Shown: piece by piece, positions 1 to 57,381 of the stretch | Numbering within the stretch: position 1 is the first letter of the stretch | How the letters are laid out: each line of letters starts with the position of its first letter | IMG/VR virus record: IMGVR_UViG_3300032435_000013 | Coordinates: 1 to 57,381 of that record | Length of the DNA: 57,381 nt | Reading direction: 5' to 3' (one strand) | DNA from: a virus | Lineage: Duplodnaviria; Caudoviricetes | The notes under the pieces: model-generated | Told to the model about the DNA's origin: nothing | Database searches by the model: none | Seen by the model: only the letters and a program-made list of their open reading frames with translations | Made by a program: the position numbers and the translations under genes

Positions 1-1
1 T

Positions 2-565
2 GATAAAGGTATTTTCGGTTATGGTACTACTGGAAGTAATGTTTCAATGACTAATTTAGTTTCAAGTTCAGGTGTGGTGGCTACAGACACAACAGGTGTA
101 GGTACAGCTAGAGAGTCTTTAGCAGCAACAACTTACGGTGGTGACAAAGCTATCTTTGGATATGGTACTACAGGAAGTTTTGTTTCAATGTCTAATCTAG
201 TATCTAATTTAGGTGTAGTGGCTACTGACACGACTGGTGTTGGAGCGGCAAGAGCCTATTTAGCAGCATCTTCTTATGGAACAGACAAGGCTATATTTGG
301 GTATGGTACTACTGGTTCAGTTGTTTCTATAACAAATTTAGTTTCAAATACTGGTGTTGTAGCAGCAAACACAACAGGTGTAGGTACAGCTAGACACGGT
401 ATAGCAGCTGCTGGGTATGGTGGCGACAAAGCCATATTTGGTTATGGTGAAACTTTTTCTATAACAAATTTAGTAAATAATTCTGGAGTAGTTGCTAGTG
501 ATACTACGGGTGTAGGAACTGCTAGGAGAGCATTAGCAGCAGCAGGATATTCAATAAGTGCATAA
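2..565 (+). CDS. Tail fibre/receptor-binding protein, C-terminal part (5'-truncated; continuation of the gene starting at 56556)
   Basis: Frame is open from base 2 (DKGIFGYG...). Four 47-aa repeats DKAIFGYG..VS.TNLVS..GVVA.DTTGVGTAR..LAA..YG, same family as those at the right end. Confidence 0.8.
   Translation, partial: DKGIFGYGTTGSNVSMTNLVSSSGVVATDTTGVGTARESLAATTYGGDKAIFGYGTTGSFVSMSNLVSNLGVVATDTTGVGAARAYLAASSYGTDKAIFGYGTTGSVVSITNLVSNTGVVAANTTGVGTARHGIAAAGYGGDKAIFGYGETFSITNLVNNSGVVASDTTGVGTARRALAAAGYSISA
17..127 (+). repeat. 111-bp perfect repeat, identical to 57255-57365
   Basis: Direct comparison; flanks diverge on both sides. Confidence 0.95.
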
Positions 566-594
566 AATTATTAACAATATGGAAGGAAAATAAA

Positions 595-1200
595 ATGGCA
601 TCAAAACTAAACACAGAATTTAACTACCGATACCAAGTCATAGGAGATACGGCTTGGGAAAAAATAAAAACTTTAAAAGGTTTTTTAGAAGGTAGGGTGA
701 GAGCAGCCGTATTAGAAGAAGTAGGTAATTTAAAATACCAAGCTAAACTAGCAAAACTAAATCGTCTTGAAAAAGAAGCTGGTTTGCAAGAAGATATATT
801 GGAACTAAAAGCTGAAATTATGGAACTAGAAAGCCATCAAGTAGCCGCAGATGAAGCCTTCAAATTAAACAAAGATGAGATTGTCATTCTAAATAAACTG
901 CTAAAAGAACTATTTATCATTGCAGAACCTACAAGAATTGAGGGTTACACAGATGAAGAAATGTTTGAAGCTAATGCTGCAAATGAATTTACTGTCAATA
1001 TAGGTAGAGAAATACAGGCTGAAATGATTGCTAATGGCAGACCATCACCAGCTAAACTAAGAAATGCCATGAGTAACCCCTATACATGGAACGCATTAAA
1101 GAGTATAGGTTTGATTCCTAAAGAAACAAAAATTCTTGAAGGAAATGTGAACCCAACCTTAAAAATAGAACTTACAGGAGTAGAAGATGAAATTATATAA
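595..1200 (+). CDS. Hypothetical coiled-coil protein of the tail-fibre cassette
   Basis: 201-aa ORF with GGAAGGA RBS, directly after the fibre gene. Confidence 0.75.
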   Translation: MASKLNTEFNYRYQVIGDTAWEKIKTLKGFLEGRVRAAVLEEVGNLKYQAKLAKLNRLEKEAGLQEDILELKAEIMELESHQVAADEAFKLNKDEIVILNKLLKELFIIAEPTRIEGYTDEEMFEANAANEFTVNIGREIQAEMIANGRPSPAKLRNAMSNPYTWNALKSIGLIPKETKILEGNVNPTLKIELTGVEDEII

Positions 1201-1546
1201 AATAGAATCAAGTAACTGGGAAACCTTTTTTGGAACAATGGAAAACCCTATTCAAAGAGATGTTACGATTATAGCACAAACACCAAGTAATGATGCCTTC
1301 TTGTTATTAGCTAAAGATACGCAAGAGGGGTTAGAATTGTTAAACACAGTACCAACAGGATTTGATTTTACTTATTGTCAAGCATGGGGTCTAACTATTA
1401 ATGATGCTGTAGTTGCTAGAACAATTTTAGACATGAGAAGAAAAGCATATGGTACTTGGGAATCTCAACTAGAAAAAATTCACGATGATGGAATTGATAG
1501 CTGGAAATTAGACCAAGCAGCAGTTAAAGCTAAATTCCCTAAATAA
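1187..1546 (+). CDS. Tail-fibre assembly/chaperone-like protein
   Basis: C-terminal R..AY..W..QL..I.DDGID.WK....AVKAKFPK motif typical of fibre-associated small proteins. Confidence 0.6.
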   Translation: MKLYKIESSNWETFFGTMENPIQRDVTIIAQTPSNDAFLLLAKDTQEGLELLNTVPTGFDFTYCQAWGLTINDAVVARTILDMRRKAYGTWESQLEKIHDDGIDSWKLDQAAVKAKFPK

Positions 1547-1547
1547 T

Positions 1548-1922
1548 TATTTACAATTACAATCTACTAATGCAGTAGCAACTAATATAGGATATTATTC
1601 TTCTGCACCATCTACTACTGTAATAAATATTGGTGCTAGTGGTTATGTAAATGAACCATCAGAAGATTTTATAGCTTACTGCTTCGCAGAAAAACAAGGC
1701 TACTCAAAATTTGGTTCTTACACAGGGAATGGAAATGCTGATGGAACATTTGTTTATACAGGATTTAAACCAGCTTGGATTGTGATAAAAAGGTCAAGCA
1801 GTTCAGGAACAGATTGTGGTCAAGTATTTTTACATTACAACAATAAGGCTACCAAAGGATCTGAAGACAATAAGTTTGATAAAAGAGCTCATTTAGGCCT
1901 TCCATCTTGGTTTAAAAAGTAA
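1548..1922 (+). pseudogene. Start-less chimeric relic: internal fragment of a former tail-fibre gene fused in frame to the C-terminus of a 2OG-Fe(II) oxygenase-like gene
   Basis: Manual translation: ...FIAYCFAEKQGYSKFGSYTGNGNADGTFVYTGFKPAWIVIKRSSSSGTD | CGQVFLHYNNK...FDKRAHLGLPSWFKK*. No ATG in the segment. Confidence 0.75.
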
Positions 1923-1936
1923 TATAATAAATTAAG

Positions 1937-1972
1937 CAAGAGGAACCACACTTCACCCCACCGTTCCTCTTG
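1937..1972 (+). terminator. Stem-loop after the tail-fibre cassette
   Basis: CAAGAGGAAC...GTTCCTCTTG 10-bp inverted repeat. Confidence 0.5.
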
Positions 1973-2011
1973 TGTCTATACTTACATTATATACTTTGAT
2001 AAAATGTCTTT

Positions 2012-3931
2012 ATGGCATTAACAAAAGTTCCATTTCAAGCAGGCTTTAATAAACAAATAACCAACACCCAAGCAGAAAATGTATGGGTAGATGGAGATAA
2101 CGTACGCTTTCGTTATGGTCAACCTGAAAAAATAGGTGGATGGTTACAGATAGAACAATATAGTATGATAGGAGCAGCTCGTGCTCAACATACGTTTGCT
2201 GATTTAGATGGTAGAAAATATGCCGCTATAGGAACTAATCGCTGTCTATATGTTTATTACGCAGGTGATTTTTATGACATTACCCCTATTGATCCAGATA
2301 GACAACAAACAGGCGCAGACATTACTACTACCAATGGTTCTACTACTGTCACCATTACAACAACAACTAATCATCTATTAGAAATTGGTGATATTATTAC
2401 TTTTGAAAATGCTGGTTCTTTTACTGGAGCAACTAATTATACTGCTGTTAATTTTGACGACATTTTATTTGAAGTAAAAACTATACCCACTACTGCTACT
2501 TTTACTATTACCATGCCTACCGCTGAAACAGGATCGGGAGGAACCAATGATGGTACGCTAGATGTATTACCTTATATTGCTATTGGTCCCTTACTACAAA
2601 CACCCGCTTATGGATGGGGTGCAGGTCGCTGGGGCTCTTCTACTTGGGGTACACCACGAACTACTGCAAACGCCCTATTAGATCCAGGGCTGTGGTCTTT
2701 AGATAACTTTGGTCAAATTTTAATCGCTACTGTGCATAATGGAAAATCTTTTCAATGGACTCCTATTGCAGGAAATGCAAGTGCCTTAGTAACTAGGGCT
2801 GCTATTATAGCGGGTTGTCCTACTGTATCGTATATGTCTATTGTATCCGATAGAGATAGGCATTTAGTACTATTAGGTACGGAGACCATTATAGGAGACC
2901 CTACTACTCAAGATAAGATGTTTATTAGGTTCTCGGATCAAGAAGATATTAATGTATATGCACCTACCTCTGTAAATACAGCGGGAACTTTTAGAATTGA
3001 TTCTGGAACAGAGATAAGATGTGCTTCTAAAGGTAAAGATTATACCTTTATCGCAACAGATTCAGCAGCTTATATTATGCAGTTTATTGGGACACCTTTT
3101 ACGTTTTCTATTAGACAGGTCGGTTCCAACTGTGGAAGCATTGGCCAAAATGCAGCAGTGTTTGTAGATACCAATGTGTATTGGATGAGCGATGAAGGTG
3201 GATTCTTCTTGTATGATGGATCCGTTAAAAAATTACCCTGCTTGGTGGAAGACTTTGTGTTTAAAACATTAAACGGTTCTCCTGGTCTTAATTATAATGC
3301 GGGACAACAAGTGTACTCTGCACACAATAGTTTATTTTCGGAAATTATATGGTTTTACCCAAGTGCTGGTTCTAATTTTGTAGATAGAATGGTTTGTTAT
3401 AATTATCAAAGTAGTGTGTGGACTACAGGAACTTTAGCTAGAACTTCTTATACCGATAAGGTGATTTTTGATAGACCTTTTGCAACTAAATTTACAAATA
3501 ACACTACTCCTACTTATCCTGTGGTGAATGGTATTAGTGTATCTCAAGGAGCAAGTATTTATTACGCACAAGAAACGGGAGTTAATGAAGTAGACTACAA
3601 TGGCAATGCTACTGCTATTCCAGCTTATATTGAATCGGGAGATTTTGATTTAGACGTAGATGGTAATGGTGGGGAATACTTTATTAAAATGAGAAGGTTT
3701 ATTCCAGATTTTAAAATATTAGACGGTAATGCAAAAATAACATTAAGCTTAAGAGATTACCCTTCTAATACAGCCTTGCCTACAACCTTTACTATTAACT
3801 CTAGTACCACTAAAGTAGACACGAGAATAAGAGCTAGACTTGCTGCACTTAAAGTAGAAAATACAGCAGTAGATGAAAACTGGCGATTAGGGTTGTTTAG
3901 ATTTGATTTTCAACCAGATGGTAGAAGATAA
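2012..3931 (+). CDS. Tail hub / DNA stabilisation protein (P22 gp10 / tail tubular B-like beta-propeller)
   Basis: 639 aa; DNVRFR..PEKIGGW, IRFSDQED and QPDGRR motifs typical of this podovirus group. Confidence 0.7.
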   Translation: MALTKVPFQAGFNKQITNTQAENVWVDGDNVRFRYGQPEKIGGWLQIEQYSMIGAARAQHTFADLDGRKYAAIGTNRCLYVYYAGDFYDITPIDPDRQQTGADITTTNGSTTVTITTTTNHLLEIGDIITFENAGSFTGATNYTAVNFDDILFEVKTIPTTATFTITMPTAETGSGGTNDGTLDVLPYIAIGPLLQTPAYGWGAGRWGSSTWGTPRTTANALLDPGLWSLDNFGQILIATVHNGKSFQWTPIAGNASALVTRAAIIAGCPTVSYMSIVSDRDRHLVLLGTETIIGDPTTQDKMFIRFSDQEDINVYAPTSVNTAGTFRIDSGTEIRCASKGKDYTFIATDSAAYIMQFIGTPFTFSIRQVGSNCGSIGQNAAVFVDTNVYWMSDEGGFFLYDGSVKKLPCLVEDFVFKTLNGSPGLNYNAGQQVYSAHNSLFSEIIWFYPSAGSNFVDRMVCYNYQSSVWTTGTLARTSYTDKVIFDRPFATKFTNNTTPTYPVVNGISVSQGASIYYAQETGVNEVDYNGNATAIPAYIESGDFDLDVDGNGGEYFIKMRRFIPDFKILDGNAKITLSLRDYPSNTALPTTFTINSSTTKVDTRIRARLAALKVENTAVDENWRLGLFRFDFQPDGRR

Positions 3932-4107
3932 TGGCAAAAATTACAGCATATATACCAGAGCCTAAAAATGATTATCAAGTAGAAAACCAACGTCAGATTG
4001 TAGCTGCTTTAGATACTATGAAAAATCAATTGAATTTTTCTTTTCAAGAAGAACTAAAACAAGAACTAGAACGATACACTTGGTTTAGTTTAAGGATTAA
4101 TAGCTAA
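3931..4107 (+). CDS. Small virion-module protein (58 aa, MAKITAYIPEP...)
   Basis: Manual translation; TAATG-coupled at both ends. Confidence 0.75.
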   Translation: MAKITAYIPEPKNDYQVENQRQIVAALDTMKNQLNFSFQEELKQELERYTWFSLRINS

Positions 4108-4445
4108 TGGCAAATTTTTATAAAAACGCATTTTATGCTCCTACCACGACAGCAGCAGTAACTGTATATAGCTGTCCAGCTAACTCAAGAGCTATTATTC
4201 AAAATATACAATTAACCAGTGAATCAGGATCTAAGATTGTTAAAGCTTCTATTTATGACTATTCTGTAACTACCGTATTTCAAATTGCTTACGCTTCTAT
4301 AACAGGAGATATTATTTCCAATCTTGCAAAAGGACCCATTATATTACAAGAGAGTGATACTTTACGATTAGAGTCTAACACAACTACCGCAGTGTCTGCA
4401 GTGATATCTATTTTAGAAATGAACAGATCGGATCAAAATGGTTAA
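4107..4445 (+). CDS. Small beta-sandwich structural protein (similar to 56212..56541)
   Basis: T.VYSCP...AIIQNI...IILQESDTL pattern. Confidence 0.65.
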   Translation: MANFYKNAFYAPTTTAAVTVYSCPANSRAIIQNIQLTSESGSKIVKASIYDYSVTTVFQIAYASITGDIISNLAKGPIILQESDTLRLESNTTTAVSAVISILEMNRSDQNG

Positions 4446-4569
4446 AAAAGCTAAAGGGTTTGGAGCTAATACTCATTCTAAATCTAATAAAAGAAAACGT
4501 CCTGGAAGGCATTCCAAAACACACGCTGGTAAAAAGAAGTCTGGACGTGGGCAGGGATTTCCTATATAA
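4438..4569 (+). CDS. Small highly basic peptide (43 aa, MVKKAKGFG...RKRPGRHSK...GRGQG)
   Basis: Manual translation; overlaps the upstream stop. Confidence 0.6.
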   Translation: MVKKAKGFGANTHSKSNKRKRPGRHSKTHAGKKKSGRGQGFPI

Positions 4570-4579
4570 GAATATTTAT

Positions 4580-4831
4580 ATGACTGATGATTTAAAAATA
4601 GAAGACCAATATATAAAAGGGTACCAAACCATTGATGGTAAACAAGTACCTGTTATTAAATGTCCAACAACAATAACTGTTAGAAATAAAACTACAGGGG
4701 CTGTGTATGCATCCGAAGAAGAAGCATTAGCAGATGTAGCTAATCCTGACACTACTACGAAACAAGAGGACATCGCTAAAGATGTTGCTGTTACAGTTGC
4801 ACATTTAAGTTTATTTGGCGAAACCAGGTAA
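4580..4831 (+). CDS. Hypothetical protein (start corrected to MTDDLKIE)
   Basis: ATG at 4580; the upstream extension in the ORF track overlaps the basic peptide. Confidence 0.7.
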   Translation: MTDDLKIEDQYIKGYQTIDGKQVPVIKCPTTITVRNKTTGAVYASEEEALADVANPDTTTKQEDIAKDVAVTVAHLSLFGETR

Positions 4832-4834
4832 AGT

Positions 4835-5767
4835 ATGGAACCTAGAGGCGGCACGGAACTCCAGTTCGAGTTCATGCGTAAACGGGTTGATGCTAAGTTA
4901 TTAGATAACTTTCAAATCTGTACATCTATTCCTGGTAAAGTTCCATTAGATCCAAAGAAGATTAATATTCTTTGGCAAAAGAATTCCTACGACCAACCTA
5001 ACTTACAAGAGTTCTTTGGTAATCCAGAACGACATAAAGAATACGATTGGTATGTATTTAACTCTCATTGGAATTACGAAAAGTTTAGATACTATTTTAA
5101 GATCCCAGAAGAACGATGCATGGTTATTAAAAACGGCTGTACTAGTTTTCCAACCTTTAAACCTTATCAAAAAGGTGACCCCATTAAATTAATTTATCAC
5201 CCTACTCCATGGAGAGGCTTGAACGTGATTCTTGCTGCGATGCAATTGATCAAAGACCCCCTGATCACGTTAGATGTGTATAGTAGCTGTGATGTGTATG
5301 GCTCTGCTTTTAAGAAAGCAAATGATCATCAATATACAGAGTTATATCAACAAGCAAAAGAATTAAAGAATGTACATTATATCGGTTATAAACCCAATGA
5401 ATATATATTAGAGCATATGCAAGATTACCAAATATTTGCATACCCTAATATCTGGGAAGAAACATTTTGTATCTCGGCACTAGAAGCCATGGCAGCGGGT
5501 CTACATGTGGTGACCACGAATCACGGGGCTTTATATGAAACTTGTTCTGAGTGGCCTGTGTATGTTAATTATGTACAAGACTACAAATCCCTTGCGCAAT
5601 CTTTTGCCTATGCTATAGAATCAGCAGCAGCTTATTTACATGAAACCCATATCCAAAAGCACCTACAAGAACAACAAAAATTTTATCAACGATTTTATAA
5701 TTGGGATAAGAAAGCCCATGAATGGACTGGCTTCCTTACAGGTGCTTTAGATGCAAGACGCAAGTAA
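4835..5767 (+). CDS. Glycosyltransferase, GT4 / GT-B fold
   Basis: PRGGTE N-terminus; EETFCISALEAMAAG (EX7E) motif. Confidence 0.9.
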   Translation: MEPRGGTELQFEFMRKRVDAKLLDNFQICTSIPGKVPLDPKKINILWQKNSYDQPNLQEFFGNPERHKEYDWYVFNSHWNYEKFRYYFKIPEERCMVIKNGCTSFPTFKPYQKGDPIKLIYHPTPWRGLNVILAAMQLIKDPLITLDVYSSCDVYGSAFKKANDHQYTELYQQAKELKNVHYIGYKPNEYILEHMQDYQIFAYPNIWEETFCISALEAMAAGLHVVTTNHGALYETCSEWPVYVNYVQDYKSLAQSFAYAIESAAAYLHETHIQKHLQEQQKFYQRFYNWDKKAHEWTGFLTGALDARRK

Positions 5768-6551
5768 ACCCATTTGGTTCCATAAAGAAAAAAACAAATC
5801 TGATTTTTCTATCTTAGTTTCTACCCCTGTTCACTCAGAAGTATCTATTCATTACACACAATCTTTATTAGAATTTCAAAAGAAGTGCTTTGCAAATAAC
5901 ATTCCTGTTGCTTTTCAATTAATGAAATCTTCGTTAGTAACGCAGGGAAGAAACTTATGCGTGGCTGGATTTTTAGATACGGATTTAACTCATATGCTAT
6001 TTATTGATTCTGACATTGATTTTAATTTTGATTCTATTATTAAAATGATTAAAGCAGATAAAGAAGTTATCTCTATTCCTTATCCATTAAAGACATTTAA
6101 TTCTGAGAAAGTATTTGCTATGATGAAAGATGGTAAGATTAAAGATCATACCGATATACAAAAGAACGCATTGATGTATCCTTTAAAATTACCTAATCCA
6201 GATGATATTCAAATGAACCAAGGTATTGTAGAAGTGACTCATGCACCTACAGGGTCTATGCTTATTAAACGTTCTGTATTTGACAAGATGATTAAAGCAT
6301 ACCCAGAGATGGTAATTAAACAAGGTTCTATTATTAATGGTAAGTTAGTAGATAAACCAAATATGTGGAACTTTTTTGATACTTGGTTTGATAAAGAAAC
6401 ACATACCTACTTAGGTGAAGATTTTGCCTTCTGTAAGAGATGGACAGATATAGGCGGCAAATGCTATGCTCTAGCCTCTGATTACATTACACACATAGGA
6501 GAATACTCTTACCGTGGAAGATTACAGGATGAGTTCATTGAAACGCCGTGA
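5751..6551 (+). CDS. Glycosyltransferase, GT-A/GT2-like
   Basis: SSLVTQGRN, FIDSDI (DxD), GEDFAFC and HIG motifs. Confidence 0.85.
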   Translation: MQDASKPIWFHKEKNKSDFSILVSTPVHSEVSIHYTQSLLEFQKKCFANNIPVAFQLMKSSLVTQGRNLCVAGFLDTDLTHMLFIDSDIDFNFDSIIKMIKADKEVISIPYPLKTFNSEKVFAMMKDGKIKDHTDIQKNALMYPLKLPNPDDIQMNQGIVEVTHAPTGSMLIKRSVFDKMIKAYPEMVIKQGSIINGKLVDKPNMWNFFDTWFDKETHTYLGEDFAFCKRWTDIGGKCYALASDYITHIGEYSYRGRLQDEFIETP

Positions 6552-6613
6552 TATTGATATCTGGCGCTATACAAGCTAAAATAACATAATTAACTAGTTA
6601 TATAAATTTAATT

Positions 6614-7648
6614 ATGGATCCATTCACAATTGCACTAGCTACTTTTGGTGTACAGAAATTACGAGGAAAATCTACAGGAAGATCATTACGGGATGCCGCA
6701 ATGGCAGCAGGTATTAGTTATGGTATTGGACAATTTGCAGGAGGAGCAGGTCTTGGTATTGGACAGGGTACTGCATTTAGTAGTTTAGGCTATGGGACAG
6801 CTGCAGCAGGAACTGCAGAAGCAGCAGCGGCAGCGCAAGCAGCGGCAGCGCAAGGAGGCATTCAAGGATTGAGTGCTGCTGGTACGGGATCTCAATTTGC
6901 AGGGGGGAGTATATTAGACCCAGTAAGTGTAGCTAATCCTGGAAGTTTTTTAACTAATTATTCGGCAATACCTACAACAGCAGAACCAAATTGGTTTATG
7001 AAAAACATAGTGGGTACACCAGATATTAAAGATGTTGCTGGAAAAGTTACAAAAGAAGGATCAGGATTTTTAGGATTAAGCACAGGAGCAAAACTTGGAA
7101 TAGGTGCTGCAGGATTAACTGCCTCAACTGCTTTAATACCAGAAGAAGAAGCGAAACCACTTATAACTGAAGAAGAAAGAGCAGCAGCGCAAGCAGCGGC
7201 TGATGCACAAATAAGCGGACTTACTTCTAAAAGAGGAGCTATGCCTACTTATAGTGGTTCTCCTTATGATTATTCTTCTAATTACTATAGATTTAATCAA
7301 GGTGGAATTGTAGACGCTTTACCAAAATTTAATATGGGTGGAATTAATTACATGCCCTCTAAACAAACTCATGATGAGAACGATGTTCATAATTATATAC
7401 GTGCTGAAGGTTATGTAGAAGACGGCTCTGGTAATGGAGATAAAGACGAAGACACTATTTTAGCTCAACTTGCAGACGGAGAATTTGTATCAAGAGCAGA
7501 TTCAATTTTAGGTGCAGGTATTATGGAGGGGGCTTCTCCTTCTAGTATGAAAGATATGAGAAAAAAAGGAGCAGCATTTTTTTATGATCAACAATCTAAA
7601 TTTAAAAGAGTATACGATTTATTAAATGCAAGCAGAAAAGATAATTAA
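6614..7648 (+). CDS. Internal virion / DNA ejection protein
   Basis: Gly/Ala-rich hydrophobic N-terminus; G.G..DED.I.AQLADGEFV motif. Confidence 0.6.
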   Translation: MDPFTIALATFGVQKLRGKSTGRSLRDAAMAAGISYGIGQFAGGAGLGIGQGTAFSSLGYGTAAAGTAEAAAAAQAAAAQGGIQGLSAAGTGSQFAGGSILDPVSVANPGSFLTNYSAIPTTAEPNWFMKNIVGTPDIKDVAGKVTKEGSGFLGLSTGAKLGIGAAGLTASTALIPEEEAKPLITEEERAAAQAAADAQISGLTSKRGAMPTYSGSPYDYSSNYYRFNQGGIVDALPKFNMGGINYMPSKQTHDENDVHNYIRAEGYVEDGSGNGDKDEDTILAQLADGEFVSRADSILGAGIMEGASPSSMKDMRKKGAAFFYDQQSKFKRVYDLLNASRKDN

Positions 7649-8084
7649 CAAAGGCGTAGAGGTTATCCCTGTTTCTCCTAATCAAGTAGAAGAAATATGG
7701 GGTTTAGTACATTTTATGATTGCGGAGTCTATTCAATACAGTGGGAACTATGCTAATGCTAATGATATTAAAGAATTGTTATTAACTGGAGAAAATCAAT
7801 TGTTTTTAATTTTTGGTTCTGAAGATGGAGTGGATAATAAAGTGTTTGGCTTATGTACTACTAGAATATTTAATAATCCTAATTTTGCAGAACTACAAGG
7901 ACTGATTTGTACTGGAAAGAAAATGGAATTATGGGAAGAAAAACTAGTGCATACATTAGAAACTTTTGCTAAATTAAATGGCTGTAAACGAATCACAGCT
8001 TTGATGAGACCAGGATATAAAAAAGTAATGCCCAAATATGGCTATAAAATAAAACACGTTCAATTTGAAAAGGAATTACACTAA
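7626..8084 (+). CDS. GNAT-fold protein of the ejection module
   Basis: FAK.NGC.RI...MRPGY motif; position among ejection genes. Confidence 0.55.
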   Translation: MQAEKIINKGVEVIPVSPNQVEEIWGLVHFMIAESIQYSGNYANANDIKELLLTGENQLFLIFGSEDGVDNKVFGLCTTRIFNNPNFAELQGLICTGKKMELWEEKLVHTLETFAKLNGCKRITALMRPGYKKVMPKYGYKIKHVQFEKELH

Positions 8085-8935
8085 TGAGTATATTTGGAGG
8101 CGGCGGTAGCGGCGGTGGAGGCGGCGGATCTAGTTCTGGTACACAAGAACAAATCGCTAGAGAAGCACCAGGGGTAGAAAGTAGAAAGCTTGCCTTATAC
8201 GATGAGGCGGTTAAACTAGCACAACAACCTATTACTCTTCCACAGTATCAAGTTGCAGCACCTACTCAATTACAACAAAACGCATTTACCGCAGCTGGTC
8301 AAACTGGCCTAGGACAAGGTGCCGTAAACCAAGGTATCGCATCCCTACAAGCGGGAGCAGCTCCTATTGGCGCAGCAGATATTTCAAGATATTTTAATCC
8401 GTATCAATCGTATGTTACTGACGAGATTTCTAGACAAGGTCAAATGCAACAAAACCAATTAGCAGGACAAGCTGTACAAGCAGGCGCTTTTGGTGGCGGT
8501 AGAGAAGGTGTACAACAAGCAGAAATACAAAGAGCGACTCAACAAAATATTGGACAATCTCAAGCTCAAGGTTTTACAAACGCAGCTCAATTAGCATCAC
8601 AACAACAGCAAGCACAAATGGCTGGCGGACAAGCTTTACTTGGAGCAGGGGCACAACAACAAGCAATGCAACAAGGTGATATCCAAAGCATGATCCAAGC
8701 GGGTGGTATCCAACAACAGTTAGGACAACAAGCACTGGATGCTTCAAGACAATCTCAATTACAACAAGCGTATGAACCTTATCAAAGAACTGAATTCTTA
8801 AAAGGTATCATGACTAATTTACCAACAACACAGAGCTCCATTACAGCAACCACGGCTCCAGGAACTAATCCACTGTCACAAGCGGCAGGCGCTGGTTTGG
8901 GTGCGTATGCGGCCTATAACATAGCGAATAAATAA
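8084..8935 (+). CDS. DNA ejection/pilot protein (Gln/Gly-rich)
   Basis: FNPYQ..V, AGAFGGGR motifs; C-terminal hydrophobic AGAGLGAY. Confidence 0.65.
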   Translation: MSIFGGGGSGGGGGGSSSGTQEQIAREAPGVESRKLALYDEAVKLAQQPITLPQYQVAAPTQLQQNAFTAAGQTGLGQGAVNQGIASLQAGAAPIGAADISRYFNPYQSYVTDEISRQGQMQQNQLAGQAVQAGAFGGGREGVQQAEIQRATQQNIGQSQAQGFTNAAQLASQQQQAQMAGGQALLGAGAQQQAMQQGDIQSMIQAGGIQQQLGQQALDASRQSQLQQAYEPYQRTEFLKGIMTNLPTTQSSITATTAPGTNPLSQAAGAGLGAYAAYNIANK

Positions 8936-9954
8936 TGGATGAAGTATTAAATAGAAATTTATTTAAACAACGTTACGTAGAACTGCATCAGCTAAGGCAT
9001 TCTACAAGCGGTGGACTTCTGTCACTTCAAAAATTTCAAACAGGTGGAGAAGTATTTACTGAAAAAGAAAAATTAGGGTATTTGTTAATGCCTGTAGCTT
9101 CAGCATTGCTACAAGGAAAAGACACCAGTAGCAATAGATTTAAATCCTTACTAGGTTCTGTAGGAGAAGGGTTAACAAAAGTTCCAGAAACTGCATTGCA
9201 AATTAAAAAATTAGAAGTAGCTGGAGCAAAGAAAAAGGGAACTTCTTTACTTCCACTTTCACCAAAATTAATTCAAGATTTAGGTATTCAAGATGCTGTA
9301 AGTCTAGGAGATAGAGGGTTTGTAGAAGTAGAATTAATGGGGGGAAAAATGGTATTAGCTAAACCACCTACTATTACTTCTAAGGAATCAGATAGATTAA
9401 AAGATGTTCGAGATTCTGTAGTAAAATCAAAAGCAGCAGGTAGTTTAAGTTCATTAGGATTAGCAGAAGATAAAGTAGACGAATTATTATCAAAAACAGG
9501 TAATATTACTGGATTTGGTACTGGGGCTTTCTTACCTGATATATTAGTAGGGGCACAAGGAAGAGAAGTTAGACAATTAATACAAACATTAACTAACATT
9601 ACTTTAAAAGATAGATCAGGAGCTGCGGTAACTACACCTGAATTTGAAAGATTGAAAAAAGAATTAGGAACTTCTCTTGGAAAAACAGACCAGGATTTAA
9701 TAAAAGGTTTAATAAATTTTAGAAAACAATTAACTTCTGTTGTAGGTAGTGCGTTGGGTGGTATGGACGAACAAGATTTAAATAGATATTTTGAAACTGG
9801 TGGTGCTGATATTAAACCAAGAACATCTCCTTTAGAAAAGTATTTACCTGGAGCGAAAAAACAAGCACAGCCACAACCAGAAGTTAAAATAAATTATGCA
9901 AAGGGTGCGCCTATGTATAAATTTACTAACAACGGACTACAGAAAGTACAATAA
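8935..9954 (+). CDS. Putative internal virion protein
   Basis: Coupled ORF in the ejection operon; RSGAAVT..EFERL motif. Confidence 0.6.
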   Translation: MDEVLNRNLFKQRYVELHQLRHSTSGGLLSLQKFQTGGEVFTEKEKLGYLLMPVASALLQGKDTSSNRFKSLLGSVGEGLTKVPETALQIKKLEVAGAKKKGTSLLPLSPKLIQDLGIQDAVSLGDRGFVEVELMGGKMVLAKPPTITSKESDRLKDVRDSVVKSKAAGSLSSLGLAEDKVDELLSKTGNITGFGTGAFLPDILVGAQGREVRQLIQTLTNITLKDRSGAAVTTPEFERLKKELGTSLGKTDQDLIKGLINFRKQLTSVVGSALGGMDEQDLNRYFETGGADIKPRTSPLEKYLPGAKKQAQPQPEVKINYAKGAPMYKFTNNGLQKVQ

Positions 9955-12083
9955 TGGGTTTAATTAATGTTGAGGGTATAGGTCCAGTAGAAATTCAAGG
10001 AGAAAATCCTACAGAACAAGAAAGCCAAGCAATTGGTGAACTTGTAAAAAACACACCTAAGTCAAATCAACAAACTGTTACAGAGACAGATGATTTCTTA
10101 GGCTCCCCATCTTTTAAAAGATTATTACTAGAAGCTGGTTTAGCAATTGGAGGAACTGTATTATCTGGGGGTCTAGCATTACCCGCTACAGCAGCACGCG
10201 TTGGATTTTTAGCAAGACCTTTTTTAATGCAGCTAGCAAAAAGTTCTTTTGGATCTGCAGCTGGATCTGGAACAGGGGCAGCCGTTGCTCAAACATTTGA
10301 TCCAAAAGATGATGTAGTAAAAGAAGTAGTAAGAGCATCCATAGAAGGAGCTGTTGGAGAAGTTATTGGAGGACCGTTAACTATTAAAGGAGCTCAATAC
10401 GTATCTAAATTATTAGGACCAAAAATTAAATTAATTTCAATGGCGGATGAAGCTGAAAAAACATTAAAAACTCAAATCGAAAAAATAAAAGCAAGTCCTG
10501 GAAGTTATTCTGATGACATATTAAAAGCTGCAGACAATGCAGTACTAACGCCAGGTATTGTAGCAGAAAATCGTTTTATAGATATTGCTGAAAACATTGC
10601 GGAAAATTCTATACTTGGTTCTGGTTCTTTATTAACTGCAAAAGAAGCTACTAAAAAAGTAGCTTCGTCCGCCATGGATAATTTTACAGCAGATCTTATA
10701 AAAACTGCAGACAAAACAGACTTGGGTCTTTTATTTAAAGAGAATCTAACAAATAGTCAAGATTTATTTGATAGTGCGGTTAAAGGTTATTATAAAACAG
10801 TAGAAAAAAATTTAGCTAACTCTGGGTTAAAAAATTCTGCTATTGTAGATATTAAACCATTACAAAATAATTTAAAAAGTATATTAAAAGACTTACCAGG
10901 AAGAAAAACATATAAAGGTACGGTAGATTTAATTAAAGATTATGCACAAGGTCCTTCTAAAATAACTTTTGGAAGAGCAAATCAACTTCGTTCCGATATA
11001 TTAGCATTAGGAAGAGATTTATCAGCAAAAGATAATAATAAATTTAAATATGTTCAAGGTCAAATAGCTAAAGAAATAACAGAGGCTATAGATAATACAT
11101 CTGTAGGAAAAATAGGTGCAGTAAAAGATTCTTTAAAAACAGCCAATCAATTTTATAGAGAGGGTTTAAAAACATTTAATGATAAAATATTGGGTAATAT
11201 ATTATTAAAAAATCCAGATGACATATTTAATGCTATCGTATCTAGAAGTGACAAACCTTACACTGTATCTAAAACACTAGAATCTATTCAAAAATTAACA
11301 CAGATGAAGAACGTTACTGGAAAACCACTGCTAGATCAATTAGCTGCAAAAAATTTAAAAGAATCTCTTCAAGGACATTTATTAAAAGAAATGATGGACA
11401 AATCTAAAGGAACTATTGGACAATATGAAAATGTATTAAGTGCAAGTAAATTGGGTTCATTTATGGAAAAATACAAAGGAACGTTTGCTGAAAAAACAGG
11501 ACTTTTCAGCAAAAAGCAAATTGCTGAATTAGATGAATTAAAAAATCTTTTGTCTTTTTCACAAGGAGTTATTTCTAAAGAAGGAAGATTACCTGGAGGA
11601 GTATTTATTCAATTATCTCAAGCGGGGGCTATTGGAAGTTTACTAACGTTAAATGATCCCACTACTCAATTCGCTTTAGCTGCTCCTATTTTATTAGGAC
11701 CAAAAGCAATTGGACAAATGTTGATTAATCCTAAATTTAATAAATTTTTAAGAGAAGGTCTTACTGCACCTAGCGCACCAAAGGCTAGGATAGCGTTTGG
11801 TCAATTAGTAGGAAGATTAGGAGCTGCTGGTTTAATTGATGAAGAAGAATTAAATAAATCTATGACAGAATTACAACAAAGACCACAGGCACCAGATGCA
11901 ACAAAATTAAATTTAAAACCTGTAAACACACAAGTAACAAATCCAGATCAAGTTCTTTCACAAAGACCGACCGCACCAGTTTCACCTATGGCACCTATGG
12001 CACCACAACAAAACACAGGAGCTAAGTATCAGGGGCTATTCCCTTTTGACACAACAGGCCAAGCAATAGCTAGGGGACAATAA
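9954..12083 (+). CDS. Large internal virion / ejection protein
   Basis: 709 aa, helical, with Gly/Ala hydrophobic segments. Confidence 0.6.
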   Translation: MGLINVEGIGPVEIQGENPTEQESQAIGELVKNTPKSNQQTVTETDDFLGSPSFKRLLLEAGLAIGGTVLSGGLALPATAARVGFLARPFLMQLAKSSFGSAAGSGTGAAVAQTFDPKDDVVKEVVRASIEGAVGEVIGGPLTIKGAQYVSKLLGPKIKLISMADEAEKTLKTQIEKIKASPGSYSDDILKAADNAVLTPGIVAENRFIDIAENIAENSILGSGSLLTAKEATKKVASSAMDNFTADLIKTADKTDLGLLFKENLTNSQDLFDSAVKGYYKTVEKNLANSGLKNSAIVDIKPLQNNLKSILKDLPGRKTYKGTVDLIKDYAQGPSKITFGRANQLRSDILALGRDLSAKDNNKFKYVQGQIAKEITEAIDNTSVGKIGAVKDSLKTANQFYREGLKTFNDKILGNILLKNPDDIFNAIVSRSDKPYTVSKTLESIQKLTQMKNVTGKPLLDQLAAKNLKESLQGHLLKEMMDKSKGTIGQYENVLSASKLGSFMEKYKGTFAEKTGLFSKKQIAELDELKNLLSFSQGVISKEGRLPGGVFIQLSQAGAIGSLLTLNDPTTQFALAAPILLGPKAIGQMLINPKFNKFLREGLTAPSAPKARIAFGQLVGRLGAAGLIDEEELNKSMTELQQRPQAPDATKLNLKPVNTQVTNPDQVLSQRPTAPVSPMAPMAPQQNTGAKYQGLFPFDTTGQAIARGQ

Positions 12084-12319
12084 TGAAACGGATTATAAAA
12101 TCACGACTAGATGAACACATGGTAGACTTATACAACAGAGTAGATAATTTAAAAAAAGATATTTTGATTATTAAAAATAATCATTTAAAGCATATGAGTT
12201 GTGCTATCTATAAGATAGAAAAAAAAGTAGACAGAATATTATGGAGCATGATTGGTGGTATGGGGGCATTGATTATTACGCTTATAGTTTTATTTGGAAG
12301 ACTCATTAAAAATGGTTAA
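12083..12319 (+). CDS. Small coiled-coil protein with C-terminal TM helix
   Basis: IKNNHLKH motif followed by a hydrophobic helix. Confidence 0.6.
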   Translation: MKRIIKSRLDEHMVDLYNRVDNLKKDILIIKNNHLKHMSCAIYKIEKKVDRILWSMIGGMGALIITLIVLFGRLIKNG

Positions 12320-12350
12320 AGGTGAGTTGGTAATTTTAGGAGATTGTTAA

Positions 12351-14072
12351 ATGCCTTTACCTGTAGCATTTCCTCTTGCCTCCTTTCTAACTAGAGCAGG
12401 GATCACGGCCCTAGGAACTGGAGCAGCTACCGAAGGAATTAAGAGTTTACAAAATCAAGGAGTAGTAAATCCTAACATGGCACAACAAGCTTTGATGCGA
12501 ACTATCATGGGACCTACTTCAGAAATATTTAATAGAACAACCGACACTCCATCAGGAAAAGTATTTGCACCAGACGCTACAGACATAGAGAAGCAAAGAA
12601 AAGAAGCAATCTCCAAACCAATAATAACTCCGATGCCTGTAGGCCAACAAGATCAAACCTTAGCTACTCCCGTCCCAGAAAAAACAACTATATTACCTGG
12701 AATGAATCCAGCCCCTACGCCTATTCAAAATGAGGGGTTTAATATGCCTACTACTCCAGACACAAGCATTTTAACTAAAGATAAAGTATCTAACCAACCT
12801 AAGGAATTGTTAGGTGAGAATTTAAGCGCAAGTACCACATTAGACAAGGAGTTATTAAATGATTTACTTGTGACACGTGGTGGAATAGAAGGTTTTGAGG
12901 AAAAGATGAACTCTGGTTATGCCCCTATGCCTAACTCAACAAAAAAACAGATGGAAATACAATTACAGAATAAATTGTTTGATAAATATAAAATAAATAC
13001 CTATCCTGATGGAGTTAATCCAGATGAACTTAGTGAAGCTGAGACACAAAAATTTAAAAATAAATACACTACTCAGTTACAGGGAATTGATTTTATAACA
13101 TCTGCAGCATATGATGCCATCGGGGAAAGGACAACTAATAACGACATAGCTAGAGGATATCCTGTGTTTGCAATAGATAATGAAGGTCTTCCAATAGCAG
13201 GTGCAAAAATAAAAAAATATACAAAAAGCTATATAGATACTAGCATTGAAAAAACAGATGATCCTAAAGCTAGGATAAAAAGAGTAGAAGCATTATATAT
13301 AGCAGAAATTGGAAGTATTAATTACAAAGCTACAACTAAATTACTAGATACCATAGCGGGAATAGCAAAAGAAAATAACATATCCTATGTAGTTGCAGAA
13401 GATTTTACATCTAAGGAAGCATTCGAAGCGTTTAAAAATAGAGGTTATGAAAGTACTTCAAAGAAAGATTATCAGCTATTTAAAGGCGAAAAAATAAGAC
13501 GAGATCATGGGAGTAGATTAATATTACAAAAAAACTTAGTATTAAAAATAGATACTGATATATCCAAACAAACTGACGCACCTGGTGAAGAAGAAAATAC
13601 TAGTAAATCAGCTGGAAGTTTAACAGAAGTAAGTACTAATCCTTCAGAACCTTTTGATAGTATGGATACAAGTGCAGTAGATTTTTTTCCTTTTAATCCA
13701 GTTGATTTTAAAAAAAATGGAATATTAAATAATCCAGAAATTGTAAAAGCTTTTGATGATTTAAAAAATGATGTTAAAATAAAACCACCAGTTGGATTTA
13801 ATGAAGATTATATGGCGCTTCAACAAAGTGATTCGTTTTATCTAACTCCACCTAGAGCACAAATGGAAATAACTTTAAAATATTTAGAAAAACAATTAGA
13901 AGAGAATAAAGCTTCTGAAGAAACTTTAAATTTAATAAAAAATTTAAATAAAGATTTACAAGCTAAAATTAAAGATACTGGTTATTATGCTGAAAATAAA
14001 AAAGTAGAAGATAGAATAACCAATCTTCCAGGAATGACTAATAAATTAAAAAATTTAAAAAGTAGCAATTAA
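12351..14072 (+). CDS. Large mosaic protein, probably virion-delivered, with a central GNAT-like segment
   Basis: AGGAG RBS; hydrophobic N-terminus, Pro/Thr linker, LYIAEIG...LL..IA..AKE.NI..V....EAFEAFKNRGY. Confidence 0.5.
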   Translation: MPLPVAFPLASFLTRAGITALGTGAATEGIKSLQNQGVVNPNMAQQALMRTIMGPTSEIFNRTTDTPSGKVFAPDATDIEKQRKEAISKPIITPMPVGQQDQTLATPVPEKTTILPGMNPAPTPIQNEGFNMPTTPDTSILTKDKVSNQPKELLGENLSASTTLDKELLNDLLVTRGGIEGFEEKMNSGYAPMPNSTKKQMEIQLQNKLFDKYKINTYPDGVNPDELSEAETQKFKNKYTTQLQGIDFITSAAYDAIGERTTNNDIARGYPVFAIDNEGLPIAGAKIKKYTKSYIDTSIEKTDDPKARIKRVEALYIAEIGSINYKATTKLLDTIAGIAKENNISYVVAEDFTSKEAFEAFKNRGYESTSKKDYQLFKGEKIRRDHGSRLILQKNLVLKIDTDISKQTDAPGEEENTSKSAGSLTEVSTNPSEPFDSMDTSAVDFFPFNPVDFKKNGILNNPEIVKAFDDLKNDVKIKPPVGFNEDYMALQQSDSFYLTPPRAQMEITLKYLEKQLEENKASEETLNLIKNLNKDLQAKIKDTGYYAENKKVEDRITNLPGMTNKLKNLKSSN

Positions 14073-14103
14073 ATAAAAATTCTGGTAAATAAACCCTTAT
14101 CAG

Positions 14104-14814
14104 ATGAAAATAATTAGAAATGATAGCAGCTTCACCATCACAGACTTTAGATGGGATCATAAATATTCTTATGTCCCTTATGAACGGGACGACACTCACG
14201 GCCCACGGACCTATGCGGTAGGAGAAAAGAAAGTCCCCTCCGTAACCACCATATTATCAGCCACTCAATCAGCAGAGAAGACAAAGACCCTAGATGCTTG
14301 GAGAGAACGAGTAGGCTACCAAGAAGCTCAAGCCATTACCACTCAGGCCTCCAATAGAGGCACGGAGATGCACTTTGTTTTAGAAAACTATATCAATGGT
14401 CGCGGGTACTTGAATCTATCAAAAGAAGGGGCTCAGGCTCGTTTAATGGCACATACCATCATACAGAATTTACCAGAGTTAAAGATTGTATACGGAAGTG
14501 AAGTGAACCTAGCTTATGAGGGTCAATGGGCAGGATCCACGGATCTCGTGGCTCTATACAAAGGAGAGCCTACTATTATAGATTTTAAACAGTCTAATCG
14601 TTTTAAGAAGAGAGAGTATGTAGAAGACTACCACTACCAGATAGCAGCTTATGCCCTTGCTCATAAAAAAGTATATGGGCCGATCACGAGAGGCCTCATA
14701 GCCATCTGTACTAAGGACATAGAGTTTCAGTCTTTTGAACTGGATGAAAATATTCTTAAAGAATATGAGGATAGGTGGTTTTCAAGAGTCGAAAAGTATT
14801 ATAAACTTCCTTAA
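14104..14814 (+). CDS. PD-(D/E)XK exonuclease (MGME1/Cas4-like phage nuclease)
   Basis: PSVTTIL, RGTEMH, AGSTD, IIDFKQS and QIAAY motifs. Confidence 0.9.
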   Translation: MKIIRNDSSFTITDFRWDHKYSYVPYERDDTHGPRTYAVGEKKVPSVTTILSATQSAEKTKTLDAWRERVGYQEAQAITTQASNRGTEMHFVLENYINGRGYLNLSKEGAQARLMAHTIIQNLPELKIVYGSEVNLAYEGQWAGSTDLVALYKGEPTIIDFKQSNRFKKREYVEDYHYQIAAYALAHKKVYGPITRGLIAICTKDIEFQSFELDENILKEYEDRWFSRVEKYYKLP

Positions 14815-15353
14815 TGAAGGAAGGTTTATTAGTGCATAAGCATTTGATTGTAAGAGCGGAAGCTATCCGTCCTCCTATGGACGAAGCATATCTAACAGAA
14901 TGGTTAAACGATTTTATTACATCTATTAACATGAAAGTGTTAATGGGTCCTTATGTAATCTATCATAACGTTCCAGGTAATCGTGGAATTACAGGAGCAG
15001 CTATTATTGAAACGTCTCACATTGTAATGCATGTTTGGGATGAACCGTCTCCAGCACTAATGCAGTTTGATGTATACTCTTGTGGAGAGTTTGATCCTGA
15101 AGTGATCTGTAAAAAAATTACAAAAGATTTTGATGTTACTAAAATAGAATATAAATTTTTAAATAGAGAAACAGGTCTACAAGATATTGGTGGAGCTTAT
15201 TTAAAACCTTCTAAAAGCCAAGTAGATAAAATATTATTTAACAATAGAAAAGAAGTGGACATCAATGCTAATGGGTCTGGATACACTATTAAGGCTGGAT
15301 CTAATAAAGGAAAAACATTGGGTCACATACAAGCTCTAACTAAAAAAATATGA
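14814..15353 (+). CDS. speD: Pyruvoyl-dependent S-adenosylmethionine decarboxylase-family proenzyme (auxiliary metabolic gene)
   Basis: HLIV, GITG, IETSHIVMHVW (autocleavage Ser) and DVYSCG motifs. Confidence 0.88.
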   Translation: MKEGLLVHKHLIVRAEAIRPPMDEAYLTEWLNDFITSINMKVLMGPYVIYHNVPGNRGITGAAIIETSHIVMHVWDEPSPALMQFDVYSCGEFDPEVICKKITKDFDVTKIEYKFLNRETGLQDIGGAYLKPSKSQVDKILFNNRKEVDINANGSGYTIKAGSNKGKTLGHIQALTKKI

Positions 15354-15379
15354 ATAGTATGGATAAATTTTAAAATAAA

Positions 15380-15610
15380 ATGGGAACTTTTATTATGATA
15401 GTTATGTTATGTCATATTAACCCAATTGGACAAGAAATGTGCATACCTATGGTAGAAAACCCACCCGTGTATTATTCAACTGAACAAAAATGTAATGATG
15501 CTTCTATTAAAAAAAGAAAAGAAATGGAAAATATAGCAATACAAAACCGTATCACTGTCACTGGTATATATTCTACTTGCCTAGAAGATAAATCTAAACC
15601 AGGTGTTTAA
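15380..15610 (+). CDS. Small Cys-containing, probably exported protein
   Basis: Hydrophobic N-terminus, 4 Cys. Confidence 0.6.
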   Translation: MGTFIMIVMLCHINPIGQEMCIPMVENPPVYYSTEQKCNDASIKKRKEMENIAIQNRITVTGIYSTCLEDKSKPGV

Positions 15611-15673
15611 ATATAAAGAAAGACCTAGACCAAGCAATCCAAATCCTAAATAATGATACCTTACAATGAAGGC

Positions 15674-15700
15674 GAGTGGGATTTCGTGTCCCGCTCTTTT
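15674..15700 (+). terminator. Terminator between convergent operons
   Basis: GAGTGGGA-loop-TCCCGCTC followed by TTTT. Confidence 0.6.
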
Positions 15701-17108
15701 ATATCCAGCTTCTAATTTCTTCCCCTAAAGTTTCTGAACTTATTTTTACTTTTCTTTTTAAAGCACTTACAATCATTTCGTCTATAGTTTTTTCCGCAAG
15801 TAAATCAATATATACAACATTCCTAGTCTGCCCAATTCGGTGAGCTCTATCTTCAGATTGTTGGCGTACCTCAAGATTGTAAGAATTACTAAAATACACA
15901 ACATAGGCGGCGCTAGTAAGAGTAAGACCGTAACCCCCAGTACTAGGGTTACCAACCAAGAAACGACATTTAGGATCGTCTTGAAAACGTTTGACTGCTT
16001 CTTGACGATGCTCTGTAGTAATCGCACCGTAAATACTGACCACACTTTCTTTACCATAAGCCTCTCCTAATTTTTTAATTATGGTTTCTATGTTCTGTAC
16101 ATAGTTAGCCCATATTATAAACTTACCTTCGGCTTCTTCCAATACGTTAAACAATTCTTTTAATTTAGGACATTTATCAAAAGTACTAATAGAGCCATCA
16201 TCTGATTTAACAAACCCGTTGGTTACTTGATGTAATCTAAGTATTTCTGTTAGCTTATTAGCAAAACTTACTTCTTTATCCTTTAGGACACTGTACGCAT
16301 TCTTCTTTAATTGTTCGTACACTTTCCTTTGTTCTTCTGGTAACTGCACCATTCTTCTTTGGTATACTTTTGCTGGGAGGTCTAAACAATCTTCTTTCTT
16401 AACTCTAAAAGAAAATGATTTTATTTTTCTTTCTAGTTCGTCTAAGTTAGTGAAGTATTGTGGTAGTAGAACAGATCTACCACCCATATTAATTTGCTTC
16501 ATCACAGCGTATCTAGCTTGAAAGGTATAAAACGAATCAAAGCCTAATAAGGAAGTATTTAGAAAAGCACATTGGCTAAATAAATCTAAAGGAGATTTAG
16601 TAATAGGAGAACCTGTTAAAATTCTTTTGTACTTAACTAACCCCCCTAATTTAATAATATGCTTGGTTCGTTTGGCGGATCTATTTTTTATAGTAGTAGA
16701 TTCATCAATAATCATCATTGCTTTATTTCCTAAAGGTCCAATAATTTTAGATAACGCTTGCACTCCACTACTATGACTCAATGCTTCAACGTTAATAAGA
16801 AAGTAATTTAATTTATCTAATTGATAGTTAAATTTTTTATCTACTTTATGTAAAGTAATATTATAATCTACCGAACTGTGCATCTCAATTTCTTTTTCCC
16901 AGTTACGGTATACAGAGTTAGGTGCCACTACTATTACAGTGTCTATTAATTGTTCGCAGAATAAATAAGAGGCATTATCAATAGCGACTTTTGTTTTACC
17001 TGTTCCCATCTCCATAAAATATGCGAAATTAAAAGAGGTTGCACCTTTTTTTAAAGCTTCTCTTTGGTGTTCAAAAGGCGTAGTCTTATATTTAAATTCT
17101 TGTTTCAT
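15699..17108 (-). CDS. SNF2-family (SF2) helicase
   Basis: EMGTGKT, DES, LTGSP and QSEDRAHRIGQ motifs. Confidence 0.92.
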   Translation of the reverse strand: MKQEFKYKTTPFEHQREALKKGATSFNFAYFMEMGTGKTKVAIDNASYLFCEQLIDTVIVVAPNSVYRNWEKEIEMHSSVDYNITLHKVDKKFNYQLDKLNYFLINVEALSHSSGVQALSKIIGPLGNKAMMIIDESTTIKNRSAKRTKHIIKLGGLVKYKRILTGSPITKSPLDLFSQCAFLNTSLLGFDSFYTFQARYAVMKQINMGGRSVLLPQYFTNLDELERKIKSFSFRVKKEDCLDLPAKVYQRRMVQLPEEQRKVYEQLKKNAYSVLKDKEVSFANKLTEILRLHQVTNGFVKSDDGSISTFDKCPKLKELFNVLEEAEGKFIIWANYVQNIETIIKKLGEAYGKESVVSIYGAITTEHRQEAVKRFQDDPKCRFLVGNPSTGGYGLTLTSAAYVVYFSNSYNLEVRQQSEDRAHRIGQTRNVVYIDLLAEKTIDEMIVSALKRKVKISSETLGEEIRSWI

Positions 17109-17210
17109 GTTTCGTGTTTCTATTCAATTAAGTTGAATTAAAAAATAATTAAATTATTTTCTTTACAAAGTCAAACCCTTAATTTATAAACGAATCAAAA
17201 GGAGGTTCTT

Positions 17211-17756
17211 ATGGACTTAGAAGCAGAATCAGCCCTAATTACGGTTGACACGGGCAAATCAAAAGATATTGCCAAATCTTGCAAAGAGTTATTGGATCTT
17301 CAGACTGAAATAGCCACGCTAGAAGAACAAGTAAAAAAGAAAAAAGAAGCAGAGACATTTCTATCTGAACAGACAATCCCTAACTTAATGCAATCATGCG
17401 GATTAGCCATGATCAAATTGGAAGATGGTTCTTCCGTGGAGGTCAGGCCTTTCTATGCCGCTAAAATCCCAGTATCCAGAATAGACGAAGCCTTTAATTG
17501 GCTACGTGATAATGGTCACGGGGACTTGATTAAGAACAATGTAACATTAACATTTGGCCGTTCGGAAGATGCAATTGCAAAACAATTGGTTGACGAATTA
17601 CAATTAAAAGGTCATAATGTTAAGCAAGCCGAAAAGGTGGAACCGATGACCCTAAAAGCTTTTGTAAAAGAGCAAATACAAAAAGGGAAAAATGTTCCTT
17701 CCGATTTATTCGGTGTTTACATTGCAAACAAGACTAAAATAACCACGAAACAATAA
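17211..17756 (+). CDS. Conserved replication-module protein
   Basis: AGGAGG RBS; AF.WLR.NGHGDLIKN and VEP.TLKAFVKE motifs common in this module. Confidence 0.75.
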   Translation: MDLEAESALITVDTGKSKDIAKSCKELLDLQTEIATLEEQVKKKKEAETFLSEQTIPNLMQSCGLAMIKLEDGSSVEVRPFYAAKIPVSRIDEAFNWLRDNGHGDLIKNNVTLTFGRSEDAIAKQLVDELQLKGHNVKQAEKVEPMTLKAFVKEQIQKGKNVPSDLFGVYIANKTKITTKQ

Positions 17757-17765
17757 GGAGACAAC

Positions 17766-18596
17766 ATGAGTAAAGAAAGTATGACACAAGCTGCTCCCAA
17801 AGAAGTAGCTGTCAAAAAAGAAGCGCCTCTTCCAGCGCAATTCAATTTGGAAGAACTAGCAGGACAAGGTAGTGAGTTTGTTACCGCAAGGGACGTACGA
17901 TTACCTATCTTGAAAATTCTTTATGCTAATTCACCAGTACTTGACGAGAGTGATGGTAAATACATAAAGGATGCAAAACAAGGGGACATCTATAATGAGG
18001 TAACAGGAAATCTTTACAAAGGTAAAGATGGAATTATTGTTGCACCTTGTTTATACATCAACACTTTTAATGAGTGGAAAGATAAAGGAGACAGTCTAGG
18101 TAGACCAGTAGGTATACACACAGACACTTCTATCTTGACCCAAACTAAAAGAGGCGATGATGGTAAAGACAGATTACCTAATGGTAATTATGTGGAAGAT
18201 ACAGGTAATCATTTTGTGTATTTATTGGACAACAGCTACAGTCCTATAGAGACCGCTTTGATTGCTATGAAATCAACTCAAAAGAAAAAATCTAAAACCT
18301 GGAATTCTATGATTCAAAGTAGAAGACTGAAAGGTAAAAATGGTTCTTTCAATCCACCAGCTTGGTCACAAGCCTATAGACTAAAGACTACCAAAGAATC
18401 TAATTCACAGAATTTTTGGTATGGTTGGGTTGTTGAGTTTGATAAATTTTTAAACGAACCTAACATGGTTAGTACCTTAGAAGCTACCAAAGGATTTTAC
18501 GAATCAGCAATGAAGAGTGATATCTTTGGTAAGATTGACTTTGGTAAAGATGAACCAAAACAACAAATAAGCAATAGCGAATCAGTTCCATTTTAG
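17766..18596 (+). CDS. Putative single-stranded DNA-binding protein
   Basis: Position; aromatic OB-like content; acidic tail ending in PF. Confidence 0.6.
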   Translation: MSKESMTQAAPKEVAVKKEAPLPAQFNLEELAGQGSEFVTARDVRLPILKILYANSPVLDESDGKYIKDAKQGDIYNEVTGNLYKGKDGIIVAPCLYINTFNEWKDKGDSLGRPVGIHTDTSILTQTKRGDDGKDRLPNGNYVEDTGNHFVYLLDNSYSPIETALIAMKSTQKKKSKTWNSMIQSRRLKGKNGSFNPPAWSQAYRLKTTKESNSQNFWYGWVVEFDKFLNEPNMVSTLEATKGFYESAMKSDIFGKIDFGKDEPKQQISNSESVPF

Positions 18597-18599
18597 TTT

Positions 18600-20162
18600 A
18601 TGCATAAGCAATTAGCTGAACTATTTGCTGGAGATGATTCCAAGTTCATTGAGGCCACCCTTACGGGGGTGGTCACTGAGCGTGGTAAGAAAGAAGCAAA
18701 ATATACCACGCTCCATGAACCTGTTACGGAAGATCTGTGGAAAGGTCATTTAGAAGGGGAATATAAAATTGGTATACTTCCTGAAAAAGGAGAGGTAGCT
18801 AAATGGGGTTGCATTGATATAGATCCAAAAAACTACACAGCATACTCTACTAAAAAATATATTGATTTAATTAAAACAACCAACTTACCCTTAATTCCAG
18901 TATTATCTAAATCTGGAGGACTACATTTATTTTTATTTTTAAAAGATTGGACAAACGTAAAAGAAATTAGATCTGTATTAGATAAATGGAATGACAAATA
19001 CTTTATGTCAAATGAAGTATTTCCCATGAATAAGGCAGTAGGTATGCCTTATAGTAATGCTAATGCAGCAGCTGAATACGCATTTAATGAAGATGGAAGA
19101 GGAATGTTATGTGCAAGTTTTATACAGTTAGCACAAGAGAAGATAACGACCATTGAAGCATTAAAAAACTTTAAAGAAAATTCTTATGAACCCGAAACAC
19201 AGTGGTCACAGTATCCACCTTGTGTACAGAAATTAATTAATGAGAAGTGGCATGGAGACCATAGAAACAATTTACTATTCAATGTCCTTGTTTTAGAAAC
19301 AAAAAAGAATGAAGCGATTAGTGTAGAAGATCTAATTACTATAGCTAGAAAAAGAAATACAGAAATATTTTCAAGACCTTTAGATGATAAAGAAGTCACC
19401 AGCTTAGCAAAGTCTATTAAAAAAGGAGGTTACTTTTATAAATGTCCTCCTAAACATCAGGAACTACAAAGCATCTGTAATAAAGAATTATGTAAAATGA
19501 GGACGTTAGGGGTTCAACCAGAAACACCTTCTGTTATAGATAAATTTATTAACATTACTTACGTTAAAGATTTAAAGACGATGTACTATGAATTTGATTA
19601 TGATGGAAACCATATTGTAGTTACTCCAGAAGATATGAAGGATGAAAAGTGTTGGAGAGTTAAGTTTTTAAAGTATGGGATTTATTGGATGACCTTATCC
19701 AAACCAAAGAGAGGCCCAGCTCCTTTTGAATTATTATTAAAAGAAATAACCGTACGTGCAAAAGAAAATAAAAACATGCAGTTTGAAGAAACATTAGAAG
19801 ACGCACGTTATAAAGGTTTAAAAGATTTCTTTGAAGACACTATTGAAGTAGATGACTTTAATAAACTAAAAGATGGTTACGTTATATTAGATTCTAAAAC
19901 AAACATGTGCTACTTCAAACGATCTACCATGGATGATTGGTTTAAGAATAAAAAAAGCAGAGTGTTTAATTCTTCTTTAGATGCAATTAAATTATTAGAA
20001 TGTATTCGTGTAGATTATGTAGAAGGTGTTAAGAATGTTTGGTCAGTACAAATGCCAGATTTTGTAAACCAACAATCAATTAAAGTTAAACCAAAGGAAG
20101 ATAACGTATCTGAAATGGATGATGCATACCACACGGGAAAATTTAGAAGCCCTCAAGCTTAA
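18600..20162 (+). CDS. AEP-superfamily primase(-polymerase) with C-terminal accessory domains
   Basis: WGCIDID (DxD), SKSGGLH, PPC...RNN motifs. Confidence 0.8.
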   Translation: MHKQLAELFAGDDSKFIEATLTGVVTERGKKEAKYTTLHEPVTEDLWKGHLEGEYKIGILPEKGEVAKWGCIDIDPKNYTAYSTKKYIDLIKTTNLPLIPVLSKSGGLHLFLFLKDWTNVKEIRSVLDKWNDKYFMSNEVFPMNKAVGMPYSNANAAAEYAFNEDGRGMLCASFIQLAQEKITTIEALKNFKENSYEPETQWSQYPPCVQKLINEKWHGDHRNNLLFNVLVLETKKNEAISVEDLITIARKRNTEIFSRPLDDKEVTSLAKSIKKGGYFYKCPPKHQELQSICNKELCKMRTLGVQPETPSVIDKFINITYVKDLKTMYYEFDYDGNHIVVTPEDMKDEKCWRVKFLKYGIYWMTLSKPKRGPAPFELLLKEITVRAKENKNMQFEETLEDARYKGLKDFFEDTIEVDDFNKLKDGYVILDSKTNMCYFKRSTMDDWFKNKKSRVFNSSLDAIKLLECIRVDYVEGVKNVWSVQMPDFVNQQSIKVKPKEDNVSEMDDAYHTGKFRSPQA

Positions 20163-21783
20163 AAAGATTTACCGTAAAACGGTAAAGATTTATGGGCCTC
20201 CAGGAACAGGAAAGACCACTACGCTAGTAGAGAAAGTAGTGCGTAAGTATTTAAAAAAAGGAGTAGACCCAGAACAAATAGCTTTTATATCCTTTACTAA
20301 CAAGGCAGTAGACACCGCTAGAAAGAGAACACTAGGAGCCTTTCCACAATTTTCTGAGCAACAATTTAGTAGATTTCAAACCTTACATAAATATTGCAGA
20401 CGTTACTTTAATGAAAACATCTTTGATATTAAGGAATGTATGATTGATTTTGCATTAGAAGAAACCATTATCAAGCATACTGACAAACGATTAGATGATG
20501 AGGGTTTTGTATATAAAGATTGGTCTTTATCTATTTATGATAAATCAAGAAACATGATGAGGCCTTCTATAGACGTATATAAAGAAGAGTCTTATAAAAA
20601 AGACAATATAGATCTATTTCAAAAAAAGATTACTGCCTATGAAGCGTTTAAAAGATCTAACTACAACAACCCTTTAATTGATTTTACGGATATGATTGAG
20701 AGAGCTATTGACGAAGTAAGCTTCCCACCGATTGAAGTATTAATACTAGATGAAGCCCAAGACTTTACTCCCTTGCAATGGTCAGTCATCTATAAGATCG
20801 TAGAAAATGTAAAGAGAGTATATCTAGCAGGGGATGATGATCAGGCTATTTATAAATGGAATGGTGCAGACCCTAAATATTTTACCACTTATTTTCCTGG
20901 TAGGAAAGTAGTATTACGTCAAACGTATCGCTTTGGCTCTAATATTCATAACTTTTCACAAATGATTAGAAAAGACATTACCGATAGTATTGAGAAAGAT
21001 TTTAGGTTTAATCCTAATAAAACAGGAGCGGTTAAACGCTATCTGTCCTTTATGGAAATTGATTTCTCCAAGTATCACGGCTCATGGTTCTTTTTAGCTA
21101 GAGTAAACAGAGTAGTTAACCAACTACGTATGCTGGCTAAAAAAGAGGGTTTTTATTTTTCAGATAATAAAGGAAACAAATCTTTTAATGCTAATGAATG
21201 GTTAGCTATTAGAGCATGGACAGCGTTAACTAAAGGTAAAGCTATTAATAAGAAAGAAGCACAGATGGTTTTTAAATACATAAGAGAACTTAAAAACCCT
21301 AGCTTTAGAGAAGATTTGTTTTGGAAAGATCAATCAGAGTACACCAAATATACTTTAGACTACTTAACACAAGAATGTGGATTAGATATGCCTGATGATA
21401 TGAAGACTAAAACATGGATGCATGTTTTAAATAGAAATTTTATACCTAGCCGTAAATTATATTTTGTTAGTTTATTAAAACGCTACGGACAGAAGACTTT
21501 AGAGGAAGACCCTAAGATTATTATAGACACCATTCATTCCGTTAAAGGAGACGAAGCAGATCATGTATTATTATTTAATAGATGTGATTACGCCTCAGAC
21601 TATAACAGGAAGAATAAACAGGAACGAATAGATGAGAACAGAGTTATCTACACGGCTGTCACTAGAGCTATAGATAGTGTACATATTCTTTACTCTACTG
21701 ATCGTTATTACTACCCAATAGGGAAACATTATTTAACTTACCAACAGGAGAAAATATACAATGACCGATCCAAACATGTTTAA
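20119..21783 (+). CDS. UvrD/Rep superfamily-1 DNA helicase
   Basis: GPPGTGKT, DEAQD, GDDDQAIY, TIHSVKGDE and YTAVTRA motifs. Confidence 0.93.
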   Translation: MMHTTRENLEALKLKKIYRKTVKIYGPPGTGKTTTLVEKVVRKYLKKGVDPEQIAFISFTNKAVDTARKRTLGAFPQFSEQQFSRFQTLHKYCRRYFNENIFDIKECMIDFALEETIIKHTDKRLDDEGFVYKDWSLSIYDKSRNMMRPSIDVYKEESYKKDNIDLFQKKITAYEAFKRSNYNNPLIDFTDMIERAIDEVSFPPIEVLILDEAQDFTPLQWSVIYKIVENVKRVYLAGDDDQAIYKWNGADPKYFTTYFPGRKVVLRQTYRFGSNIHNFSQMIRKDITDSIEKDFRFNPNKTGAVKRYLSFMEIDFSKYHGSWFFLARVNRVVNQLRMLAKKEGFYFSDNKGNKSFNANEWLAIRAWTALTKGKAINKKEAQMVFKYIRELKNPSFREDLFWKDQSEYTKYTLDYLTQECGLDMPDDMKTKTWMHVLNRNFIPSRKLYFVSLLKRYGQKTLEEDPKIIIDTIHSVKGDEADHVLLFNRCDYASDYNRKNKQERIDENRVIYTAVTRAIDSVHILYSTDRYYYPIGKHYLTYQQEKIYNDRSKHV

Positions 21784-22012
21784 ACAGTTGTTTCCATCGT
21801 TACGACAAGAAGGTGGAGACCATTATTCTAAACATAAAATACAACCCTATACCTTTATAACAGCTAACCATCTATCGTTTTTTCAAGGAAACGTGATCAA
21901 ATACGTGGTGCGGTATAAAGATAAAAATGGAGTAGAAGATCTTAAAAAGATTATACATTACTGTCAATTAGAAATAGAAGAGATGAGAAATGAAAAAAAA
22001 AATACATATTAA
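21761..22012 (+). CDS. DUF3310 / T7 gp1.7-like nucleotide kinase family
   Basis: GGDHY, GNVIKYVVRY..KNG.EDLKK motifs. Confidence 0.85.
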   Translation: MTDPNMFKQLFPSLRQEGGDHYSKHKIQPYTFITANHLSFFQGNVIKYVVRYKDKNGVEDLKKIIHYCQLEIEEMRNEKKNTY

Positions 22013-22226
22013 CCAACATGTTATTCGATCCAATAAAAAAAATGGAACAGAAGAACCTGTTATCACAGTTAAAACTTCTAAATCAAATACTTACGCGAAC
22101 GAAGTAGATATTTTTGGAAAATCTAAATTAATTTATTCTCCAAACAAACCTTTACCGTGTGGGGCTAAAGTTTGGATTGAGACAGATGGAAAAATTGTTT
22201 TAGATAATGGAATTACAATAGAATGA
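21990..22226 (+). CDS. Conserved phage hypothetical protein
   Basis: IHINQH.I..N, PLPCGAKVWIET motifs. Confidence 0.75.
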   Translation: MKKKIHINQHVIRSNKKNGTEEPVITVKTSKSNTYANEVDIFGKSKLIYSPNKPLPCGAKVWIETDGKIVLDNGITIE

Positions 22227-22330
22227 AAAATAAAGAAATAGTTGGGTATTATTGGGATGGTGAAAATCAATACATAATTTATAAGGATGATAATGGCTAT
22301 ACAGAAATGGTATGGGAATCAAATAAGTAG
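22223..22330 (+). CDS. Small hypothetical protein (35 aa)
   Basis: ATGA-coupled; MKNKEIVGYYWDGE... Confidence 0.55.
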   Translation: MKNKEIVGYYWDGENQYIIYKDDNGYTEMVWESNK

Positions 22331-22378
22331 ACTTGGTTGTTACTTATCTAATTTAAGTTGGAGGAAACTAAATAAAAA

Positions 22379-22855
22379 ATGAGCTGGCAGAGCTTTAGAG
22401 AACAAGGGAAAATTGTAGAAAAAAGTTTTTCTAAATTTTTAGTAAACCCAAACTGGGCGAACAAGACACAAGATATATTCGAGCATTGGGACTTAGAGGG
22501 AGAATTAAATGGTACCCTATTAAAATTTGATGTTAAGGGGATGAAAAAAACAAACCGTTTAGATACTGATTGCCAAGATGATTTTGCTTGGGTAGAAGGA
22601 ACAAATGTTCATGGAAAAATTGGTTGGATCAAAGGAAAAGCAGATATTATTGTTTTTGAACGTTTTTCTTGTTGGTTATTAGTAGATAGAGAAGAATTAT
22701 TACATCTTGTTAGTACTAAACTAAAAGAAAATAATTATAAAAAAGGTAAAGGTATTTATATGATTTATCAAAGAGAAGGTCGTAAAGATAAAATAACTAT
22801 GGTTCCTTATCAAGATATAGAGCAACTAACTAATATACAAAAAATAAATAAATAA
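22379..22855 (+). CDS. Putative PD-(D/E)XK-fold nuclease
   Basis: E..F, HWD, FDVKG, WVE, GWI.GKAD motifs. Confidence 0.55.
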   Translation: MSWQSFREQGKIVEKSFSKFLVNPNWANKTQDIFEHWDLEGELNGTLLKFDVKGMKKTNRLDTDCQDDFAWVEGTNVHGKIGWIKGKADIIVFERFSCWLLVDREELLHLVSTKLKENNYKKGKGIYMIYQREGRKDKITMVPYQDIEQLTNIQKINK

Positions 22856-23172
22856 TGAACCATTCAGCAAAGGGTAGAATAGCAGAACTATATGTAGCTA
22901 ATTACTTTATGGAAAGAGGTTTTTATGTTGCTTTTTCATTAGACCCCTTGTGTCCATTTGATCTGATTGTTACAGATAAAAAAGGGAAATGCAGATTGGT
23001 TGATGTTAAGAATTTAAGAGTACGTAGAAGTAAGTCGGGGGTTAATAAAATAGGGGATAGAATAGGTGCGGCAAGATCAAAGAAACAAAAAAATATGAGT
23101 ATAGAGTTATTTGAATTGGATATTTCTTCTTGTAAAAACAATTACAAGGTGTATAACAAACGAATCATATGA
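22855..23172 (+). CDS. PD-(D/E)XK endonuclease (Hjc-like resolvase)
   Basis: KGRIAE, PFDLIV, VDVK motifs. Confidence 0.7.
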   Translation: MNHSAKGRIAELYVANYFMERGFYVAFSLDPLCPFDLIVTDKKGKCRLVDVKNLRVRRSKSGVNKIGDRIGAARSKKQKNMSIELFELDISSCKNNYKVYNKRII

Positions 23173-25040
23173 CAGGTTTACAATTATCCATGACGTTTAA
23201 GAAAAGTATCTGGTCTACTCCATCAGAGTATAAAGATTTATCGGGATACAACGAAATAGCCATTGACTTAGAAACAAGAGATGATGCCATCTCCGATAAA
23301 TTAGGTGCGGGTTGGGCAACAGGGAAAGGAGAAGTAATTGGTTTTGCTGTAGCCGTAGAGGGTTGGCAAGCGTATTACCCCTTCAATCATTTTGGTGGTG
23401 GGAATATGATATATGAACAAGTCATTAAATATATGAATGATGTTTGTGCATTACCCGCTACAAAAATATTTCATAATGCTCAGTACGATGTAGGTTGGTT
23501 GCGTAACATGGGTATTAAAATTAATGGAGAAATTGTAGATACCATGATTGCAGCAGCCATCATTGATGAAAATCGTTGGTCATATTCTTTAAACAATGTG
23601 GCACGTGATTATTTAGGAGAGATTAAAGCGGAAACAGATTTGAATGAGGCCGCTAAAGATCATGGCGTTGACCCTAAATCTGAAATGTGGAAATTACCAA
23701 GTGAACATGTAGGGTTTTATGCGGAACAAGATGCACGGCTCACGTACCTATTATGGCAAAGATTTAAACACGAAATTAAAACTCAAAGTTTAGAAACAGT
23801 TTGGGAATTAGAATGTAAGTTACTCCCTAATTTAATTAAGATGAGAGAACGAGGAGTTAGAGTAGATGTAGAAAAAGCAGAGAAATTAAAAAAAGAATTT
23901 AGTGATCAAGAGAAAGTAAAATTGTCAGAAATAAAACAATTAATAGGCAAGGATATAGATATTTGGGCGGCAAGACAGATAGGAGAAGCTTTCGATAAAT
24001 TAAAAATCGAATACCCAAGAACTGAAAAAACTGGAGAGCCTTCATTTACTCAAAACTGGTTGCATAACTCCAAGCATAGGATATCTAAATTAATTGTACA
24101 AGCCCGCGAAATTAACAAGTTTCATAATACATTTTTGCAAGGCATATTAAAATACGAACACAAAGGAAGAGTGCACGCAGAGATTAATCAATTAAGATCA
24201 GACAATGGTGGGACTGTTTCAGGAAGATTAAGTATGTCCAATCCTAATTTACAACAATTACCCGCTAGAAATAAGGAATTTGGCCCAAAAATTAGAAGTT
24301 TATTCTTACCAGAAGAGGGAAGTAAGTGGGGTTCTTTTGATTATTCACAACAAGAACCAAGAATGGTAGTCCACTATGCGGCTTCTATTGGTGATGGTTA
24401 TGAAGGCTCTCAAGAATTAGTTGCCGCTTATGAAAATGCTTCAGCGGATTTTCATCAAACAGTTGCAGATCTTTGTGGTATTGAACGAACTCAAGCCAAA
24501 ACTATTGGTTTAGGTTTAATGTATGGAATGGGAAAAAATAAATTATCTTCTAGTTTAGGTTTATCTAAAGAGGATGCCGATGTATTAATTTCTAAATACA
24601 ATCGTAAAGTACCCTTTGTTAAAATGTTATCTGATCGTTGTATGAAAAAGGCAAATGATGACGGTGTGATCAGAACTAAAAAAGGTAGAAAATGTCGTTT
24701 TGACAAATGGGAAACTAAAGATTGGGGTTTACATATAGCAGACACAGAAGAAAATATTAGAGCCAAATACGGTAAAGATAATATGAAGAGAGCTTATACC
24801 TACAAAGCACTTAATCGTTTAATACAGGGATCAGCCGCAGATCAAACTAAACAAGCTATTGTATCTTGTGCAGAAGCAGGACACTTACCTATTCTTCAAA
24901 TTCACGATGAATTATGTTTTAATATTACAGATGAACATCAAGCTAAAGAAATAAAAAGCATCATGGAAAATTGCATGGAATTTAAAGTTCCTAGTGTAGT
25001 AGATGTTTCTATAGGGGATAACTTTGGACAAGCTAGTTAA
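23169..25040 (+). CDS. polA: DNA polymerase family A with 3'-5' exonuclease domain
   Basis: DLET, HNAQYD, YAEQD; GRLSMSNPNLQQ, DYSQQEPR, KTIGLGLMYG, IQGSAAD, IHDEL. Confidence 0.97.
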   Translation: MTGLQLSMTFKKSIWSTPSEYKDLSGYNEIAIDLETRDDAISDKLGAGWATGKGEVIGFAVAVEGWQAYYPFNHFGGGNMIYEQVIKYMNDVCALPATKIFHNAQYDVGWLRNMGIKINGEIVDTMIAAAIIDENRWSYSLNNVARDYLGEIKAETDLNEAAKDHGVDPKSEMWKLPSEHVGFYAEQDARLTYLLWQRFKHEIKTQSLETVWELECKLLPNLIKMRERGVRVDVEKAEKLKKEFSDQEKVKLSEIKQLIGKDIDIWAARQIGEAFDKLKIEYPRTEKTGEPSFTQNWLHNSKHRISKLIVQAREINKFHNTFLQGILKYEHKGRVHAEINQLRSDNGGTVSGRLSMSNPNLQQLPARNKEFGPKIRSLFLPEEGSKWGSFDYSQQEPRMVVHYAASIGDGYEGSQELVAAYENASADFHQTVADLCGIERTQAKTIGLGLMYGMGKNKLSSSLGLSKEDADVLISKYNRKVPFVKMLSDRCMKKANDDGVIRTKKGRKCRFDKWETKDWGLHIADTEENIRAKYGKDNMKRAYTYKALNRLIQGSAADQTKQAIVSCAEAGHLPILQIHDELCFNITDEHQAKEIKSIMENCMEFKVPSVVDVSIGDNFGQAS

Positions 25041-25464
25041 AAATCAAGTTGCAAATGTGGGTACAGTAATTTGGCCTCTATACCGTGTGTTCAAAGAACG
25101 ATTACAATTAATTAAATTTGACGATATAAAAATTATTCACGGAGTTCATGCAGACTTTAAATCTACCATAAGAGAAGATATTAAAAATAAGGGATTATTA
25201 TGTCCTATGGTTGTAGATAATAATTTAACGTTACTCAACGGAAATCACAGATTTAAAGTTATTAAAAAATTTGGAGATGCCTCTATATTTTATAAAGCAC
25301 AATCTGATGAAGAAGTTCATTTTTTATCTAGGTTTAATGTAAAAATTTGGGAAATGCACCCTAACGTACATGATTTAGGTTTTTGCTTTGAAGGTAAAAT
25401 GAAAAAATACACAGATAAATGTCTACACTTATTCAATACCAGTAATACAATTATAAAAAGATAA
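25024..25464 (+). CDS. ParB/Srx-like domain protein
   Basis: I...GL..P.VV...LLNGNHR motif. Confidence 0.7.
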   Translation: MDKLVKNQVANVGTVIWPLYRVFKERLQLIKFDDIKIIHGVHADFKSTIREDIKNKGLLCPMVVDNNLTLLNGNHRFKVIKKFGDASIFYKAQSDEEVHFLSRFNVKIWEMHPNVHDLGFCFEGKMKKYTDKCLHLFNTSNTIIKR

Positions 25465-25527
25465 TTTTAGCGAAAGAATTCCTATACTGAAAACATCAGC
25501 TATACTTAAAAAATAATTTTTAGTCCT

Positions 25528-25734
25528 TTATGTAGAAACTTCTTCTAATTCTACTGGACTTCTCATAAGTCTTTGAGCTTCTTTGTGACAGTCAGAAATC
25601 ATTTTATTTTTAATTTCTTTTATCTCTTGTTCAATCTCCGTCAAACCAACTGTGTACCCATGTTCTAAATATTCTTGAGTCCACCTTGATTCTAATGAGA
25701 TCTTATCAGCTAAAAGCTTTTGATCTATATTCAT
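25528..25734 (-). CDS. Hypothetical protein
   Basis: GAGGAG RBS; coupled to the upstream ORF. Confidence 0.7.
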   Translation of the reverse strand: MNIDQKLLADKISLESRWTQEYLEHGYTVGLTEIEQEIKEIKNKMISDCHKEAQRLMRSPVELEEVST

Positions 25735-25913
25735 TAGATCTCCTCAAATGTAATAAAGATTTTCCGAGGTGTGTTAGCGCTTTCACTCATCTCGTACTCA
25801 CCTTTATTAAGTTTGTTTATGAAAGCAATCTTAGCATTATCGTCACCATTAGCGTTTACGGCACAATTTATTTTTTTACCAGCGTAATGTGCGATAAAAT
25901 GATATTGCTTCAT
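25734..25913 (-). CDS. Small hypothetical protein (59 aa, MKQYHFIAHYAG...)
   Basis: Manual translation; TAATG-coupled to 25528..25734. Confidence 0.7.
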   Translation of the reverse strand: MKQYHFIAHYAGKKINCAVNANGDDNAKIAFINKLNKGEYEMSESANTPRKIFITFEEI

Positions 25914-26005
25914 ATAAGTATTATAAGCAATAAATGCCTATAAATCAAGCTTTTAAATTGTTGTTATTGTCTTGACTTAGCTATAAACGGTGTTAAATCG
26001 ATCAT

Positions 26006-26200
26006 ATGGCGAAAGTCAAAAACTTTATTACCGTAGAAGAAAGAACCTTAAATAAATTAATTAAGCTATGCCAAGCACAAACGATTTTATTAGATTATTG
26101 TAAAAACCAGATCCAACAGCAAGGATATGAAACAAACTACATAACAAAAAGAATAGAACTGATTGAAATCTGCATCCAGAAGAAGAAAAAAGAACATTGA
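26006..26200 (+). CDS. Hypothetical protein
   Basis: First of a coupled run of ORFs. Confidence 0.6.
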   Translation: MAKVKNFITVEERTLNKLIKLCQAQTILLDYCKNQIQQQGYETNYITKRIELIEICIQKKKKEH

Positions 26201-26439
26201 ACGATTTTCATAGGAGTTTAGATTTGTTGTCAAGGGTATTGGATAGGGAAGAGTACTCTTTTATTTCAGGGGTTATGTTCCGTTGTTTAATGGGAACTCG
26301 TTTTGGTTATCATGACCATGATCAAAAAATTTTACAGGATATTTACTCTATTTGGTCTAAGAATTCTAAAAAAAAGATTAAAATGAAGAAAAAGGTGTTG
26401 AAATTAAAGGTAGTCAAGGGTGGAAAAGATGCAAAATAA
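26197..26439 (+). CDS. Hypothetical protein ending in LKVVKGG
   Basis: Overlapping TTG start; alphaproteobacterial-style L.V..GG tail. Confidence 0.6.
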   Translation: MNDFHRSLDLLSRVLDREEYSFISGVMFRCLMGTRFGYHDHDQKILQDIYSIWSKNSKKKIKMKKKVLKLKVVKGGKDAK

Positions 26440-26644
26440 CATATACAATGGTAACATGCCTTATGATATTGAACCTAAACAAAGATCGGTAGATACTTCG
26501 CAGTGGTCTGGACAGGAAATAACTAAACTGATATGTGACGTACATGAAGATTATACTAATTTTTCTAAACAAAGGGCAAGCCCAACCGTAATATTACATT
26601 ATCGTGACTTACTCTCCTACCTTATTAAAACTTATGGGCACTAG
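26420..26644 (+). CDS. Hypothetical protein
   Basis: ORF track; start uncertain. Confidence 0.55.
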   Translation: MEKMQNNIYNGNMPYDIEPKQRSVDTSQWSGQEITKLICDVHEDYTNFSKQRASPTVILHYRDLLSYLIKTYGH

Positions 26645-27074
26645 CTTTGCCTCTGTGTTATTAAATACAGCTCACATTCAATCGGAACAAAAACTTTGGC
26701 GTGGAGTATTATGTAATGCGTTGGAAGATGCATCCTTAGATCAAAACGATCGTAAGTCTAGTATCTATAAATCTCAAGCTCATAATTGGATCTTAACCAA
26801 ATCTAAAGACTTTGAAGAAGTTTGTTATTGGGCTGGTTTTACTCCTGAACATGTTAATGAGAGATACACTAAAGCTGTGCAAAATTTAGATGTTAAATTT
26901 ACCAATAAACAAGTTGCGTGGGCTAAGTATTATACCCAATACAATAAATACAGGAATACTAAAGATTTTGAATCTAAGCGTTACCACAAAATACGAATGG
27001 AAGATTTAAGAAAAAAGGTAGTGGAGGCAACTACTTATGTTATTACTTCCGTATTTATTTCCGCCATCTGTTGA
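26604..27074 (+). CDS. Conserved phage protein (possible transcription regulator)
   Basis: EQKLWRGVL..A.ED, A..W....DF..VC..AG motif; true start probably MGTSF. Confidence 0.65.
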   Translation: MTYSPTLLKLMGTSFASVLLNTAHIQSEQKLWRGVLCNALEDASLDQNDRKSSIYKSQAHNWILTKSKDFEEVCYWAGFTPEHVNERYTKAVQNLDVKFTNKQVAWAKYYTQYNKYRNTKDFESKRYHKIRMEDLRKKVVEATTYVITSVFISAIC

Positions 27075-27121
27075 CCTAGACCCGCCCATACCCCATAATT
27101 TGCTTTGGAGGAGATAACTTT

Positions 27122-27277
27122 ATGGCCAAAAAAAAAATAAAAAATGAAACAGTGGAAGATATTCTAGATAGAATTATGGAAGATATCGATCTAATTAGAG
27201 AAAAATGCGTTTGTAATGGCGAGGAAGATTACGCTGTAGATAACGAATATGACGACAAGGATGAAGACGAAGACTAG
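27122..27277 (+). CDS. Small protein with basic N-terminus and very acidic C-terminus (51 aa)
   Basis: GGAGGAG RBS; MAKKKIKNETVEDILDRI...DDKDEDED. Confidence 0.75.
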   Translation: MAKKKIKNETVEDILDRIMEDIDLIREKCVCNGEEDYAVDNEYDDKDEDED

Positions 27278-27291
27278 ATTTTAGAGTATAC

Positions 27292-27328
27292 TAGGGGGTA
27301 GAAGAGTTCCAAATTCTAATACCCCCTA
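27292..27328. terminator. Stem-loop between convergent transcription units
   Basis: TAGGGGGTA...TACCCCCTA inverted repeat. Confidence 0.5.
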
Positions 27329-27442
27329 TGCGCATGGTCAGCTACTTATGCTGAGCAGTGTAATCAAAAGGTAAAACATAACAAAAAACCCCCCAATTAC
27401 AAAGACCTTAATATTATTCATTCTGAAAGATAAAGCAAGAAA

Positions 27443-30400
27443 TTAATGTCTAGTGGTATCTAACTTACTGAATTTAAAAGTGTAAAAGTTTTCCATAATA
27501 TGTTCAAATAAAGCAATTACTTTTTTCTTCTTCCACCCTTTGCTAATATGGAAATTTAAATAAGCATACAGCTTAATTAATCGTTCCCTATTAGCGTCTT
27601 TACTCAAACTCATACACACTTCTACATCTTCCATAGTAAATTTATTCATTTCTCAGTTCCTTATAGTTGTTAAATGCTTGCTCTATGGCTTTTTGTTCAT
27701 CTTCTGTATAATATGCGTCTTTATCCTTATTTGGTATGGATATTCCATCTATATTAACTTTGTAAACTGTAAATTCTTTTGAATATTTACCATTACGGTT
27801 CCACCTTATCTCTGGCCTTACTGTTATTATCACGGTTTCATGTTCTTCCACTCTTTGTATCGTTCATTCCAAGATCGTTCAAATTTGAGCACCCAGAATG
27901 TCTTAAAACGCTGTTTTAAAGTGGGTTTGTGGCCGTAATAATCCACCTCATACCACCTAGAATTCATATAGTGCAGAAAATTGTCTATTATCTTCATTAT
28001 CATTGTTCCTCCTTGCTGTTAAAATGTTTTGTATGGTTTGTAGTTTTAAGGCCGTTTGGGCGTGTTCCTTTAGCCGTACAACTACTTGCCTGTGTGTGTA
28101 TTTTTTAGTAAATGCACCATGCCCAAAGGCTATTTCGTAGCACTCGTCCATGAACATTTTGTTGCGGGTCTTGTTGCTTATGTTCTGCTGTGACGACACA
28201 CGGATCACGGCTCTAGGCTTTTTTATCACTAAAAAAATCACTCCTTTCTTTTGAACAAAAGTACAATATCACAGCCGTTCCTTTATACAACAGGTTTTTT
28301 TCCTCTGTTGTTTGCATTAATTTATGTTCGGCCTCCTTGCAAGATAAAGTGGTTTTTATCTCGTGTACTGAACCCGTAATCAGCCAAATATAAACAAATA
28401 TTATTTCCACTTACGAGCTATTTCTTTCAATGTAACCGATATGTCTTCTATCGTTAAATTCAAATCAATTAACTCCATTCGTATTTCTTCTTGTGTTTGG
28501 TGCATAGTTTTGTCTTCTGTACCGCCTCGCATAGCAGTTGAGATTAACTCAAGCTGTTCTTTGATTTGGTTTATTCTCATTTCGTCCATCATTCTTTATC
28601 CTCCTTATTTTGGTTTCTAGAAATACAGTTCTAGTTTTTAGTTTTGCATTTTTTGCTCTCAAGTATTTTATTATGGCAGTTAAGCGTATAATAATGACAT
28701 TGAAATTTTTACCTATCATTTCAAATAGTATTTATCTCTCAACTGTTGTTTTACTTTAGCCCAAAAATTCTTTGCCCATTCAGTTGTGGCCATCATATGA
28801 GCCATACTTGCTTTTGTATATCTACATACTGGACACAACTTACCTATGCAATGATTTCCTGTGTTCATATTAACTCCTTTTGTTTAACTCGTCCGTCTTT
28901 AGTTCTTTCTACATCTTGCCATTTACATTGAATGGTCGTTTTGCCTGTATCACACCATATAACAATGTCGTGTCCATAGGGCTTAGTGTATATCCAATGT
29001 TTTTGATAGGTCGGTAAAACAATAATGGTCATGCTACCTCTTGTTCTACAAAGCAGAAATACTTGTCTTCGTTTTTATGAAACACCTTACTTTTATCTTC
29101 TAAAGAATTTCTGATAAAATCATACAGCTCTCTACCTTGTTCAGTATCATTTCCGCAATTTTCTTCTTTGTTCCAAAATACTAATCTACTTTCTTCTTTG
29201 GGGTGTGCTTGTATGTAATCAAAAAAAATATAGTCAGCTAGTTCCATAACTTGTTCGTTACTTTCAATATCTTTTTGTTTAACTTTTTTTATTTTATTAT
29301 TAATCCAATTGATCATTCTTTTTCCTCCTCTATTTCTACTACCATTGGAAATCCGTCCACTTGCCAACTGTCGTAGCATTGTTTTTCTATGTCATCTAAG
29401 CATAGGCTGTTTGCCTTGTCCAACGCCTCTTCTTCACTCGTTGCCCCTATGGCTATTTTATAAGCGGTACTCGTACTCATGGTTATGTCGTATATTTTCA
29501 TGTTACTTTCCTTTCTGTTTATTCTTCGTGAATTGAATAGCTGAATTTGTCAGGTAAAAACGACATCTTAAAACTATCAATATATTTTATTAATTCATAA
29601 AAAGTATAAAATGTTTTTTTGTTACCTTTTTCATCAGTTATTATTATGTAATTGTTCATGCTACCTCCATTGGTTTGATATGTTGTAAATCATCATATAA
29701 AGAACACCATTCATAAAATGATTTTTCTTGTGCCTCATGGTCGTTGTAACCCCATTGAGTATCAAAGTGTTCATCATCACTCCGTAAATTATCAAACTCT
29801 TGTCTTGCTTGGTCTTCTGTCATTTAATTTCCTCCACCTCTGGTGCAATAGAGCCTAAGTCTAAGCCTTCTAAAGCGTCCCAAATGGCAGTTGTTTCATC
29901 TTCGGCCTCTACTACAAATTCTTCGTGTATGACTACTTTATATTTAGGCATGGTCTTCCTCCGTTGTTAGTTTTTCTAATAGTTCGTGCATTAAATCATA
30001 ACCCATTAATTCATTGGTTAAAGAATGGTCGCCACTTGTATTTGGCGGAACATCTTTTAATGAGCCGTTGTTATATACATTTACCTCAGCAACCGATTTT
30101 AAATGAGAGTTTAAAAACTGAATTAAGTTCAATCTTGTTGCGTGGTACTGTATCCATTTATCCCTCATTTAGTTTCTTCCTTTCTGTTATTGTTTTCTGT
30201 TCTGTCCCAAATTTCTATAAATCTTTTCAACCAATTTGATTGAGTTATAGTTAGGTCAGGCGTTCCTAGTAATACCTCGTCAGCACTAAATTTCTCTAGT
30301 TTATTTTTATCGATCCATTTAATATAAATTTCTGATAATTTACTTAAGGGTGTCATTTTTTTTCTTTCTGCTGTTTAAGTAATCTTTCGTATTTTGTTCT

Positions 30401-30733
30401 ACATCAGTTTCTAATACATCTATGACTTCATCACTTGCTAAACCATTATCGCCAATGACGAGGTTTACTGCTTCTCTTATTTCTTCTACTGTGTATGTTT
30501 TCATTATTTTTATCCTTTCGTTTTGTTGTTTATGCTTCGTTTATGTTAGTGATTTGAAAATGATCTCTATCAACAATTTCATCATTCACAAAATCGCCAC
30601 TTTCAACAATCTTTGTCGCTTCCTCTAAAGAATTTGCTTCAATTTTTACTTTTGAAGTACATTCTTCAATAAAAGTTATTTCATATATTTTCATTTTATT
30701 TATCCTCCCTTTTAAATTTAGCCATTTTACCAC
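27443..30733 (-). other. Early-gene block I: about 15-20 tightly packed small leftward hypothetical ORFs (27443-27649, 27642-27851, 27957-28241, 28213-28410, 28401-28592, 29029-29379, 29313-29501, 29820-29951, 29944-30168, 30165-30356, 30530-30733 and further <60-aa ORFs)
   Basis: Overlapping start/stop codons and AGGAGG/GAAAGG RBSs on the minus strand. Confidence 0.75.
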
Positions 30734-31044
30734 TCCCTTCTTGCGTCAGGTTTTATATGAATGACATCACCTACAATTTTGCCCTCATATAATTTATTAT
30801 AGAGATAAGTAGCTTGAAGATTAACTATTTTATTTTTTAGTAAACCTTCCTCATCAACTAGCAAACAACCATCCTCTTTTAAATTTACTACCTCAACATA
30901 ACCACCAACAAACGCTTGTGCTTCCTTCAGCGTTGGCTCATTACCTTCATATACTTTGATTTTAGTTAACAGCCCCATTCTAGCTAATCTTTCCATATCA
31001 ACCTTAACTGTTTCTGAACTCATTGGTTTTTTATTTGTTTTCAT
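30727..31044 (-). CDS. DUF3846-like protein (start corrected to MKTNKKP)
   Basis: LKEAQAFVGGYVEVV, VDEEGLLK, N..AT, IVGDVI; GAAAGGA RBS. Confidence 0.8.
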   Translation of the reverse strand: MKTNKKPMSSETVKVDMERLARMGLLTKIKVYEGNEPTLKEAQAFVGGYVEVVNLKEDGCLLVDEEGLLKNKIVNLQATYLYNKLYEGKIVGDVIHIKPDARREW

Positions 31045-31098
31045 TTTGTTTCCTTTCGTTTGTTTTATTAGCTTAGAATAAGTGTAATTGAAGACTGT

Positions 31099-31123
31099 GG
31101 CACGATTAAGGCAACATTGTGGC
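31099..31123 (-). promoter_or_regulatory. Triple GCC direct repeat with 11-bp period upstream of early block I
   Basis: GGC on + at 31099, 31110 and 31121. Confidence 0.6.
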
Positions 31124-31137
31124 TTTTGTGTGATTTG

Positions 31138-31938
31138 GAATAAGTCATTGATTTTAAAGGATAAAAACTTATCCACACAACTTGGGGTTGTAAGTAACTT
31201 ATTTTGTTCTCGTGAGTCGTGCCTCTGAGAAAACATAACTCACGAGAGTAGAAAGGGCAGTCATTTATGCAAATGAATGTAGAATAATAATAAGGTATTA
31301 GGGTGCATATGTCAAATGTTATTTTAGGCTATACAACTGTTGCGTGAATTTATGGCATATTGTGTGAACGGGATAAGAACGATACAAGAACATTGGTTTT
31401 TGGGGTGTGGGTAAAGTTTCGGGTATCACGGATCACGGATCACGGGTTTTCCTAGTTTTCCTAGTTTGCTGGGAAAATTCCCAGAAGTTTCCTAGTTTTT
31501 TTAAAAAAGTAGGACAAATAAGTTATTGATTTTAAAGCGTTTTCCTAGTTTTTCCTGAAACTACCCCCTATAAGGCACTTCCTTAGAAACTTTTTTTAAA
31601 AAAGATGAAATCCTAGATTTAAGACACATTGTCGCAGTTTCATGAATAAGTCATTGATTTTAAAGGATAAAAGAGCATTTTCAAAGTAGGAAAATACTAG
31701 GAAAATTCCTAGTATTTCAGGAAAGTGTTGATTAGCAAGGGTCATTTAGGTGTGACACTTTGTCAACTCTGGGAAAACATAGGTAAATCAACAGTTATTT
31801 ATTGTAACAATTAGTAATATTTAGTGTAAGGGGCTTTAATCAACAGTTATTTAATCTCTTACTTCGGCAAATATACAAAAATAAAAAATATTTTTTTAAT
31901 TTCTATAGATTGCCTATAAAACTAGGAAACTAGGAAAA
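31138..31938. other. Putative replication origin / packaging control region
   Basis: Non-coding. Perfect DnaA box TTATCCACA at 31169-31177; IHF-consensus sites at 31141, 31519, 31647; 29-bp direct repeat 31138-31166/31644-31672; many TTTCCTAG/CTAGGAAA iterons; TCACGG(A) x3 at 31426-31446. Confidence 0.65.
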
Positions 31939-31965
31939 TGTTCTGATATACTGTATTAACCTGAT

Positions 31966-32478
31966 ATGACAAAAAAAAGAAATGTCGTTAAAACAACTGC
32001 TGACCTAACACCTAAACAACGAAAGTTTGTTGATGTACTTGTGGCCAACTGGGGTCAAATGTCCAAAGCAGACGCTTGTGTTGAGGCGGGGTTTACTGCA
32101 CCTGTTGGAAAAAAACCTTATGAAATGGGAAGTAGATTAACTAATCCTGAATTAAATCCACATGTTTGTAGATACTTAGAAAAAAGATTATCACAAGAAT
32201 TACAAAAATATGAAACAGATAAATTAAGAAATTATAAAGTTTTTGAAAAATTGCGAGATGGTGCTGAAAGTAAAAACCAATATAACGCCTCTATCAACGC
32301 CCAAAAAAACATTGTACAAATGTCGGGTCAATTGATTGCTAAATCGGAAATCATGCACTCTACTATTGACGGAATGAACCGAGAACAGTTAGAAAAACGA
32401 TTAACCGAGCTAGAGGACAAGCTAAGTGAAAACAAATCGATTATTGACATTACGCCAGAAAAAATTGTTACAGAGTAA
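31966..32478 (+). CDS. terS: Terminase small subunit
   Basis: LTPKQRKFV..., A...AG., G.RL.NP...PHV HTH pattern; C-terminal IIDITP. Confidence 0.8.
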   Translation: MTKKRNVVKTTADLTPKQRKFVDVLVANWGQMSKADACVEAGFTAPVGKKPYEMGSRLTNPELNPHVCRYLEKRLSQELQKYETDKLRNYKVFEKLRDGAESKNQYNASINAQKNIVQMSGQLIAKSEIMHSTIDGMNREQLEKRLTELEDKLSENKSIIDITPEKIVTE

Positions 32479-32564
32479 AAAACCTAAAGATTTTTTTATT
32501 TTGTTTAATGAAGTACATAATGCAAAGTTTTTAAATACAAGCGTGGGCACAGTAAGCATAAAAA

Positions 32565-32867
32565 TTGATGAAAAAAAGAAAAATAACAATAAATAAAAAA
32601 GCAAAAAAAGAAATTGAACGCTATCCATTAGTTGAAATAAAATGGCTTGATATCGTTTCCGATAGTTCATGGCTATCTTGTAAAGATTTATCAAAAATGT
32701 CATTGCCTGTTTGCGTTACTAAAGGTCATTTATATTCTACCTCTAAAGGTATTACTCGAGTTTTTGCTGATTATAATTTAGTTAATGCGGAATTAGGCAC
32801 AATTGAAGATGTTTCGCAAGTTACTGTTATACCTAATTCAGTCATTGTTGAGATCAAGAAGTTATAA
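32565..32867 (+). CDS. Conserved phage hypothetical protein
   Basis: V.I.W.D....W, C.T.G, VIP.SVI motifs. Confidence 0.7.
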   Translation: MMKKRKITINKKAKKEIERYPLVEIKWLDIVSDSSWLSCKDLSKMSLPVCVTKGHLYSTSKGITRVFADYNLVNAELGTIEDVSQVTVIPNSVIVEIKKL

Positions 32868-33111
32868 GTTTATTATCGTAGGGCAATATGCTTTCAATCT
32901 CATTTTGTTTCATTACTTTTTTAATCTTTTTTTGATTATAAAAATCAATTAAAAAATAAATTGTTTGGGCGTGGGATAACACCCCTCTAAAATCCTCATT
33001 GCTTATATCGTTTATTTTTTCAAACTCCGATACTTTCAACGATAGCGTTTTAAAGTGTGTAACTTTATCATATCCGCCTACATATAGTTGTCGTTTATTG
33101 TGTTTTTTCAT
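32854..33111 (-). CDS. Possible ribbon-helix-helix-like small regulator
   Basis: FKTLSLKVSEFEKI...LSHAQTI.FLID pattern. Confidence 0.45.
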   Translation of the reverse strand: MKKHNKRQLYVGGYDKVTHFKTLSLKVSEFEKINDISNEDFRGVLSHAQTIYFLIDFYNQKKIKKVMKQNEIESILPYDNKLITS

Positions 33112-33478
33112 TTTATTTTACCCTTTCACTAGTTATGATTGACTCCATTATTTCTTGTGCCATGTCCCATTTGCCTAATAAATAAAGATCATGGTGATCT
33201 TCACATTTTGCGACATCATCTATATTTATGTTATCTAAATGATCTTGGCATATATCCTCTATTATTCTTACTAGCTTTGTTTTCATTGTTTACCCTTCCA
33301 TTTATTGTTTAAATTTCCATTTTTATTGAAATAGTTTTCTCTTATATCTTCAATAAAAGATTGCATAGTTTCCAAATCTACCTCAATACCATTTTGCAAT
33401 TCGGACAATTGGCTGTGTACCCACTCTATTTTTTCATATTCGTTCATTTTAGTTTACCCTTTCATTTGTTGTTTAAAA

Positions 33479-33760
33479 TTATTCAATATCTTCCCTAAAA
33501 GTTGGAATTATTGGTAGGTCATTTAAATTAGTTCCTATTGCCCCGCTTTCATTACCCTCGTCATCGCTTCTTGGTGTTAGAATAGTTCCATTATCCAAAT
33601 AGATTTCACAAGGTTGCTGACTCCACCCATGAATTTTTTCTGTTTCTTCAGGACTTAACCATTCTACTTTAACTATTTTTCTTCCAACTAAATGTTTATT
33701 TACTAATTTCTGCCAGTCTGTAGTCATTTCTGCACTAATCATTGTTATCCTTTCTTTCAT
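33479..33760 (-). CDS. Hypothetical early protein
   Basis: LVGRKI..V, LDNG, DDEGN..GA motifs. Confidence 0.75.
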   Translation of the reverse strand: MKERITMISAEMTTDWQKLVNKHLVGRKIVKVEWLSPEETEKIHGWSQQPCEIYLDNGTILTPRSDDEGNESGAIGTNLNDLPIIPTFREDIE

Positions 33761-33915
33761 TTAGTTTAAATATTTGTTTAGTTTTTTACGTACTAAAGTC
33801 ACCCAATCAAAGAACTCTTTAATAAAGTCTGGTTCTTTTCCTCGTTTACTCTCTAGTTCATCTAATGCTTCTTGTGATACTTTGTTTAATATTTCTAATT
33901 GTTTTTCTTGTCTGT

Positions 33916-34260
33916 TCAATTGTTCTCCTTTGAAAGTTTTTTTGCTCTATACATAAATTCTTTTGGTTTTATGTTGCAAAGCCAATCTTGTATTGATGGG
34001 ATAAATCCACAGTCTTCAATAATATGCTGTTCACCAATTAGTTTAACAGGTACTTTTTTGCCATCACTATTAGTGATGTAATCTCCAAACTTTTCAACAC
34101 ATTCTTTAATACCTAAGGAATGATGCTTTAATGCTCTATGTCTAAAGTTTGGGAAATATGCTTTAGTATCGTCAAACCAATTATGTATTGGTAGGTAGTC
34201 TTCTAACAGACCACCCCAATTTTTAACTGAAGATTGTGCATGATGTACAGGTGTGGACAT
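33916..34260 (-). CDS. DUF6915-like His-rich protein
   Basis: HHA.SSVK.WGG, IH.WFD..K, RHRAL.HH..GI, EQH..ED motifs. Confidence 0.75.
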   Translation of the reverse strand: MSTPVHHAQSSVKNWGGLLEDYLPIHNWFDDTKAYFPNFRHRALKHHSLGIKECVEKFGDYITNSDGKKVPVKLIGEQHIIEDCGFIPSIQDWLCNIKPKEFMYRAKKLSKENN

Positions 34261-34811
34261 TATGCTACCGATCCTTCCTGTTCTATATCTTCAGATTCTT
34301 CATTTGTTTGACTACCAGTTACATGATACTTTTTAGTTATTACGTTTAGTTTTACTTCTCCATCTACATGGAATTCATCAGCAAAGGATCCGTATTCACT
34401 CAATGCTCCTGTTCCGTACAATATTGACATTGCACTATAATCACTATTTAGTTGCAATAAATCTATATTTTTCGAATATTCAGAAACATAATATTTTATT
34501 TCTTTATTTTCTTCGTTTTTATACACAAAATATTGTGTAACCCAAGATGCTGTAAGATTTTTAGGTTCTACTTTTTTAAGATTTTCATCATAAAAATCAG
34601 CGTCATCAAACCCCCCTTCGTCATGCCCACCTGAAAAATTACCCTCAATATATGTAATATTGTTTTCTTTAAACTTATCTTGTAAAGAATCCAATACATT
34701 ATTTAGATTTTTTTGGTTGTATTCTTTTTCGATATTTGATTCAATATCAAACCAGCTATACTTTTTATCTCGTTTAGTAGTTTTAATTAACTTAATTTCT
34801 TCTATACGCAT
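34260..34811 (-). CDS. DUF6878-like acidic protein
   Basis: F.GG.DEG motif; TAATG-coupled to the DUF6915-like gene. Confidence 0.55.
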   Translation of the reverse strand: MRIEEIKLIKTTKRDKKYSWFDIESNIEKEYNQKNLNNVLDSLQDKFKENNITYIEGNFSGGHDEGGFDDADFYDENLKKVEPKNLTASWVTQYFVYKNEENKEIKYYVSEYSKNIDLLQLNSDYSAMSILYGTGALSEYGSFADEFHVDGEVKLNVITKKYHVTGSQTNEESEDIEQEGSVA

Positions 34812-34832
34812 TATTTTCCCTTTCCTTTGTTG

Positions 34833-35534
34833 TTAAATGTTAATTACAAACCCGCTATTGTCTTTTTTTGCTTTACCTTTAGCAATCAATCCAACAATCG
34901 AATTTTTCGGGTCTAAAAAACGCAAATCGTTTAAATCCCCGTTTATTACTTTACGGCCTAAATAAGTTTTAGGCAGTTTATTAAAAACAACCGCAATATT
35001 TTGTTTCGTGGTCATTATTAGTTCTTGTATTTCGTTGTCGTTGCTTTCACTTTTTGAAAATGTCAATTGATAATTTTTCGGTAAAGCGTCCTTCAATCTA
35101 TTCTTAATTTTCGTATAATCATGAAAATCAATTGTAGGGTTATTGTCCATTAAACTCAAACCATTCTCTAATCTATACCGTTCAAACGGTAAATCGCTAG
35201 TCCCATTTAAACGAACATTTAATTTTAAATTTAAAGCCGTTGCCCGTTTATAGTAGTTTTTTATTTCTCTATCTAATTGTTTCAAAAATTTAACTCTATC
35301 TTGTAAAAAGTATTTTGTTTTATTTAAGCGGGACAGCTTCACGCTATCAAATACACCCCGCCCGCTTAAATTTAAACAGCTTGCAATGCACCCCTTGCTT
35401 GCCTTTGGACATATATTCACACCGCTTAATTTATAGGGTGCTAAATATAATATAACCGACAAATAACCAAACTTGACCGATTTTTGCATTTTGTAATTAT
35501 CAAATCTTAAAAGTTTTTGCACGGGTTTATACAT
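34833..35534 (-). CDS. Gp88-like protein (Cys-triad, radical-SAM-like enzyme)
   Basis: CPKASKGCIASC, RLNGTSD, DYTK, GD.NDLRFLD, GL.AKG motifs; start taken at MYKPV. Confidence 0.7.
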   Translation of the reverse strand: MYKPVQKLLRFDNYKMQKSVKFGYLSVILYLAPYKLSGVNICPKASKGCIASCLNLSGRGVFDSVKLSRLNKTKYFLQDRVKFLKQLDREIKNYYKRATALNLKLNVRLNGTSDLPFERYRLENGLSLMDNNPTIDFHDYTKIKNRLKDALPKNYQLTFSKSESNDNEIQELIMTTKQNIAVVFNKLPKTYLGRKVINGDLNDLRFLDPKNSIVGLIAKGKAKKDNSGFVINI

Positions 35535-36847
35535 TGTCCACCCCCTTAACAATATCAATAATAAATTTAAAATTTCTTAAATCATAATAAAACTTTGTCT
35601 GTGATTTCCAAAGTTTATCCCGCAAATCATTTTTACAAAATCTAATCGCTTCAATTTCATTAGACCCCCTTGATTGCATGGCAATCAGTCCCGCACCATT
35701 AAAAGCCACGCACTCGTATAGCTGTTTATTCATTGTTACAACCTCACCCTAATTCTTTTGGCTAGTTTTTTATCTTTCATATTGTTCAAAATATCTTTGA
35801 TTAGATATTTTCTAGCTATAGAAGTTATCGGATTAATAAAATTTAAGTCATTATGATTTTTTGAAATTTCTTTCATTTCTTCTATTTGAATGGAAGTTCC
35901 AAAATTAAAAGCAATTAACATACCATTGGAAGTATGGAAATTGGTATCTGTATTACCCTCTAAAGTTTTTAAAAAGGGTTCAAAATACTTTTTGTTATTT
36001 ATGTTTAATGTAGTCATTTTTTATTTTCCTTTATGTTTTATGTCGTCAGTATATCCGCCCTCAAAATAATTCCAAGAAAAACATTTTGGGCATAGAATTT
36101 GATTGCTTTTTAGGTCTGCGTCTTTGTAGTTGTCGTTTTCTGCCCACATAAACCCTTTATGTCCGCAACTATCACAATAAAGTTTTTTATCATTTCTTAT
36201 ATATTCAAATTCTTTTTTATTAATATTATATATATTTGGCGATAAAACCCCCCTAATAAAATTTGATGCTTGAATTGGTTTGCTAGTCATTTTTTATTTT
36301 CCTTTCCTTTATTGTTTATTAAGCAACCTCTTTTTGTTTAATTGTCAAAATATAATTTCCTAAATCAATTTGCTTTTTTTCATAATCAAGTTCAGCATTT
36401 TTAAATTTAGTAAAATCAATATTTTTATATTGTGTATTTTGCATTATTGCGTCCCACACAGATTCAATAATTTTTACATCTTTTTTCATTTGTTTTTTTC
36501 CTTTCGTTTGTTTATTATTTTAAATTAATAATTGCTTGGTTATATCCAATAATAAAACCTAACATTTCTTCTTTGCTGTTAAATCTTTTAATGTCTCTGC
36601 AGTATTGGCTATATCCATTATTAATTGAATATTTATTAAAACAAACGCCTTTGTTTTTTATTTCTTCGCTTGTAATATTATTATATCCATATTTTAAAAG
36701 ATTTTTTGTAAATTCAGCACATTGGTTCGCATGAAAATACTTATTATCACCTTTTAAAACTACATTAATATTTTGTTTATTTTTTTTAAACTCAATGTCA
36801 TTTTGTTTTTGGTATTGGTTTGTTTTTGCTTCTTGTTGTGTGTGCAT
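35527..36847 (-). other. Leftward early ORFs 35527-35733, 35736-36017, 36021-36290 (CxxC...CxxC zinc ribbon), 36515-36847
   Basis: ORF track plus RBSs. Confidence 0.7.
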
Positions 36848-36904
36848 ATTATTTTACCCCTTTGTTGTTAAATTAAATGAGATTAAGTTATAAAAAAACA
36901 TTAT

Positions 36905-36920
36905 GGCGAAAACAAGGCAA
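36905..36920 (-). promoter_or_regulatory. TTGCC-N6-TCGCC direct-repeat site upstream of the leftward early operon
   Basis: Reverse complement TTGCCTTGTTTTCGCC. Confidence 0.55.
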
Positions 36921-36978
36921 ATAAAGAAATAATATAAAAAAATTAAGTTGTTGATTTTTAATAAATCTTTTTTGTTCT

Positions 36979-37024
36979 GTGCCTTAATTCTGCCGTATTT
37001 ATATATTAATTAATAAGACATAAA
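36979..37024 (+). promoter_or_regulatory. Cassette promoter 1 (GTGCCT-17-TATATT); 36980-37024 is identical to 38472-38516
   Basis: Direct comparison; sigma70 spacing. Confidence 0.75.
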
Positions 37025-37044
37025 CTTAACAAAGGACAAAAAAA

Positions 37045-37995
37045 ATGAGTGCATTAAGTAAAATAACAAAGGACGCTCTGACAGTTTTAAAAAATAAGAT
37101 TGTTGAAGGGCTAAAAAATGACGGCCTAAAATGGTTCAAATCATTTAAGGGTATTGGTTCGCCCGCAAATGCTTTAACTCAAAAAAATTATAAAGGCATT
37201 AATTTTTGGGCTTTGGGTATTAATAAAAAAGAAAACAACTACGCCACTATTTACTACGCTACAAAAAAAGCGTGGCAGTCAGTAGGTGCTACAATTAAAG
37301 ACGGTCAAAGCCAAAATGGTACGGCGGTTTTTTATTACGGCGTTTTCAAAAAGTCTGTAAAAAATAATAAAAACGAAGACAAAGACAAGCAATTTTCATT
37401 TTTAAAAATTAGTTATGTTTATAACTATGAACAAATGAATTTTGAAAATTCAACTTATACGCTACCACCTAAAAAAGAAAATCAAGTCATTGATATAACA
37501 GAAATTGAAAGCTTTGTTAAAAATATCAAAGACCTTGATTTAAGACACTCAAACGAGGGTCGCTGTTATTATAGCCCTTTGTTAAATTATGTCCATATGA
37601 CAGAAAAAACGGGCTTTATAAATGTCGCTGATAAATCAGCGTCTTTTAATTATTACAGCGTTTTATTTCATGAACTTAGCCATTGGACTGGTCATAAATC
37701 GAGAACGGCTCGATTTGAAAAAAATGTTAAATATTTTAAGGATGATGTTCAGTTAGAGTATGCACTCGAGGAATTGGTTGCTGAAATATCTGCCAATATG
37801 CTTTGTATGCATTTTGGCCTTGATAAGACAATCAATCAAAATTCCATTGCTTATCTTAAAAGTTGGATATCACGCCTTGAAAATGACGATAAATTTTTAC
37901 TAAAGGCACTATCTCAAAGTGCTGGTGCTAGCACCTATTTATTAGAAAACAGCACCGCAACGCTTCAAAGCGTACCAGTTTTAAAGGTTGCTTAA
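37045..37995 (+). CDS. ardC: ArdC-family antirestriction protein (ssDNA-binding domain + zincin-like metallopeptidase)
   Basis: P.N..T...YKGIN, T.K.W...GA.I; YYSP..NYVHM, FHELSHWTGH..R, YALEELVAE, AYLKSW. Confidence 0.92.
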   Translation: MSALSKITKDALTVLKNKIVEGLKNDGLKWFKSFKGIGSPANALTQKNYKGINFWALGINKKENNYATIYYATKKAWQSVGATIKDGQSQNGTAVFYYGVFKKSVKNNKNEDKDKQFSFLKISYVYNYEQMNFENSTYTLPPKKENQVIDITEIESFVKNIKDLDLRHSNEGRCYYSPLLNYVHMTEKTGFINVADKSASFNYYSVLFHELSHWTGHKSRTARFEKNVKYFKDDVQLEYALEELVAEISANMLCMHFGLDKTINQNSIAYLKSWISRLENDDKFLLKALSQSAGASTYLLENSTATLQSVPVLKVA

Positions 37996-38005
37996 TAATC
38001 AAGCG

Positions 38006-38076
38006 TAATTAAAAGCGGGCTTAAAACGCCCGCTTTTTTTAGGTTATAACTTGCCTTAATTCTGCCGTATTTATAT
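38006..38076 (+). repeat. 71-bp terminator+promoter module, copy A (identical to 38426-38496)
   Basis: AAAAGCGGGC-TTAAAAC-GCCCGCTTTTTTT, then TTGCCT-17-TATGCT. Confidence 0.95.
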
Positions 38077-38121
38077 GCTTATGTATTAAATATGTTAAAC
38101 AACTTAAACAAAGGGCAAAAA

Positions 38122-38412
38122 ATGACTGAAGAAAAAATACTAAAAACAGAAATAGAAAAAACAGTAAAAAATATCTTTAAATATATTGGATATCTTAAAG
38201 ACAAAGATTGTACTGATATTAATCTTTTTAAATCTGTTTTAAATTCTAAATTATGGGACTTGGCCTCACATCAGGCCAAAAATTTTGACTTGGTTAATCA
38301 AGTTTTATTAGAAAAAAATCTTGTTATTAATGAGCAAGGCAAGGTTGAAGAATACGACCCAAAAAAACACGCTTTGTTGTACAATAATTATAAATCTTAT
38401 TCTTTAGCATAA
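38122..38412 (+). CDS. Hypothetical cassette gene 2 (start corrected to MTEEK)
   Basis: AAACAAAGGGCAAAAAATG leader matching the other cassettes. Confidence 0.8.
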   Translation: MTEEKILKTEIEKTVKNIFKYIGYLKDKDCTDINLFKSVLNSKLWDLASHQAKNFDLVNQVLLEKNLVINEQGKVEEYDPKKHALLYNNYKSYSLA

Positions 38413-38425
38413 ATCAATAAATATT

Positions 38426-38496
38426 TAATTAAAAGCGGGCTTAAAACGCCCGCTTTTTTTAGGTTATAACTTGCCTTAATTCTGCCGTATTTATAT
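38426..38496 (+). repeat. 71-bp terminator+promoter module, copy B
   Basis: Identical to 38006-38076; promoter TTGCCT-17-TATATT. Confidence 0.95.
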
Positions 38497-38537
38497 ATTA
38501 ATTAATAAGACATAAAATGAACAAAGGACAAAAAAAA

Positions 38538-38825
38538 ATGTTAACAAAAAAACACTTTAAGGAATTAACAAAAATTCACGCTAAGGCCTTAAAAGCAATA
38601 AAGGACAACGATCCAAAAACTGCATATAATATTTTTGAGTTTGGATTGCGGGATTTTTATCAATCCATTAATGTAAATTTTGATGATCTCAAATTTGAGA
38701 AGCGTACTCAAAAATTAGCCAATACTAAGCCCGCTAAACTTGTTGAAAGCAACGATTTAACGGGATTTGATGCAATTGACCATTTAGAGCGTAGAGAGCT
38801 TTTAGATGCTCAAATGAATAATTAA
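38538..38825 (+). CDS. Hypothetical cassette gene 3 (start corrected to MLTKKHF)
   Basis: AACAAAGGACAAAAAAAAATG leader as for ardC; TKKHF...N.NFD..KF motif. Confidence 0.8.
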   Translation: MLTKKHFKELTKIHAKALKAIKDNDPKTAYNIFEFGLRDFYQSINVNFDDLKFEKRTQKLANTKPAKLVESNDLTGFDAIDHLERRELLDAQMNN

Positions 38826-38840
38826 AAACTTAAAATAATT

Positions 38841-38875
38841 TAATTAAAAGCGGGCTTAAAACGCCCGCTTTTTTT
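38841..38875 (+). terminator. Third identical terminator copy closing the cassette array
   Basis: 35 bp identical to 38006-38040 and 38426-38460. Confidence 0.92.
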
Positions 38876-38921
38876 GTGTCCGTTGACTTGATAAATACAC
38901 GCTTAAATTGTATTGATAAGC

Positions 38922-39323
38922 ATGGCAAAAAACAAAGAATCTCTATTGTTTAAGAGAATTAAAACAGCATTAAAAACCGCCTACCTATTAAGAATTGAGA
39001 CATCAACGGTCAAAGGCGTAGCTGATGTTTTTTGTATTTATAAACGCTGTTCTTTTTGGGTTGAATTAAAAGCAAACGACAGCAAGAATTTACAGCTAGG
39101 CGGGTTTCAATTGAATTGGCACGACACCATCAATAAACACGGCGGTCACTCGTTTATCTTAGTAAAGACCATCGGGCAACGAGGTCTTAAAATCTACAGC
39201 GTTGAGGGTAGAGGCGTGAAGTTTTTACACCAATACACCGACACGGCGGGCGGGTTGGTTGAAGCGTTCCAATTCATGCAAGGCCACACCCTCGGGCTTC
39301 AAGGTCATAATATAAAAACCTAG
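38922..39323 (+). CDS. VRR-NUC-like nuclease / resolvase
   Basis: ES.L, RIE....GVADV, FWVELK, Q..WH motifs. Confidence 0.8.
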   Translation: MAKNKESLLFKRIKTALKTAYLLRIETSTVKGVADVFCIYKRCSFWVELKANDSKNLQLGGFQLNWHDTINKHGGHSFILVKTIGQRGLKIYSVEGRGVKFLHQYTDTAGGLVEAFQFMQGHTLGLQGHNIKT

Positions 39324-39328
39324 TGAAT

Positions 39329-39486
39329 TGATTATCACTAGCGATAATCATTACTTATCACTAGGGATAATCTCGCACAATCTAACATACCCACGAGGGT
39401 AGAGGCGTGACCCTTGAGGCCTGAGCCACGAGCCGAAGCTCTAAGGGTCATTTGAGGGTTGACCTTATGTTTGCCTTATTTCTGCC
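39329..39486. promoter_or_regulatory. Palindrome/repeat cluster upstream of terL
   Basis: Two TTATCACTAGNGATAA palindromes, a 16-bp direct repeat, a hairpin and an ACC/GCC/GCC 11-bp-period repeat. Confidence 0.55.
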
Positions 39487-39569
39487 ACAATTGACCCCTA
39501 TTTTTTTTTATTTTTTTTTACAGAGTGTACTTGAGCAGGATTCATAAACGCAGTAAGGTAGAATAAACT

Positions 39570-41066
39570 ATGGTTTTAGAAAAAAAGGGGCCCATCCAAA
39601 AAGACCTATTATCCACTGATCAATTAAGACTTGAGGTGGAAAAAAAACTCATTGAGCATATTAAACTTTGCCAAGATAATTTTTTATATTTTGTTCAAGA
39701 GGTCTGGCCTGATTTTATTTGTAGAAAAGAAAAGGACCCAAATAAATGGGGGCACCATCAAATCATGGCTAAAGAGTTTACTCGTATATCTGATCAGAGA
39801 AAAGGGAGGCTTATTGTGAATATGCCACCTAGGCACACTAAAAGCGAATTTGCTTCTGTGTTCTACCCAGCATGGATGATTGGAAGGAACCCTAAATTAA
39901 AAATTATGCAGGTAACGCACAATGCCGAACTATCTGCTAGATTTGGTTCTAAGGTTCGTAACTTAATTGACTCTAGAGAATATAAACAAATTTTTGGAGA
40001 TGTCCGTTTACGACAAGACTCTAAAGCAAAGGGACGTTGGGAAACAAATCATGGTGGTGAATATTTTGCTGCTGGTGTAGGAGGCGCAATCACAGGGCGT
40101 GGTGCGGATTTGTTAATCATTGACGATCCACATACCGAACAAGATTCTTTATCTCGTAATGCTATGGAGAGATGTTATGATTGGTATGCATCAGGACCCA
40201 GACAACGTTTACAACCTGGAGGCTCTATTGTTTTAGTTATGACGAGATGGGCAGAGAATGATTTAACGGGGACCCTCATTAGAAATCAGAAGGAAGAAAA
40301 AGCAGACAAGTGGAAGTTAATTTCTTTTCCTGCAATCTTAGAATCAGGGAACCCTTTGTGGCCAGAATTTTGGGAGAAATCTGAATTAGAAAAAGTCAAA
40401 GCATCGTTACCCATTCGTAACTGGTCTGCACAGTATATGCAGAACCCCACTTCAGAAGAAGGAGCTATCATCAAAAGAGACTGGTGGAGACCTTGGAAAA
40501 AAGATGTACCCGCATTACAGCATGTTATACAAAGTTACGATACCGCATTCAGTGCAAAAGAGACTGCCGACTATTCTGCTATTACTACGTGGGGGGTATT
40601 CTATCCTCAAGAAGGCGGGGCGGCTAATCTTATGTTGTTAGATGCAATGAAAGGTAAATATGATTTTCCTGAATTAAAAAATCTGGCATTTGATCAATAT
40701 AAATTTTGGGAACCTGAATCTGTAATCATTGAGGCTAAAGCATCAGGAGAACCGTTGATGCAAGAATTTAGAAGAATGGGAATACCAGTAATACCTTTTG
40801 TTCCTAGTAAAGGAAAAGATAAACATACTAGAGTTAATGCTACTGCACCCTTATTTGAATCAGGGTCCATATGGTATCCAGAAGGAGAACGCTTTGCAGA
40901 TGAGGTTATTGAGGAATGTGCTGCCTTTCCTCATGGTCAATATGATGACTATGTTGATAGTACTACCCAAGCCGTGTTAAGATACAGGCAAGGTAACTTC
41001 TTTGATGTAAGCTCCGACTACAAGGACAACTCAAATAAGTACAAAAAAGAATATAAATACTATTAA
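39570..41066 (+). CDS. terL: Terminase large subunit
   Basis: MPPRHTKSE, IIDDPH, MTRW, YMQNP, SYDTA, DYSA, DDYVDS motifs. Confidence 0.95.
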   Translation: MVLEKKGPIQKDLLSTDQLRLEVEKKLIEHIKLCQDNFLYFVQEVWPDFICRKEKDPNKWGHHQIMAKEFTRISDQRKGRLIVNMPPRHTKSEFASVFYPAWMIGRNPKLKIMQVTHNAELSARFGSKVRNLIDSREYKQIFGDVRLRQDSKAKGRWETNHGGEYFAAGVGGAITGRGADLLIIDDPHTEQDSLSRNAMERCYDWYASGPRQRLQPGGSIVLVMTRWAENDLTGTLIRNQKEEKADKWKLISFPAILESGNPLWPEFWEKSELEKVKASLPIRNWSAQYMQNPTSEEGAIIKRDWWRPWKKDVPALQHVIQSYDTAFSAKETADYSAITTWGVFYPQEGGAANLMLLDAMKGKYDFPELKNLAFDQYKFWEPESVIIEAKASGEPLMQEFRRMGIPVIPFVPSKGKDKHTRVNATAPLFESGSIWYPEGERFADEVIEECAAFPHGQYDDYVDSTTQAVLRYRQGNFFDVSSDYKDNSNKYKKEYKYY

Positions 41067-41075
41067 GGAAAACTT

Positions 41076-41252
41076 ATGACAACAAAAATAAACTCAAAGA
41101 TTTTAAAAGAATGGAAAAGAGAAAAAGATCTAGGTTATGACGGAACGGTAGAGGATTACTTTGAAGAATTTTACGGACCTATAGATGATTTTAAGAAGGA
41201 CGGTGGAATAGTAAGCGGCAAAGGATCAGACTACATTAAAGATCTTTTATAA
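41076..41252 (+). CDS. Small protein (58 aa) ending KDGGIVSGKGSDYIKDLL
   Basis: Manual translation; AAGGA RBS; TAATG-coupled. Confidence 0.75.
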   Translation: MTTKINSKILKEWKREKDLGYDGTVEDYFEEFYGPIDDFKKDGGIVSGKGSDYIKDLL

Positions 41253-41641
41253 TGGCTGAAAAAAAACCATATACTGATTTAAGATCAAATGTAGATCCAG
41301 TAGATAATAAACCTTACGTAGAATTCATAAGAGAAGACGAAGACTCTAAAACAAGAATTGCTGCTAAAAATAAAAAAAATTTTAATGCTCAACTTAAAAA
41401 AGATAATATTGAAGCAGGGTTTTTAAAAGATATTAAAGGAAAAAGAATTACAGCTGGTTATGGCAAAGGAAATTTTAAAGTAGAAGTTTCTAAAGGACCC
41501 GAAGGAAAGGGTGCTATGTTTTCTTACAGTAAAACACTAGGCTCTGAATCTAAACCTAGCCTATCAGAATTTGTTGATAATAAAGCCAATGGCGGTGTTG
41601 TTATTGGCAAAGGCAAAGATTACATCAAAGACATCCTGTAA
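41252..41641 (+). CDS. Hypothetical protein ending ANGGVVIGKGKDYIKDIL
   Basis: Shares its C-terminal motif with the upstream ORF. Confidence 0.75.
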   Translation: MAEKKPYTDLRSNVDPVDNKPYVEFIREDEDSKTRIAAKNKKNFNAQLKKDNIEAGFLKDIKGKRITAGYGKGNFKVEVSKGPEGKGAMFSYSKTLGSESKPSLSEFVDNKANGGVVIGKGKDYIKDIL

Positions 41642-41706
41642 AGTATAGTTATTAAACAGTTTGCATGTTAATATAATAACTATTATAACAAATTAAGGAG
41701 AATACC

Positions 41707-42174
41707 ATGGCAAAAAAAAGTATGAGAAATCTTGCAAAAGTTGCGGCAGGATTAGGAGCGGCCTATGCTCTATCTAAAATGGGTAAAGGAACTATGGATG
41801 GAACAGAAGGTGACTTCCCAGCTTCATCAGTAGACAAATCTTCACCAGTATCTAAAGGATCTTCACCAGTATCTAAAGGATCTTCACCAGTATCTAAAGG
41901 AACTATGGATGGAACAGAAGGCGACATGCCCTTTGTAGCTAAACCAAAAAGAGGAAGCGTAGAAGCATTTAGACAAGCTGAATCTGAAAGACAAGCTAGA
42001 ATATCAGCAAGGAGAAGTGGACAAACTAGGAGAACCGATGGGTCCGCATTTAATGCAAAAATAAAAGCAACCAATGCAGCTAGACAAGGAATGAAAAACC
42101 CAAGATACAATAAGGGTGGATCTGTTCACGTTAAAACAAAAATAGGATATAGTAAACCAACAAAGATTTGCTAA
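41707..42174 (+). CDS. Low-complexity basic virion-associated protein with internal repeats
   Basis: AAGGAG RBS; SSPVSKG x3. Confidence 0.7.
   Translation: MAKKSMRNLAKVAAGLGAAYALSKMGKGTMDGTEGDFPASSVDKSSPVSKGSSPVSKGSSPVSKGTMDGTEGDMPFVAKPKRGSVEAFRQAESERQARISARRSGQTRRTDGSAFNAKIKATNAARQGMKNPRYNKGGSVHVKTKIGYSKPTKIC
41839..41901 (+). repeat. 3 x 21-bp perfect tandem repeat; a 27-bp duplication lies at 41784-41810/41895-41921
   Basis: TCTTCACCAGTATCTAAAGGA x3. Confidence 0.95.
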
Positions 42175-42175
42175 T

Positions 42176-44545
42176 ATGGCGGAAGTCGACAACAACAATG
42201 AACTTCCTGTAGAGGAAGTTGAATCGGAAGAGGTTGACGTAGAATTACCAGAAGATGTGCAAGACCAAGTTGAAGAACTTGGTGCGGCTATTGATGAACA
42301 GGTAGAATTCTACGACAACTTAGCGGAAGACATGGATGAGCGTACGCTTGGGCGTATGGCATCGCAGTTAGTTGAAGACTATCGTAAAGATAAAGTCTCA
42401 AGATCCGATTGGGAAAAAACATATACACAAGGTTTAGAATTACTAGGTTTTAAATACAGCGATCAAACTCGTCCTTTTGCTGGAGCAAGTGGTGTTACTC
42501 ACCCCTTACTAGCAGAAGCGGTTACACAATTTCAAGCACAAGCTTATAAAGAACTACTACCCTCCGATGGCCCTGTACGTACTCAAGTTGTTGGAGCAGA
42601 AACACCAGATACAAAACAACAAGCAGAACGTGTAGAAGATTTTATGAACTACATGTTAATGGAAAAGATGGAAGAGTACACTCCAGACTTTGACCAGTTA
42701 TTATTTTATTTACCTTTAGCAGGATCTGCATTTAAGAAAATTTATTACGATGGGTTAAAACAAAGAGCTGTTTCTAAATTTGTTCCAGCAGAAGATTTAG
42801 TAGTTCCTTATTACGCAACCGATTTAATGGATTGCGAACGAATTGTTCATTTAGTTAAAATGAGCGAGAATGATATTCTTAAAAAACAAAAATCAGGATT
42901 CTATAGAGACGTAGAATTATTACAAAAATCTACTCAACAAAATACTATCCAAGATAAACTAAACGAATTAGAAGGGGTGAAGCCTACTGCAGATATGGAA
43001 ACGCAGTTTAATATTTTAGAGATGCATGTAGATTTAAGTTTAGAAGACTTTGAAAAAGACGGAAGACCTAAACCAGATGAAAAAGAAGTTAAGGTTCCTT
43101 ACATTGTAACCATTGATGAAGGTTCTCAAGAGATACTTTCCATCTACCGTAACTATGCACCAGAGGATGAATTAAAAAAACGCAAAGAATACTTTGTGCA
43201 TTTTAAATTTTTACCAGGATTAGGCTTTTATGGCTTTGGATTAATCCATATGATCGGCGGATTAAGTAGATCTGCCACTACTGCATTAAGACAATTGTTA
43301 GATGCAGGTACTTTGGCTAACTTACCAGCGGGATTCAAGAGCCGTGGAATTAGAATCAGGGATGATGACCAACCGTTCCAGCCAGGAGAGTTTAGAGATG
43401 TAGACGCACCAGGCGGAAACATTAGAGACCAGTTTCAATTATTACCGTTTAAAGAACCTTCACAAACTTTATTTCAACTAATGGGCTTTTGCGTACAAGC
43501 AGGACAAAGATTCGCTGCAATTGCTGACATGCAAATGGGAGAAGATTCACAAAACAGAGCCGTGGGCACAACGATCGCACTCTTGGAGCGTGGTTCGAGG
43601 GTCATGAGCGCTATTCATAAGCGTTGTTACTACGCTATGCGACAAGAATTTAGACTACTGGCAAAAGTATTCGCAGATTATCTACCCCCTGTGTACCCTT
43701 ATTCTGTGTATAACGCAGACCGTGCAGTAAAAGTTGCAGATTTTGACGACCGCGTAGATGTCATTCCAGTTGCCGACCCTAATATCATGAGTATGGCACA
43801 ACGAGTAACGTTAGCGAATGAAAATTTAAAGATCGCTATGTCTGCTCCACAAATGCACAACTTGAGAGAAGCTTATTCTAGAGTATACGAAGCATTAGGA
43901 ACTAAAAATATTGATTCTTTGTTGTACCCTGACAAACAACCTACCCCTGAAGATCCAGGAACCGAGAACGCTAAGGCTTTGAAGATGGAATTGTTAAAAG
44001 CATTTCCAGACCAGGATCACGATGCACATATCACGGCTCACGGAACTTTCATTCAGTCACGAATGGTACAGATGAACCCTATGGTGTATGCATTATTGCA
44101 AGGACACATTAGTGATCACATTGCGATGCAAGCTCATGGAGAAGTAGGAGCATTAATTCAACAAGATCCAGAGATGCAAGCGATGAACCAACAAGATCCA
44201 GACGGATTTAAAGTGTTATTTAATTCTATGGTTGCAAAACGAGTTGCTGAACTAACTAAAATGTTAATTGAAGCCGAAGGCGGACCGCAACAAGATCCTT
44301 TAGTAGCGTTGAAACAAAGAGAACTGGATTTAAAAGCATTAGACATTCAAAGAAGAGCCAATGAATCTCAAGAAGACATGCAAAGAAAAGAAGGTGAGTT
44401 TGATGAGAAGATTGATTTTGAGAAAATGAAATTAGAACAACAAGAAGAACAAGCTGCGGCTAGAATTAGAGTAGCCAATGAGAAAATTAATGTTGCAAGA
44501 GAAAAAAATAAACAAGCGTTTGCCCAAAAGCCAAAAGCAAACTAA
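42176..44545 (+). CDS. Portal protein
   Basis: 789 aa after terL; HPLLAEAVTQFQA, GFYGFGLIH, DAGTL.NLP motifs; coiled-coil barrel C-terminus. Confidence 0.88.
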   Translation: MAEVDNNNELPVEEVESEEVDVELPEDVQDQVEELGAAIDEQVEFYDNLAEDMDERTLGRMASQLVEDYRKDKVSRSDWEKTYTQGLELLGFKYSDQTRPFAGASGVTHPLLAEAVTQFQAQAYKELLPSDGPVRTQVVGAETPDTKQQAERVEDFMNYMLMEKMEEYTPDFDQLLFYLPLAGSAFKKIYYDGLKQRAVSKFVPAEDLVVPYYATDLMDCERIVHLVKMSENDILKKQKSGFYRDVELLQKSTQQNTIQDKLNELEGVKPTADMETQFNILEMHVDLSLEDFEKDGRPKPDEKEVKVPYIVTIDEGSQEILSIYRNYAPEDELKKRKEYFVHFKFLPGLGFYGFGLIHMIGGLSRSATTALRQLLDAGTLANLPAGFKSRGIRIRDDDQPFQPGEFRDVDAPGGNIRDQFQLLPFKEPSQTLFQLMGFCVQAGQRFAAIADMQMGEDSQNRAVGTTIALLERGSRVMSAIHKRCYYAMRQEFRLLAKVFADYLPPVYPYSVYNADRAVKVADFDDRVDVIPVADPNIMSMAQRVTLANENLKIAMSAPQMHNLREAYSRVYEALGTKNIDSLLYPDKQPTPEDPGTENAKALKMELLKAFPDQDHDAHITAHGTFIQSRMVQMNPMVYALLQGHISDHIAMQAHGEVGALIQQDPEMQAMNQQDPDGFKVLFNSMVAKRVAELTKMLIEAEGGPQQDPLVALKQRELDLKALDIQRRANESQEDMQRKEGEFDEKIDFEKMKLEQQEEQAAARIRVANEKINVAREKNKQAFAQKPKAN

Positions 44546-44631
44546 GAGATTAACCAAGACAATCCCCCCTAACAAGGGACCTAATCCTGATGGTATATAC
44601 GCGCCATTAAAACCAGAGTATTATTTGTAAT

Positions 44632-44841
44632 ATGGCAACAAAAAAAATAGCACCAAAGAAAAAACCTAAATCGATGGACGATCAGATCCTAGAAGGAGAT
44701 GATTTGCAAGACGAATTAAATAACCCCTCTATGCAAGGACCTTACAAACCTTTTGAAGATCCAGAAATGTTAAACGAAGGCGGAGAAGTAAGAGGTGGTG
44801 GAGCAGCTATTAGAGGAAAAGGTTTTAAAGGAGTGTTTTAA
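44632..44841 (+). CDS. Small protein ending EGGEVRGGGAAIRGKGFKGVF
   Basis: C-terminal motif shared with 52064..52348. Confidence 0.7.
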   Translation: MATKKIAPKKKPKSMDDQILEGDDLQDELNNPSMQGPYKPFEDPEMLNEGGEVRGGGAAIRGKGFKGVF

Positions 44842-45252
44842 ATGCTTCCCGCATTAAGTATTATCGCACCTCTAGCAAAAATGCTGTTTGCTACCGTGGA
44901 CAAAGCTATCCCTGATAAAGATCTAGCAGAAAAATTAAAAGCTCAGCTTAACACTCAACTATTATTATCCTCCACAGAAGAATTAAAAGCAGCGGCTTCT
45001 ATTGTAGAAGCAGAGGCAAAATCTAACTGGTTTGTAGCTAGTTGGAGACCTTTATTAATGTATGTATTAATATTTATATTAGTGTGGAATTTTGTCTTAG
45101 GACCTGTCATAAGAATCTTTACTGGAACTATTATTACGTTTGAATTACCAGGAGATGTTTGGACTTTATTAAACATTGGACTAGGTGGTTATGTAGTGGG
45201 AAGATCTGGTGAAAGTATTGCAAGAACACTTGCCAACAAAGGAGAAAAATAA
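44842..45252 (+). CDS. Holin (GTA-type 3TM family)
   Basis: I.DKD.A, AEA.S.W...WRP, TM helices, LGGYV.GRS.E motifs. Confidence 0.8.
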   Translation: MLPALSIIAPLAKMLFATVDKAIPDKDLAEKLKAQLNTQLLLSSTEELKAAASIVEAEAKSNWFVASWRPLLMYVLIFILVWNFVLGPVIRIFTGTIITFELPGDVWTLLNIGLGGYVVGRSGESIARTLANKGEK

Positions 45253-45701
45253 TGGAAAAACTAAATAAGTTTATTGATTTTGGAAAAGAAGTATTAAGAA
45301 TAGCTTACGTTGTAACTACGTGGACTGTTTGTAAAATACTATTCATTAAACAATGTAAATGCGAAGACAACTGCGGATGTAACAAATAATGAAAAAATCT
45401 AAAAGCACAGAAAAGAAAAAGACGCACAAGATGCCAAACGGAAAAATAATGAAGGGTGCTAAGCATAAAAAATAATGGCTAAACCAGGACTATACGCAAA
45501 CATTCATGCTAAAAGAAAAAGAATGGAAGCAGGCTCAAAAGAGAAGATGAGAAAAGTTGGATCCAAAGGAGCTCCTACTTCAAAACAATTTAAACAAGCA
45601 GCTAAAACAGCTAATAAAAAGTAATGAAAAACTTTTTTAAAAAACTAGTAAACAGAATACTGGGAAGAAGATGTACTTGCGGCAGATGCCGTTGCGAATA
45701 G
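45252..45701 (+). other. Four TAATG-coupled micro-ORFs: 45252-45389 (Cys-rich tail), 45389-45475 (basic), 45475-45624 (basic, MAKPGLYANIHAKRKR), 45624-45701 (Cys-rich tail)
   Basis: Manual translation; exact stop/start overlaps. Confidence 0.75.
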
Positions 45702-45749
45702 TATAGAAAAGGTCTTTCTAAAAAAGAAAAAATAGTATAGAACTTCTTT

Positions 45750-46337
45750 ATGATTAAAGGAGATAGTACAGAATACGACCTATTAGAAAGCGCTTGTAAG
45801 CTAGTCCCGTGGTCCGAGGTTCTTTCTGCTGAGATCGGAGTACGTCAGGGACAAGGCTCTAAGATTATTTTAGATTCTTTTAAAGACAAGACCCACTGGC
45901 ATATTGGAATTGATCCTTATGGTAATTTAGATTATCAACATTACGACACCACAGGAACTTATACTTGTGACTATACCAACAGTATGAAGTTACAGCTACT
46001 CCAAGATTTATCTTATGAACATTTTACATTGTACTCCATAGGCGATGATGAATTCATGAAACGATTTGCTGATGGGGTACCTATTTACCGAAATACAAAA
46101 AAAATTAGTAACACCTACGATTTAGTTCATTTTGACGGCCCGCATAAAACCATAGACGTGATACGGGAAACTATGTTCTTTGGAGACAGGGCTAGAATAG
46201 GATCTGTATTTGTTTATGATGATTACCCTAAGTATGATATGAATGTTATAGGAACTATATTAGTAGAATATTTAGGCTTTGAACCTGTCTTAAAAGGTGA
46301 TAATAAAATAGCTTTACAAAAGAAAAAAGATGCTTGA
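45750..46337 (+). CDS. Class I SAM-dependent methyltransferase (Methyltransf_24-like)
   Basis: EIGVRQG.GS, GIDPY, DLVHFDGPH, VYDD motifs. Confidence 0.85.
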   Translation: MIKGDSTEYDLLESACKLVPWSEVLSAEIGVRQGQGSKIILDSFKDKTHWHIGIDPYGNLDYQHYDTTGTYTCDYTNSMKLQLLQDLSYEHFTLYSIGDDEFMKRFADGVPIYRNTKKISNTYDLVHFDGPHKTIDVIRETMFFGDRARIGSVFVYDDYPKYDMNVIGTILVEYLGFEPVLKGDNKIALQKKKDA

Positions 46338-46536
46338 TTTAGGAACCTTAGACCAGGTTAAACACTATATTAAAAAACAAATAGAACAAATCAAAGACCA
46401 TTTATGCTATGGTGTAGACACAGTAGATAAACTCCAGTACTCTAGAGGGAAACTCAATGCCCTAGAGGTGTTGCTTCAGGATCTAAAAGACCTGCAGAAG
46501 AACATGGAGAATGTCGATGACGATAATAACCCCTGA
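46330..46536 (+). CDS. Conserved small head-module protein
   Basis: ORF preceding groES. Confidence 0.7.
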   Translation: MLDLGTLDQVKHYIKKQIEQIKDHLCYGVDTVDKLQYSRGKLNALEVLLQDLKDLQKNMENVDDDNNP

Positions 46537-46963
46537 TACGTCTTTACTAGGCGTGTCGCAAGATACTGTTGCCCCTGAATCTAAGGAGCAAGAGATACCC
46601 ACCGATTCAGAAGGTATACAAAAATATCTGGATGTAATTCCCAAACCAGTAGGATATAGAATTTTAGTTAGACCTTATTCAGGTCCTAAAAAAACTAAAG
46701 GCGGAATTTTACTTACCGATAACGCAAGTGAAACTATTCAAATGACAACCGTAGTTGGTTTAGTTGTTTCTATGGGAGATCTTTGTTATGCAGATAAGAC
46801 TAGATTCCCTAATGGTCCTTGGTGTAAGGAAGGCCAATTTATTATTTATGGAAGATATGCTGGCTCAAGATTTAAAACAAAATATGGAGAACACCGTATT
46901 TTAAATGATGATGAAATTATAGCCACCATCAGTAAACCCGAAGACATACTTCATTTATATTAA
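46511..46963 (+). CDS. groES: Co-chaperonin GroES-like
   Basis: PVGYRILV, KTKGGILL, YAG, RILNDDEIIA motifs. Confidence 0.9.
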   Translation: MSMTIITPDTSLLGVSQDTVAPESKEQEIPTDSEGIQKYLDVIPKPVGYRILVRPYSGPKKTKGGILLTDNASETIQMTTVVGLVVSMGDLCYADKTRFPNGPWCKEGQFIIYGRYAGSRFKTKYGEHRILNDDEIIATISKPEDILHLY

Positions 46964-46975
46964 TAGGAGAACAAA

Positions 46976-47992
46976 ATGATAGAAGCACAAAAACAAGCTA
47001 AGATTCAACCTGAGGTTGAATTAGATTTGGATGATGCTAAAGAGCAGGATATCCAAGTAGAAACAAAAGAAGAAAAATCAAAAGAACCAAATTTAAATTC
47101 TGGTGAAGTTGATTTAGGTTACACGTCTCATGGAAAAGAAGACAACAAGGAAGAATTATCTATTGAACAAATAGAAGAGCAACCTGTTACTACTAAACCA
47201 AAAGAAGAGCCTAAAAAAGAAGCGGATAACTTATCTGAGATAAATGAATCTGTTCAAAAAAGAATAGATAAATTAACAAGAAGATATAGAGAAGCAGAGC
47301 GCAGAGAACAAGCAGCTTTAGAATTTGCAAAAGGCCTTCATAAAAAATATGAAACTTCTGAAAAAAGACTAGACACTGCAGATGAACAGTACTTAAAAGA
47401 ATTTGATGCAAGAGTAGATGCACAGAGAGAACAAGTACGAATCAAATTAAGAACCGCCATTGAATCTAGTGATGCAGATGCAATCATGCAAGCGAATGAT
47501 GAGTTAACTCAACTTGCCGTTCAAAAAGAAAAAGCTAAATTGCAAATGGCAGACCGTACAGAACGATTAAGACAGCTTGAAGAGCAGAAGAAAGTACAAG
47601 CTTCTGAAATACAGGAACAGCAAAGAGCTAGACCTGTAGACCCAGCACCTAGTGGAAAAGCTAAGACCTGGGCTCAAAAGAATACTTGGTTTGGAAATGA
47701 TAAAATCATGACTAATGCCGCTTTTACCATCCATGAGGATCTAGTGGGTATGGGTGTAGACGTTGAAAGCGAAGAGTATTATAATGAAATAGATAAACGA
47801 ATGAAGGATAATTTCCCTCATAAGTTTTCTATACAAGAGCAACGAAGAGAACCCGTCCAACAAGTTGCTAGTGCTGGTAGACAACAGCAAGGACGCAGAA
47901 CTGTGAGACTCACCAAGTCACAGGTGGCTATAGCCAAAAAATTAGGGGTGCCACTAGAAGAATACGCTAAATACGTGAAGGAGGTACAATAG
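46976..47992 (+). CDS. Capsid scaffolding protein
   Basis: Acidic coiled coil; C-terminal VRLT.SQVAIAKKLGVPLEEYAK. Confidence 0.75.
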   Translation: MIEAQKQAKIQPEVELDLDDAKEQDIQVETKEEKSKEPNLNSGEVDLGYTSHGKEDNKEELSIEQIEEQPVTTKPKEEPKKEADNLSEINESVQKRIDKLTRRYREAERREQAALEFAKGLHKKYETSEKRLDTADEQYLKEFDARVDAQREQVRIKLRTAIESSDADAIMQANDELTQLAVQKEKAKLQMADRTERLRQLEEQKKVQASEIQEQQRARPVDPAPSGKAKTWAQKNTWFGNDKIMTNAAFTIHEDLVGMGVDVESEEYYNEIDKRMKDNFPHKFSIQEQRREPVQQVASAGRQQQGRRTVRLTKSQVAIAKKLGVPLEEYAKYVKEVQ

Positions 47993-47993
47993 T

Positions 47994-48470
47994 ATGAGCG
48001 ATAATAAAATAATTAAGACTTCACGCGCGACTGAAGAACATAAAGAGGCTTTGAGAAAGAAACCTTGGTCGCCACCATCAGCTCTGGACGCACCACCTGC
48101 GCCAGTCGGCATGGTCCATAGATGGATCAGAGTCGAGTCTATGGGTTTTAACGATACGGCAAACGTATCTAAGAAACTTAGAGAAGGTTGGGAATTTGTA
48201 AGAGCCGAAGAAATTAAAAATTCTATCGGTGATCACGGATACCCAGTTATTCGAGACGGACAATACGCAGGTTTGATCGGGGTTGCTGGCCTTGTGTTGG
48301 CAAGGATACCTGAAGAAATTGTGCAATCGCGCTCTGATTATTTCAAAAAAATAACTCAGGACAAAATAGAAGCGGTTGATCGCGATGTCATGAAGGAACA
48401 ACGACCTGAGATGCCGATTAATATTAGTCGACAATCTCGTGTATCTTTTGGTGGTGGAAGTAAGTCCTAA
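47994..48470 (+). CDS. Conserved head-module protein
   Basis: W.PP..LDAP, HRWIR, REGWEFV motifs. Confidence 0.75.
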   Translation: MSDNKIIKTSRATEEHKEALRKKPWSPPSALDAPPAPVGMVHRWIRVESMGFNDTANVSKKLREGWEFVRAEEIKNSIGDHGYPVIRDGQYAGLIGVAGLVLARIPEEIVQSRSDYFKKITQDKIEAVDRDVMKEQRPEMPINISRQSRVSFGGGSKS

Positions 48471-48532
48471 TTTTGTGACGATAACCATCCCAAAAACAAA
48501 CTGAAACAAATATAAAAAGGAGTACTAACAAT

Positions 48533-49123
48533 ATGGCTAACGTAGCTGAAAAATATGGTCTTAGACCAGTAAGAAAGTTAGATGGCTCTCCGTTTATAAA
48601 TGCTCAGAACAGATACAGAATTAAAGCGGGTTATGGCACTGCGATATTTCAAGGGGATTTGGTAATACCAACTTCCACTGGATTTATTCAGAGAGCTACT
48701 GCTGGAAATTCTGCGGCTGTTGTCGGGGTATTTAATGGAGTGTTCTACAACGACCCAACTACTCAGAAACCAACTTGGAAAAATTATTATCCAGGATCTG
48801 TTACACCGACTCAAGGCGATATTATCGCTACGGTTATTGACGATCCCGAAGTAGTTTATTCAATTGATTCTGATGGAGAATTCGCTGTAGCAGACATCTT
48901 TAAGAACTTTTCAATCACTAACGCGACTGGAAACGTTCAAACAGGTATATCAAAAGTTCAACTAGACTACTCTGCTGCTGGAGTTGCAAATACATTTGCA
49001 GTTCAAGCTATCGATGTCTCTCAAGACGTTTCTAGCGACACAGTTGGAGCAGTAAACGTTGATGTGCTTGTAAGAATCAACAATCATTTCTACTCTTATG
49101 GTGGAAATGGTACAGGCTTATAA
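48533..49123 (+). CDS. Capsid decoration / minor capsid protein
   Basis: Beta-rich; immediately upstream of the MCP; GLRPV, IFQGD motifs. Confidence 0.6.
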   Translation: MANVAEKYGLRPVRKLDGSPFINAQNRYRIKAGYGTAIFQGDLVIPTSTGFIQRATAGNSAAVVGVFNGVFYNDPTTQKPTWKNYYPGSVTPTQGDIIATVIDDPEVVYSIDSDGEFAVADIFKNFSITNATGNVQTGISKVQLDYSAAGVANTFAVQAIDVSQDVSSDTVGAVNVDVLVRINNHFYSYGGNGTGL

Positions 49124-49138
49124 TAGGAGAAATAAATA

Positions 49139-50065
49139 ATGGCTATATCACGATCACAGCTAGTTAAAGAACTAGAGCCAGGATTGAATGCACTATTCGG
49201 CCTGGAATACAACAGATACGACAATGAACATGCGGAAATCTTCATGACTGAGTCATCTGACAGAGCTTTCGAAGAGGAAGTAATGCTAACAGGTTTTGGT
49301 GCTGCGGCAGTAAAATCTGAAGGTGCAATGGTTAACTTTGACCAAGCATCTGAAGCTTACACTTCTAGATACACTCATAATACAGTAGCACTTGCTTTTG
49401 CTATTACTGAGGAAGCTATTGAAGATAACTTGTACGACAGATTAGCATCTAGATACACTAGAGCGCTTGCTCGTTCAATGTCTCAAACTAAACAAATAAC
49501 TGCGGCTAACGTACTAAACAATGGTTTTAGTGCTACTTATCTAGGGGGAGATGGCAAAGCTTTATTAGCTGCTGATCACCCACTTGCTACTGGTGGCTCT
49601 TTCAGAAACATATTGTCTACAGCTTCTGACTTGTCAGAAACTTCGTTAGAACAATCTTTGATTGACATCGCAGCATTTGTTGACGAAAGAGGATTAAAAA
49701 TCGCTACTCAAGGTAGAAAATTAGTAATTCCAAAAGAATTACAATTTACTGCTGAGCGAATTTTGAAATCTCCTCTATCAACTACACCTGGTGGATCAAA
49801 CGCGTTCGCTAAAAACGATATAAACGCTATGATGAACATGGGTATGGTACCAGAAGGTTACAGAGTCAATCATTTCTTGACTGACACTGATGCTTTCTTT
49901 ATCCTTACTGATGCACCAAATGGCATGAAGCACTTTGTAAGAAGCGCTATCAAAACTGCTATTGAAGGTGATTTTGATACTGGAAACGTTAGATTCAAGG
50001 CTAGAGAAAGATACAGCTTCGGTTGGTCTGATCCTAGAGGAATCTTCGGTTCTGCAGGAGCATAA
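49139..50065 (+). CDS. Major capsid protein (Mu gpT-like HK97 fold)
   Basis: MAISRSQLVKELEPGLNALFGLEY, DGKAL....HP, KARERYSFGWSDPRG; strong RBS and terminator. Confidence 0.92.
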   Translation: MAISRSQLVKELEPGLNALFGLEYNRYDNEHAEIFMTESSDRAFEEEVMLTGFGAAAVKSEGAMVNFDQASEAYTSRYTHNTVALAFAITEEAIEDNLYDRLASRYTRALARSMSQTKQITAANVLNNGFSATYLGGDGKALLAADHPLATGGSFRNILSTASDLSETSLEQSLIDIAAFVDERGLKIATQGRKLVIPKELQFTAERILKSPLSTTPGGSNAFAKNDINAMMNMGMVPEGYRVNHFLTDTDAFFILTDAPNGMKHFVRSAIKTAIEGDFDTGNVRFKARERYSFGWSDPRGIFGSAGA

Positions 50066-50077
50066 TCAATAAGATAT

Positions 50078-50109
50078 TTAGGGAGGCGTATTTACGCCTC
50101 CCTAATTTA
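50078..50109 (+). terminator. Terminator after the MCP gene
   Basis: TTAGGGAGGCGT-ATTT-ACGCCTCCCTAA. Confidence 0.85.
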
Positions 50110-50128
50110 AATATATAATATAAGCACC

Positions 50129-50446
50129 ATGGGATTTAAAAGCGACATTCAAGCTACTAGAGGAACAGGTACGGGGTCAATTGTTACACCTTCAATTAGA
50201 CTTAAAGGTATTTCTATTGCTAATAACACAGCAAGTGCTGGATCGTTAACTTTGACTAATGGTAGTGGTGGAACAGTTTTACTTGTTATAGATGTTCCTG
50301 CTGGAGACATACTTACCTTAAATATTCCAGAAGACGGTATACCTTTTGGACAAGGAATTTATTGTTCCGTTTTTACCGACATTACTTCATTTACATTATT
50401 TACAGATAAATATTCTGCACCAGGATTAACGTCACAACAACCGTAG
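50129..50446 (+). CDS. Small structural protein
   Basis: Beta-rich; IPEDGI.F motif. Confidence 0.65.
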   Translation: MGFKSDIQATRGTGTGSIVTPSIRLKGISIANNTASAGSLTLTNGSGGTVLLVIDVPAGDILTLNIPEDGIPFGQGIYCSVFTDITSFTLFTDKYSAPGLTSQQP

Positions 50447-50453
50447 TCCCCTA

Positions 50454-50864
50454 ATGGCTAAAAATCCATACTCTGCAACAGGCTCTATTTTAGAGGCCTA
50501 TGCAAATATTTCACAATTACCTACTGGAAAAAATAACGGGCAAGTTCAAGAATATATAGAAGAAATTGAAGTTAAGCCTGTAGGTGCCGCTAGAGGAGGA
50601 ATGCCTGCTAGAAATAAAAAAAACTTTAGATCTACAGAATCTGGCGCTGGAATGACAGCGGCTGGAGTTAAAGCTTATCGTAGAAAGAACCCAGGTTCTA
50701 AATTAAGTACCGCAGTAACAGAATCAAGTCCAGGACCTAAAAGAGCATCAAGAAGAAAGTCTTATTGTGCTAGATCTGCTGGACAAATGAAAATGTTTCC
50801 CAAAGCAGCAAATGACCCCACTTCAAGATTGCGACAAGCAAGAAAAAGATGGAAATGTAGTTAA
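50454..50864 (+). CDS. Basic conserved virion-module protein
   Basis: GAGMT.AGV.AYRR.NPGSKL, RRKSYCARS motifs. Confidence 0.7.
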   Translation: MAKNPYSATGSILEAYANISQLPTGKNNGQVQEYIEEIEVKPVGAARGGMPARNKKNFRSTESGAGMTAAGVKAYRRKNPGSKLSTAVTESSPGPKRASRRKSYCARSAGQMKMFPKAANDPTSRLRQARKRWKCS

Positions 50865-51322
50865 TGAAACTTTCAGCAAATTTTCAATTATCAGAATTAG
50901 TTAAGTCTCAAATGGCAGAACGAAAAGGGATACCTAATAATCCATCACCCACCAACATAGATAATTTAAAAGCACTTTGTGTTAATGTATTACAACCGAT
51001 TAGATCTCATTTTGATGCTCCTGTACTTATTTCATCAGGATACCGTTCTGGGGAACTTTGTATTGCTATTGGATCCAAACCTACATCCCAACATGCCGAA
51101 GGCAAGGCAGCAGACATAGAAGTATATGGGGTAGACAACAAAGAATTAGCAGAGTGGATCAGAGATAACTTAGAATTTGATCAACTTATTTTAGAATTTT
51201 ATAGAGATGGAGAACCTGACAGTGGGTGGGTGCACTTATCATGGAGTTCTGGCGAGAACCGAAATCAAGTCTTGCGAGCAGCGAGAGACGAAGATGGTAG
51301 AGTAGTGTATAAGCCATGGTAG
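50864..51322 (+). CDS. Endolysin, peptidase M15A family
   Basis: SGYRS, SQH..G.AAD, WVH motifs. Confidence 0.9.
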   Translation: MKLSANFQLSELVKSQMAERKGIPNNPSPTNIDNLKALCVNVLQPIRSHFDAPVLISSGYRSGELCIAIGSKPTSQHAEGKAADIEVYGVDNKELAEWIRDNLEFDQLILEFYRDGEPDSGWVHLSWSSGENRNQVLRAARDEDGRVVYKPW

Positions 51323-51338
51323 ATATAGGAAAATATTA

Positions 51339-51869
51339 ATGCCTCATAAAGATCCAATTAAAAATAAAGAGTATTCAAAAGAATACTATTTAAACAATAG
51401 GGAATATTTTAAACAATACCTTTTGGACAATAAGGAGAAAATATCCGAGCAAAAAAAAGAATACTATTTAGATAATAAAGAGAAAATTTCAGAGAGAAAT
51501 AAAGAATGGTATTCAAATAATAAAGAAAAGATAAGAATTAAAGCTAAAAAAAGAAGATATGTAGATATAGAATATAGGTTAACATTGAGTTTAAGAGGAC
51601 GACTTAACCAAGCATTGAATGGAAAAAGTAAATCAAAAAGAACTTTAGAATTACTTGGCTGCACCGTTAAATATTTAATTGAACATTTAGAAAAACAGTT
51701 TAAACCAGGCATGACTTGGGAAAATAGACATCTATTCCATATTGATCATATACGACCCTGTGCCAGCTTCGACCTAACCAATCCAAAACAACAATCTGAA
51801 TGTTTTAATTACACTAATTTACAACCATTATGGGCAATAGATAATATGGTTAAAGGTGCTAAGTGGTAA
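51339..51869 (+). mobile_element. Free-standing HNH homing endonuclease
   Basis: KEYY..NKEKI repeats; LLGC, GMTWEN, HIDHIRP, YTNLQPLWA.DN..K motifs; flanked by a TGGTA direct repeat. Confidence 0.85.
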
Positions 51870-51997
51870 TATCAAGATCTCAAATGGCTAGACAATTAGA
51901 ACCAGGTTTGGGCTCTGAATGGAAGGGTAAATATAAGAAGGTTATTAAACGTACCCATGGCAAAAAAACCAAACCCAATAGCAAAAAAGTTAAGTGA
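51863..51997 (+). CDS. 44-aa basic peptide whose N-terminus resembles the MCP N-terminus
   Basis: GTG start: (M)VISRSQMARQLEPGLGSEWKGKYKKVIKRTHGKKTKPNSKKVK. Confidence 0.65.
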   Translation: MVISRSQMARQLEPGLGSEWKGKYKKVIKRTHGKKTKPNSKKVK

Positions 51998-52067
51998 TAG
52001 ACGTTATAAGTCTAAGGTGGTACAATCTAAGAAACTGTACAACCGTAAAAGGATTAAAATAGTATGA
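51957..52067 (+). CDS. Small basic peptide (36 aa, MAKKPNPIAK...KKLYNRK)
   Basis: Manual translation; ATGA-coupled to the next gene. Confidence 0.65.
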   Translation: MAKKPNPIAKKLSDRRYKSKVVQSKKLYNRKRIKIV

Positions 52068-52348
52068 GAAAAGTAATTAAAGCTTCAAAAGGATTTGGTC
52101 TTTTAGGTATGGGAGCAGATTTATTAGAAAGATCTAAAGGAGCAAGGAGTTTTGCTAAAAATTTAGGAATCCTTCCAGCTTTAGTTTCTAAATATTACGA
52201 CAAAAAAGCTAAGTCAGATGTTACAACTGGAGAGCAGACAGCGAAAGCTAAAAAAGGTAAAATGATGAAAGCATCAATGGGTTCTGAAGTAAGAACGCGA
52301 GGTGTTGGAAGTGCAATAAGAGGAACTAACTTTAAAGGAGTATTTTAA
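52064..52348 (+). CDS. Basic protein ending RGVGSAIRGTNFKGVF
   Basis: Motif shared with 44632..44841. Confidence 0.7.
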   Translation: MRKVIKASKGFGLLGMGADLLERSKGARSFAKNLGILPALVSKYYDKKAKSDVTTGEQTAKAKKGKMMKASMGSEVRTRGVGSAIRGTNFKGVF

Positions 52349-52349
52349 T

Positions 52350-52442
52350 ATGGTCTATCCAATGGGCGGCGGAAAAAAGAATTACAAACTTACTGGTAAA
52401 ATAGGTTCAAAAAAAGATTCTAAAAAACCAAAAAAGAAGTAG
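52350..52442 (+). CDS. Small Lys-rich peptide (30 aa)
   Basis: AAGGAG RBS; MVYPMGGGKK... Confidence 0.5.
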   Translation: MVYPMGGGKKNYKLTGKIGSKKDSKKPKKK

Positions 52443-52452
52443 GTCATGAACC

Positions 52453-53139
52453 ATGGCAACTTCTGGAACTACATCATTTAATCTAACTATAGATGACGTT
52501 ATAGAAGAAGCCTATGAACGTTGTGGCATTAGAACTAATTCTGGAAATGATTTAAGATCCGCCAGAAGATCTTTAAACTTATTATTTTCTGATTGGGGGA
52601 ACCGAGGAGTACATCTTTGGAAAGTTACTTTACAAACACAGTTACTAACTGCTGGAGTACTTCAATACGCAGCTCCTAGTGATTGTAATGATGTCTTAGA
52701 AGCTTATGTCTCTACAACTTCTGGAGTTACTTCTACTACACAAGATGTTTCTTTAACTAAAATTGATAGGTCTGCTTATGCGGCTCTTCCTAATAAAGGA
52801 ACAACAGGACAACCTTCTCAATATTATATCTCAAGAGAAACAACACCACAAATTTATTTATACCAAGCTCCCGATGCTTCTACTTATACTTATTTAAAAT
52901 ATTATTACATTGGTAGAATTGAAGACACTGGAGCTTACACTAATACAGCCGATGTTGTATATAGATTTATGCCTGCTATGTGTGCTGGCCTAGCTTATTA
53001 TTTATCTCAAAAAATAGCACCAGATAGAATTCAATTATTAAAACAATTATATGAAGATGAAATTATGAGAGCTTTAGAAGAAGACGGACAAAGAACGTCC
53101 TCTTACATTTCACCTCAAAACTATTATCCAGCGGGTTAA
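52453..53139 (+). CDS. Head-tail adaptor protein
   Basis: IEEAYERCG, ARRSLN, W.NRG, G.PSQYY, GLAYYL motifs. Confidence 0.7.
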   Translation: MATSGTTSFNLTIDDVIEEAYERCGIRTNSGNDLRSARRSLNLLFSDWGNRGVHLWKVTLQTQLLTAGVLQYAAPSDCNDVLEAYVSTTSGVTSTTQDVSLTKIDRSAYAALPNKGTTGQPSQYYISRETTPQIYLYQAPDASTYTYLKYYYIGRIEDTGAYTNTADVVYRFMPAMCAGLAYYLSQKIAPDRIQLLKQLYEDEIMRALEEDGQRTSSYISPQNYYPAG

Positions 53140-53142
53140 TTT

Positions 53143-53532
53143 ATGGGCAATCAAGCAACAGGTAAAAAATCTCTATCCATATCAGATAGATCAGGAGCAG
53201 CGTTTCCTTACAGGGAAATGGTAAAAGAGTGGCAAGGATCGTGGGTGCATATTTCTGAATATGAACCAAAGCATCCTCAATTAGATCCTCCTTATCATAA
53301 AGCAGACGCTATTGCTTTAGCAAATGTTAGGTCGCAAGATTTTCAACAACCTGAAGATATTAATGGAGTAGATGCAGATTCTGGAGGACAAGGAATGTGT
53401 ACAGTTTCTTTAGAACTACCAGGAGATTTTGCTTATAATTCAACAGGCATGATTCCAGAAGATGGGTCTATTCAAAACATAAGAAGACAGGCTATAATGC
53501 AAGCAGGAAGTGTAACAGTGGTAATATCATAA
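53143..53532 (+). CDS. Conserved neck/tail-module protein
   Basis: ISDRSG..FPY, EYEPKHPQL motifs. Confidence 0.7.
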   Translation: MGNQATGKKSLSISDRSGAAFPYREMVKEWQGSWVHISEYEPKHPQLDPPYHKADAIALANVRSQDFQQPEDINGVDADSGGQGMCTVSLELPGDFAYNSTGMIPEDGSIQNIRRQAIMQAGSVTVVIS

Positions 53533-54182
53533 TGGCTATATCATACGCACAATTTTTAACTCAAATTAGAAACTATACTGAAGTAGGAGACACCACATTA
53601 ACGGATACTTTAATTGAACAGTTTCTTACTAATGTAGAACTTAATGTTGCGGGTAAAGTAGATTACGATGATTTAAGAAAATATTCTACTTCTAATTTTA
53701 TAACAACACAAAGGTATATAAGCATGCCTTCTGACTTTGTACTAATGAGAAGTATGGAGACTATTGTTGGAACCAATAGATCTTTTTTAGAAAAAAGAGA
53801 CCAAACTTACATAACCGAATATAACGAATCTGGTGCAACAGGTATACCCGTATCGTACGCTATGTGGGATGAATTTACTGTTGTAGTAGCGCCTATTCCA
53901 GATTCTACTTATCAGGTACAGGTTAATTATGTAATAGATCCACCTCATTTCACTGTTTCTAATAATACTTATTTATCACAGCATCAACAATCTATTCTTT
54001 TATACGGCGTATTATCAGAGTCTTTTTCTTATTTAAAAGGACCTTTAGATATGTACAAACTATACACAGACAAGTATAATGAAGAAATACAATCTTTTGC
54101 TTTACAACAAATGGGTAGAAGACGTAGAGACGACTTTCAGGATGGAGTGCCTAGAATTAAAATAGATTCCCCATCCCCATAA
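53532..54182 (+). CDS. Second adaptor / tail tubular protein A-like
   Basis: P.DF, G.P..YA, AP.PD..Y, LLYG.L.E motifs. Confidence 0.65.
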   Translation: MAISYAQFLTQIRNYTEVGDTTLTDTLIEQFLTNVELNVAGKVDYDDLRKYSTSNFITTQRYISMPSDFVLMRSMETIVGTNRSFLEKRDQTYITEYNESGATGIPVSYAMWDEFTVVVAPIPDSTYQVQVNYVIDPPHFTVSNNTYLSQHQQSILLYGVLSESFSYLKGPLDMYKLYTDKYNEEIQSFALQQMGRRRRDDFQDGVPRIKIDSPSP

Positions 54183-54204
54183 AAATAAACAAGGAGAATA
54201 AAAA

Positions 54205-54645
54205 ATGGCTATAACAACAAACGCAATATGTAATTCTTTTAAACAAGAACTATTGCAAGCAGAACACGATTTTGACACATCAGGATCTGGTGGTAATAAA
54301 TTTAAATTAGCGTTGTATGAAGATACAGCTACTTTAGGAAAATCTACAACCTCATACACTACTGGTGCGGAAGCTTCTTCACCATCAGGATATACAGCAG
54401 GAGGAGGCGCACTAGTAAATAGTGGAACTTCCCTTTCTGTAAATACAGCAATTACTAACTATGCTAACTTTTCGTTCGCAGGTGTTACATTAACTGCAAA
54501 AGGTGCATTAATTTATAACACGAGTAATGCTAATGCCGCTGTGTGTGTTTTGGATTTCGGTGGAAATAAAACTGCAACTGCAGGAACTTTCACAGTTCAA
54601 TTCCCAGCATTCACTAGTTCAGCTGCGATTTTAAGAATTAGTTAA
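54205..54645 (+). CDS. Tail structural protein
   Basis: SFKQELL...HDF, FKLALY, GY.AGG, GALIYN, VLDFG motifs. Confidence 0.7.
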   Translation: MAITTNAICNSFKQELLQAEHDFDTSGSGGNKFKLALYEDTATLGKSTTSYTTGAEASSPSGYTAGGGALVNSGTSLSVNTAITNYANFSFAGVTLTAKGALIYNTSNANAAVCVLDFGGNKTATAGTFTVQFPAFTSSAAILRIS

Positions 54646-54655
54646 GGATTAACGC

Positions 54656-55579
54656 ATGTCAGCGTCTCCTTGGGGTTCTAATGATTGGGGCGAACAAGCC
54701 TGGGGAGATAACGGCATAGATGTATCTGTTTCTAATGCTTGGGGAGAACAAGCATGGGGAGAATTCGCTTGGGGCGAAGGAAATAATCTAAATACTTTAA
54801 CTACACAAACAAATCCTGTTACCGTTGATATTAGTGTTAACGTAACTTTAACAGGAATTTCATTAACTTCTGTAACTGGGGAAGTAGTTACTAATGCAGA
54901 TGGACTTGCTATAGTAACAGGAAGTCAATTAACTTCTGTAGTTGGAAATGAAGATACAGAGGCAGATGGACTTGCTATAGTAACAGGAAGTCAATTAACT
55001 TCTGTAACTGGAGAAGTAGATATTGCTGCAAATGGTAATATCTTTATTAATGTTACTGAGCATGACATGGCAGTAACTCTTGGTGATGTCACAGAAGAAA
55101 TTGCAGTAGGTCCAATTACAACAGGTTCTGAATTAACTTCTGAAATAAGTTCAGTTACAATAGATTTAAATACACTTGTAGGTGTTACAGGATCTGCATT
55201 AACTCCAGTAGTAGGAGAGGTGGACGCTGTAGCTGTTTATGCAGTAACTGGTTCTACTTTAACTCTTATTGTTGGTAATGAAGATACAGAGGCAAACGCT
55301 AATGTTAATGTTACAGGATCTGCATTAACTCCAGTAGTAGGAGAGGTGGACGCTGTATCCGTAGCCGAGGTTACAGGGTCAAGCTTAACTTCTTTAACTG
55401 GAAGTGTTATAATTACAGCAAACGCTAATGCGATAGTAACAGGACAATCTTTAAGCATAGGGATAGGACAAGCTCAAGTAATAGCTTGGGCAGAAGTAAA
55501 TACAGGAACAGCTGTTTCTTGGTCTGAAGTTAACAAGGGAGCAGGCTCTGTATGGACTGATGTTGATATTGCTGCATAA
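54656..55579 (+). CDS. Acidic repetitive fibre-like structural protein
   Basis: WG...WG repeats, then ~21-22-aa VTGS.LT..VG repeats with exact DNA duplications (54896-54940/54962-55006; 55183-55231/55309-55357). Confidence 0.7.
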   Translation: MSASPWGSNDWGEQAWGDNGIDVSVSNAWGEQAWGEFAWGEGNNLNTLTTQTNPVTVDISVNVTLTGISLTSVTGEVVTNADGLAIVTGSQLTSVVGNEDTEADGLAIVTGSQLTSVTGEVDIAANGNIFINVTEHDMAVTLGDVTEEIAVGPITTGSELTSEISSVTIDLNTLVGVTGSALTPVVGEVDAVAVYAVTGSTLTLIVGNEDTEANANVNVTGSALTPVVGEVDAVSVAEVTGSSLTSLTGSVIITANANAIVTGQSLSIGIGQAQVIAWAEVNTGTAVSWSEVNKGAGSVWTDVDIAA

Positions 55580-55617
55580 AGAAACTATAATACTAATATT
55601 AATAAGGATATAATAAA

Positions 55618-56196
55618 ATGGCATCAAGTTATACAGATTTAGGTCTAGAATTAATGTTCACAGGGGAAAACTCTGGAACATGGGGCGATAAAACAAACGA
55701 CAATTTAGAATTAATTCAACAAGCATTAGCTGGATATGAAGCAGTAACTGTAAACGGTACGGGAACTACTACGTTAGCTATTACAGATGCAACTATATCT
55801 AATGGTAGGAATGCTGTTATTAAATTAACAGGAACTATTACTGGGAATATTATAGTAACTATCCCTAATAGTATTGAAAAAATTTATATTATTAAAAATA
55901 GCACCGTAGGGGCTTACACTGTTTTATTTAAAACAGTGTCTGGTACGGGAGCTACCTTTAGTACTACTGATAAAGGTACTAAATTATTGTATTCTGATGG
56001 AACTAATGTTGTGGATACAGGTTTAACTGCAGGTATTACAGCGGTTGTTCAAGATATCACCCCACAACTTGGTGGTGATTTAGATTTAAACTCAAATGAT
56101 ATTACTGGAACAGGTAATGTAACAATCGCAGGAATAGCAACCGCAGAAGGTGGTCAATTAACAACAACAGGAAAAACCTTTATAATGGGTTTTTAA
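55618..56196 (+). CDS. Tail fibre anchor/baseplate-like protein
   Basis: GENSGTWG..TN.N and D.TPQLGGDLD.N motifs. Confidence 0.65.
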   Translation: MASSYTDLGLELMFTGENSGTWGDKTNDNLELIQQALAGYEAVTVNGTGTTTLAITDATISNGRNAVIKLTGTITGNIIVTIPNSIEKIYIIKNSTVGAYTVLFKTVSGTGATFSTTDKGTKLLYSDGTNVVDTGLTAGITAVVQDITPQLGGDLDLNSNDITGTGNVTIAGIATAEGGQLTTTGKTFIMGF

Positions 56197-56211
56197 TTTA
56201 GGAGAAAAAAT

Positions 56212-56541
56212 ATGGCAAGTGAGTTAATGAAGGTAAAATTAGTAGCAGGAATCACAAATAGTGAAAACGATTTATTGACAGTAGCAAGTGGACACACTTA
56301 CACTATACTTAATTTATCATTATGTGAAACTGCAGGAGCAGCAGAAACTTTTGATTTATATATTAGAGATGATGCGGGTGTTAATGATTTTGAAATTTAT
56401 TCAGATCAGGCATTAGGTGCAAATGCAACTTTTGAACATACCTCTAGATTAGTTTTAGAAGCGACAGATGTTCTTTCAGCACAATTAGGTACTTCAGGAG
56501 ATGTGGATTGTGTTATTACTTATTTAGATCAAACATTATAG
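56212..56541 (+). CDS. Small beta-sandwich tail protein
   Basis: AGGAG RBS; LVLEATDVL motif. Confidence 0.65.
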   Translation: MASELMKVKLVAGITNSENDLLTVASGHTYTILNLSLCETAGAAETFDLYIRDDAGVNDFEIYSDQALGANATFEHTSRLVLEATDVLSAQLGTSGDVDCVITYLDQTL

Positions 56542-56555
56542 GATTGTAAAACACC

Positions 56556-57381
56556 ATGAGTGGATTAGTAAAAGACAATATCTTTCGCTCATCTGGAGTG
56601 GTACTTGCAGCAGCTGGTGGTTTAAGTTGGCAACCAGTAGTTACAGCTTCAACTGTAACAGTTAGTGCTGGTAAAGGTTATTTTATTAATACTACCTCAA
56701 ATGCTTGTACGATTACACTACCAAGTGCTGCGACAGCTGGAGATCAAATTATTCTTTCAGACTACGCACGAACATGGGGTACTAATGCTATTACTATAGA
56801 TAGTAATGGTTTAAATTTTCAATCAAGTCCAGACACATACATTGTTGATTATGATACAAATGGTCAGGCAATCAATTTAGTTTATTCTGGAGCAACTGTT
56901 GGTTGGACACCAGCATCTGATATTGTTTCAGATTTAGAACCTGTTGCACCAAAAACTCAAAAAGCAATCTTTGGATATGGTTATAATGGTAGTAATGTTT
57001 CAATAACTAATTTAGTAAATAGTTCTGGAACAGTAGCTAGTGATGTAACAGGTGTTGGTACAGCTAGACGCTCTTTAGCAGCTGCTGGTTACGGTAGCGA
57101 CAAAGCCATCTTTGGTTTTGGTTATGCTGGAAGTTATGTTTCAATGACAAATTTAGTAAGTAATACTGGTGCTGTAGCATCAGACACTACAGGAGTAGGT
57201 ACTGCAAGATATGGTTTAGCAGCAGCAGGATATGGTGGAGATAAAGCAATTTTTGGTTATGGTACTACTGGAAGTAATGTTTCAATGACTAATTTAGTTT
57301 CAAGTTCAGGTGTGGTGGCTACAGACACAACAGGTGTAGGTACAGCTAGAGAGTCTTTAGCAGCATCTGGGTATGGGGGAG
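56556..57381 (+). CDS. Tail fibre/receptor-binding protein, N-terminal part (runs off the window)
   Basis: Manual translation: GYFINTT....ITLP....GD.I...DYARTWGTN fibre domain, then three 47-aa repeats. Confidence 0.85.
   Translation, partial: MSGLVKDNIFRSSGVVLAAAGGLSWQPVVTASTVTVSAGKGYFINTTSNACTITLPSAATAGDQIILSDYARTWGTNAITIDSNGLNFQSSPDTYIVDYDTNGQAINLVYSGATVGWTPASDIVSDLEPVAPKTQKAIFGYGYNGSNVSITNLVNSSGTVASDVTGVGTARRSLAAAGYGSDKAIFGFGYAGSYVSMTNLVSNTGAVASDTTGVGTARYGLAAAGYGGDKAIFGYGTTGSNVSMTNLVSSSGVVATDTTGVGTARESLAASGYGG

Follow-up and report, generated by a model that had tools for sequence, protein, structure and literature searches.

One-way CACGGnn heptads that reverse at the packaging genes are common to a phage family

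Described oriented and repeated DNA sites

Ter sites (read by Tus or RTP), KOPS/SRS and Chi are dispersed, oriented short sequences that form two opposed domains converging on one locus and that keep their orientation even as their positions turn over. Tandem heptads are recognized by the omega repressor of plasmid pSM19035, a ribbon-helix-helix protein whose consensus shares ATCAC with ATCACGG, and satellite phage P4 has a two-part replication layout consisting of ori and crr regions. For packaging sites, PMC4737164 describes SPP1 pac as three sets of direct repeats over promoters and the terS start, an SF6 domain that shows little sequence preference in binding pac DNA, and solved small-terminase rings in which neighboring helix-turn-helix motifs are spaced by roughly one turn of DNA. 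In phage tf, 14 nicks are confined to the top strand and occur at 5′-TACT/RTGMC-3′ (PMC3517423).

We analyzed a 57,381-nt stretch of viral DNA (hereafter the window) from a freshwater phage related to the SAR11 phage HTVC023P, and describe one-way heptads (CACGGnn) that reverse at the packaging genes, a new pattern that is common to the whole phage family. We know of nothing on DNA recognition and packaging in these phages, and a literature search found nothing in print on such a polar heptad pattern. The window is like SPP1/SF6 in that its small terminase is homologous (profile versus SF6 chains, E ~1e-5) and that short direct repeats lie just upstream of the terS start, in some relatives inside terS. 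It is unlike that system in having sharp 7-bp heptads where SF6 TerS binding is little sequence-specific, two opposed sets 0.7-8 kb apart, and further copies of one polarity over tens of kb.

Heptads in the window

The motif CACGGNNCACGG has five perfect copies in the window, every one on the + strand, in agreement with a first-pass annotation that saw no perfect copy on the minus strand and held the motif to be rare by chance. Dinucleotide shuffles (n = 100) gave means of 0.00 perfect copies and 0.29 copies at up to one mismatch, and the observed number was reached in 0/100 shuffles in either case; at up to one mismatch the window has 9 copies on the + strand and 1 on the minus strand, rather than the equal numbers that the annotation had named as counter-evidence. 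The seven copies that it listed were all recovered at their positions on the + strand, but the list lacked a one-mismatch + copy at 12397 and the minus-strand copy at 45807 (Table 1). An excess over a codon-shuffled null, also anticipated, was found with 200 synonymous-codon shuffles that preserve proteins, codon usage and intergenic DNA: coding + copies numbered 3 against 0.05 expected when perfect and 7 against 0.49 at up to one mismatch (Poisson P 9e-7), while the single coding copy on the minus strand, against 0.06 expected, may be due to chance.

Because CACGGNNCACGG is about eight times commoner on the + strand than on the minus strand in the codon-shuffle null itself, part of the strand asymmetry reflects coding composition; the 14-fold + strand excess is not due to coding composition. 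That the copies as a whole are chance events, or by-products of the amino-acid and codon usage of the coding strand, is scarcely credible and is already contradicted by the counts, even though this eightfold bias favors it, as do some one-mismatch hits of high-GC relatives that fall in conserved peptides (helicase T-I-H-G, portal Q-G-S-R). The window encodes both peptides without the motif. Its own copies occupy all three codon phases, one minus-strand gene and non-coding DNA, and across 71 non-redundant loci the motif flips almost perfectly from + to minus at terS.

From this spread over codon phases, a minus-strand gene and non-coding DNA it follows that the signal acts at the DNA level, as the annotation had proposed. 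The unit is a 7-bp heptad, (C/A)ACG(G/A)NN, that occurs in twos and threes (14-21 bp). A three-heptad scan at a threshold of at least 12/15 fixed bases returned 10 hits at 7 loci on the + strand and 0 on the minus strand, versus 0.13 and 0.03 under a third-order Markov null. The earlier description of the motif as strand-polarised through the genome was right as to direction, but the polarity is not uniform: there are two opposed domains, with 8 loci on the + strand and 1 on the minus strand in the long arc and a strand reversal between terS and terL, independent of gene orientation and GC skew. Nor are the repeats limited to the pac-like region, since 7 more + loci occur at distances of 3.8 to 45 kb from terS.

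Table 1. Heptad sites and neighboring genes in the window
Feature	Position	Strand	Basis or remark
Dyad CACGAATCACGG, glycosyltransferase gene	5515..5526	+	One mismatch; starts at codon position 3
CAGGGAT CACGGCC CTAGGAA	12397..12417	+	One mismatch; 46 nt into ORF 12351-14072; codon position 2
CACGGCC CACGGAC CTATGCG, PD-(D/E)XK exonuclease gene	14197..14217	+	Perfect dyad; codon position 1
Dyad CACGGCTCATGG, UvrD-like helicase gene	21076..21087	+	One mismatch; codon position 1
Dyad CACGGCTCACGT, DNA polymerase A gene	23734..23745	+	One mismatch; codon position 2
CACGGAT CACGGCT CTAGGCT	28199..28219	+	Perfect dyad; antisense within minus-strand gene 27957-28241
Inverted partner dyad CACGACTCACGA	31210..31221	-	Perfect CACGRNNCACGR match; 0.03 expected
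Strongest site, three perfect ATCACGG heptads	31425..31445	+	Three-heptad score 15/15
CACGG of strongest triple	31427, 31434, 31441	+	Within 729-nt non-coding gap 31237-31965
terS, small terminase, SF6/SPP1-type N-terminal helix-turn-helix	31966..32478	+	Pfam, profile, HTVC023P homologue
Weak single copy AACGGGCAACGG between terS and terL	35237..35248	-	MACGRNNMACGR pattern; 0.35 expected in all
Small PD-(D/E)XK nuclease, Holliday-junction-resolvase fold	38913..39323	+	Matches, invariant residues, predicted structure
Degenerate array, ~6-7 heptads	39389..39437	-	11/15 over three heptads; 0.2 expected on - genome-wide
terL, large terminase	39570..41066	+	
Four heptads CACGATG CACATAT CACGGCT CACGG, portal gene	44018..44043	+	Perfect dyad 44032, codon position 3
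One-mismatch copy CTCGGACCACGG	45807..45818	-	Codon-shuffle expectation on - 0.06

The strongest triple lies 540 nt upstream of terS, and its inverted partner, about 205 nt to the left and within the first codons of a minus-strand gene (30727-31236), had been noticed near 31211 as a two-mismatch copy; the site is present, but it is a perfect match to CACGRNNCACGR. Relative G005 has a divergent heptad pair upstream of terS that resembles this one. Besides the triple, the gap that precedes terS in the window contains A/T tracts as well as TTTCCTAG repeats, some in each orientation. On the far side of the arc, the minus-strand units CGTGGCT CAGGCCT CAAGGGT CACGCCT CTACCCT CGTGGGT lie in the gap that separates the resolvase-like nuclease gene from terL, and four relatives (G002, G003, G004 and DSL-LC04) have larger arrays that match it in location and orientation. 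The weak copy between terS and terL has the polarity expected for this arc. Although synteny in the window is broken by minus-strand gene blocks inserted on either side of terS, the triple is still found with terS and the inverted array with the resolvase-like gene and terL. Among the dispersed sites, the exonuclease-gene copy at 14197 retains 12/12 bases in the closest relative, L143, at a local identity of 78%, and HTVC023P has CTCGGCTCACGG at the orthologous place with different amino acids, while the L143 counterpart of the 21076 dyad is weakened to CACGGCTCTTGG.

The terS and terL operons might be controlled by a phage transcription factor, perhaps of the ribbon-helix-helix type, with the heptads as its operators: units recur every 7 bp, direct and inverted arrangements both occur, and strong sites fall in the promoter-like gaps that precede terS and terL; omega operators likewise consist of tandem 7-bp units in direct and inverted orientation with an ATCAC core. 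We regard this as highly improbable: the terL-proximal array is antisense to terL whereas the terS-proximal site is sense to terS, and copies occur inside genes genome-wide, seven of those in the window deep within them. Moreover, no ribbon-helix-helix family was detected among the 84 window ORFs (Pfam, E <= 1e-3), a search in which small proteins are easily missed.

The pattern across the phage family

Searching IMG/VR for three CACGG heptads returned 123 loci. When eight window proteins (29-34 kb) were searched against these, TerS alone matched, in 17 loci at 25-62% identity, and 12 of the 17 have heptads 360-1400 nt upstream of terS and in terS orientation. We then used a family set of 80 TerS loci from IMG/VR, clustered at 95% terS identity into 71 non-redundant loci, in which MACGRNNMACGR dyads upstream of terS numbered 48 on + and 1 on minus, whereas those from terS to terL numbered 1 and 53 (Fisher P 4e-27); a reversed-pattern control gave 12 hits in total without such a strand split. 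Whole-genome counts covered eight genomes (the window, HTVC023P, G001-G003, G006, G007 and DSL-LC04, with G004 excluded) and gave 74 loci on + and 11 on minus in the long arc, as against 0 and 13 in the short terS-terL arc.

Sites equivalent to the window triple lie 260-830 nt upstream of terS in relatives, whose dyads are found at -259 to -650, and G003 and G005 have dyads inside terS at +73. The first-pass view of the signal as directional is borne out by minority-strand genes of relatives, in which motif polarity is retained, with flips at fixed landmarks. Site positions turn over among relatives, with number and direction retained, and in the two opposed domains strength is greatest at the innermost sites. 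GC skew is unchanged at the polarity boundaries, and the motif is common to phages of 29-59% GC. In four relatives that share the terL, portal and capsid genes and are without this TerS, namely Caulobacter RW, CRP-901, Pag-Yong1 and QDWS535, motif counts equalled those of controls. The co-occurrence of motif and TerS is not specific to TerS, because motif-positive genomes also share a replication module comprising the exonuclease, SNF2, gp33- and gp34-like proteins, primase, UvrD and PolA.

By analogy with Tus-Ter fork traps or Chi, the heptads might be polar barriers or attenuators, read by a phage protein, that stop or modify a fork or a helicase-nuclease leaving the convergence point, with the opposed sets converging on the terminase cut point or the end of replication and the scattered copies acting as back-up barriers. 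Two opposed polar site groups flank a convergence point here as in Tus-Ter and RTP-Ter traps, with the innermost sites strongest and polarity independent of gene orientation and GC skew; turnover of positions with number and direction kept is expected of a density-dependent signal, the sites of G001-G003 are densest within the 10 kb adjoining terS, and the motif co-occurs with the UvrD-like helicase, the PD-(D/E)XK exonuclease and the SNF2 helicase. We nonetheless consider such barriers unlikely. Unlike Ter, KOPS or Chi, these sites belong to a 57-kb phage and converge on terS rather than on a replication terminus or dif, and by themselves barriers leave the multi-heptad arrays directly beside terL unexplained. 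No Tus-, FtsK- or RecC-like reader, nor any other terminator-type or Chi-reading protein, was found, and Pfam detected no FtsK/SpoIIIE family translocase, as KOPS/SRS would call for, among the 84 window ORFs. A host Chi in particular is improbable, since Chi is host-specific and conservation of the same heptad over phages of 29% to 59% GC implies very different hosts.

The replication module also bears on whether the arrays could be origin elements, that is, iterons for a phage initiator or primase-helicase in a two-part layout like that of P4, with the scattered copies serving, on one template strand, as weak sites for the initiator or for priming. The motif co-occurs with this module, and the repeats and A/T tracts upstream of terS would suit an origin. 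The first-pass annotation had placed its strongest copy in an origin-like region; the triple is indeed the strongest site, but nothing marks 31.2-32.0 kb as an origin. At the synteny break in the window, moreover, the sites follow terS and terL rather than the replication genes, GC skew is constant across the polarity boundaries, and no initiator was identified, the SSB-like fold matches of the gp34-like protein being weak. We therefore regard origin elements as quite improbable.

Candidate readers of the heptads

Minus-strand heptads lie at or just beyond the 3′ end of the resolvase-like gene in the window and in relatives. The predicted nuclease has invariant residues E9, E29, D38, E51 and K53, a predicted structure with pLDDT 84.8, and fold matches to archaeal Hjc (E 2e-4), VRR-NUC and RecU. 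A conserved small nuclease gene adjoining the inverted sites would suit strand-specific nick sites such as T5, phiKMV-like phages and tf carry in their virion DNA, with a phage nickase cutting one strand per site, as would a short one-strand consensus scattered over genes of both orientations, like that of the tailed phage tf (PMC3517423). This is very unlikely in our view, since a Holliday-junction-resolvase fold suggests an enzyme that recognizes structure rather than sequence and tblastn (E <= 1e-4) found no homologue of the nuclease in the high-GC motif-positive genomes. The known nick consensus sites given in PMC3517423 are single sequences, whereas the heptads form tandem arrays beside the terminase genes and reverse strand between terS and terL.

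TerS is the candidate reader that we favor on the grounds of homology and position. The window protein scores 17.3 bits against Pfam Terminase_2 (PF03592), below the 26.1-bit cut-off, and that of G001 scores 27.7 bits; the TerS family profile matches SF6 small terminase chains 4zc3, 3zqp and 2cmp (E 1e-5 to 3e-5), and the HTVC023P homologue, gp21, is annotated as terS. A ParB-like protein, which the first-pass annotation had put forward, is not supported, as no such domain was detected among the 84 window ORFs (Pfam, E <= 1e-3). Many small ORFs of the window were assigned to no family.

We propose, with a probability of about 40%, that the heptads are packaging-linked cis sites read by an SF6/SPP1-type TerS and oriented relative to pac. 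Among the functions first suggested for the motif, packaging has the closest link to the data, given the triple close to terS and the inverted array upstream of terL. The motif would belong to a set of cis-acting sites, made of tandem heptads, that the whole family carries: a strong site that points at terS from a few hundred bases before it; downstream, an inverted site or array where the resolvase-like gene ends or just ahead of terL; and weaker copies over the remaining genome oriented like the terS-proximal site. An oligomeric phage protein, the small terminase being the likeliest, could bind the heptads through neighboring DNA-binding domains. We infer the identity of this protein, the position of pac and the role of the scattered copies: the two opposed sets would bracket pac, where terminase begins packaging, and the scattered copies may be secondary sites whose common orientation is dictated by which way packaging runs from pac. 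Against a packaging role, the 7-bp period and sharp consensus fit the known small-terminase rings poorly, and homology to SPP1/SF6 does not explain the scattered copies, because a classical pac needs no copies tens of kb away.

A broader and rather doubtful proposal is a family-borne, genome-wide polarity code, in which heptads oriented to the terminase cut site and read by a phage-encoded protein would halt a fork or helicase-nuclease leaving pac or steer a translocase to pac. If true, Ter, Chi or KOPS would have a counterpart carried by phages, one that marks phage DNA as self and coordinates replication, end protection and packaging. A sharply defined and oriented cis code linked with terS and terL offers a concrete handle on the pac site and the direction of packaging; the heptad pattern may bring to light a novel type of polar DNA signal in viruses, and could serve as a signature by which metagenomic genomes of the family are oriented or classified.

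Also against TerS as the reader, its helix-turn-helix region differs considerably among phages with CACGG heptads, and one TerS in which P-L replaces P-H, as in HTVC027P, is still found near a CACGG triple. In favor of TerS, HTVC027P itself, whose TerS is only 30% identical, has no CACGG dyads; it carries arrays of GCTTGnn heptads adjoining terS, with perfect dyads numbering 16 on + and 1 on minus, where 0.02 were expected.

Excess of a directional heptad motif

Perfect copies of the CACGG-N2-CACGG dyad (CACGGNNCACGG) occur five times in the window and only on the + strand (14197, 28199, 31427, 31434 and 44032), in agreement with the first-pass annotation, which had placed perfect copies at 14197, 28199, 31427 and 44032 and seen none on the - strand. 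With up to one mismatch, there were nine copies on the + strand (the others at 5515, 12397, 21076 and 23734) and one on the - strand (45807), compared with dinucleotide-shuffle expectations of 0.00 perfect copies and 0.29 with up to one mismatch. When every direct 5-mer dyad with a gap of 0-12 was ranked without bias, this dyad came second; the first, TGGGG-N10-TGGGG, reflects a W-G peptide repeat in coding DNA and is unrelated to the motif, with TGGGG recurring every 15 nt at 2615-2650 and 54671-54775 in the pentapeptide-spaced W-G repeats of two virion proteins. Per-strand counts against a codon-shuffled null, a check proposed with the original observation, gave 7 coding copies on the + strand and 1 on the - strand, where 200 synonymous-codon shuffles predict 0.49 and 0.06 (P 9e-7 for the excess). 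Copies begin at codon positions 3, 2, 1, 1, 2 and 3 in six + genes, and of the remaining copies one lies antisense inside a - gene (28199) and one is non-coding. Taken together, the excess, the mixed codon phases, and the antisense and non-coding copies establish that the signal is real and resides in the DNA, as had been proposed. A peptide-level explanation is ruled out by copies in three codon phases over different peptides. Since coding composition alone is expected to yield an approximately 8-fold + bias, strand bias within one genome carries less weight than the excess. The sites at 5515, 12397, 14197 and 21076 show near-equal spacing (gaps of 6882 nt and 6879 nt), possibly a coincidence.

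The repeat unit is a heptad: ATCACGG is found 10 times on the + strand and once on the - strand of the window, the strongest site consists of three exact heptads, and a degenerate third unit (CTAGG, CTATG or CTTTn) comes after every scattered dyad. Relatives carry heptad runs such as CGCGGAT CACGGGT CAAGGGC, and the family-wide unit is (C/A)ACG(G/A)NN. No description of the motif or its polar layout was found in the literature searched; term searches of two papers on the phage group (PMC9599517 and bioRxiv 10.1101/2019.12.14.876532) gave no match to motifs, promoters or genome ends.

Terminase linkage and two polarity domains

At least 123 loci with three CACGG heptads were identified in IMG/VR and searched with eight window proteins from 29-34 kb. 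Among the loci listed, the sole matching protein was the 170-aa product of the small terminase gene terS, at 17 loci, and among these matches heptads lay 360-1400 nt upstream of terS in the same orientation in 12. This protein is an SF6/SPP1-type small terminase. The degenerate array before the large terminase gene terL (see table) has larger counterparts at the same place and in the same orientation in four relatives (G002, G003, G004 and DSL-LC04), and a divergent pair similar to that formed with the inverted CACGA dyad is present in G005. Sites remain tied to terS at one side, and to the resolvase and terL at the other, even in the window, where genes have been inserted. Minus-strand blocks of small genes, with DUF3846, DUF6915 and GP88-family proteins, flank its terS at 27443-31236 and 32422-36847, and an ArdC-like anti-restriction gene lies just past them (37045-37995); most relatives lack both blocks and have terS directly after the homologue of ORF 26604-27074.

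Features of the window around the terminase genes
Feature	Position	Strand	Description
Inverted CACGA dyad	31210-31221		about 205 nt left of the triple
Heptad triple	31425-31445	+	strongest site, upstream of terS
terS	31966-32478		170-aa protein
Small nuclease	38913-39323		between terS and terL; 136-aa PD-(D/E)XK protein
Degenerate array	39389-39437	-	about six heptads, between small nuclease gene and terL
terL	39570-41066		
Portal	42176-44545		

IMG/VR contains more than 541 relatives of this TerS. Across 71 non-redundant TerS loci (80 fetched) with terS set to +, dyads matching MACGRNNMACGR showed +:- counts of 48:1 upstream of terS, 1:53 in the terS-terL interval and 2:1 past terL; a reversed-pattern control gave 12 matches without a polarity split. 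At up to 1 mismatch from CACGGNNCACGG, the counts summed over eight genomes were 74 + loci and 11 - loci for the long arc, against 0 + loci and 13 - loci for the short arc, which runs from terS to terL. The original claim of a strand-polarised motif holds for the long arc, while in the terS-terL arc the favored strand is reversed. G004 was left out of this count because its ends carry two copies of the region that differ slightly; adding it gives 88:17 for the long arc and 1:18 for the short arc (+:-). This 67,995-base contig, in which the two terS-plus-array copies are offset by about 63.6 kb, probably joins mixed strains into an assembly longer than one genome. In low-GC relatives, the minus-strand sites fall at the 3′ end of the small nuclease homologue.

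Site polarity is independent of transcription direction. In the G002 short arc, genes are almost all on + and the sites on -, and sites inside the SNF2 and exonuclease genes, which are reverse-oriented in relatives, still keep to the global strand. A sense-strand or RNA-level signal is ruled out by these two observations and by the antisense copy at 28199, as well as by the lack of any Rfam match or tRNA in the window. Replication-type compositional asymmetry is likewise ruled out: GC skew does not flip at the polarity boundaries, nor in the terS-terL arc with + genes.

The best single reading, to which we tentatively assign a probability of about 0.4, is a packaging-linked role in which TerS would read the heptad sites, because these stay linked to terS and to the resolvase and terL, and because of the SF6/SPP1 homology. 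The window TerS is homologous to G1P, whose pac in SPP1/SF6 is made up of direct repeats where terS begins (PMC4737164); however, what is known of SF6 TerS does not explain the 7-bp period, sharp consensus and distant polar copies seen here. The convergence of two opposed domains on terS would be accounted for equally well by a polar barrier or attenuator acting on forks or nucleases that move away from the pac cut, or by a signal that guides towards the cut. A bipartite origin and operator sites are also possible, and sequence alone cannot choose between these readings.

Turnover of sites among relatives

Copies with up to one mismatch in the relatives G001-G005 (50-59% GC) numbered 4/16, 8/15, 10/20, 21/18 and 7/19 (forward/reverse), compared with 1-4 per strand for a reversed-pattern control; some, within conserved peptide motifs, may be by-products. 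Low-GC relatives are copy-poor (G006 has 4, G007 has 3), and G008-G010 have no copies matching CACGR; loci of the latter clade have AACGGAC or ACCGGAC units before terS and AACGAGR units after it. In HTVC023P, one site precedes terS by 262 nt and there are three others. The CACGG dyad is absent from HTVC027P (L003), which has GCTTGnn arrays at 16.5-17.7 kb beside terS, with 16 perfect dyads on + and 1 on - (0.02 expected). Its blocks at 16506-16631, 17396-17428 and 17719-17737, about 20 units, adjoin an inverted terS, and since one overlaps annotated gene gp32, that gene may be a mis-call. The motif is also absent from the cultured relatives Caulobacter RW, CRP-901, Pag-Yong1 and QDWS535, whose ends are possibly known.

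Site positions turn over among relatives. The exonuclease-gene site is fully kept in the closest relative (L143) and partly in HTVC023P, and is absent from relatives of about 65% identity, in which a site lies 177 nt upstream of the gene instead. In three alignable cases, distant relatives have the motif where the window lacks it. Strict positional conservation is thus ruled out. Contigs from four public runs differed from window 12000-31999 at approximately 593 variant positions, and the 40 listed include none in the motif, which is uninformative either way; contigs from public runs also contain several insertion/deletion variants, for example at 15332-15629 and 21985-22517.

Candidate readers and genome context

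Motif-positive genomes have in common a TerS of this type and the whole replication module, and relatives whose shared genes are limited to terL, portal and capsid lack the motif. Strand-specific nick sites, as described for phage tf (PMC3517423), are possible. The small nuclease was considered as a nickase and set aside on account of its archaeal Hjc/VRR-NUC-like Holliday-junction-resolvase fold, with invariant E, D and E-x-K residues; judging from that predicted fold, its probable role is debranching for packaging, not site-specific nicking. It has 60 distinct homologue sequences in the fetched IMG/VR loci (tblastn, E <= 1e-8), and PHROGs labels the family 'DNA helicase' or 'endonuclease'. 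The ParB-like protein named in the first-pass annotation found no counterpart, as no ParB-like, FtsK-like or ribbon-helix-helix family was matched in a Pfam search of 84 window ORFs. Protein-atlas matches to the gp33- and gp34-like proteins were confined to their own families; a gp34-like model had weak SSB-like fold matches, none at E <= 1e-3. Matching heptad type to TerS residues was dropped for want of a clean correspondence.

The 57,381 bases form a whole virus record in one contig. Its portal shares 70% identity with the counterpart in Pelagibacter phage HTVC023P and 52% with the one in HTVC027P, and its gene order agrees with both. Virion genes are followed by a glycosyltransferase, a PD-(D/E)XK exonuclease, replication genes (SNF2 helicase on the - strand, gp33-/gp34-like proteins, primase, UvrD-like helicase and DNA polymerase A), small genes and terS, and then by the small nuclease, terL, portal, and head and tail genes. 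Coding 141-nt tandem repeats lie at both ends of the record (5-408 and 56961-57381), where the ORFs are open; one repeat-rich virion gene probably crosses the point at which a circular or permuted assembly was arbitrarily opened. The auxiliary metabolic gene at 14814-15353, adjoining the exonuclease gene, is S-adenosylmethionine decarboxylase-like (Pfam AdoMet_dc, E 9e-16). Searched with megablast, 30000-34000 matched nothing in the phage collection. Public runs containing window DNA are freshwater, salt-lake and estuary metagenomes; for 12000-31999, those from 2017-2022 have near-identical strains, although the relatives with names are SAR11 phages from the sea.

Between 31446 and 31940, the gap before terS is dense in TTTCCTAG / CTAGGAAA repeats of either orientation (at least 8 copies), and it also contains TTTTTTTAAAAAAG twice and a 29-nt repeat with a third copy at 31138; the equivalent gap in HTVC023P (11.6-11.8 kb) has CTAGGAAA repeats. 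These repeats are a second, separate system, possibly regulatory or origin-related. A perfect 21-nt tandem repeat (3 copies, 41838-41901) lies within ORF 41707-42174, directly ahead of the portal gene.

Follow-up and report, generated by a model that had tools for sequence, protein, structure and literature searches.

An 11-bp tandem TGCC repeat in six promoter regions of a virus, possibly a host-type ChvI box

The window analysed here, a stretch of DNA of 57,381 bp from a marine phage, carries at six sites a head-to-tail array of the 11-bp unit TGCC(T/A)(T/C)A(A/T)T-NN, present in two to four copies. All six arrays are intergenic, and each faces a start codon situated 66-99 bp downstream. The reading favored here, with a probability of roughly one half, is that these arrays are boxes for a host-type regulator of the OmpR family, probably the ChvI orthologue of an alphaproteobacterial host, and that they would activate the phage promoters. 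In other words, the sequence comparisons suggest that the phage probably borrows a stress regulator of its host to switch its genes on.

The six sites had been pointed out in an initial annotation, and the degenerate pattern KTGCC-N7-YGCC matches exactly these six when both strands of the window are scanned, against 0.39 matches expected. Six matches or more were never reached in 100 dinucleotide shuffles of the window. A tighter pattern, TGCCTTNNTNNNGCC, fits the six sites with no mismatch, and GCC direct repeats 11 nt apart are present in every one of them. The claim that the sites always lie between genes and face the downstream operon holds for all six, provided that the gene behind site 1 starts at the ATG at 31044. 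One cassette of about 45 bp is repeated almost unchanged at sites 3, 4 and 5, so the window offers four independent sequences rather than six; the annotation had likewise counted four, with differing spacers.

Site 1 (31092-31124, minus strand) is made of the three 11-bp units AGCCACAATGT, TGCCTTAATCG and TGCCACAGTCT, and the three GCC announced there at exact 11-bp spacing are found at 31123, 31112 and 31101. It heads a leftward operon (31044 to 27443) whose likely start, the ATG at 31044, is preceded by the ribosome-binding site AAAGGAAAC, an alternative upstream ATG at 31236 falling inside a hairpin. Its candidate -10, TACACT (31081-31086, minus strand), is located at +28 to +33 from the TGCCTT unit, a position class taken from the viral logo described below. 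Site 2 (36898-36919, minus strand) has two units, TGCCTTGTTTT and CGCCATAATGT, with a candidate -10 TATAAC at 36892-36887, and heads the leftward operon running from 36847 to 32854. On the plus strand, site 3 (36980-37001; TGCCTTAATTC and TGCCGTATTTA) is followed by the -10 TATATT (37002-37007) and lies upstream of an ArdC-like gene (37045-37995). Site 4 (38052-38073, plus strand; -10 TATGCT at 38074-38079) stands before a small gene ending at 38412, with a likely start at 38122, and site 5 (38472-38493, plus strand; -10 TATATT at 38494-38499) before a small gene ending at 38825, with a likely start at 38538. Each of these two cassette copies comes after a terminator hairpin, of which three identical copies (38011-38037, 38431-38457 and 38846-38872, plus strand) delimit the promoter cassettes. 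Site 6 (39461-39504, plus strand), upstream of terL (39570), comprises four units, GACCTTATGTT, TGCCTTATTTC, TGCCACAATTG and ACCCCTATTTT: the expected ACC/GCC/GCC series is found, then a fourth degenerate unit that contains a candidate -10 TATTTT (39499-39504). Elsewhere in the window, an open frame of 521 codons is present at 18597-20118.

The conservation of the motif was followed in front of terL, where the upstream DNA of 33 loci was inspected. In two relatives whose terL is 93% identical (L007 and L012), the TGCC...GCC of the homologous sites persists at 11 bp while the spacers have changed, and the terL site again has four units. The motif precedes terL in seven of the 33 loci. In eight others a homologous leader is found in which both GCCs have been replaced together (TTTTAAATAAATTCCAAAAAT), while 17 loci have unrelated leaders and one is cut short. 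Among close relatives, both GCCs are retained while the spacers vary, or both are lost together. The check on homologous promoters that the initial annotation had called for leaves the motif standing, since the second GCC and the 11-bp phasing are kept where the spacers differ.

The position of the -10 element can be read from a logo of 99 dereplicated viral instances among the matches listed. An A occurs at +29 in 65 of the 99, and T is enriched at +28, +30 and +33, which places the -10 at +28 to +33; the window sites read there TACACT (site 1), TATAAC (site 2) and TATTTT (site 6). In these three sites and in most viral copies, the two TGCC therefore stand at about -39 and -28 of a TAnnnT -10, a geometry suggesting that the array replaces the -35 element. 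The T preceding TGCC is present in only 49 of the 99 viral instances, so the motif is not simply a TTGCCT -35. The geometry is not uniform, since the -10 is about 5 bp closer than in the majority class at sites 3-5 and in some bacterial chromosomal copies, and the array may act in repression rather than activation. The spacing of the units was compared in IMG/VR: with its two units 11 bp apart, the 20-mer occurs at a minimum of 119 loci, against 12 matches (4 distinct) at 10 bp and 74 matches (34 distinct) at 12 bp, the latter with a different make-up of the second unit. The 11-bp phasing is specific, though not absolute. The likeness initially drawn to OmpR/PhoB-type 11-bp repeats over the -35 region is borne out to this extent: the behavior of the motif is that of a protein site made of tandem repeats that covers part of the -35 region, and not that of a bare TTGCCT.

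No match was obtained when the region was compared with phage records by Megablast. The box itself is widespread among viruses. The 20-mer is found in at least 119 IMG/VR contigs, with a GC content of 0.23-0.61, from at least two podovirus families, the carriers including phages of the HTVC023P type (G009) and of the HMO-2011 type (G008). No open frame of more than 250 codons crosses the motif in 74 of 83 instances among the matches listed. The idea that the box serves a conserved cargo gene was rejected, the genes downstream of it being unrelated (44 singletons and 8 small clusters). Two of 14 phage records matched at up to two mismatches; HTVC023P, HTVC027P, HMO-2011 and three CRP phages gave no motif match at this threshold.

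The box is also found on bacterial chromosomes. A survey of 401 alphaproteobacterial genomes gave 53 matches against 7 control matches, the largest chromosomal set being that of genome G404 (22 against 1), with 17 against 3 in genome G340. The boxes of these two genomes precede the genes of MurJ, a GlmU-like protein, a Mur ligase, alpha-2-macroglobulin, VanW and many signal-peptide proteins. The presence of the same box before housekeeping envelope genes argues for the existence of a cellular binder, and the occurrence of the two-unit box before envelope genes of some alphaproteobacterial chromosomes agrees with the envelope-linked regulator that had been proposed. An Rfam search of ten chromosomal loci returned two tRNAs only. 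Five OmpR-family regulators, each a candidate binder, were found in G340, G404 and G224; the motif lies upstream of no response-regulator gene in these three genomes, and autoregulation was rejected on this ground.

The SAR11 bacteria gave a different picture, and here the initial annotation, which had suggested a comparison with SAR11 promoters, found no support. The exact motif is absent from 121 Pelagibacterales genomes; one match with a single mismatch was obtained in each of eight of them, against 4 control matches in the 121, and the recurrent one falls inside an ORF of 305 codons. Over the whole SAR11 genome G003, the best score of the position weight matrix is 13.0 bits, compared with 13.1 for the reversed matrix and 19.5-35.3 for the phage sites. 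None of the 33 occurrences of GCC-N8-GCC in G003 is in noncoding DNA, and only two are found at most 100 nt away from a gene start. A wiring of SAR11 type is also at odds with the cultured SAR11 phages of this type, HTVC023P and HTVC027P, which have no motif. SAR11 possesses a ChvI-like orphan orthologue, without neighbouring kinase and HprK, showing 46-53% identity to the syntenic ChvI of G340, G404 and G224 and the same recognition helix, RTIDSH(I/V/M)KR(I/L)R. The GroES-like and SAM-decarboxylase-like proteins of the phage have only weak matches (26-32% identity), where they are matched at all, and bring no information on the host.

The ChvI reading would operate as follows. Tandem dimers or oligomers of a winged-helix protein, a response regulator of OmpR/PhoB type, would occupy the array along one DNA face, the array taking the place of the -35 element. 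The sigma-70 RNA polymerase of the host would need this bound protein in order to transcribe, a class II activation of the kind known from Pho boxes. The regulator would most likely be a protein of the host, an alphaproteobacterium with its own ChvI orthologue, and the early operons, the ArdC-like gene and the terL/structural operon would then be tied to a signal of the state of the host envelope. A search of all six reading frames of the phage gave no Trans_reg_C domain; the phage encodes no OmpR-type winged helix, in agreement with the host regulator initially proposed. Chromosomal ChvI orthologues were identified in G340 and G224 by RR-HK-HprK synteny, and a PDB sequence search returned no ChvI entry. 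The rule given at the outset, GCC repeats 11 bp apart, has been published: in Caulobacter, direct GCC repeats with a spacing of 11 nt are reported and likened to those of S. meliloti ChvI, and N-GCC-N8-GCC is reported for S. meliloti (PMC9731502; bioRxiv 10.1101/2021.04.17.440287). In a different Caulobacter study, TTGC-N3-GCAA is proposed instead.

The main rival is a phage-encoded DNA-binding protein of a family outside Pfam and PHROGs, which would bind the repeats as an early-to-late switch or as an autoregulator, box and factor traveling together between phage families. This explanation is unlikely, even if it would account well for a motif wholly absent from SAR11 genomes and patchy even inside one phage type, in a window where most early genes are without family match. 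The leftward operon opens with a gene (36515-36847) for a 110-aa protein with a weak, sub-threshold match to an HSF-type winged helix (E 0.0043). As binding factor this protein was rejected: its homologues in L215-L217 have no TGCC box upstream, and L216 and L217 carry instead a palindromic GTTGCA...TGCAAC. A phage factor is also difficult to reconcile with the boxes that precede chromosomal envelope genes, and with the presence of only one or two copies in most other motif-bearing phage genomes. Searches by blastp and phmmer among six genomes found no regulator gene shared by motif-bearing phages, and such a common regulator was discarded; beyond a tail protein, phrog_644, a DUF3310-like protein and the DNA polymerase, no family is common to the carriers of both phage families.

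Another reading is that the sites are plain sigma-70 promoters with TTGCCT as a chance form of the -35, in which case the second GCC would be spacer sequence that hitch-hikes. All six sites are at promoter distance from start codons, and sites 3-5 read TTGCCT-N17-TATATT, one of them being called at 9/12 by a consensus scan (-35 close to TTGACA, 16-18 bp from the -10). This is the only one of the six sites to pass, and TGCC falls at -39, not -35, in the majority class, for which reasons a sigma-70 promoter without activator was rejected. The second TGCC is moreover conserved as well as the first, in the relatives and in 99 independent viral contexts, the arrays reach three to four units, HTVC023P and other promoters of the window use TTGACA/TTGACT, and sigma-70-like matches are not enriched in the region (35 against 45.9 expected); this reading is quite improbable. 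A role in packaging or replication instead of transcription, the repeats being TerS/pac boxes or iterons on which a protein of either process would load, is very improbable. The longest array does adjoin terL (site 6), site 1 is at the edge of a 921-bp repeat-rich region beside terS, and the box occurs in the terminal noncoding DNA of Rhizobium phage RHph_N3_13 and HTVC115P, as well as near the contig end in several long contigs among the matches listed; nevertheless, sites 2-5 are followed by early genes, with a -10 and a ribosome-binding site at fixed distance, the copies on chromosomes stand before envelope genes, and the two phage families do not have related terminases (one of five genomes matched). 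On the opposite strand, GGCA-N7-GGCA recalls a sigma-54 promoter: the reverse complement of site 1 reads TGGCACG-ATTA-AGGCA, with the GG...GC spacing of the -24/-12 consensus. Such promoters would fire into terminators and antisense to genes at sites 4-6, and Sigma54_DBD was found neither in the SAR11 genomes G001-G003 nor in G404, which has 22 sites; this candidate was rejected, its probability being practically nil.

A bolder version of the ChvI reading can be held only tentatively. The ChvI-type box would be the shared "ignition key" of unrelated podoviruses of Alphaproteobacteria: the envelope breach would activate host ChvI, thereby firing the early, anti-restriction and packaging promoters, and the presence or absence of the box would mark the host lineages that can be used. 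If true, the absence of the box from the SAR11-infecting HTVC023P and HTVC027P would be explained, and the host of the present phage would not be a typical SAR11. A promoter class common to at least two podovirus families and to bacterial envelope genes would provide a testable model of the timing of phage expression. It would also supply a short consensus of high affinity for a regulator of Alphaproteobacteria that is poorly defined, and the box may prove useful for telling the host range of uncultured marine phages.

Several known systems can be compared with these arrays. The ChvI (ExoS/ChvI, BvrR) boxes of Alphaproteobacteria share the GCC direct repeats 11 nt apart, the comparison resting on this spacing (PMC9731502; bioRxiv 10.1101/2021.04.17.440287). 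They are likewise linked to an envelope-centred regulon, as are the chromosomal copies of G340 and G404, but here the repeats are in phage promoters and none was found in SAR11 genomes. The CII-dependent promoters of lambda likewise have direct repeats straddling a weak -35 and depend on an activator, as the present arrays may; their site, TTGC-N6-TTGC, has however a period of 10 instead of 11, and CII is phage-encoded, no match to a CII-like family being found among the 43 proteins scanned. The MotA boxes of T4 define another phage promoter class with a TGC-containing box upstream of a TAnnnT -10, but the MotA box is single, centred at -30, and needs the phage proteins MotA and AsiA, whereas the boxes described here are tandem and also found on bacterial chromosomes. 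The geometry of sites 1, 2 and 6 and of most viral copies is that of the Pho box at PhoB class II promoters and in cyanophages, with two 7-bp repeats, 4-bp A/T spacers, an 11-bp period and an array that would take the place of the -35, some 10 bp ahead of the -10. In the phage the core reads TGCC(A/T)YA and not TGTCA as in the Pho box, and the boxes upstream of SAR11 pstS and pstC read TGTAAYA-N4-TGTAACA; PhoB itself was therefore rejected as the binder in spite of its fitting geometry. The cyanophage Pho boxes, reportedly described by Zeng and Chisholm in 2012, are a precedent for phage genes wired to a host two-component regulator. An auxiliary metabolic gene is concerned there, and the arrays of the present phage would extend this precedent to core early and packaging promoters.

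Six sites in the window fit TGCCTTNNTNNNGCC with no mismatch, and they are exactly all of its matches to KTGCC-N7-YGCC: sites 1 (31092..31124) and 2 (36898..36919) on the minus strand, and sites 3 (36980..37001), 4 (38052..38073), 5 (38472..38493) and 6 (39461..39504) on the plus strand. These are the six places listed in the initial annotation; 0.39 matches were expected, and none of 100 shuffles reached six. Every site is, as had been proposed, intergenic and oriented towards the downstream gene, whose start codon lies 66-99 bp downstream; for site 1 this assumes a gene start at ATG 31044, where the ribosome-binding site is good. One cassette was copied at sites 3, 4 and 5, so that the independent sequences number four, as originally counted. 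An identical terminator hairpin precedes sites 4 and 5, and its third copy is followed by a TTGACT-type promoter, not by the box cassette. The three identical hairpins (38011-38037, 38431-38457, 38846-38872) separate single small genes, and the hairpin and promoter pairs at 38011-38872 look like duplicated "terminator + promoter" modules.

Six transcription units, among them those of the ArdC-like gene (37045-37995) and terL (39570-41066), each have a box in promoter position. The record is classed as linear in IMG/VR (57,381 bp, completeness 95%), and in the large terminase it shares 76.6% identity with Pelagibacter phage HTVC023P and 64.6% with HTVC027P. PHROG and Pfam scans gave a podovirus-like layout, with structural and replication genes on the plus strand, terS at 31966-32478, and, on the minus strand, two operons of small uncharacterised genes that read leftward (36847 to 32854 and 31044 to 27443). 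Neither an RNA polymerase nor a sigma factor was found in the window by these scans, and a six-frame scan of it found no Trans_reg_C domain.

When the sites were aligned with relatives fetched via terL, the unit emerged as an 11-bp tandem repeat, TGCC(T/A)(T/C)A(A/T)T-NN, present three times at site 1 and four times at site 6, where the outer two units are degenerate. In the two loci with a 93% identical terL (L007 and L012), the homologous sites retain the in-phase TGCC...GCC with changed spacers; the second GCC and the 11-bp phasing on which the proposed operator depended are therefore conserved in homologous promoters. Their terL site comprises the four units TGCCTTATTCT TGCCACATTTC TGCCACAATTT AGCCACAATCC, and that of a further relative, L025, likewise has four. 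Among 33 loci examined, the motif was found upstream of terL in seven; in eight others the leader is clearly homologous and both central units are replaced jointly (TTTTAAATAAATTCCAAAAAT), 17 have unrelated leaders and one is incomplete. Such units, kept or lost together, are what is expected of a functional two-part site. The leader CTTGAGCAGGATTCATAAACGCAGTAAGGTAGAAT (39530-39563), just upstream of terL, is conserved nearly base for base in L007, L012 and L014-L025, down to 79% terL identity, and a hairpin and AAGGGTCAT upstream of site 6 (39409-39452) are similarly conserved in terL relatives.

An IMG/VR pattern scan with TGCCTTAWTNNTGCCRYAWT returned at least 125 instances in at least 119 loci. 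Among the matches listed, the GC content of the loci ranges from 0.23 to 0.61, no open frame of more than 250 codons crosses the motif in 74 of the 83 instances with flanks, and dereplication at 75% identity left 99 contexts. Within these contexts the degenerate positions show a bias (position 16 is A in 93, position 17 is C in 76), and the strongest signal outside the pattern is an A at +29 (65/99), joined by an excess of T at +28, +30 and +33. This composition marks a predicted TAnnnT -10 element at +28..33, which would place the two TGCC near -39 and -28, so that the array would span the -35 region. The corresponding hexamers are TACACT at site 1, TATAAC at site 2 and TATTTT at site 6; sites 3-5 have a candidate -10 TATATT five bases closer (site 4 being tabulated as TATGCT). 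A bare TTGCCT -35 is very unlikely, since a T precedes TGCC in only 49 of the 99 contexts from the matches listed. Control scans gave 12 hits (4 distinct) at 10-bp spacing and 74 (34 distinct, few with ACA second units) at 12 bp.

The motif is not restricted to one phage family. Among five long motif-bearing records only one, G009, has a related terL (63%). The capsid protein of another viral record, G008, is 81-83% identical to its counterparts in Puniceispirillum phage HMO-2011 and Roseobacter phage CRP-345, and the cultured relatives in its hit list with at least 55% identity all infect Alphaproteobacteria. Other motif-bearing viral genomes have one or two boxes each, at the head of operons of small unknown genes; among the matches listed, the genes that follow are not related to one another (44 singletons, 8 small clusters). 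Six motif-bearing genomes have in common only a tail protein, phrog_644, a DUF3310-like protein and a DNA polymerase. Of 14 phage records searched (13 cultured, plus psg01, assembled from seawater), only two matched, Rhizobium phage RHph_N3_13 with one mismatch and HTVC115P with two, both within terminal noncoding DNA; HTVC023P, HTVC027P, psg01, DSL-LC04, HMO-2011, three CRP phages, phiM6, HTVC033P and two Gammaproteobacteria phages gave no match. The corresponding region of HTVC023P has TTGACA-N17-TATAAT promoters. The leftward operon from 36847 opens with a gene for a 110-aa protein, whose homologues have palindromes, GTTGCA-N4/5-TGCAAC, upstream instead of TGCC repeats (L216 ~3450-3500; L217 ~3750-3790), which looks like a different operator type in the same place. 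No description of such boxes in phages was found in the literature searched on HTVC023P and on ChvI.

The box is also present on bacterial chromosomes. With at most one mismatch, 41 of 401 alphaproteobacterial genomes have a match (53 matches in all, compared with 7 in the reversed control). With at most two, G404 has 22 against 1, G340 17 against 3 and G224 5 against 1, and G353 and G048 are at control level. The chromosomal copies are oriented as in the phage, at similar distances from the -10, and judging from these sequences a cellular binder of the box should exist. The genes that follow form an envelope and peptidoglycan set: MurJ (358 bits), a GlmU-like protein, a Mur ligase, a bacterial alpha-2-macroglobulin and a VanW-like protein, together with trigger factor and many signal-peptide proteins. 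The initial one-mismatch sample was more mixed (AcrB, S24 peptidase, Clp ATPase, unknowns). Separately, TTCCTTATTCTTGCCACATTCCGGTCCTAAACGGGACACAGGGCA, an A/T-rich box followed by conserved sequence, is common to three high-GC alphaproteobacterial genomes (L368/G352, L369/G046, L370/G223) and matched no Rfam family.

The ChvI rule given in the initial annotation is borne out by two Caulobacter papers (PMC9731502; bioRxiv 10.1101/2021.04.17.440287): one describes GCC direct repeats 11 nt apart, resembling those of S. meliloti ChvI, and the other cites N-GCC-N8-GCC as the S. meliloti consensus and itself proposes TTGC-N3-GCAA for Caulobacter. The CenR site is reported as TGA-N8-TGA, and a chvI-chvG-hprK gene arrangement has been described. 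G340, G404 and G224 have five Trans_reg_C matches each, including PhoB, CtrA, an OmpR-like and a CreB-like regulator in the first two. The gene order in G340 (CreB-like regulator, Stimulus_sens_1-domain kinase, HprK, RapZ, EIIA) and in G224 (regulator-kinase-HprK-EIIA) agrees with the published one, which identifies both regulators as predicted ChvI orthologues. SAR11 regulators comprise PhoB, an OmpR/EnvZ-like pair, a short winged-helix protein and an orphan regulator adjoining polA; this last protein has 53%, 51% and 46% identity with the predicted ChvI orthologues of the three genomes G340, G404 and G224 (order of values not assigned) and shares with them the helix RTIDSH(I/V/M)KR(I/L)R. 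PhoB is an unlikely binder, since SAR11 pstS/pstC leaders carry tandem TGTAAYA-N4-TGTAACA (L399 4904-4988 and 6030-6140; L400 5285-5397), apparently the SAR11 Pho box.

The comparison with SAR11 genomes speaks against a wiring to a SAR11 regulator. Five SAR11 genomes gave no match at fewer than two mismatches. No exact match turned up in 121 Pelagibacterales genomes, eight of which had a single one-mismatch match against four control matches, the recurrent one sitting within an ORF. On the SAR11 genome G003 (1.297 Mb) the viral-site matrix reached 13.0 bits, against 13.1 for the reversed matrix and 19.5-35.3 for the phage sites; by a crude gene call, none of its 33 GCC-N8-GCC falls in the 4.2% noncoding, and no more than two fall in the 100 nt before a gene start. 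Given this absence, the phage may infect something other than a typical SAR11, or the SAR11 orphan regulator may lack strong sites of this type on the chromosome, or the repeats may be bound by a phage protein, which is the main rival reading and a rather improbable one. Host placement by phage protein matches was uninformative, the matches being weak. Beside a tRNA gene of SAR11 genome G001 (C1:569581-569610; L209), three tandem 11-bp units GGCAC(T/A)ATCCT resemble the phage units in form, with TGGC in place of TGCC.

A packaging or replication role would fit the long arrays adjoining terL and terS and the terminal box copies in two cultured phages, but it leaves the promoter-like sites 2-5 and the chromosomal copies unexplained and appears quite unlikely. 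Still more improbable, to the point of being negligible, is a sigma-54 promoter on the opposite strand: the spacing of the motif there is sigma-54-like, but sites 4-6 would fire antisense, and neither G404 nor three SAR11 genomes yielded a sigma-54 domain.

The DNA beside terS, a 921-bp noncoding stretch between the leftward operon and that gene (31045-31965), is dense with repeats and is possibly an origin or a pac region. It includes CTAGGAAA(A)/TTTTCCTAG copies, as does the matching HTVC023P region (L001 11319-11866), ATCACGG three times in tandem, and AATAAGTCATTGATTTTAAAGGATAAAA in three copies. At 31169-31177 (minus) it contains TTATCCACA, a perfect DnaA-box-like sequence. A near-consensus sigma-70 promoter, TTGACA-17-TATTAT (11/12; 31287-31315, minus), lies on the strand of site 1, upstream of it, and is followed by a hairpin at ~31205-31250.

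The six boxes are best read as host-type tandem-repeat regulator boxes compatible with ChvI. The initial observation is confirmed and the proposed wiring to a host OmpR/ChvI-type regulator is supported in part, the box also preceding chromosomal envelope genes and no such sites having been found in SAR11 genomes. That a host OmpR-family regulator uses them, with ChvI as leading candidate, is given a probability of about 0.5. The layout at sites 1, 2 and 6 and in most viral instances, two 7-bp cores and 4-bp A/T spacers with about 10 bp to the predicted -10, is that of Pho boxes and other class II OmpR/PhoB sites.

Follow-up and report, generated by a model that had tools for sequence, protein, structure and literature searches.

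Why are three unrelated genes upstream of the large terminase gene (terL) of a lake phage, one of them from an anti-restriction family, each framed by the same terminator and promoter-like DNA, and does this repeated DNA allow whole gene units to be exchanged? The window analyzed here is the whole record, a single contig of 57,381 bases with an estimated completeness of 95%. The phage genome is of the HTVC023P type (57.4 kb), that of a lake phage akin to viruses that infect SAR11 bacteria, and its closest TerL is that of Pelagibacter phage HTVC023P at 76.6% identity. The largest ORFs are a 789-aa ORF, a 709-aa protein without a match, a virion protein and a DNA polymerase. A PHROGs scan of 29 window ORFs, a set that did not contain the 789-aa ORF, found no RNA polymerase, and host-type promoters are therefore expected. 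The DNA of the array region gave no match to named phage records, and the main text of a study of HTVC023P-type genomes (PMC9599517) is silent on ArdC, anti-restriction, hypervariable regions, promoters and terminators. The features of the locus and of its flanks are as follows.

36848–36978, no strand: left anchor, the divergent intergenic region between a leftward gene block, which ends at 36847, and the array (ORF map)
36979–37007, plus strand: predicted promoter copy A, with the core at 36980–37004; GTGCCT-17-TATATT, the hexamers read by register with copy C
37008–37044, plus strand: leader A, with a Shine-Dalgarno-like AAAGGA; shares 97% identity with leader C across the 66-nt family D1
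37045–37995, plus strand: ardC, 316 aa (PF08401, PF18818, phrog_7245, solved structures 6sna/6i89)
38006–38040, plus strand: predicted terminator 1, a hairpin at 38011–38037 and then a T run (consensus scan, RNA fold)
38051–38079, plus strand: predicted promoter copy B, TTGCCT-17-TATGCT, with its own leader to 38121
38122–38412, plus strand: gene B, 96 aa, no known family; start supported by homologs
38426–38460, plus strand: predicted terminator 2 (repeat match, consensus scan)
38471–38499, plus strand: predicted promoter copy C, TTGCCT-17-TATATT (consensus scan, 9/12), with a leader to 38537
38538–38825, plus strand: gene C, 95 aa, no known family; the ORF of L002 begins at the equivalent Met
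38841–38875, plus strand: predicted terminator 3, the right end of the array (35-mer recurrence, consensus scan)
38876–39323, plus strand: right anchor, a conserved promoter-like stretch TTGACTTGATA... and the 133-aa gene (phrog_2165)
38922–39323, plus strand: the 133-aa gene (phrog_2165 at 3.6e-13), which follows the last terminator in every contig reaching there
39570–41066, plus strand: terL (phrog_38 at 1.8e-112), 3′ of the 133-aa gene

The anatomy of the locus bears out the series of single-gene promoter–ORF–terminator cassettes that had been described from the sequence alone, and all of the repeats described with it were found. The two terminator+promoter junctions, 38006–38076 and 38426–38496, are identical at 71 of 71 positions, 36980–37024 matches 38472–38516 at 45 of 45, and the 35-mer recurs at 38841–38875. 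Within these repeats the 25-mer TGCCTTAATTCTGCCGTATTTATAT occurs at 36980, 38052 and 38472; no other site in the 57,381 bases matches it with three or fewer mismatches, nor did any of 100 shuffles. The 27-nt hairpin AAAAGCGGGCTTAAAACGCCCGCTTTT is likewise present three times (38011, 38431 and 38846), where zero copies are expected. The genes between the repeats are indeed unrelated, as ardC, B and C showed no mutual clustering in an all-against-all BLASTP comparison.

The consensus scan listed all three hairpins as terminator-like, each a stem of 10 pairs (6 G-C) with a T run behind it, and the RNA hairpin fold has an energy of −16 kcal/mol (z = −3.3). No Rfam family was matched at its gathering score; 13 weaker matches lie below it, most of them overlapping the terminator hairpins. 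In the variant terminators of some relatives both sides of the stem change, from GCGGGC/GCCCGC to GCGGGT/ACCCGC, and the stem is retained. The terminator core is unchanged between clades whose ardC and B genes differ at dS ~0.9–1.5 (all 24 metagenome contigs carry the 30-nt core unaltered, since that core was the query), and this invariance despite a gene dS of ~1 shows selection on function.

The match of the 25-nt core to a sigma-70 promoter is modest. Copy C scored 9/12 and was listed by the consensus scan, copies A and B reach 8/12 by manual reading, under the threshold of the scan, and promoter-like sites in the genome segment were not in excess (30, versus a shuffle mean of 33.7). The core lies 40–45 nt 5′ of each ATG, directly after a terminator, and each leader carries AAAGGA or AAAGGG 8–9 nt 5′ of the ATG. 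This placement, before the ATG and right behind a terminator, argues for a promoter; both promoter and terminator activity are predicted from consensus and position. A second module, P2 (TTGTAA-16-TATTAA, then GAGG), with an unrelated promoter and leader, drives gene B in the clade of L111 by the same kind of prediction, and in L102 and L110 P2 recurs from one junction to the next. The modules thus move independently of the genes, as P2 before B in the L111 clade demonstrates.

The 25-nt core might instead be not, or not only, a sigma-70 promoter, and be bound by a phage protein, for instance a transcription regulator or the small terminase. It holds TGCC-N7-TGCC, two half-sites 11 nt apart, and related copies are found upstream of terL at 39472, where the −10 hexamer is missing, and on the minus strand at 31099, before a likely start at 31043; the site upstream of terL in L008 contains four TGCCACA-like repeats in 11-nt phasing. 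However, at the same position the sister clade has the unrelated P2, with correctly spaced sigma-70-like hexamers and without the TGCC motif, and promoter function is what the P1 and P2 modules have in common. We regard this alternative as improbable. The promoter and regulator-site readings of the core are mutually compatible.

The assignment of ardC to an anti-restriction family, proposed from the sequence alone, held up. The protein matches PF08401 (ArdcN) at 3.7e-15 (56.7 bits, cut-off 22.6), PF18818 (MPTase-PolyVal) at 1.3e-26 (93.6 bits, cut-off 27.5) and the anti-restriction family phrog_7245 at 1.5e-51. Residues 19–304 align with the solved ArdC structures 6sna/6i89 (E 3e-32), with HELSH opposite the HEATH of 6sna (HExxH), so that the protein has the ArdC architecture of an ArdcN domain and a C-terminal zincin-like metallopeptidase domain with HExxH. 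The dN/dS of ardC is 0.02–0.14 versus relatives, and by these matches it is the sole cassette with a recognizable predicted function, anti-restriction. An early-gene analogy comes from the T7-like Pelagibacter phage HTVC011P, whose ArdC homolog is gp02 (559–1545 of the linear record).

Genes B and C matched no Pfam or PHROG family, and a PDB sequence search and a protein atlas returned nothing usable for them; the best PDB match, poxvirus A46 protein at E 0.017, was judged to be chance. The start of B at 38122 was preferred over 38092, since homologs with a different leader begin at the equivalent Met. Gene B is rare, with 15 clusters in 5.8 billion proteins and six representatives in 1.84 billion in a profile search; one representative, 258 aa long, has a B-like C-terminus and belongs to no Pfam family, and a 651-aa repetitive protein among them was judged spurious. 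Gene C has only eight clusters. The dN/dS values are 0.11–0.28 for B and 0.22–0.23 for C, and the cassettes other than ardC are lineage-restricted genes under purifying selection. Neither B nor C has the signature of a DNA mimic, as their pI values of 7.8 and 8.9 are not strongly acidic. The cassettes other than ardC may plausibly be early host-takeover or counter-defence genes; the anti-defence reading of B, C and the other cassette genes, which comes solely from the adjoining ardC, makes them candidates.

A search with the terminator 35-mer retrieved three viral contigs and one with its 30-nt core retrieved 24 metagenome contigs. The exact 25-mer was found in no viral contig and, with two degenerate positions, in the same three only; scans of viral contigs based on ArdC and on B gave no contigs beyond these three. 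A TerL-based scan yielded 80 loci. ArdC, B, C and D are absent from all 78 TerL-relative loci (L009–L086), and long direct junction repeats upstream of terL were seen in none of the eight of these 78 that were examined, which indicates that the array is a feature of one sublineage and not of the whole phage type. HTVC023P has other repeats upstream of terL, without the present module.

In the relatives that carry the module, the slot between the divergent promoter region and the 133-aa gene upstream of terL has variable contents, and the sequence just 5′ of the 133-aa gene is conserved in all contigs extending to it. Contents were counted between ardC and the 133-aa gene in contigs with both anchors, including L109, which has the 3′ end of ardC only; partial contigs and units upstream of ardC are given separately.

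B and C: the window
C: L090, L098, L099
B: L092, L111, L088, L107, L094, L109
D: L091, L096
f36 and f21: L102
f21, partial contig: L095
B and f23, partial contig: L110
f25, partial contig: L089
f41/f42 before B, partial contig: L108
Array ardC-f37-C′-f38-B-f39 with five terminators in 1,844 bp, partial contig: L103
f14 upstream of ardC: L089, L094
f19 upstream of ardC: L093, L097

The slot thus holds about 15 families, all but ardC without known function; these ~14 families are B, C, D, f14, f19, f21, f23, f25, f36–f39 and f41/f42. The ORF f22 of L101 and L105, by its look a spurious hydrophobic ORF, was left out of the cassette families. The sequence-only reading would not survive a fixed gene order in relatives; we saw the opposite, as slot content differs. 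Its description of the array as "ardC-led" holds in the window and fails in the four of 24 metagenome contigs in which f14 or f19 lies upstream of ardC. Among these 24 contigs, BLAST clustering found ardC as 16 ORFs, and two more contigs keep its 3′ end only.

A near-identical relative shows where such differences begin and end. L099, whose ArdC and TerL proteins are about 100% identical to those of the window, aligns to window positions 36486–38122 and then to 38426–41200, and a 110-nt stretch of it fits both window copies. The window therefore has exactly 420 extra bases, the B unit, bounded by the 71-bp repeat, which is the very unit that the sequence-only reading had expected to be lost or gained by recombination between the two copies. 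Across the left anchor, promoter and leader, L093 is 100% identical to the window for 196 nt; f19 follows, with a terminator and a promoter behind it, and beyond these the match resumes in ardC at 98.8%. In L103 the B unit, 98.3% identical to window positions 38006–38537, has other neighbors. Insertions, deletions or replacements bounded by the motifs are thus present in L099, L093, L103 and L108, subject to the caveat that these are short-read contigs.

Alternatively, the modules could be no more than regulatory DNA whose copies stay alike through selection for expression or through gene conversion, with gene turnover proceeding through illegitimate recombination or other homologies, so that the repeats are not the sites of crossover. 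The selection on function shown by the unchanged terminator is in keeping with this explanation. Some exchanges also seem to break inside the 3′ ends of ORFs: C, D and f25 have a common 18-aa tail, and a remnant encoding YKNQFQKTA follows f37 and f38 and also ends f42. On the other hand, the 11-nt spacer AGGTTATAACT and the promoter spacer, which have no obvious function, are identical within the genome as well, and module copies form the exact boundaries of both the 420-bp difference in L099 and the f19 unit inserted in L093. We consider this explanation unlikely.

All relatives are short-read contigs, in which identical repeats of 71–111 bases can be mis-threaded by assemblers, and for this reason the order of units in L103, L093, L108 and, strictly, also the window is insecure; L103 could be a chimera of strains. 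The differences in content in the more diverged clade are more robust than the order in the window-like strains. In the diverged clade the junctions differ from each other where a variant terminator is present, as in L096, L094 and L102 (T, T′, T″), and the two identical terminator copies of L111 share only ~35 nt of repeat. That the repeats as such are an artefact of assembly or collapse is scarcely credible: although short-read assemblers are confused by repeats that exceed common k-mer sizes, the modules occur in 24 metagenome and three viral contigs, which are independent, and in run X1, the likely source sample, the depth of the 66-nt terminator+promoter piece is about twice that of the unique flanks (1953 versus 864–977), which fits two copies per genome. 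The artefact that the sequence-only reading had itself named as a threat is thus contradicted. Logan contigs break at the repeat edges, and loose ends at 37047, 38401, 38515 and 38630 run into other sequence, also in run X1. Logan contig depths are a poor measure and give weak support at the level of the population; the depth in run X1 at 38515 is 147 versus about 850–890, and in run X5 the B piece stands at 13.5, below ardC (46.9), C (35.2) and the 133-aa gene (81.5).

Searches for a recombinase agree with the integrase-free arrangement that had been claimed. In this ~95% complete genome there were no matches to PF00589 (tyrosine recombinase), for which the controls were positive in 14 of 14 cases, or to PF00239 (serine recombinase), which had matches in control genomes. 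Among annealing proteins, ERF and RecT gave no match, and AAA_24 gave only a weak P-loop match. A site-specific, integron-like system, in which the hairpin would be an attC-like site for an unrecognized phage or host recombinase, would account for an array of single-gene cassettes that each end in a conserved imperfect palindrome, with up to five units in a row in L103. Yet the genome has no PF00589 or PF00239 match, and hence no IntI tyrosine recombinase beside the array. Moreover, the cassettes do not share one promoter, as each unit has its own promoter-like core and terminator; the homology at the junctions spans 71–111 nt, well past the hairpin; and the hairpin itself, with its plain G+C stem and T run, looks like an intrinsic terminator. 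We consider such a system very improbable, and "integron-like" is a loose analogy.

The reading that we favor, and consider likely, is a PeSL-like (moron-like) hyperplastic array, not an integron, that is shuffled by homologous recombination in a non-T4 phage. The slot would be a hyperplastic site for accessory genes with which the rightward transcription unit of this HTVC023P-type phage opens. Each cassette would be autonomous, with a promoter for the host RNA polymerase, a short leader with a ribosome-binding site, an ORF and a strong intrinsic terminator, and the terminator of one unit together with the promoter core of the next would form a composite module of ~71 nt, nearly identical at every junction. 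The module would have two jobs. It would insulate each small, probably early, gene and block read-through into the downstream packaging and virion genes; in addition, it would offer portable homology for homologous recombination or template switching, so that whole units could be deleted, inserted, duplicated or exchanged, either inside one genome or among co-infecting relatives. The variation that shuffling predicts is seen here among relatives; the enzymology is what we infer.

A broader version of this reading is possible, and we put it forward tentatively. The array may be a recombinase-free "cassette exchanger" dedicated to counter-defence in an abundant lake phage lineage, in which the adaptor module would give captured small genes both early expression and a landing site, and the ~14 slot families would be a circulating pool of new anti-defence or host-takeover proteins among co-infecting strains, with ardC as the resident. 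The slot marks these ~14 small protein families beside an anti-restriction gene as candidates for counter-defence or host takeover, and the module offers short natural parts, a predicted promoter and terminator, for AT-rich alphaproteobacterial hosts.

Several known systems share parts of this arrangement. Integron arrays likewise line up single-gene cassettes in tandem, with variable content and a palindromic element closing each cassette, but here there is no integrase, each cassette has its own promoter instead of one Pc, and the junction homology is long and includes the promoter. The ArdC of plasmid R388 (PDB 6i89, 6sna) also combines ArdcN and zincin-like metallopeptidase domains with a conserved HExxH, whereas the present ardC is phage-borne and heads a cassette array. 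Morons are autonomous promoter–gene–terminator units between conserved genes of lambdoid phages, and are usually single insertions with unrelated flanks. Here too, by predicted signals, autonomous units with their own promoter and terminator are present or absent among relatives between conserved anchor genes; the difference is that an identical module flanks every unit.

Besides morons, the other close match is to promoter-early stem-loop (PeSL) cassettes, described in T4-type myoviruses (Arbiol et al. 2010, PMC2839356; Comeau et al. 2014, PMC4122927), which is the likeness to promoter/stem-loop cassettes of T4-like phages that had been noticed from the sequence alone. Arbiol et al. described PeSL-mediated modular shuffling in T4-type phages. 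In these papers, PeSLs combine a sigma-70-like promoter and a stem-loop terminator in a composite conserved over about 70–100 bp, lie between small genes without known function in variable regions, and bound insertions, deletions and replacements between close relatives; their proposed roles are the halting of early transcription before virion genes and the supply of homology for shuffling. The present modules, in which the sigma-70-like promoter is a predicted one, resemble them in these respects: the motif is repeated, intergenic, located beside genes without known function in a variable region, and includes a predicted stable stem-loop able to terminate or attenuate transcription.

The differences concern the host genome and the layout. 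In those accounts PeSL hosts are T4-like, whereas the present genome, with its HTVC023P-like TerL and 57.4 kb, is not a T4-type myovirus. The ~50 PeSL motifs are spread over several regions and the stem-loop has five placements, mostly within or overlapping the promoter; here, one compact slot holds back-to-back single-gene units with the terminator wholly upstream. Also in distinction from PeSLs, all copies in one genome are perfectly identical, sister clades use two unrelated promoter classes (P1 and P2), and the shuffling is proposed from contig comparison, with predicted promoter and terminator signals. Excised mini-circles with a single chimeric motif are a further mark of PeSL cassettes. 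PeSLs are mentioned in papers on T4-like phages, in papers titled on other myoviruses (a giant Vibrio myophage, jumbo phages, vB_EcoM-UFV13) and in a cyanophage study. PeSL-type shuffling has been documented in T4-like and related large myoviruses, and the present phage is of an unrelated type with a small genome. If the favored reading is true, it would suggest that composite terminator-promoter modules serve lytic phages as a general and convergent means of maintaining accessory genes with a fast turnover. The form is unusually clean here, as the junctions are perfectly identical, each unit holds one gene and natural variants are many.

The window is a whole virus record, a single contig of 57,381 bases with a CheckV completeness of 95%, and the runs containing the region are labelled as freshwater and salt-lake metagenomes. 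Its TerL (39570-41066) shares 76.6% identity with that of the Pelagibacter phage HTVC023P. PHROG scans of the window, from which the 789-aa ORF downstream of terL was left out, returned an exonuclease, helicases, a primase, a DNA polymerase and virion proteins. RNA polymerase was absent among the 29 window ORFs scanned, and host-type promoters are therefore expected. Genes run leftward left of 36847; ardC opens a long rightward unit in which its array is followed by a conserved 133-aa gene (38922-39323), terL, the 789-aa ORF and virion genes. The array consists of the following features.

37045-37995, rightward: ardC
38122-38412, same unit: gene B
38538-38825, same unit: gene C
36980, 38052 and 38472: 25-nt promoter-like core TGCCTTAATTCTGCCGTATTTATAT, three copies
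38011, 38431 and 38846: 27-nt hairpin, three copies, none expected by chance

Every repeat listed in the sequence-only reading is present in 36700-39200, as seen by direct reading and with a repeat finder. The terminator-promoter junctions starting at 38006 and 38426 are identical at 71/71 positions (repeat finder), the promoter and leader starting at 36980 and 38472 are identical at 45/45, and the 35-mer terminator has a further copy at 38841. No further copy of the core was found in the window at up to 3 mismatches, and 0 of 100 shuffles held any match. The three hairpins are terminator-like by consensus scan, with an RNA folding energy of -16 kcal/mol (z -3.3). The core before gene C (TTGCCT-17-TATATT) scores 9/12 as a sigma-70 promoter by consensus scan, and the other two copies score 8/12 by eye; the putative promoter is the weaker reading, and the terminator the stronger.

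The best argument for the predicted promoter comes from a sister clade, with about 86% identity to the window in ArdC and 93% in TerL. There, B and four other cassette ORF families (f21, f23, f25 and f36) are preceded by a module, P2 (TTGTAA-16-TATTAA with a GAGG ribosome-binding site), that is unrelated to the window-type core, P1, and is repeated at successive junctions in contigs L102 and L110. P1 and P2 occupy the same position and have only sigma-70-like hexamers and spacing in common, which is what would be expected if the module is a promoter. The occurrence of gene B behind either one shows independent recombination of promoters and genes. The terminator core is unchanged between the clades despite a dS of 0.9-1.5 in ardC and B, which is near saturation, and variant terminators retain the stem through a two-sided change (GCGGGT/ACCCGC).

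We searched for relatives through the repeats and tabulated the genes between copies, as the sequence-only reading had proposed, and found that the contents vary. The terminator 35-mer retrieved three viral contigs (L001-L003), each with different slot content followed by the same 133-aa gene and terL. A TerL-profile scan gave 80 loci; ArdC, B, C and the 136-aa product of cassette gene D occur in 0 of the 78 loci L009-L086, and tblastn with nine window and locus proteins found them only in L001-L003. Scanning metagenomes with the 30-nt core of the terminator yielded 24 contigs; once these had been oriented, the two motifs and the ORFs were located in them and the ORFs were clustered. L109 was counted among contigs with both anchors, though it retains only the 3' end of ardC.

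Table. Cassette contents in the window and its relatives (L, contigs; f, cassette ORF families)
Viral contigs: L002, ardC then C; L001, ardC then a B homolog; L003, ardC then D
Between ardC and the 133-aa gene, window: B+C
Same, L090, L098, L099: C
Same, L088, L092, L094, L107, L109, L111: B
Same, L091, L096: D
Same, L102: f36+f21
Partial contigs: f21 (L095); B+f23 (L110); f25 (L089); f41/f42 before B (L108)
L103: ardC 3' end, f37, C', f38, B, f39; five terminators over 1,844 bp
Upstream of ardC: f14 in L089, L094; f19 in L093, L097

As f14 or f19 can precede ardC, the array is not always ardC-led, and the earlier description of it in those terms is overstated. In L088, L107 and L109 the 133-aa gene has an apparent GTG start instead of ATG, so that an ATG-only ORF call shortened it to 58 aa.

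In three clear cases from blastn against the window, the breakpoints fall at the repeats. The loss of a 420-bp unit had been predicted, and L099 differs from the window by lacking exactly 420 bases, a 110-nt stretch of it fitting both window junctions; its flanks are 95.6-98.8% identical to the window in DNA, with ArdC and TerL about 100% identical in protein. This contig is either an excision product or a pre-insertion form. L093 is 100% identical to the window across the left anchor, promoter and leader (196 nt), and continues with f19, a terminator and a promoter before matching ardC at 98.8%. In L103 the B unit shares 98.3% identity with window 38006-38537 but sits between different neighbours, and in L108 f42 is followed by terminator, promoter and the beginning of B (99.2% identical). 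These forms are the products that would be expected of crossovers within the module. All relatives are short-read assemblies, and repeats that are identical over 71-111 nt can be mis-threaded; the unit order in window-like strains, like the apparent B/C reversal in L103, is hence insecure. Differences in content within the diverged clade are on firmer ground: its junctions are distinct from each other wherever there is a variant terminator (L096, L094, L102). The two terminator copies of L111 are identical, and the repeat in common is only about 35 nt.

Population data were taken from Logan contigs of the runs, which break at the edges of the repeats, as would be expected. In X1, the likely source run, the 66-nt junction piece has a depth of 1953 versus 864-977 for its flanks, consistent with two junction copies per genome and so with the window architecture. 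Loose ends at 37047, 38401, 38515 and 38630 continue into other sequence. Depths in run X5, where the B piece (13.5) is far below ardC (46.9), C (35.2) and the 133-aa gene (81.5), are contig depths and so unfit for ranking genes; they lend weak support to mixed populations.

The ardC product carries PF08401 and PF18818, matches phrog_7245, and aligns with the solved ArdC structures 6sna and 6i89 (E 3e-32) with the HExxH motif in register; on these sequence grounds it is a genuine ArdC. Genes B and C matched no Pfam or PHROG family, and ten further cassette proteins gave 0 Pfam matches; one of these, f42, matched a PHROG family without known function. A dN/dS of 0.06-0.28 between the clades indicates that B and C are real genes under purifying selection.

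Several cassette ends recur. The tail IDHLERRxLLDAQMN ends C (38769-38825), D (L003 1663-1719, minus strand) and a truncated f25 (L089 about 2190-2220), which are otherwise unrelated proteins; BLASTP between C and D aligns only the 18-aa tail, at 83% identity. The tail is either a functional peptide in common or a crossover point within ORF 3' ends. The 3' coding end of f42, YKNQFQKTA-stop (L108 935-965), recurs after f37 and f38 outside the called frames (L103 about 375-410 and 1030-1065), and in runs X4 and X19 the same letters precede 38419 as a loose end; such copies may be remnants of replaced cassettes. The C' of L103 is a 65-aa variant of gene C with a 90-bp in-frame deletion (window 38714-38803), with which a joint of 38713 to 38804 in X4 and X19 contigs agrees.

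The promoter-core motif TTGCCTTA(A/T)T..TGCCACA (TGCC-N7-TGCC), for which we estimate about 0.3 chance matches per genome to the TGCC-N7-TGCC form, has two more copies. One (39472-39489, plus strand) is some 80 nt upstream of terL and lacks a -10 hexamer; the other (31099-31116, minus strand) precedes an ATG at 31043 by about 40 nt and has a similar AAAGGA leader. Upstream of terL in locus L008, four TGCCACA-like repeats show 11-nt phasing. The motif may be a binding site for a regulator or packaging protein. The 169-aa ORF at 30727-31236 (minus strand) is probably shorter, with its true start at 31043; its PHROG match spans only residues 99-159, and the long frame encloses a promoter-like motif and a ribosome-binding site. 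Two tandem 23-nt palindromic operator-like copies, ATTGATTATCACTAGCGATAATC and ATTACTTATCACTAGGGATAATC, separate the 133-aa gene from terL (39327-39372) and are followed by a G+C-rich stretch unusual for this genome. The 133-aa protein is 42% identical to HTVC023P gp25, not to the gene annotated terS. In the cultured relative HTVC023P (L087), terS and terL are separated by seven small hypothetical genes that are widely spaced, and by tandem repeats of its own (2236-2334 and 4685-4856; 33 nt x3, about 58 nt x3), which are not the window module. Elsewhere, the ORF at 14814-15353 matches phrog_3125, S-adenosylmethionine decarboxylase (2.7e-18), and is a possible auxiliary metabolic gene, adjoining a PD-(D/E)XK-type exonuclease (phrog_298; 14104-14814).

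The array had been called integrase-free, and we found no tyrosine or serine recombinase in the window genome. Searches for ERF and RecT gave no match, and the one for AAA_24 a weak P-loop match alone. The repeats could be acted on by host RecA, by an unrecognised phage protein or through template switching as the DNA replicates. The shuffling cassette architecture proposed earlier is borne out by contents and breakpoints; the integron analogy is loose, since the array lacks an integrase and its cassettes have their own promoters, thereby failing the defining features of an integron. An anti-defence role of the array genes is unproven, and the boldest reading, in which the slot would hold a set of new counter-defence genes in circulation, is in our view possible but rather unlikely. 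Early timing of the array genes, mini-circles, and promoter and terminator activity are predictions.

The array also fits the moron concept, as generally understood. It is probably best described as resembling promoter-early stem-loops (PeSLs). In Arbiol et al. 2010 (PMC2839356), PeSLs are described in phages phi1 and RB49 as repeated modules of about 100 bp that combine a sigma-70-like early promoter with a stem-loop terminator, lie mostly before function-unknown genes in hyperplastic regions, and bound insertions and deletions between close relatives; they were proposed to keep early transcription out of virion genes and to yield mini-circles. Comeau et al. 2014 (PMC4122927) extended them to other T4-like phages. 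By title or abstract start, the reports found on PeSLs and phages concern T4-like phages, other myoviruses and a cyanophage, and none podoviruses or pelagiphages; the main text of the HTVC023P-type genome paper (PMC9599517) mentions neither ArdC nor promoters nor terminators. The window array shows every sequence-level feature of the 2010 description, with a sigma-70-like promoter that is putative, but differs in belonging to a non-T4 phage, in occupying one compact slot, in its perfect intragenomic identity and in having two alternative promoter classes.
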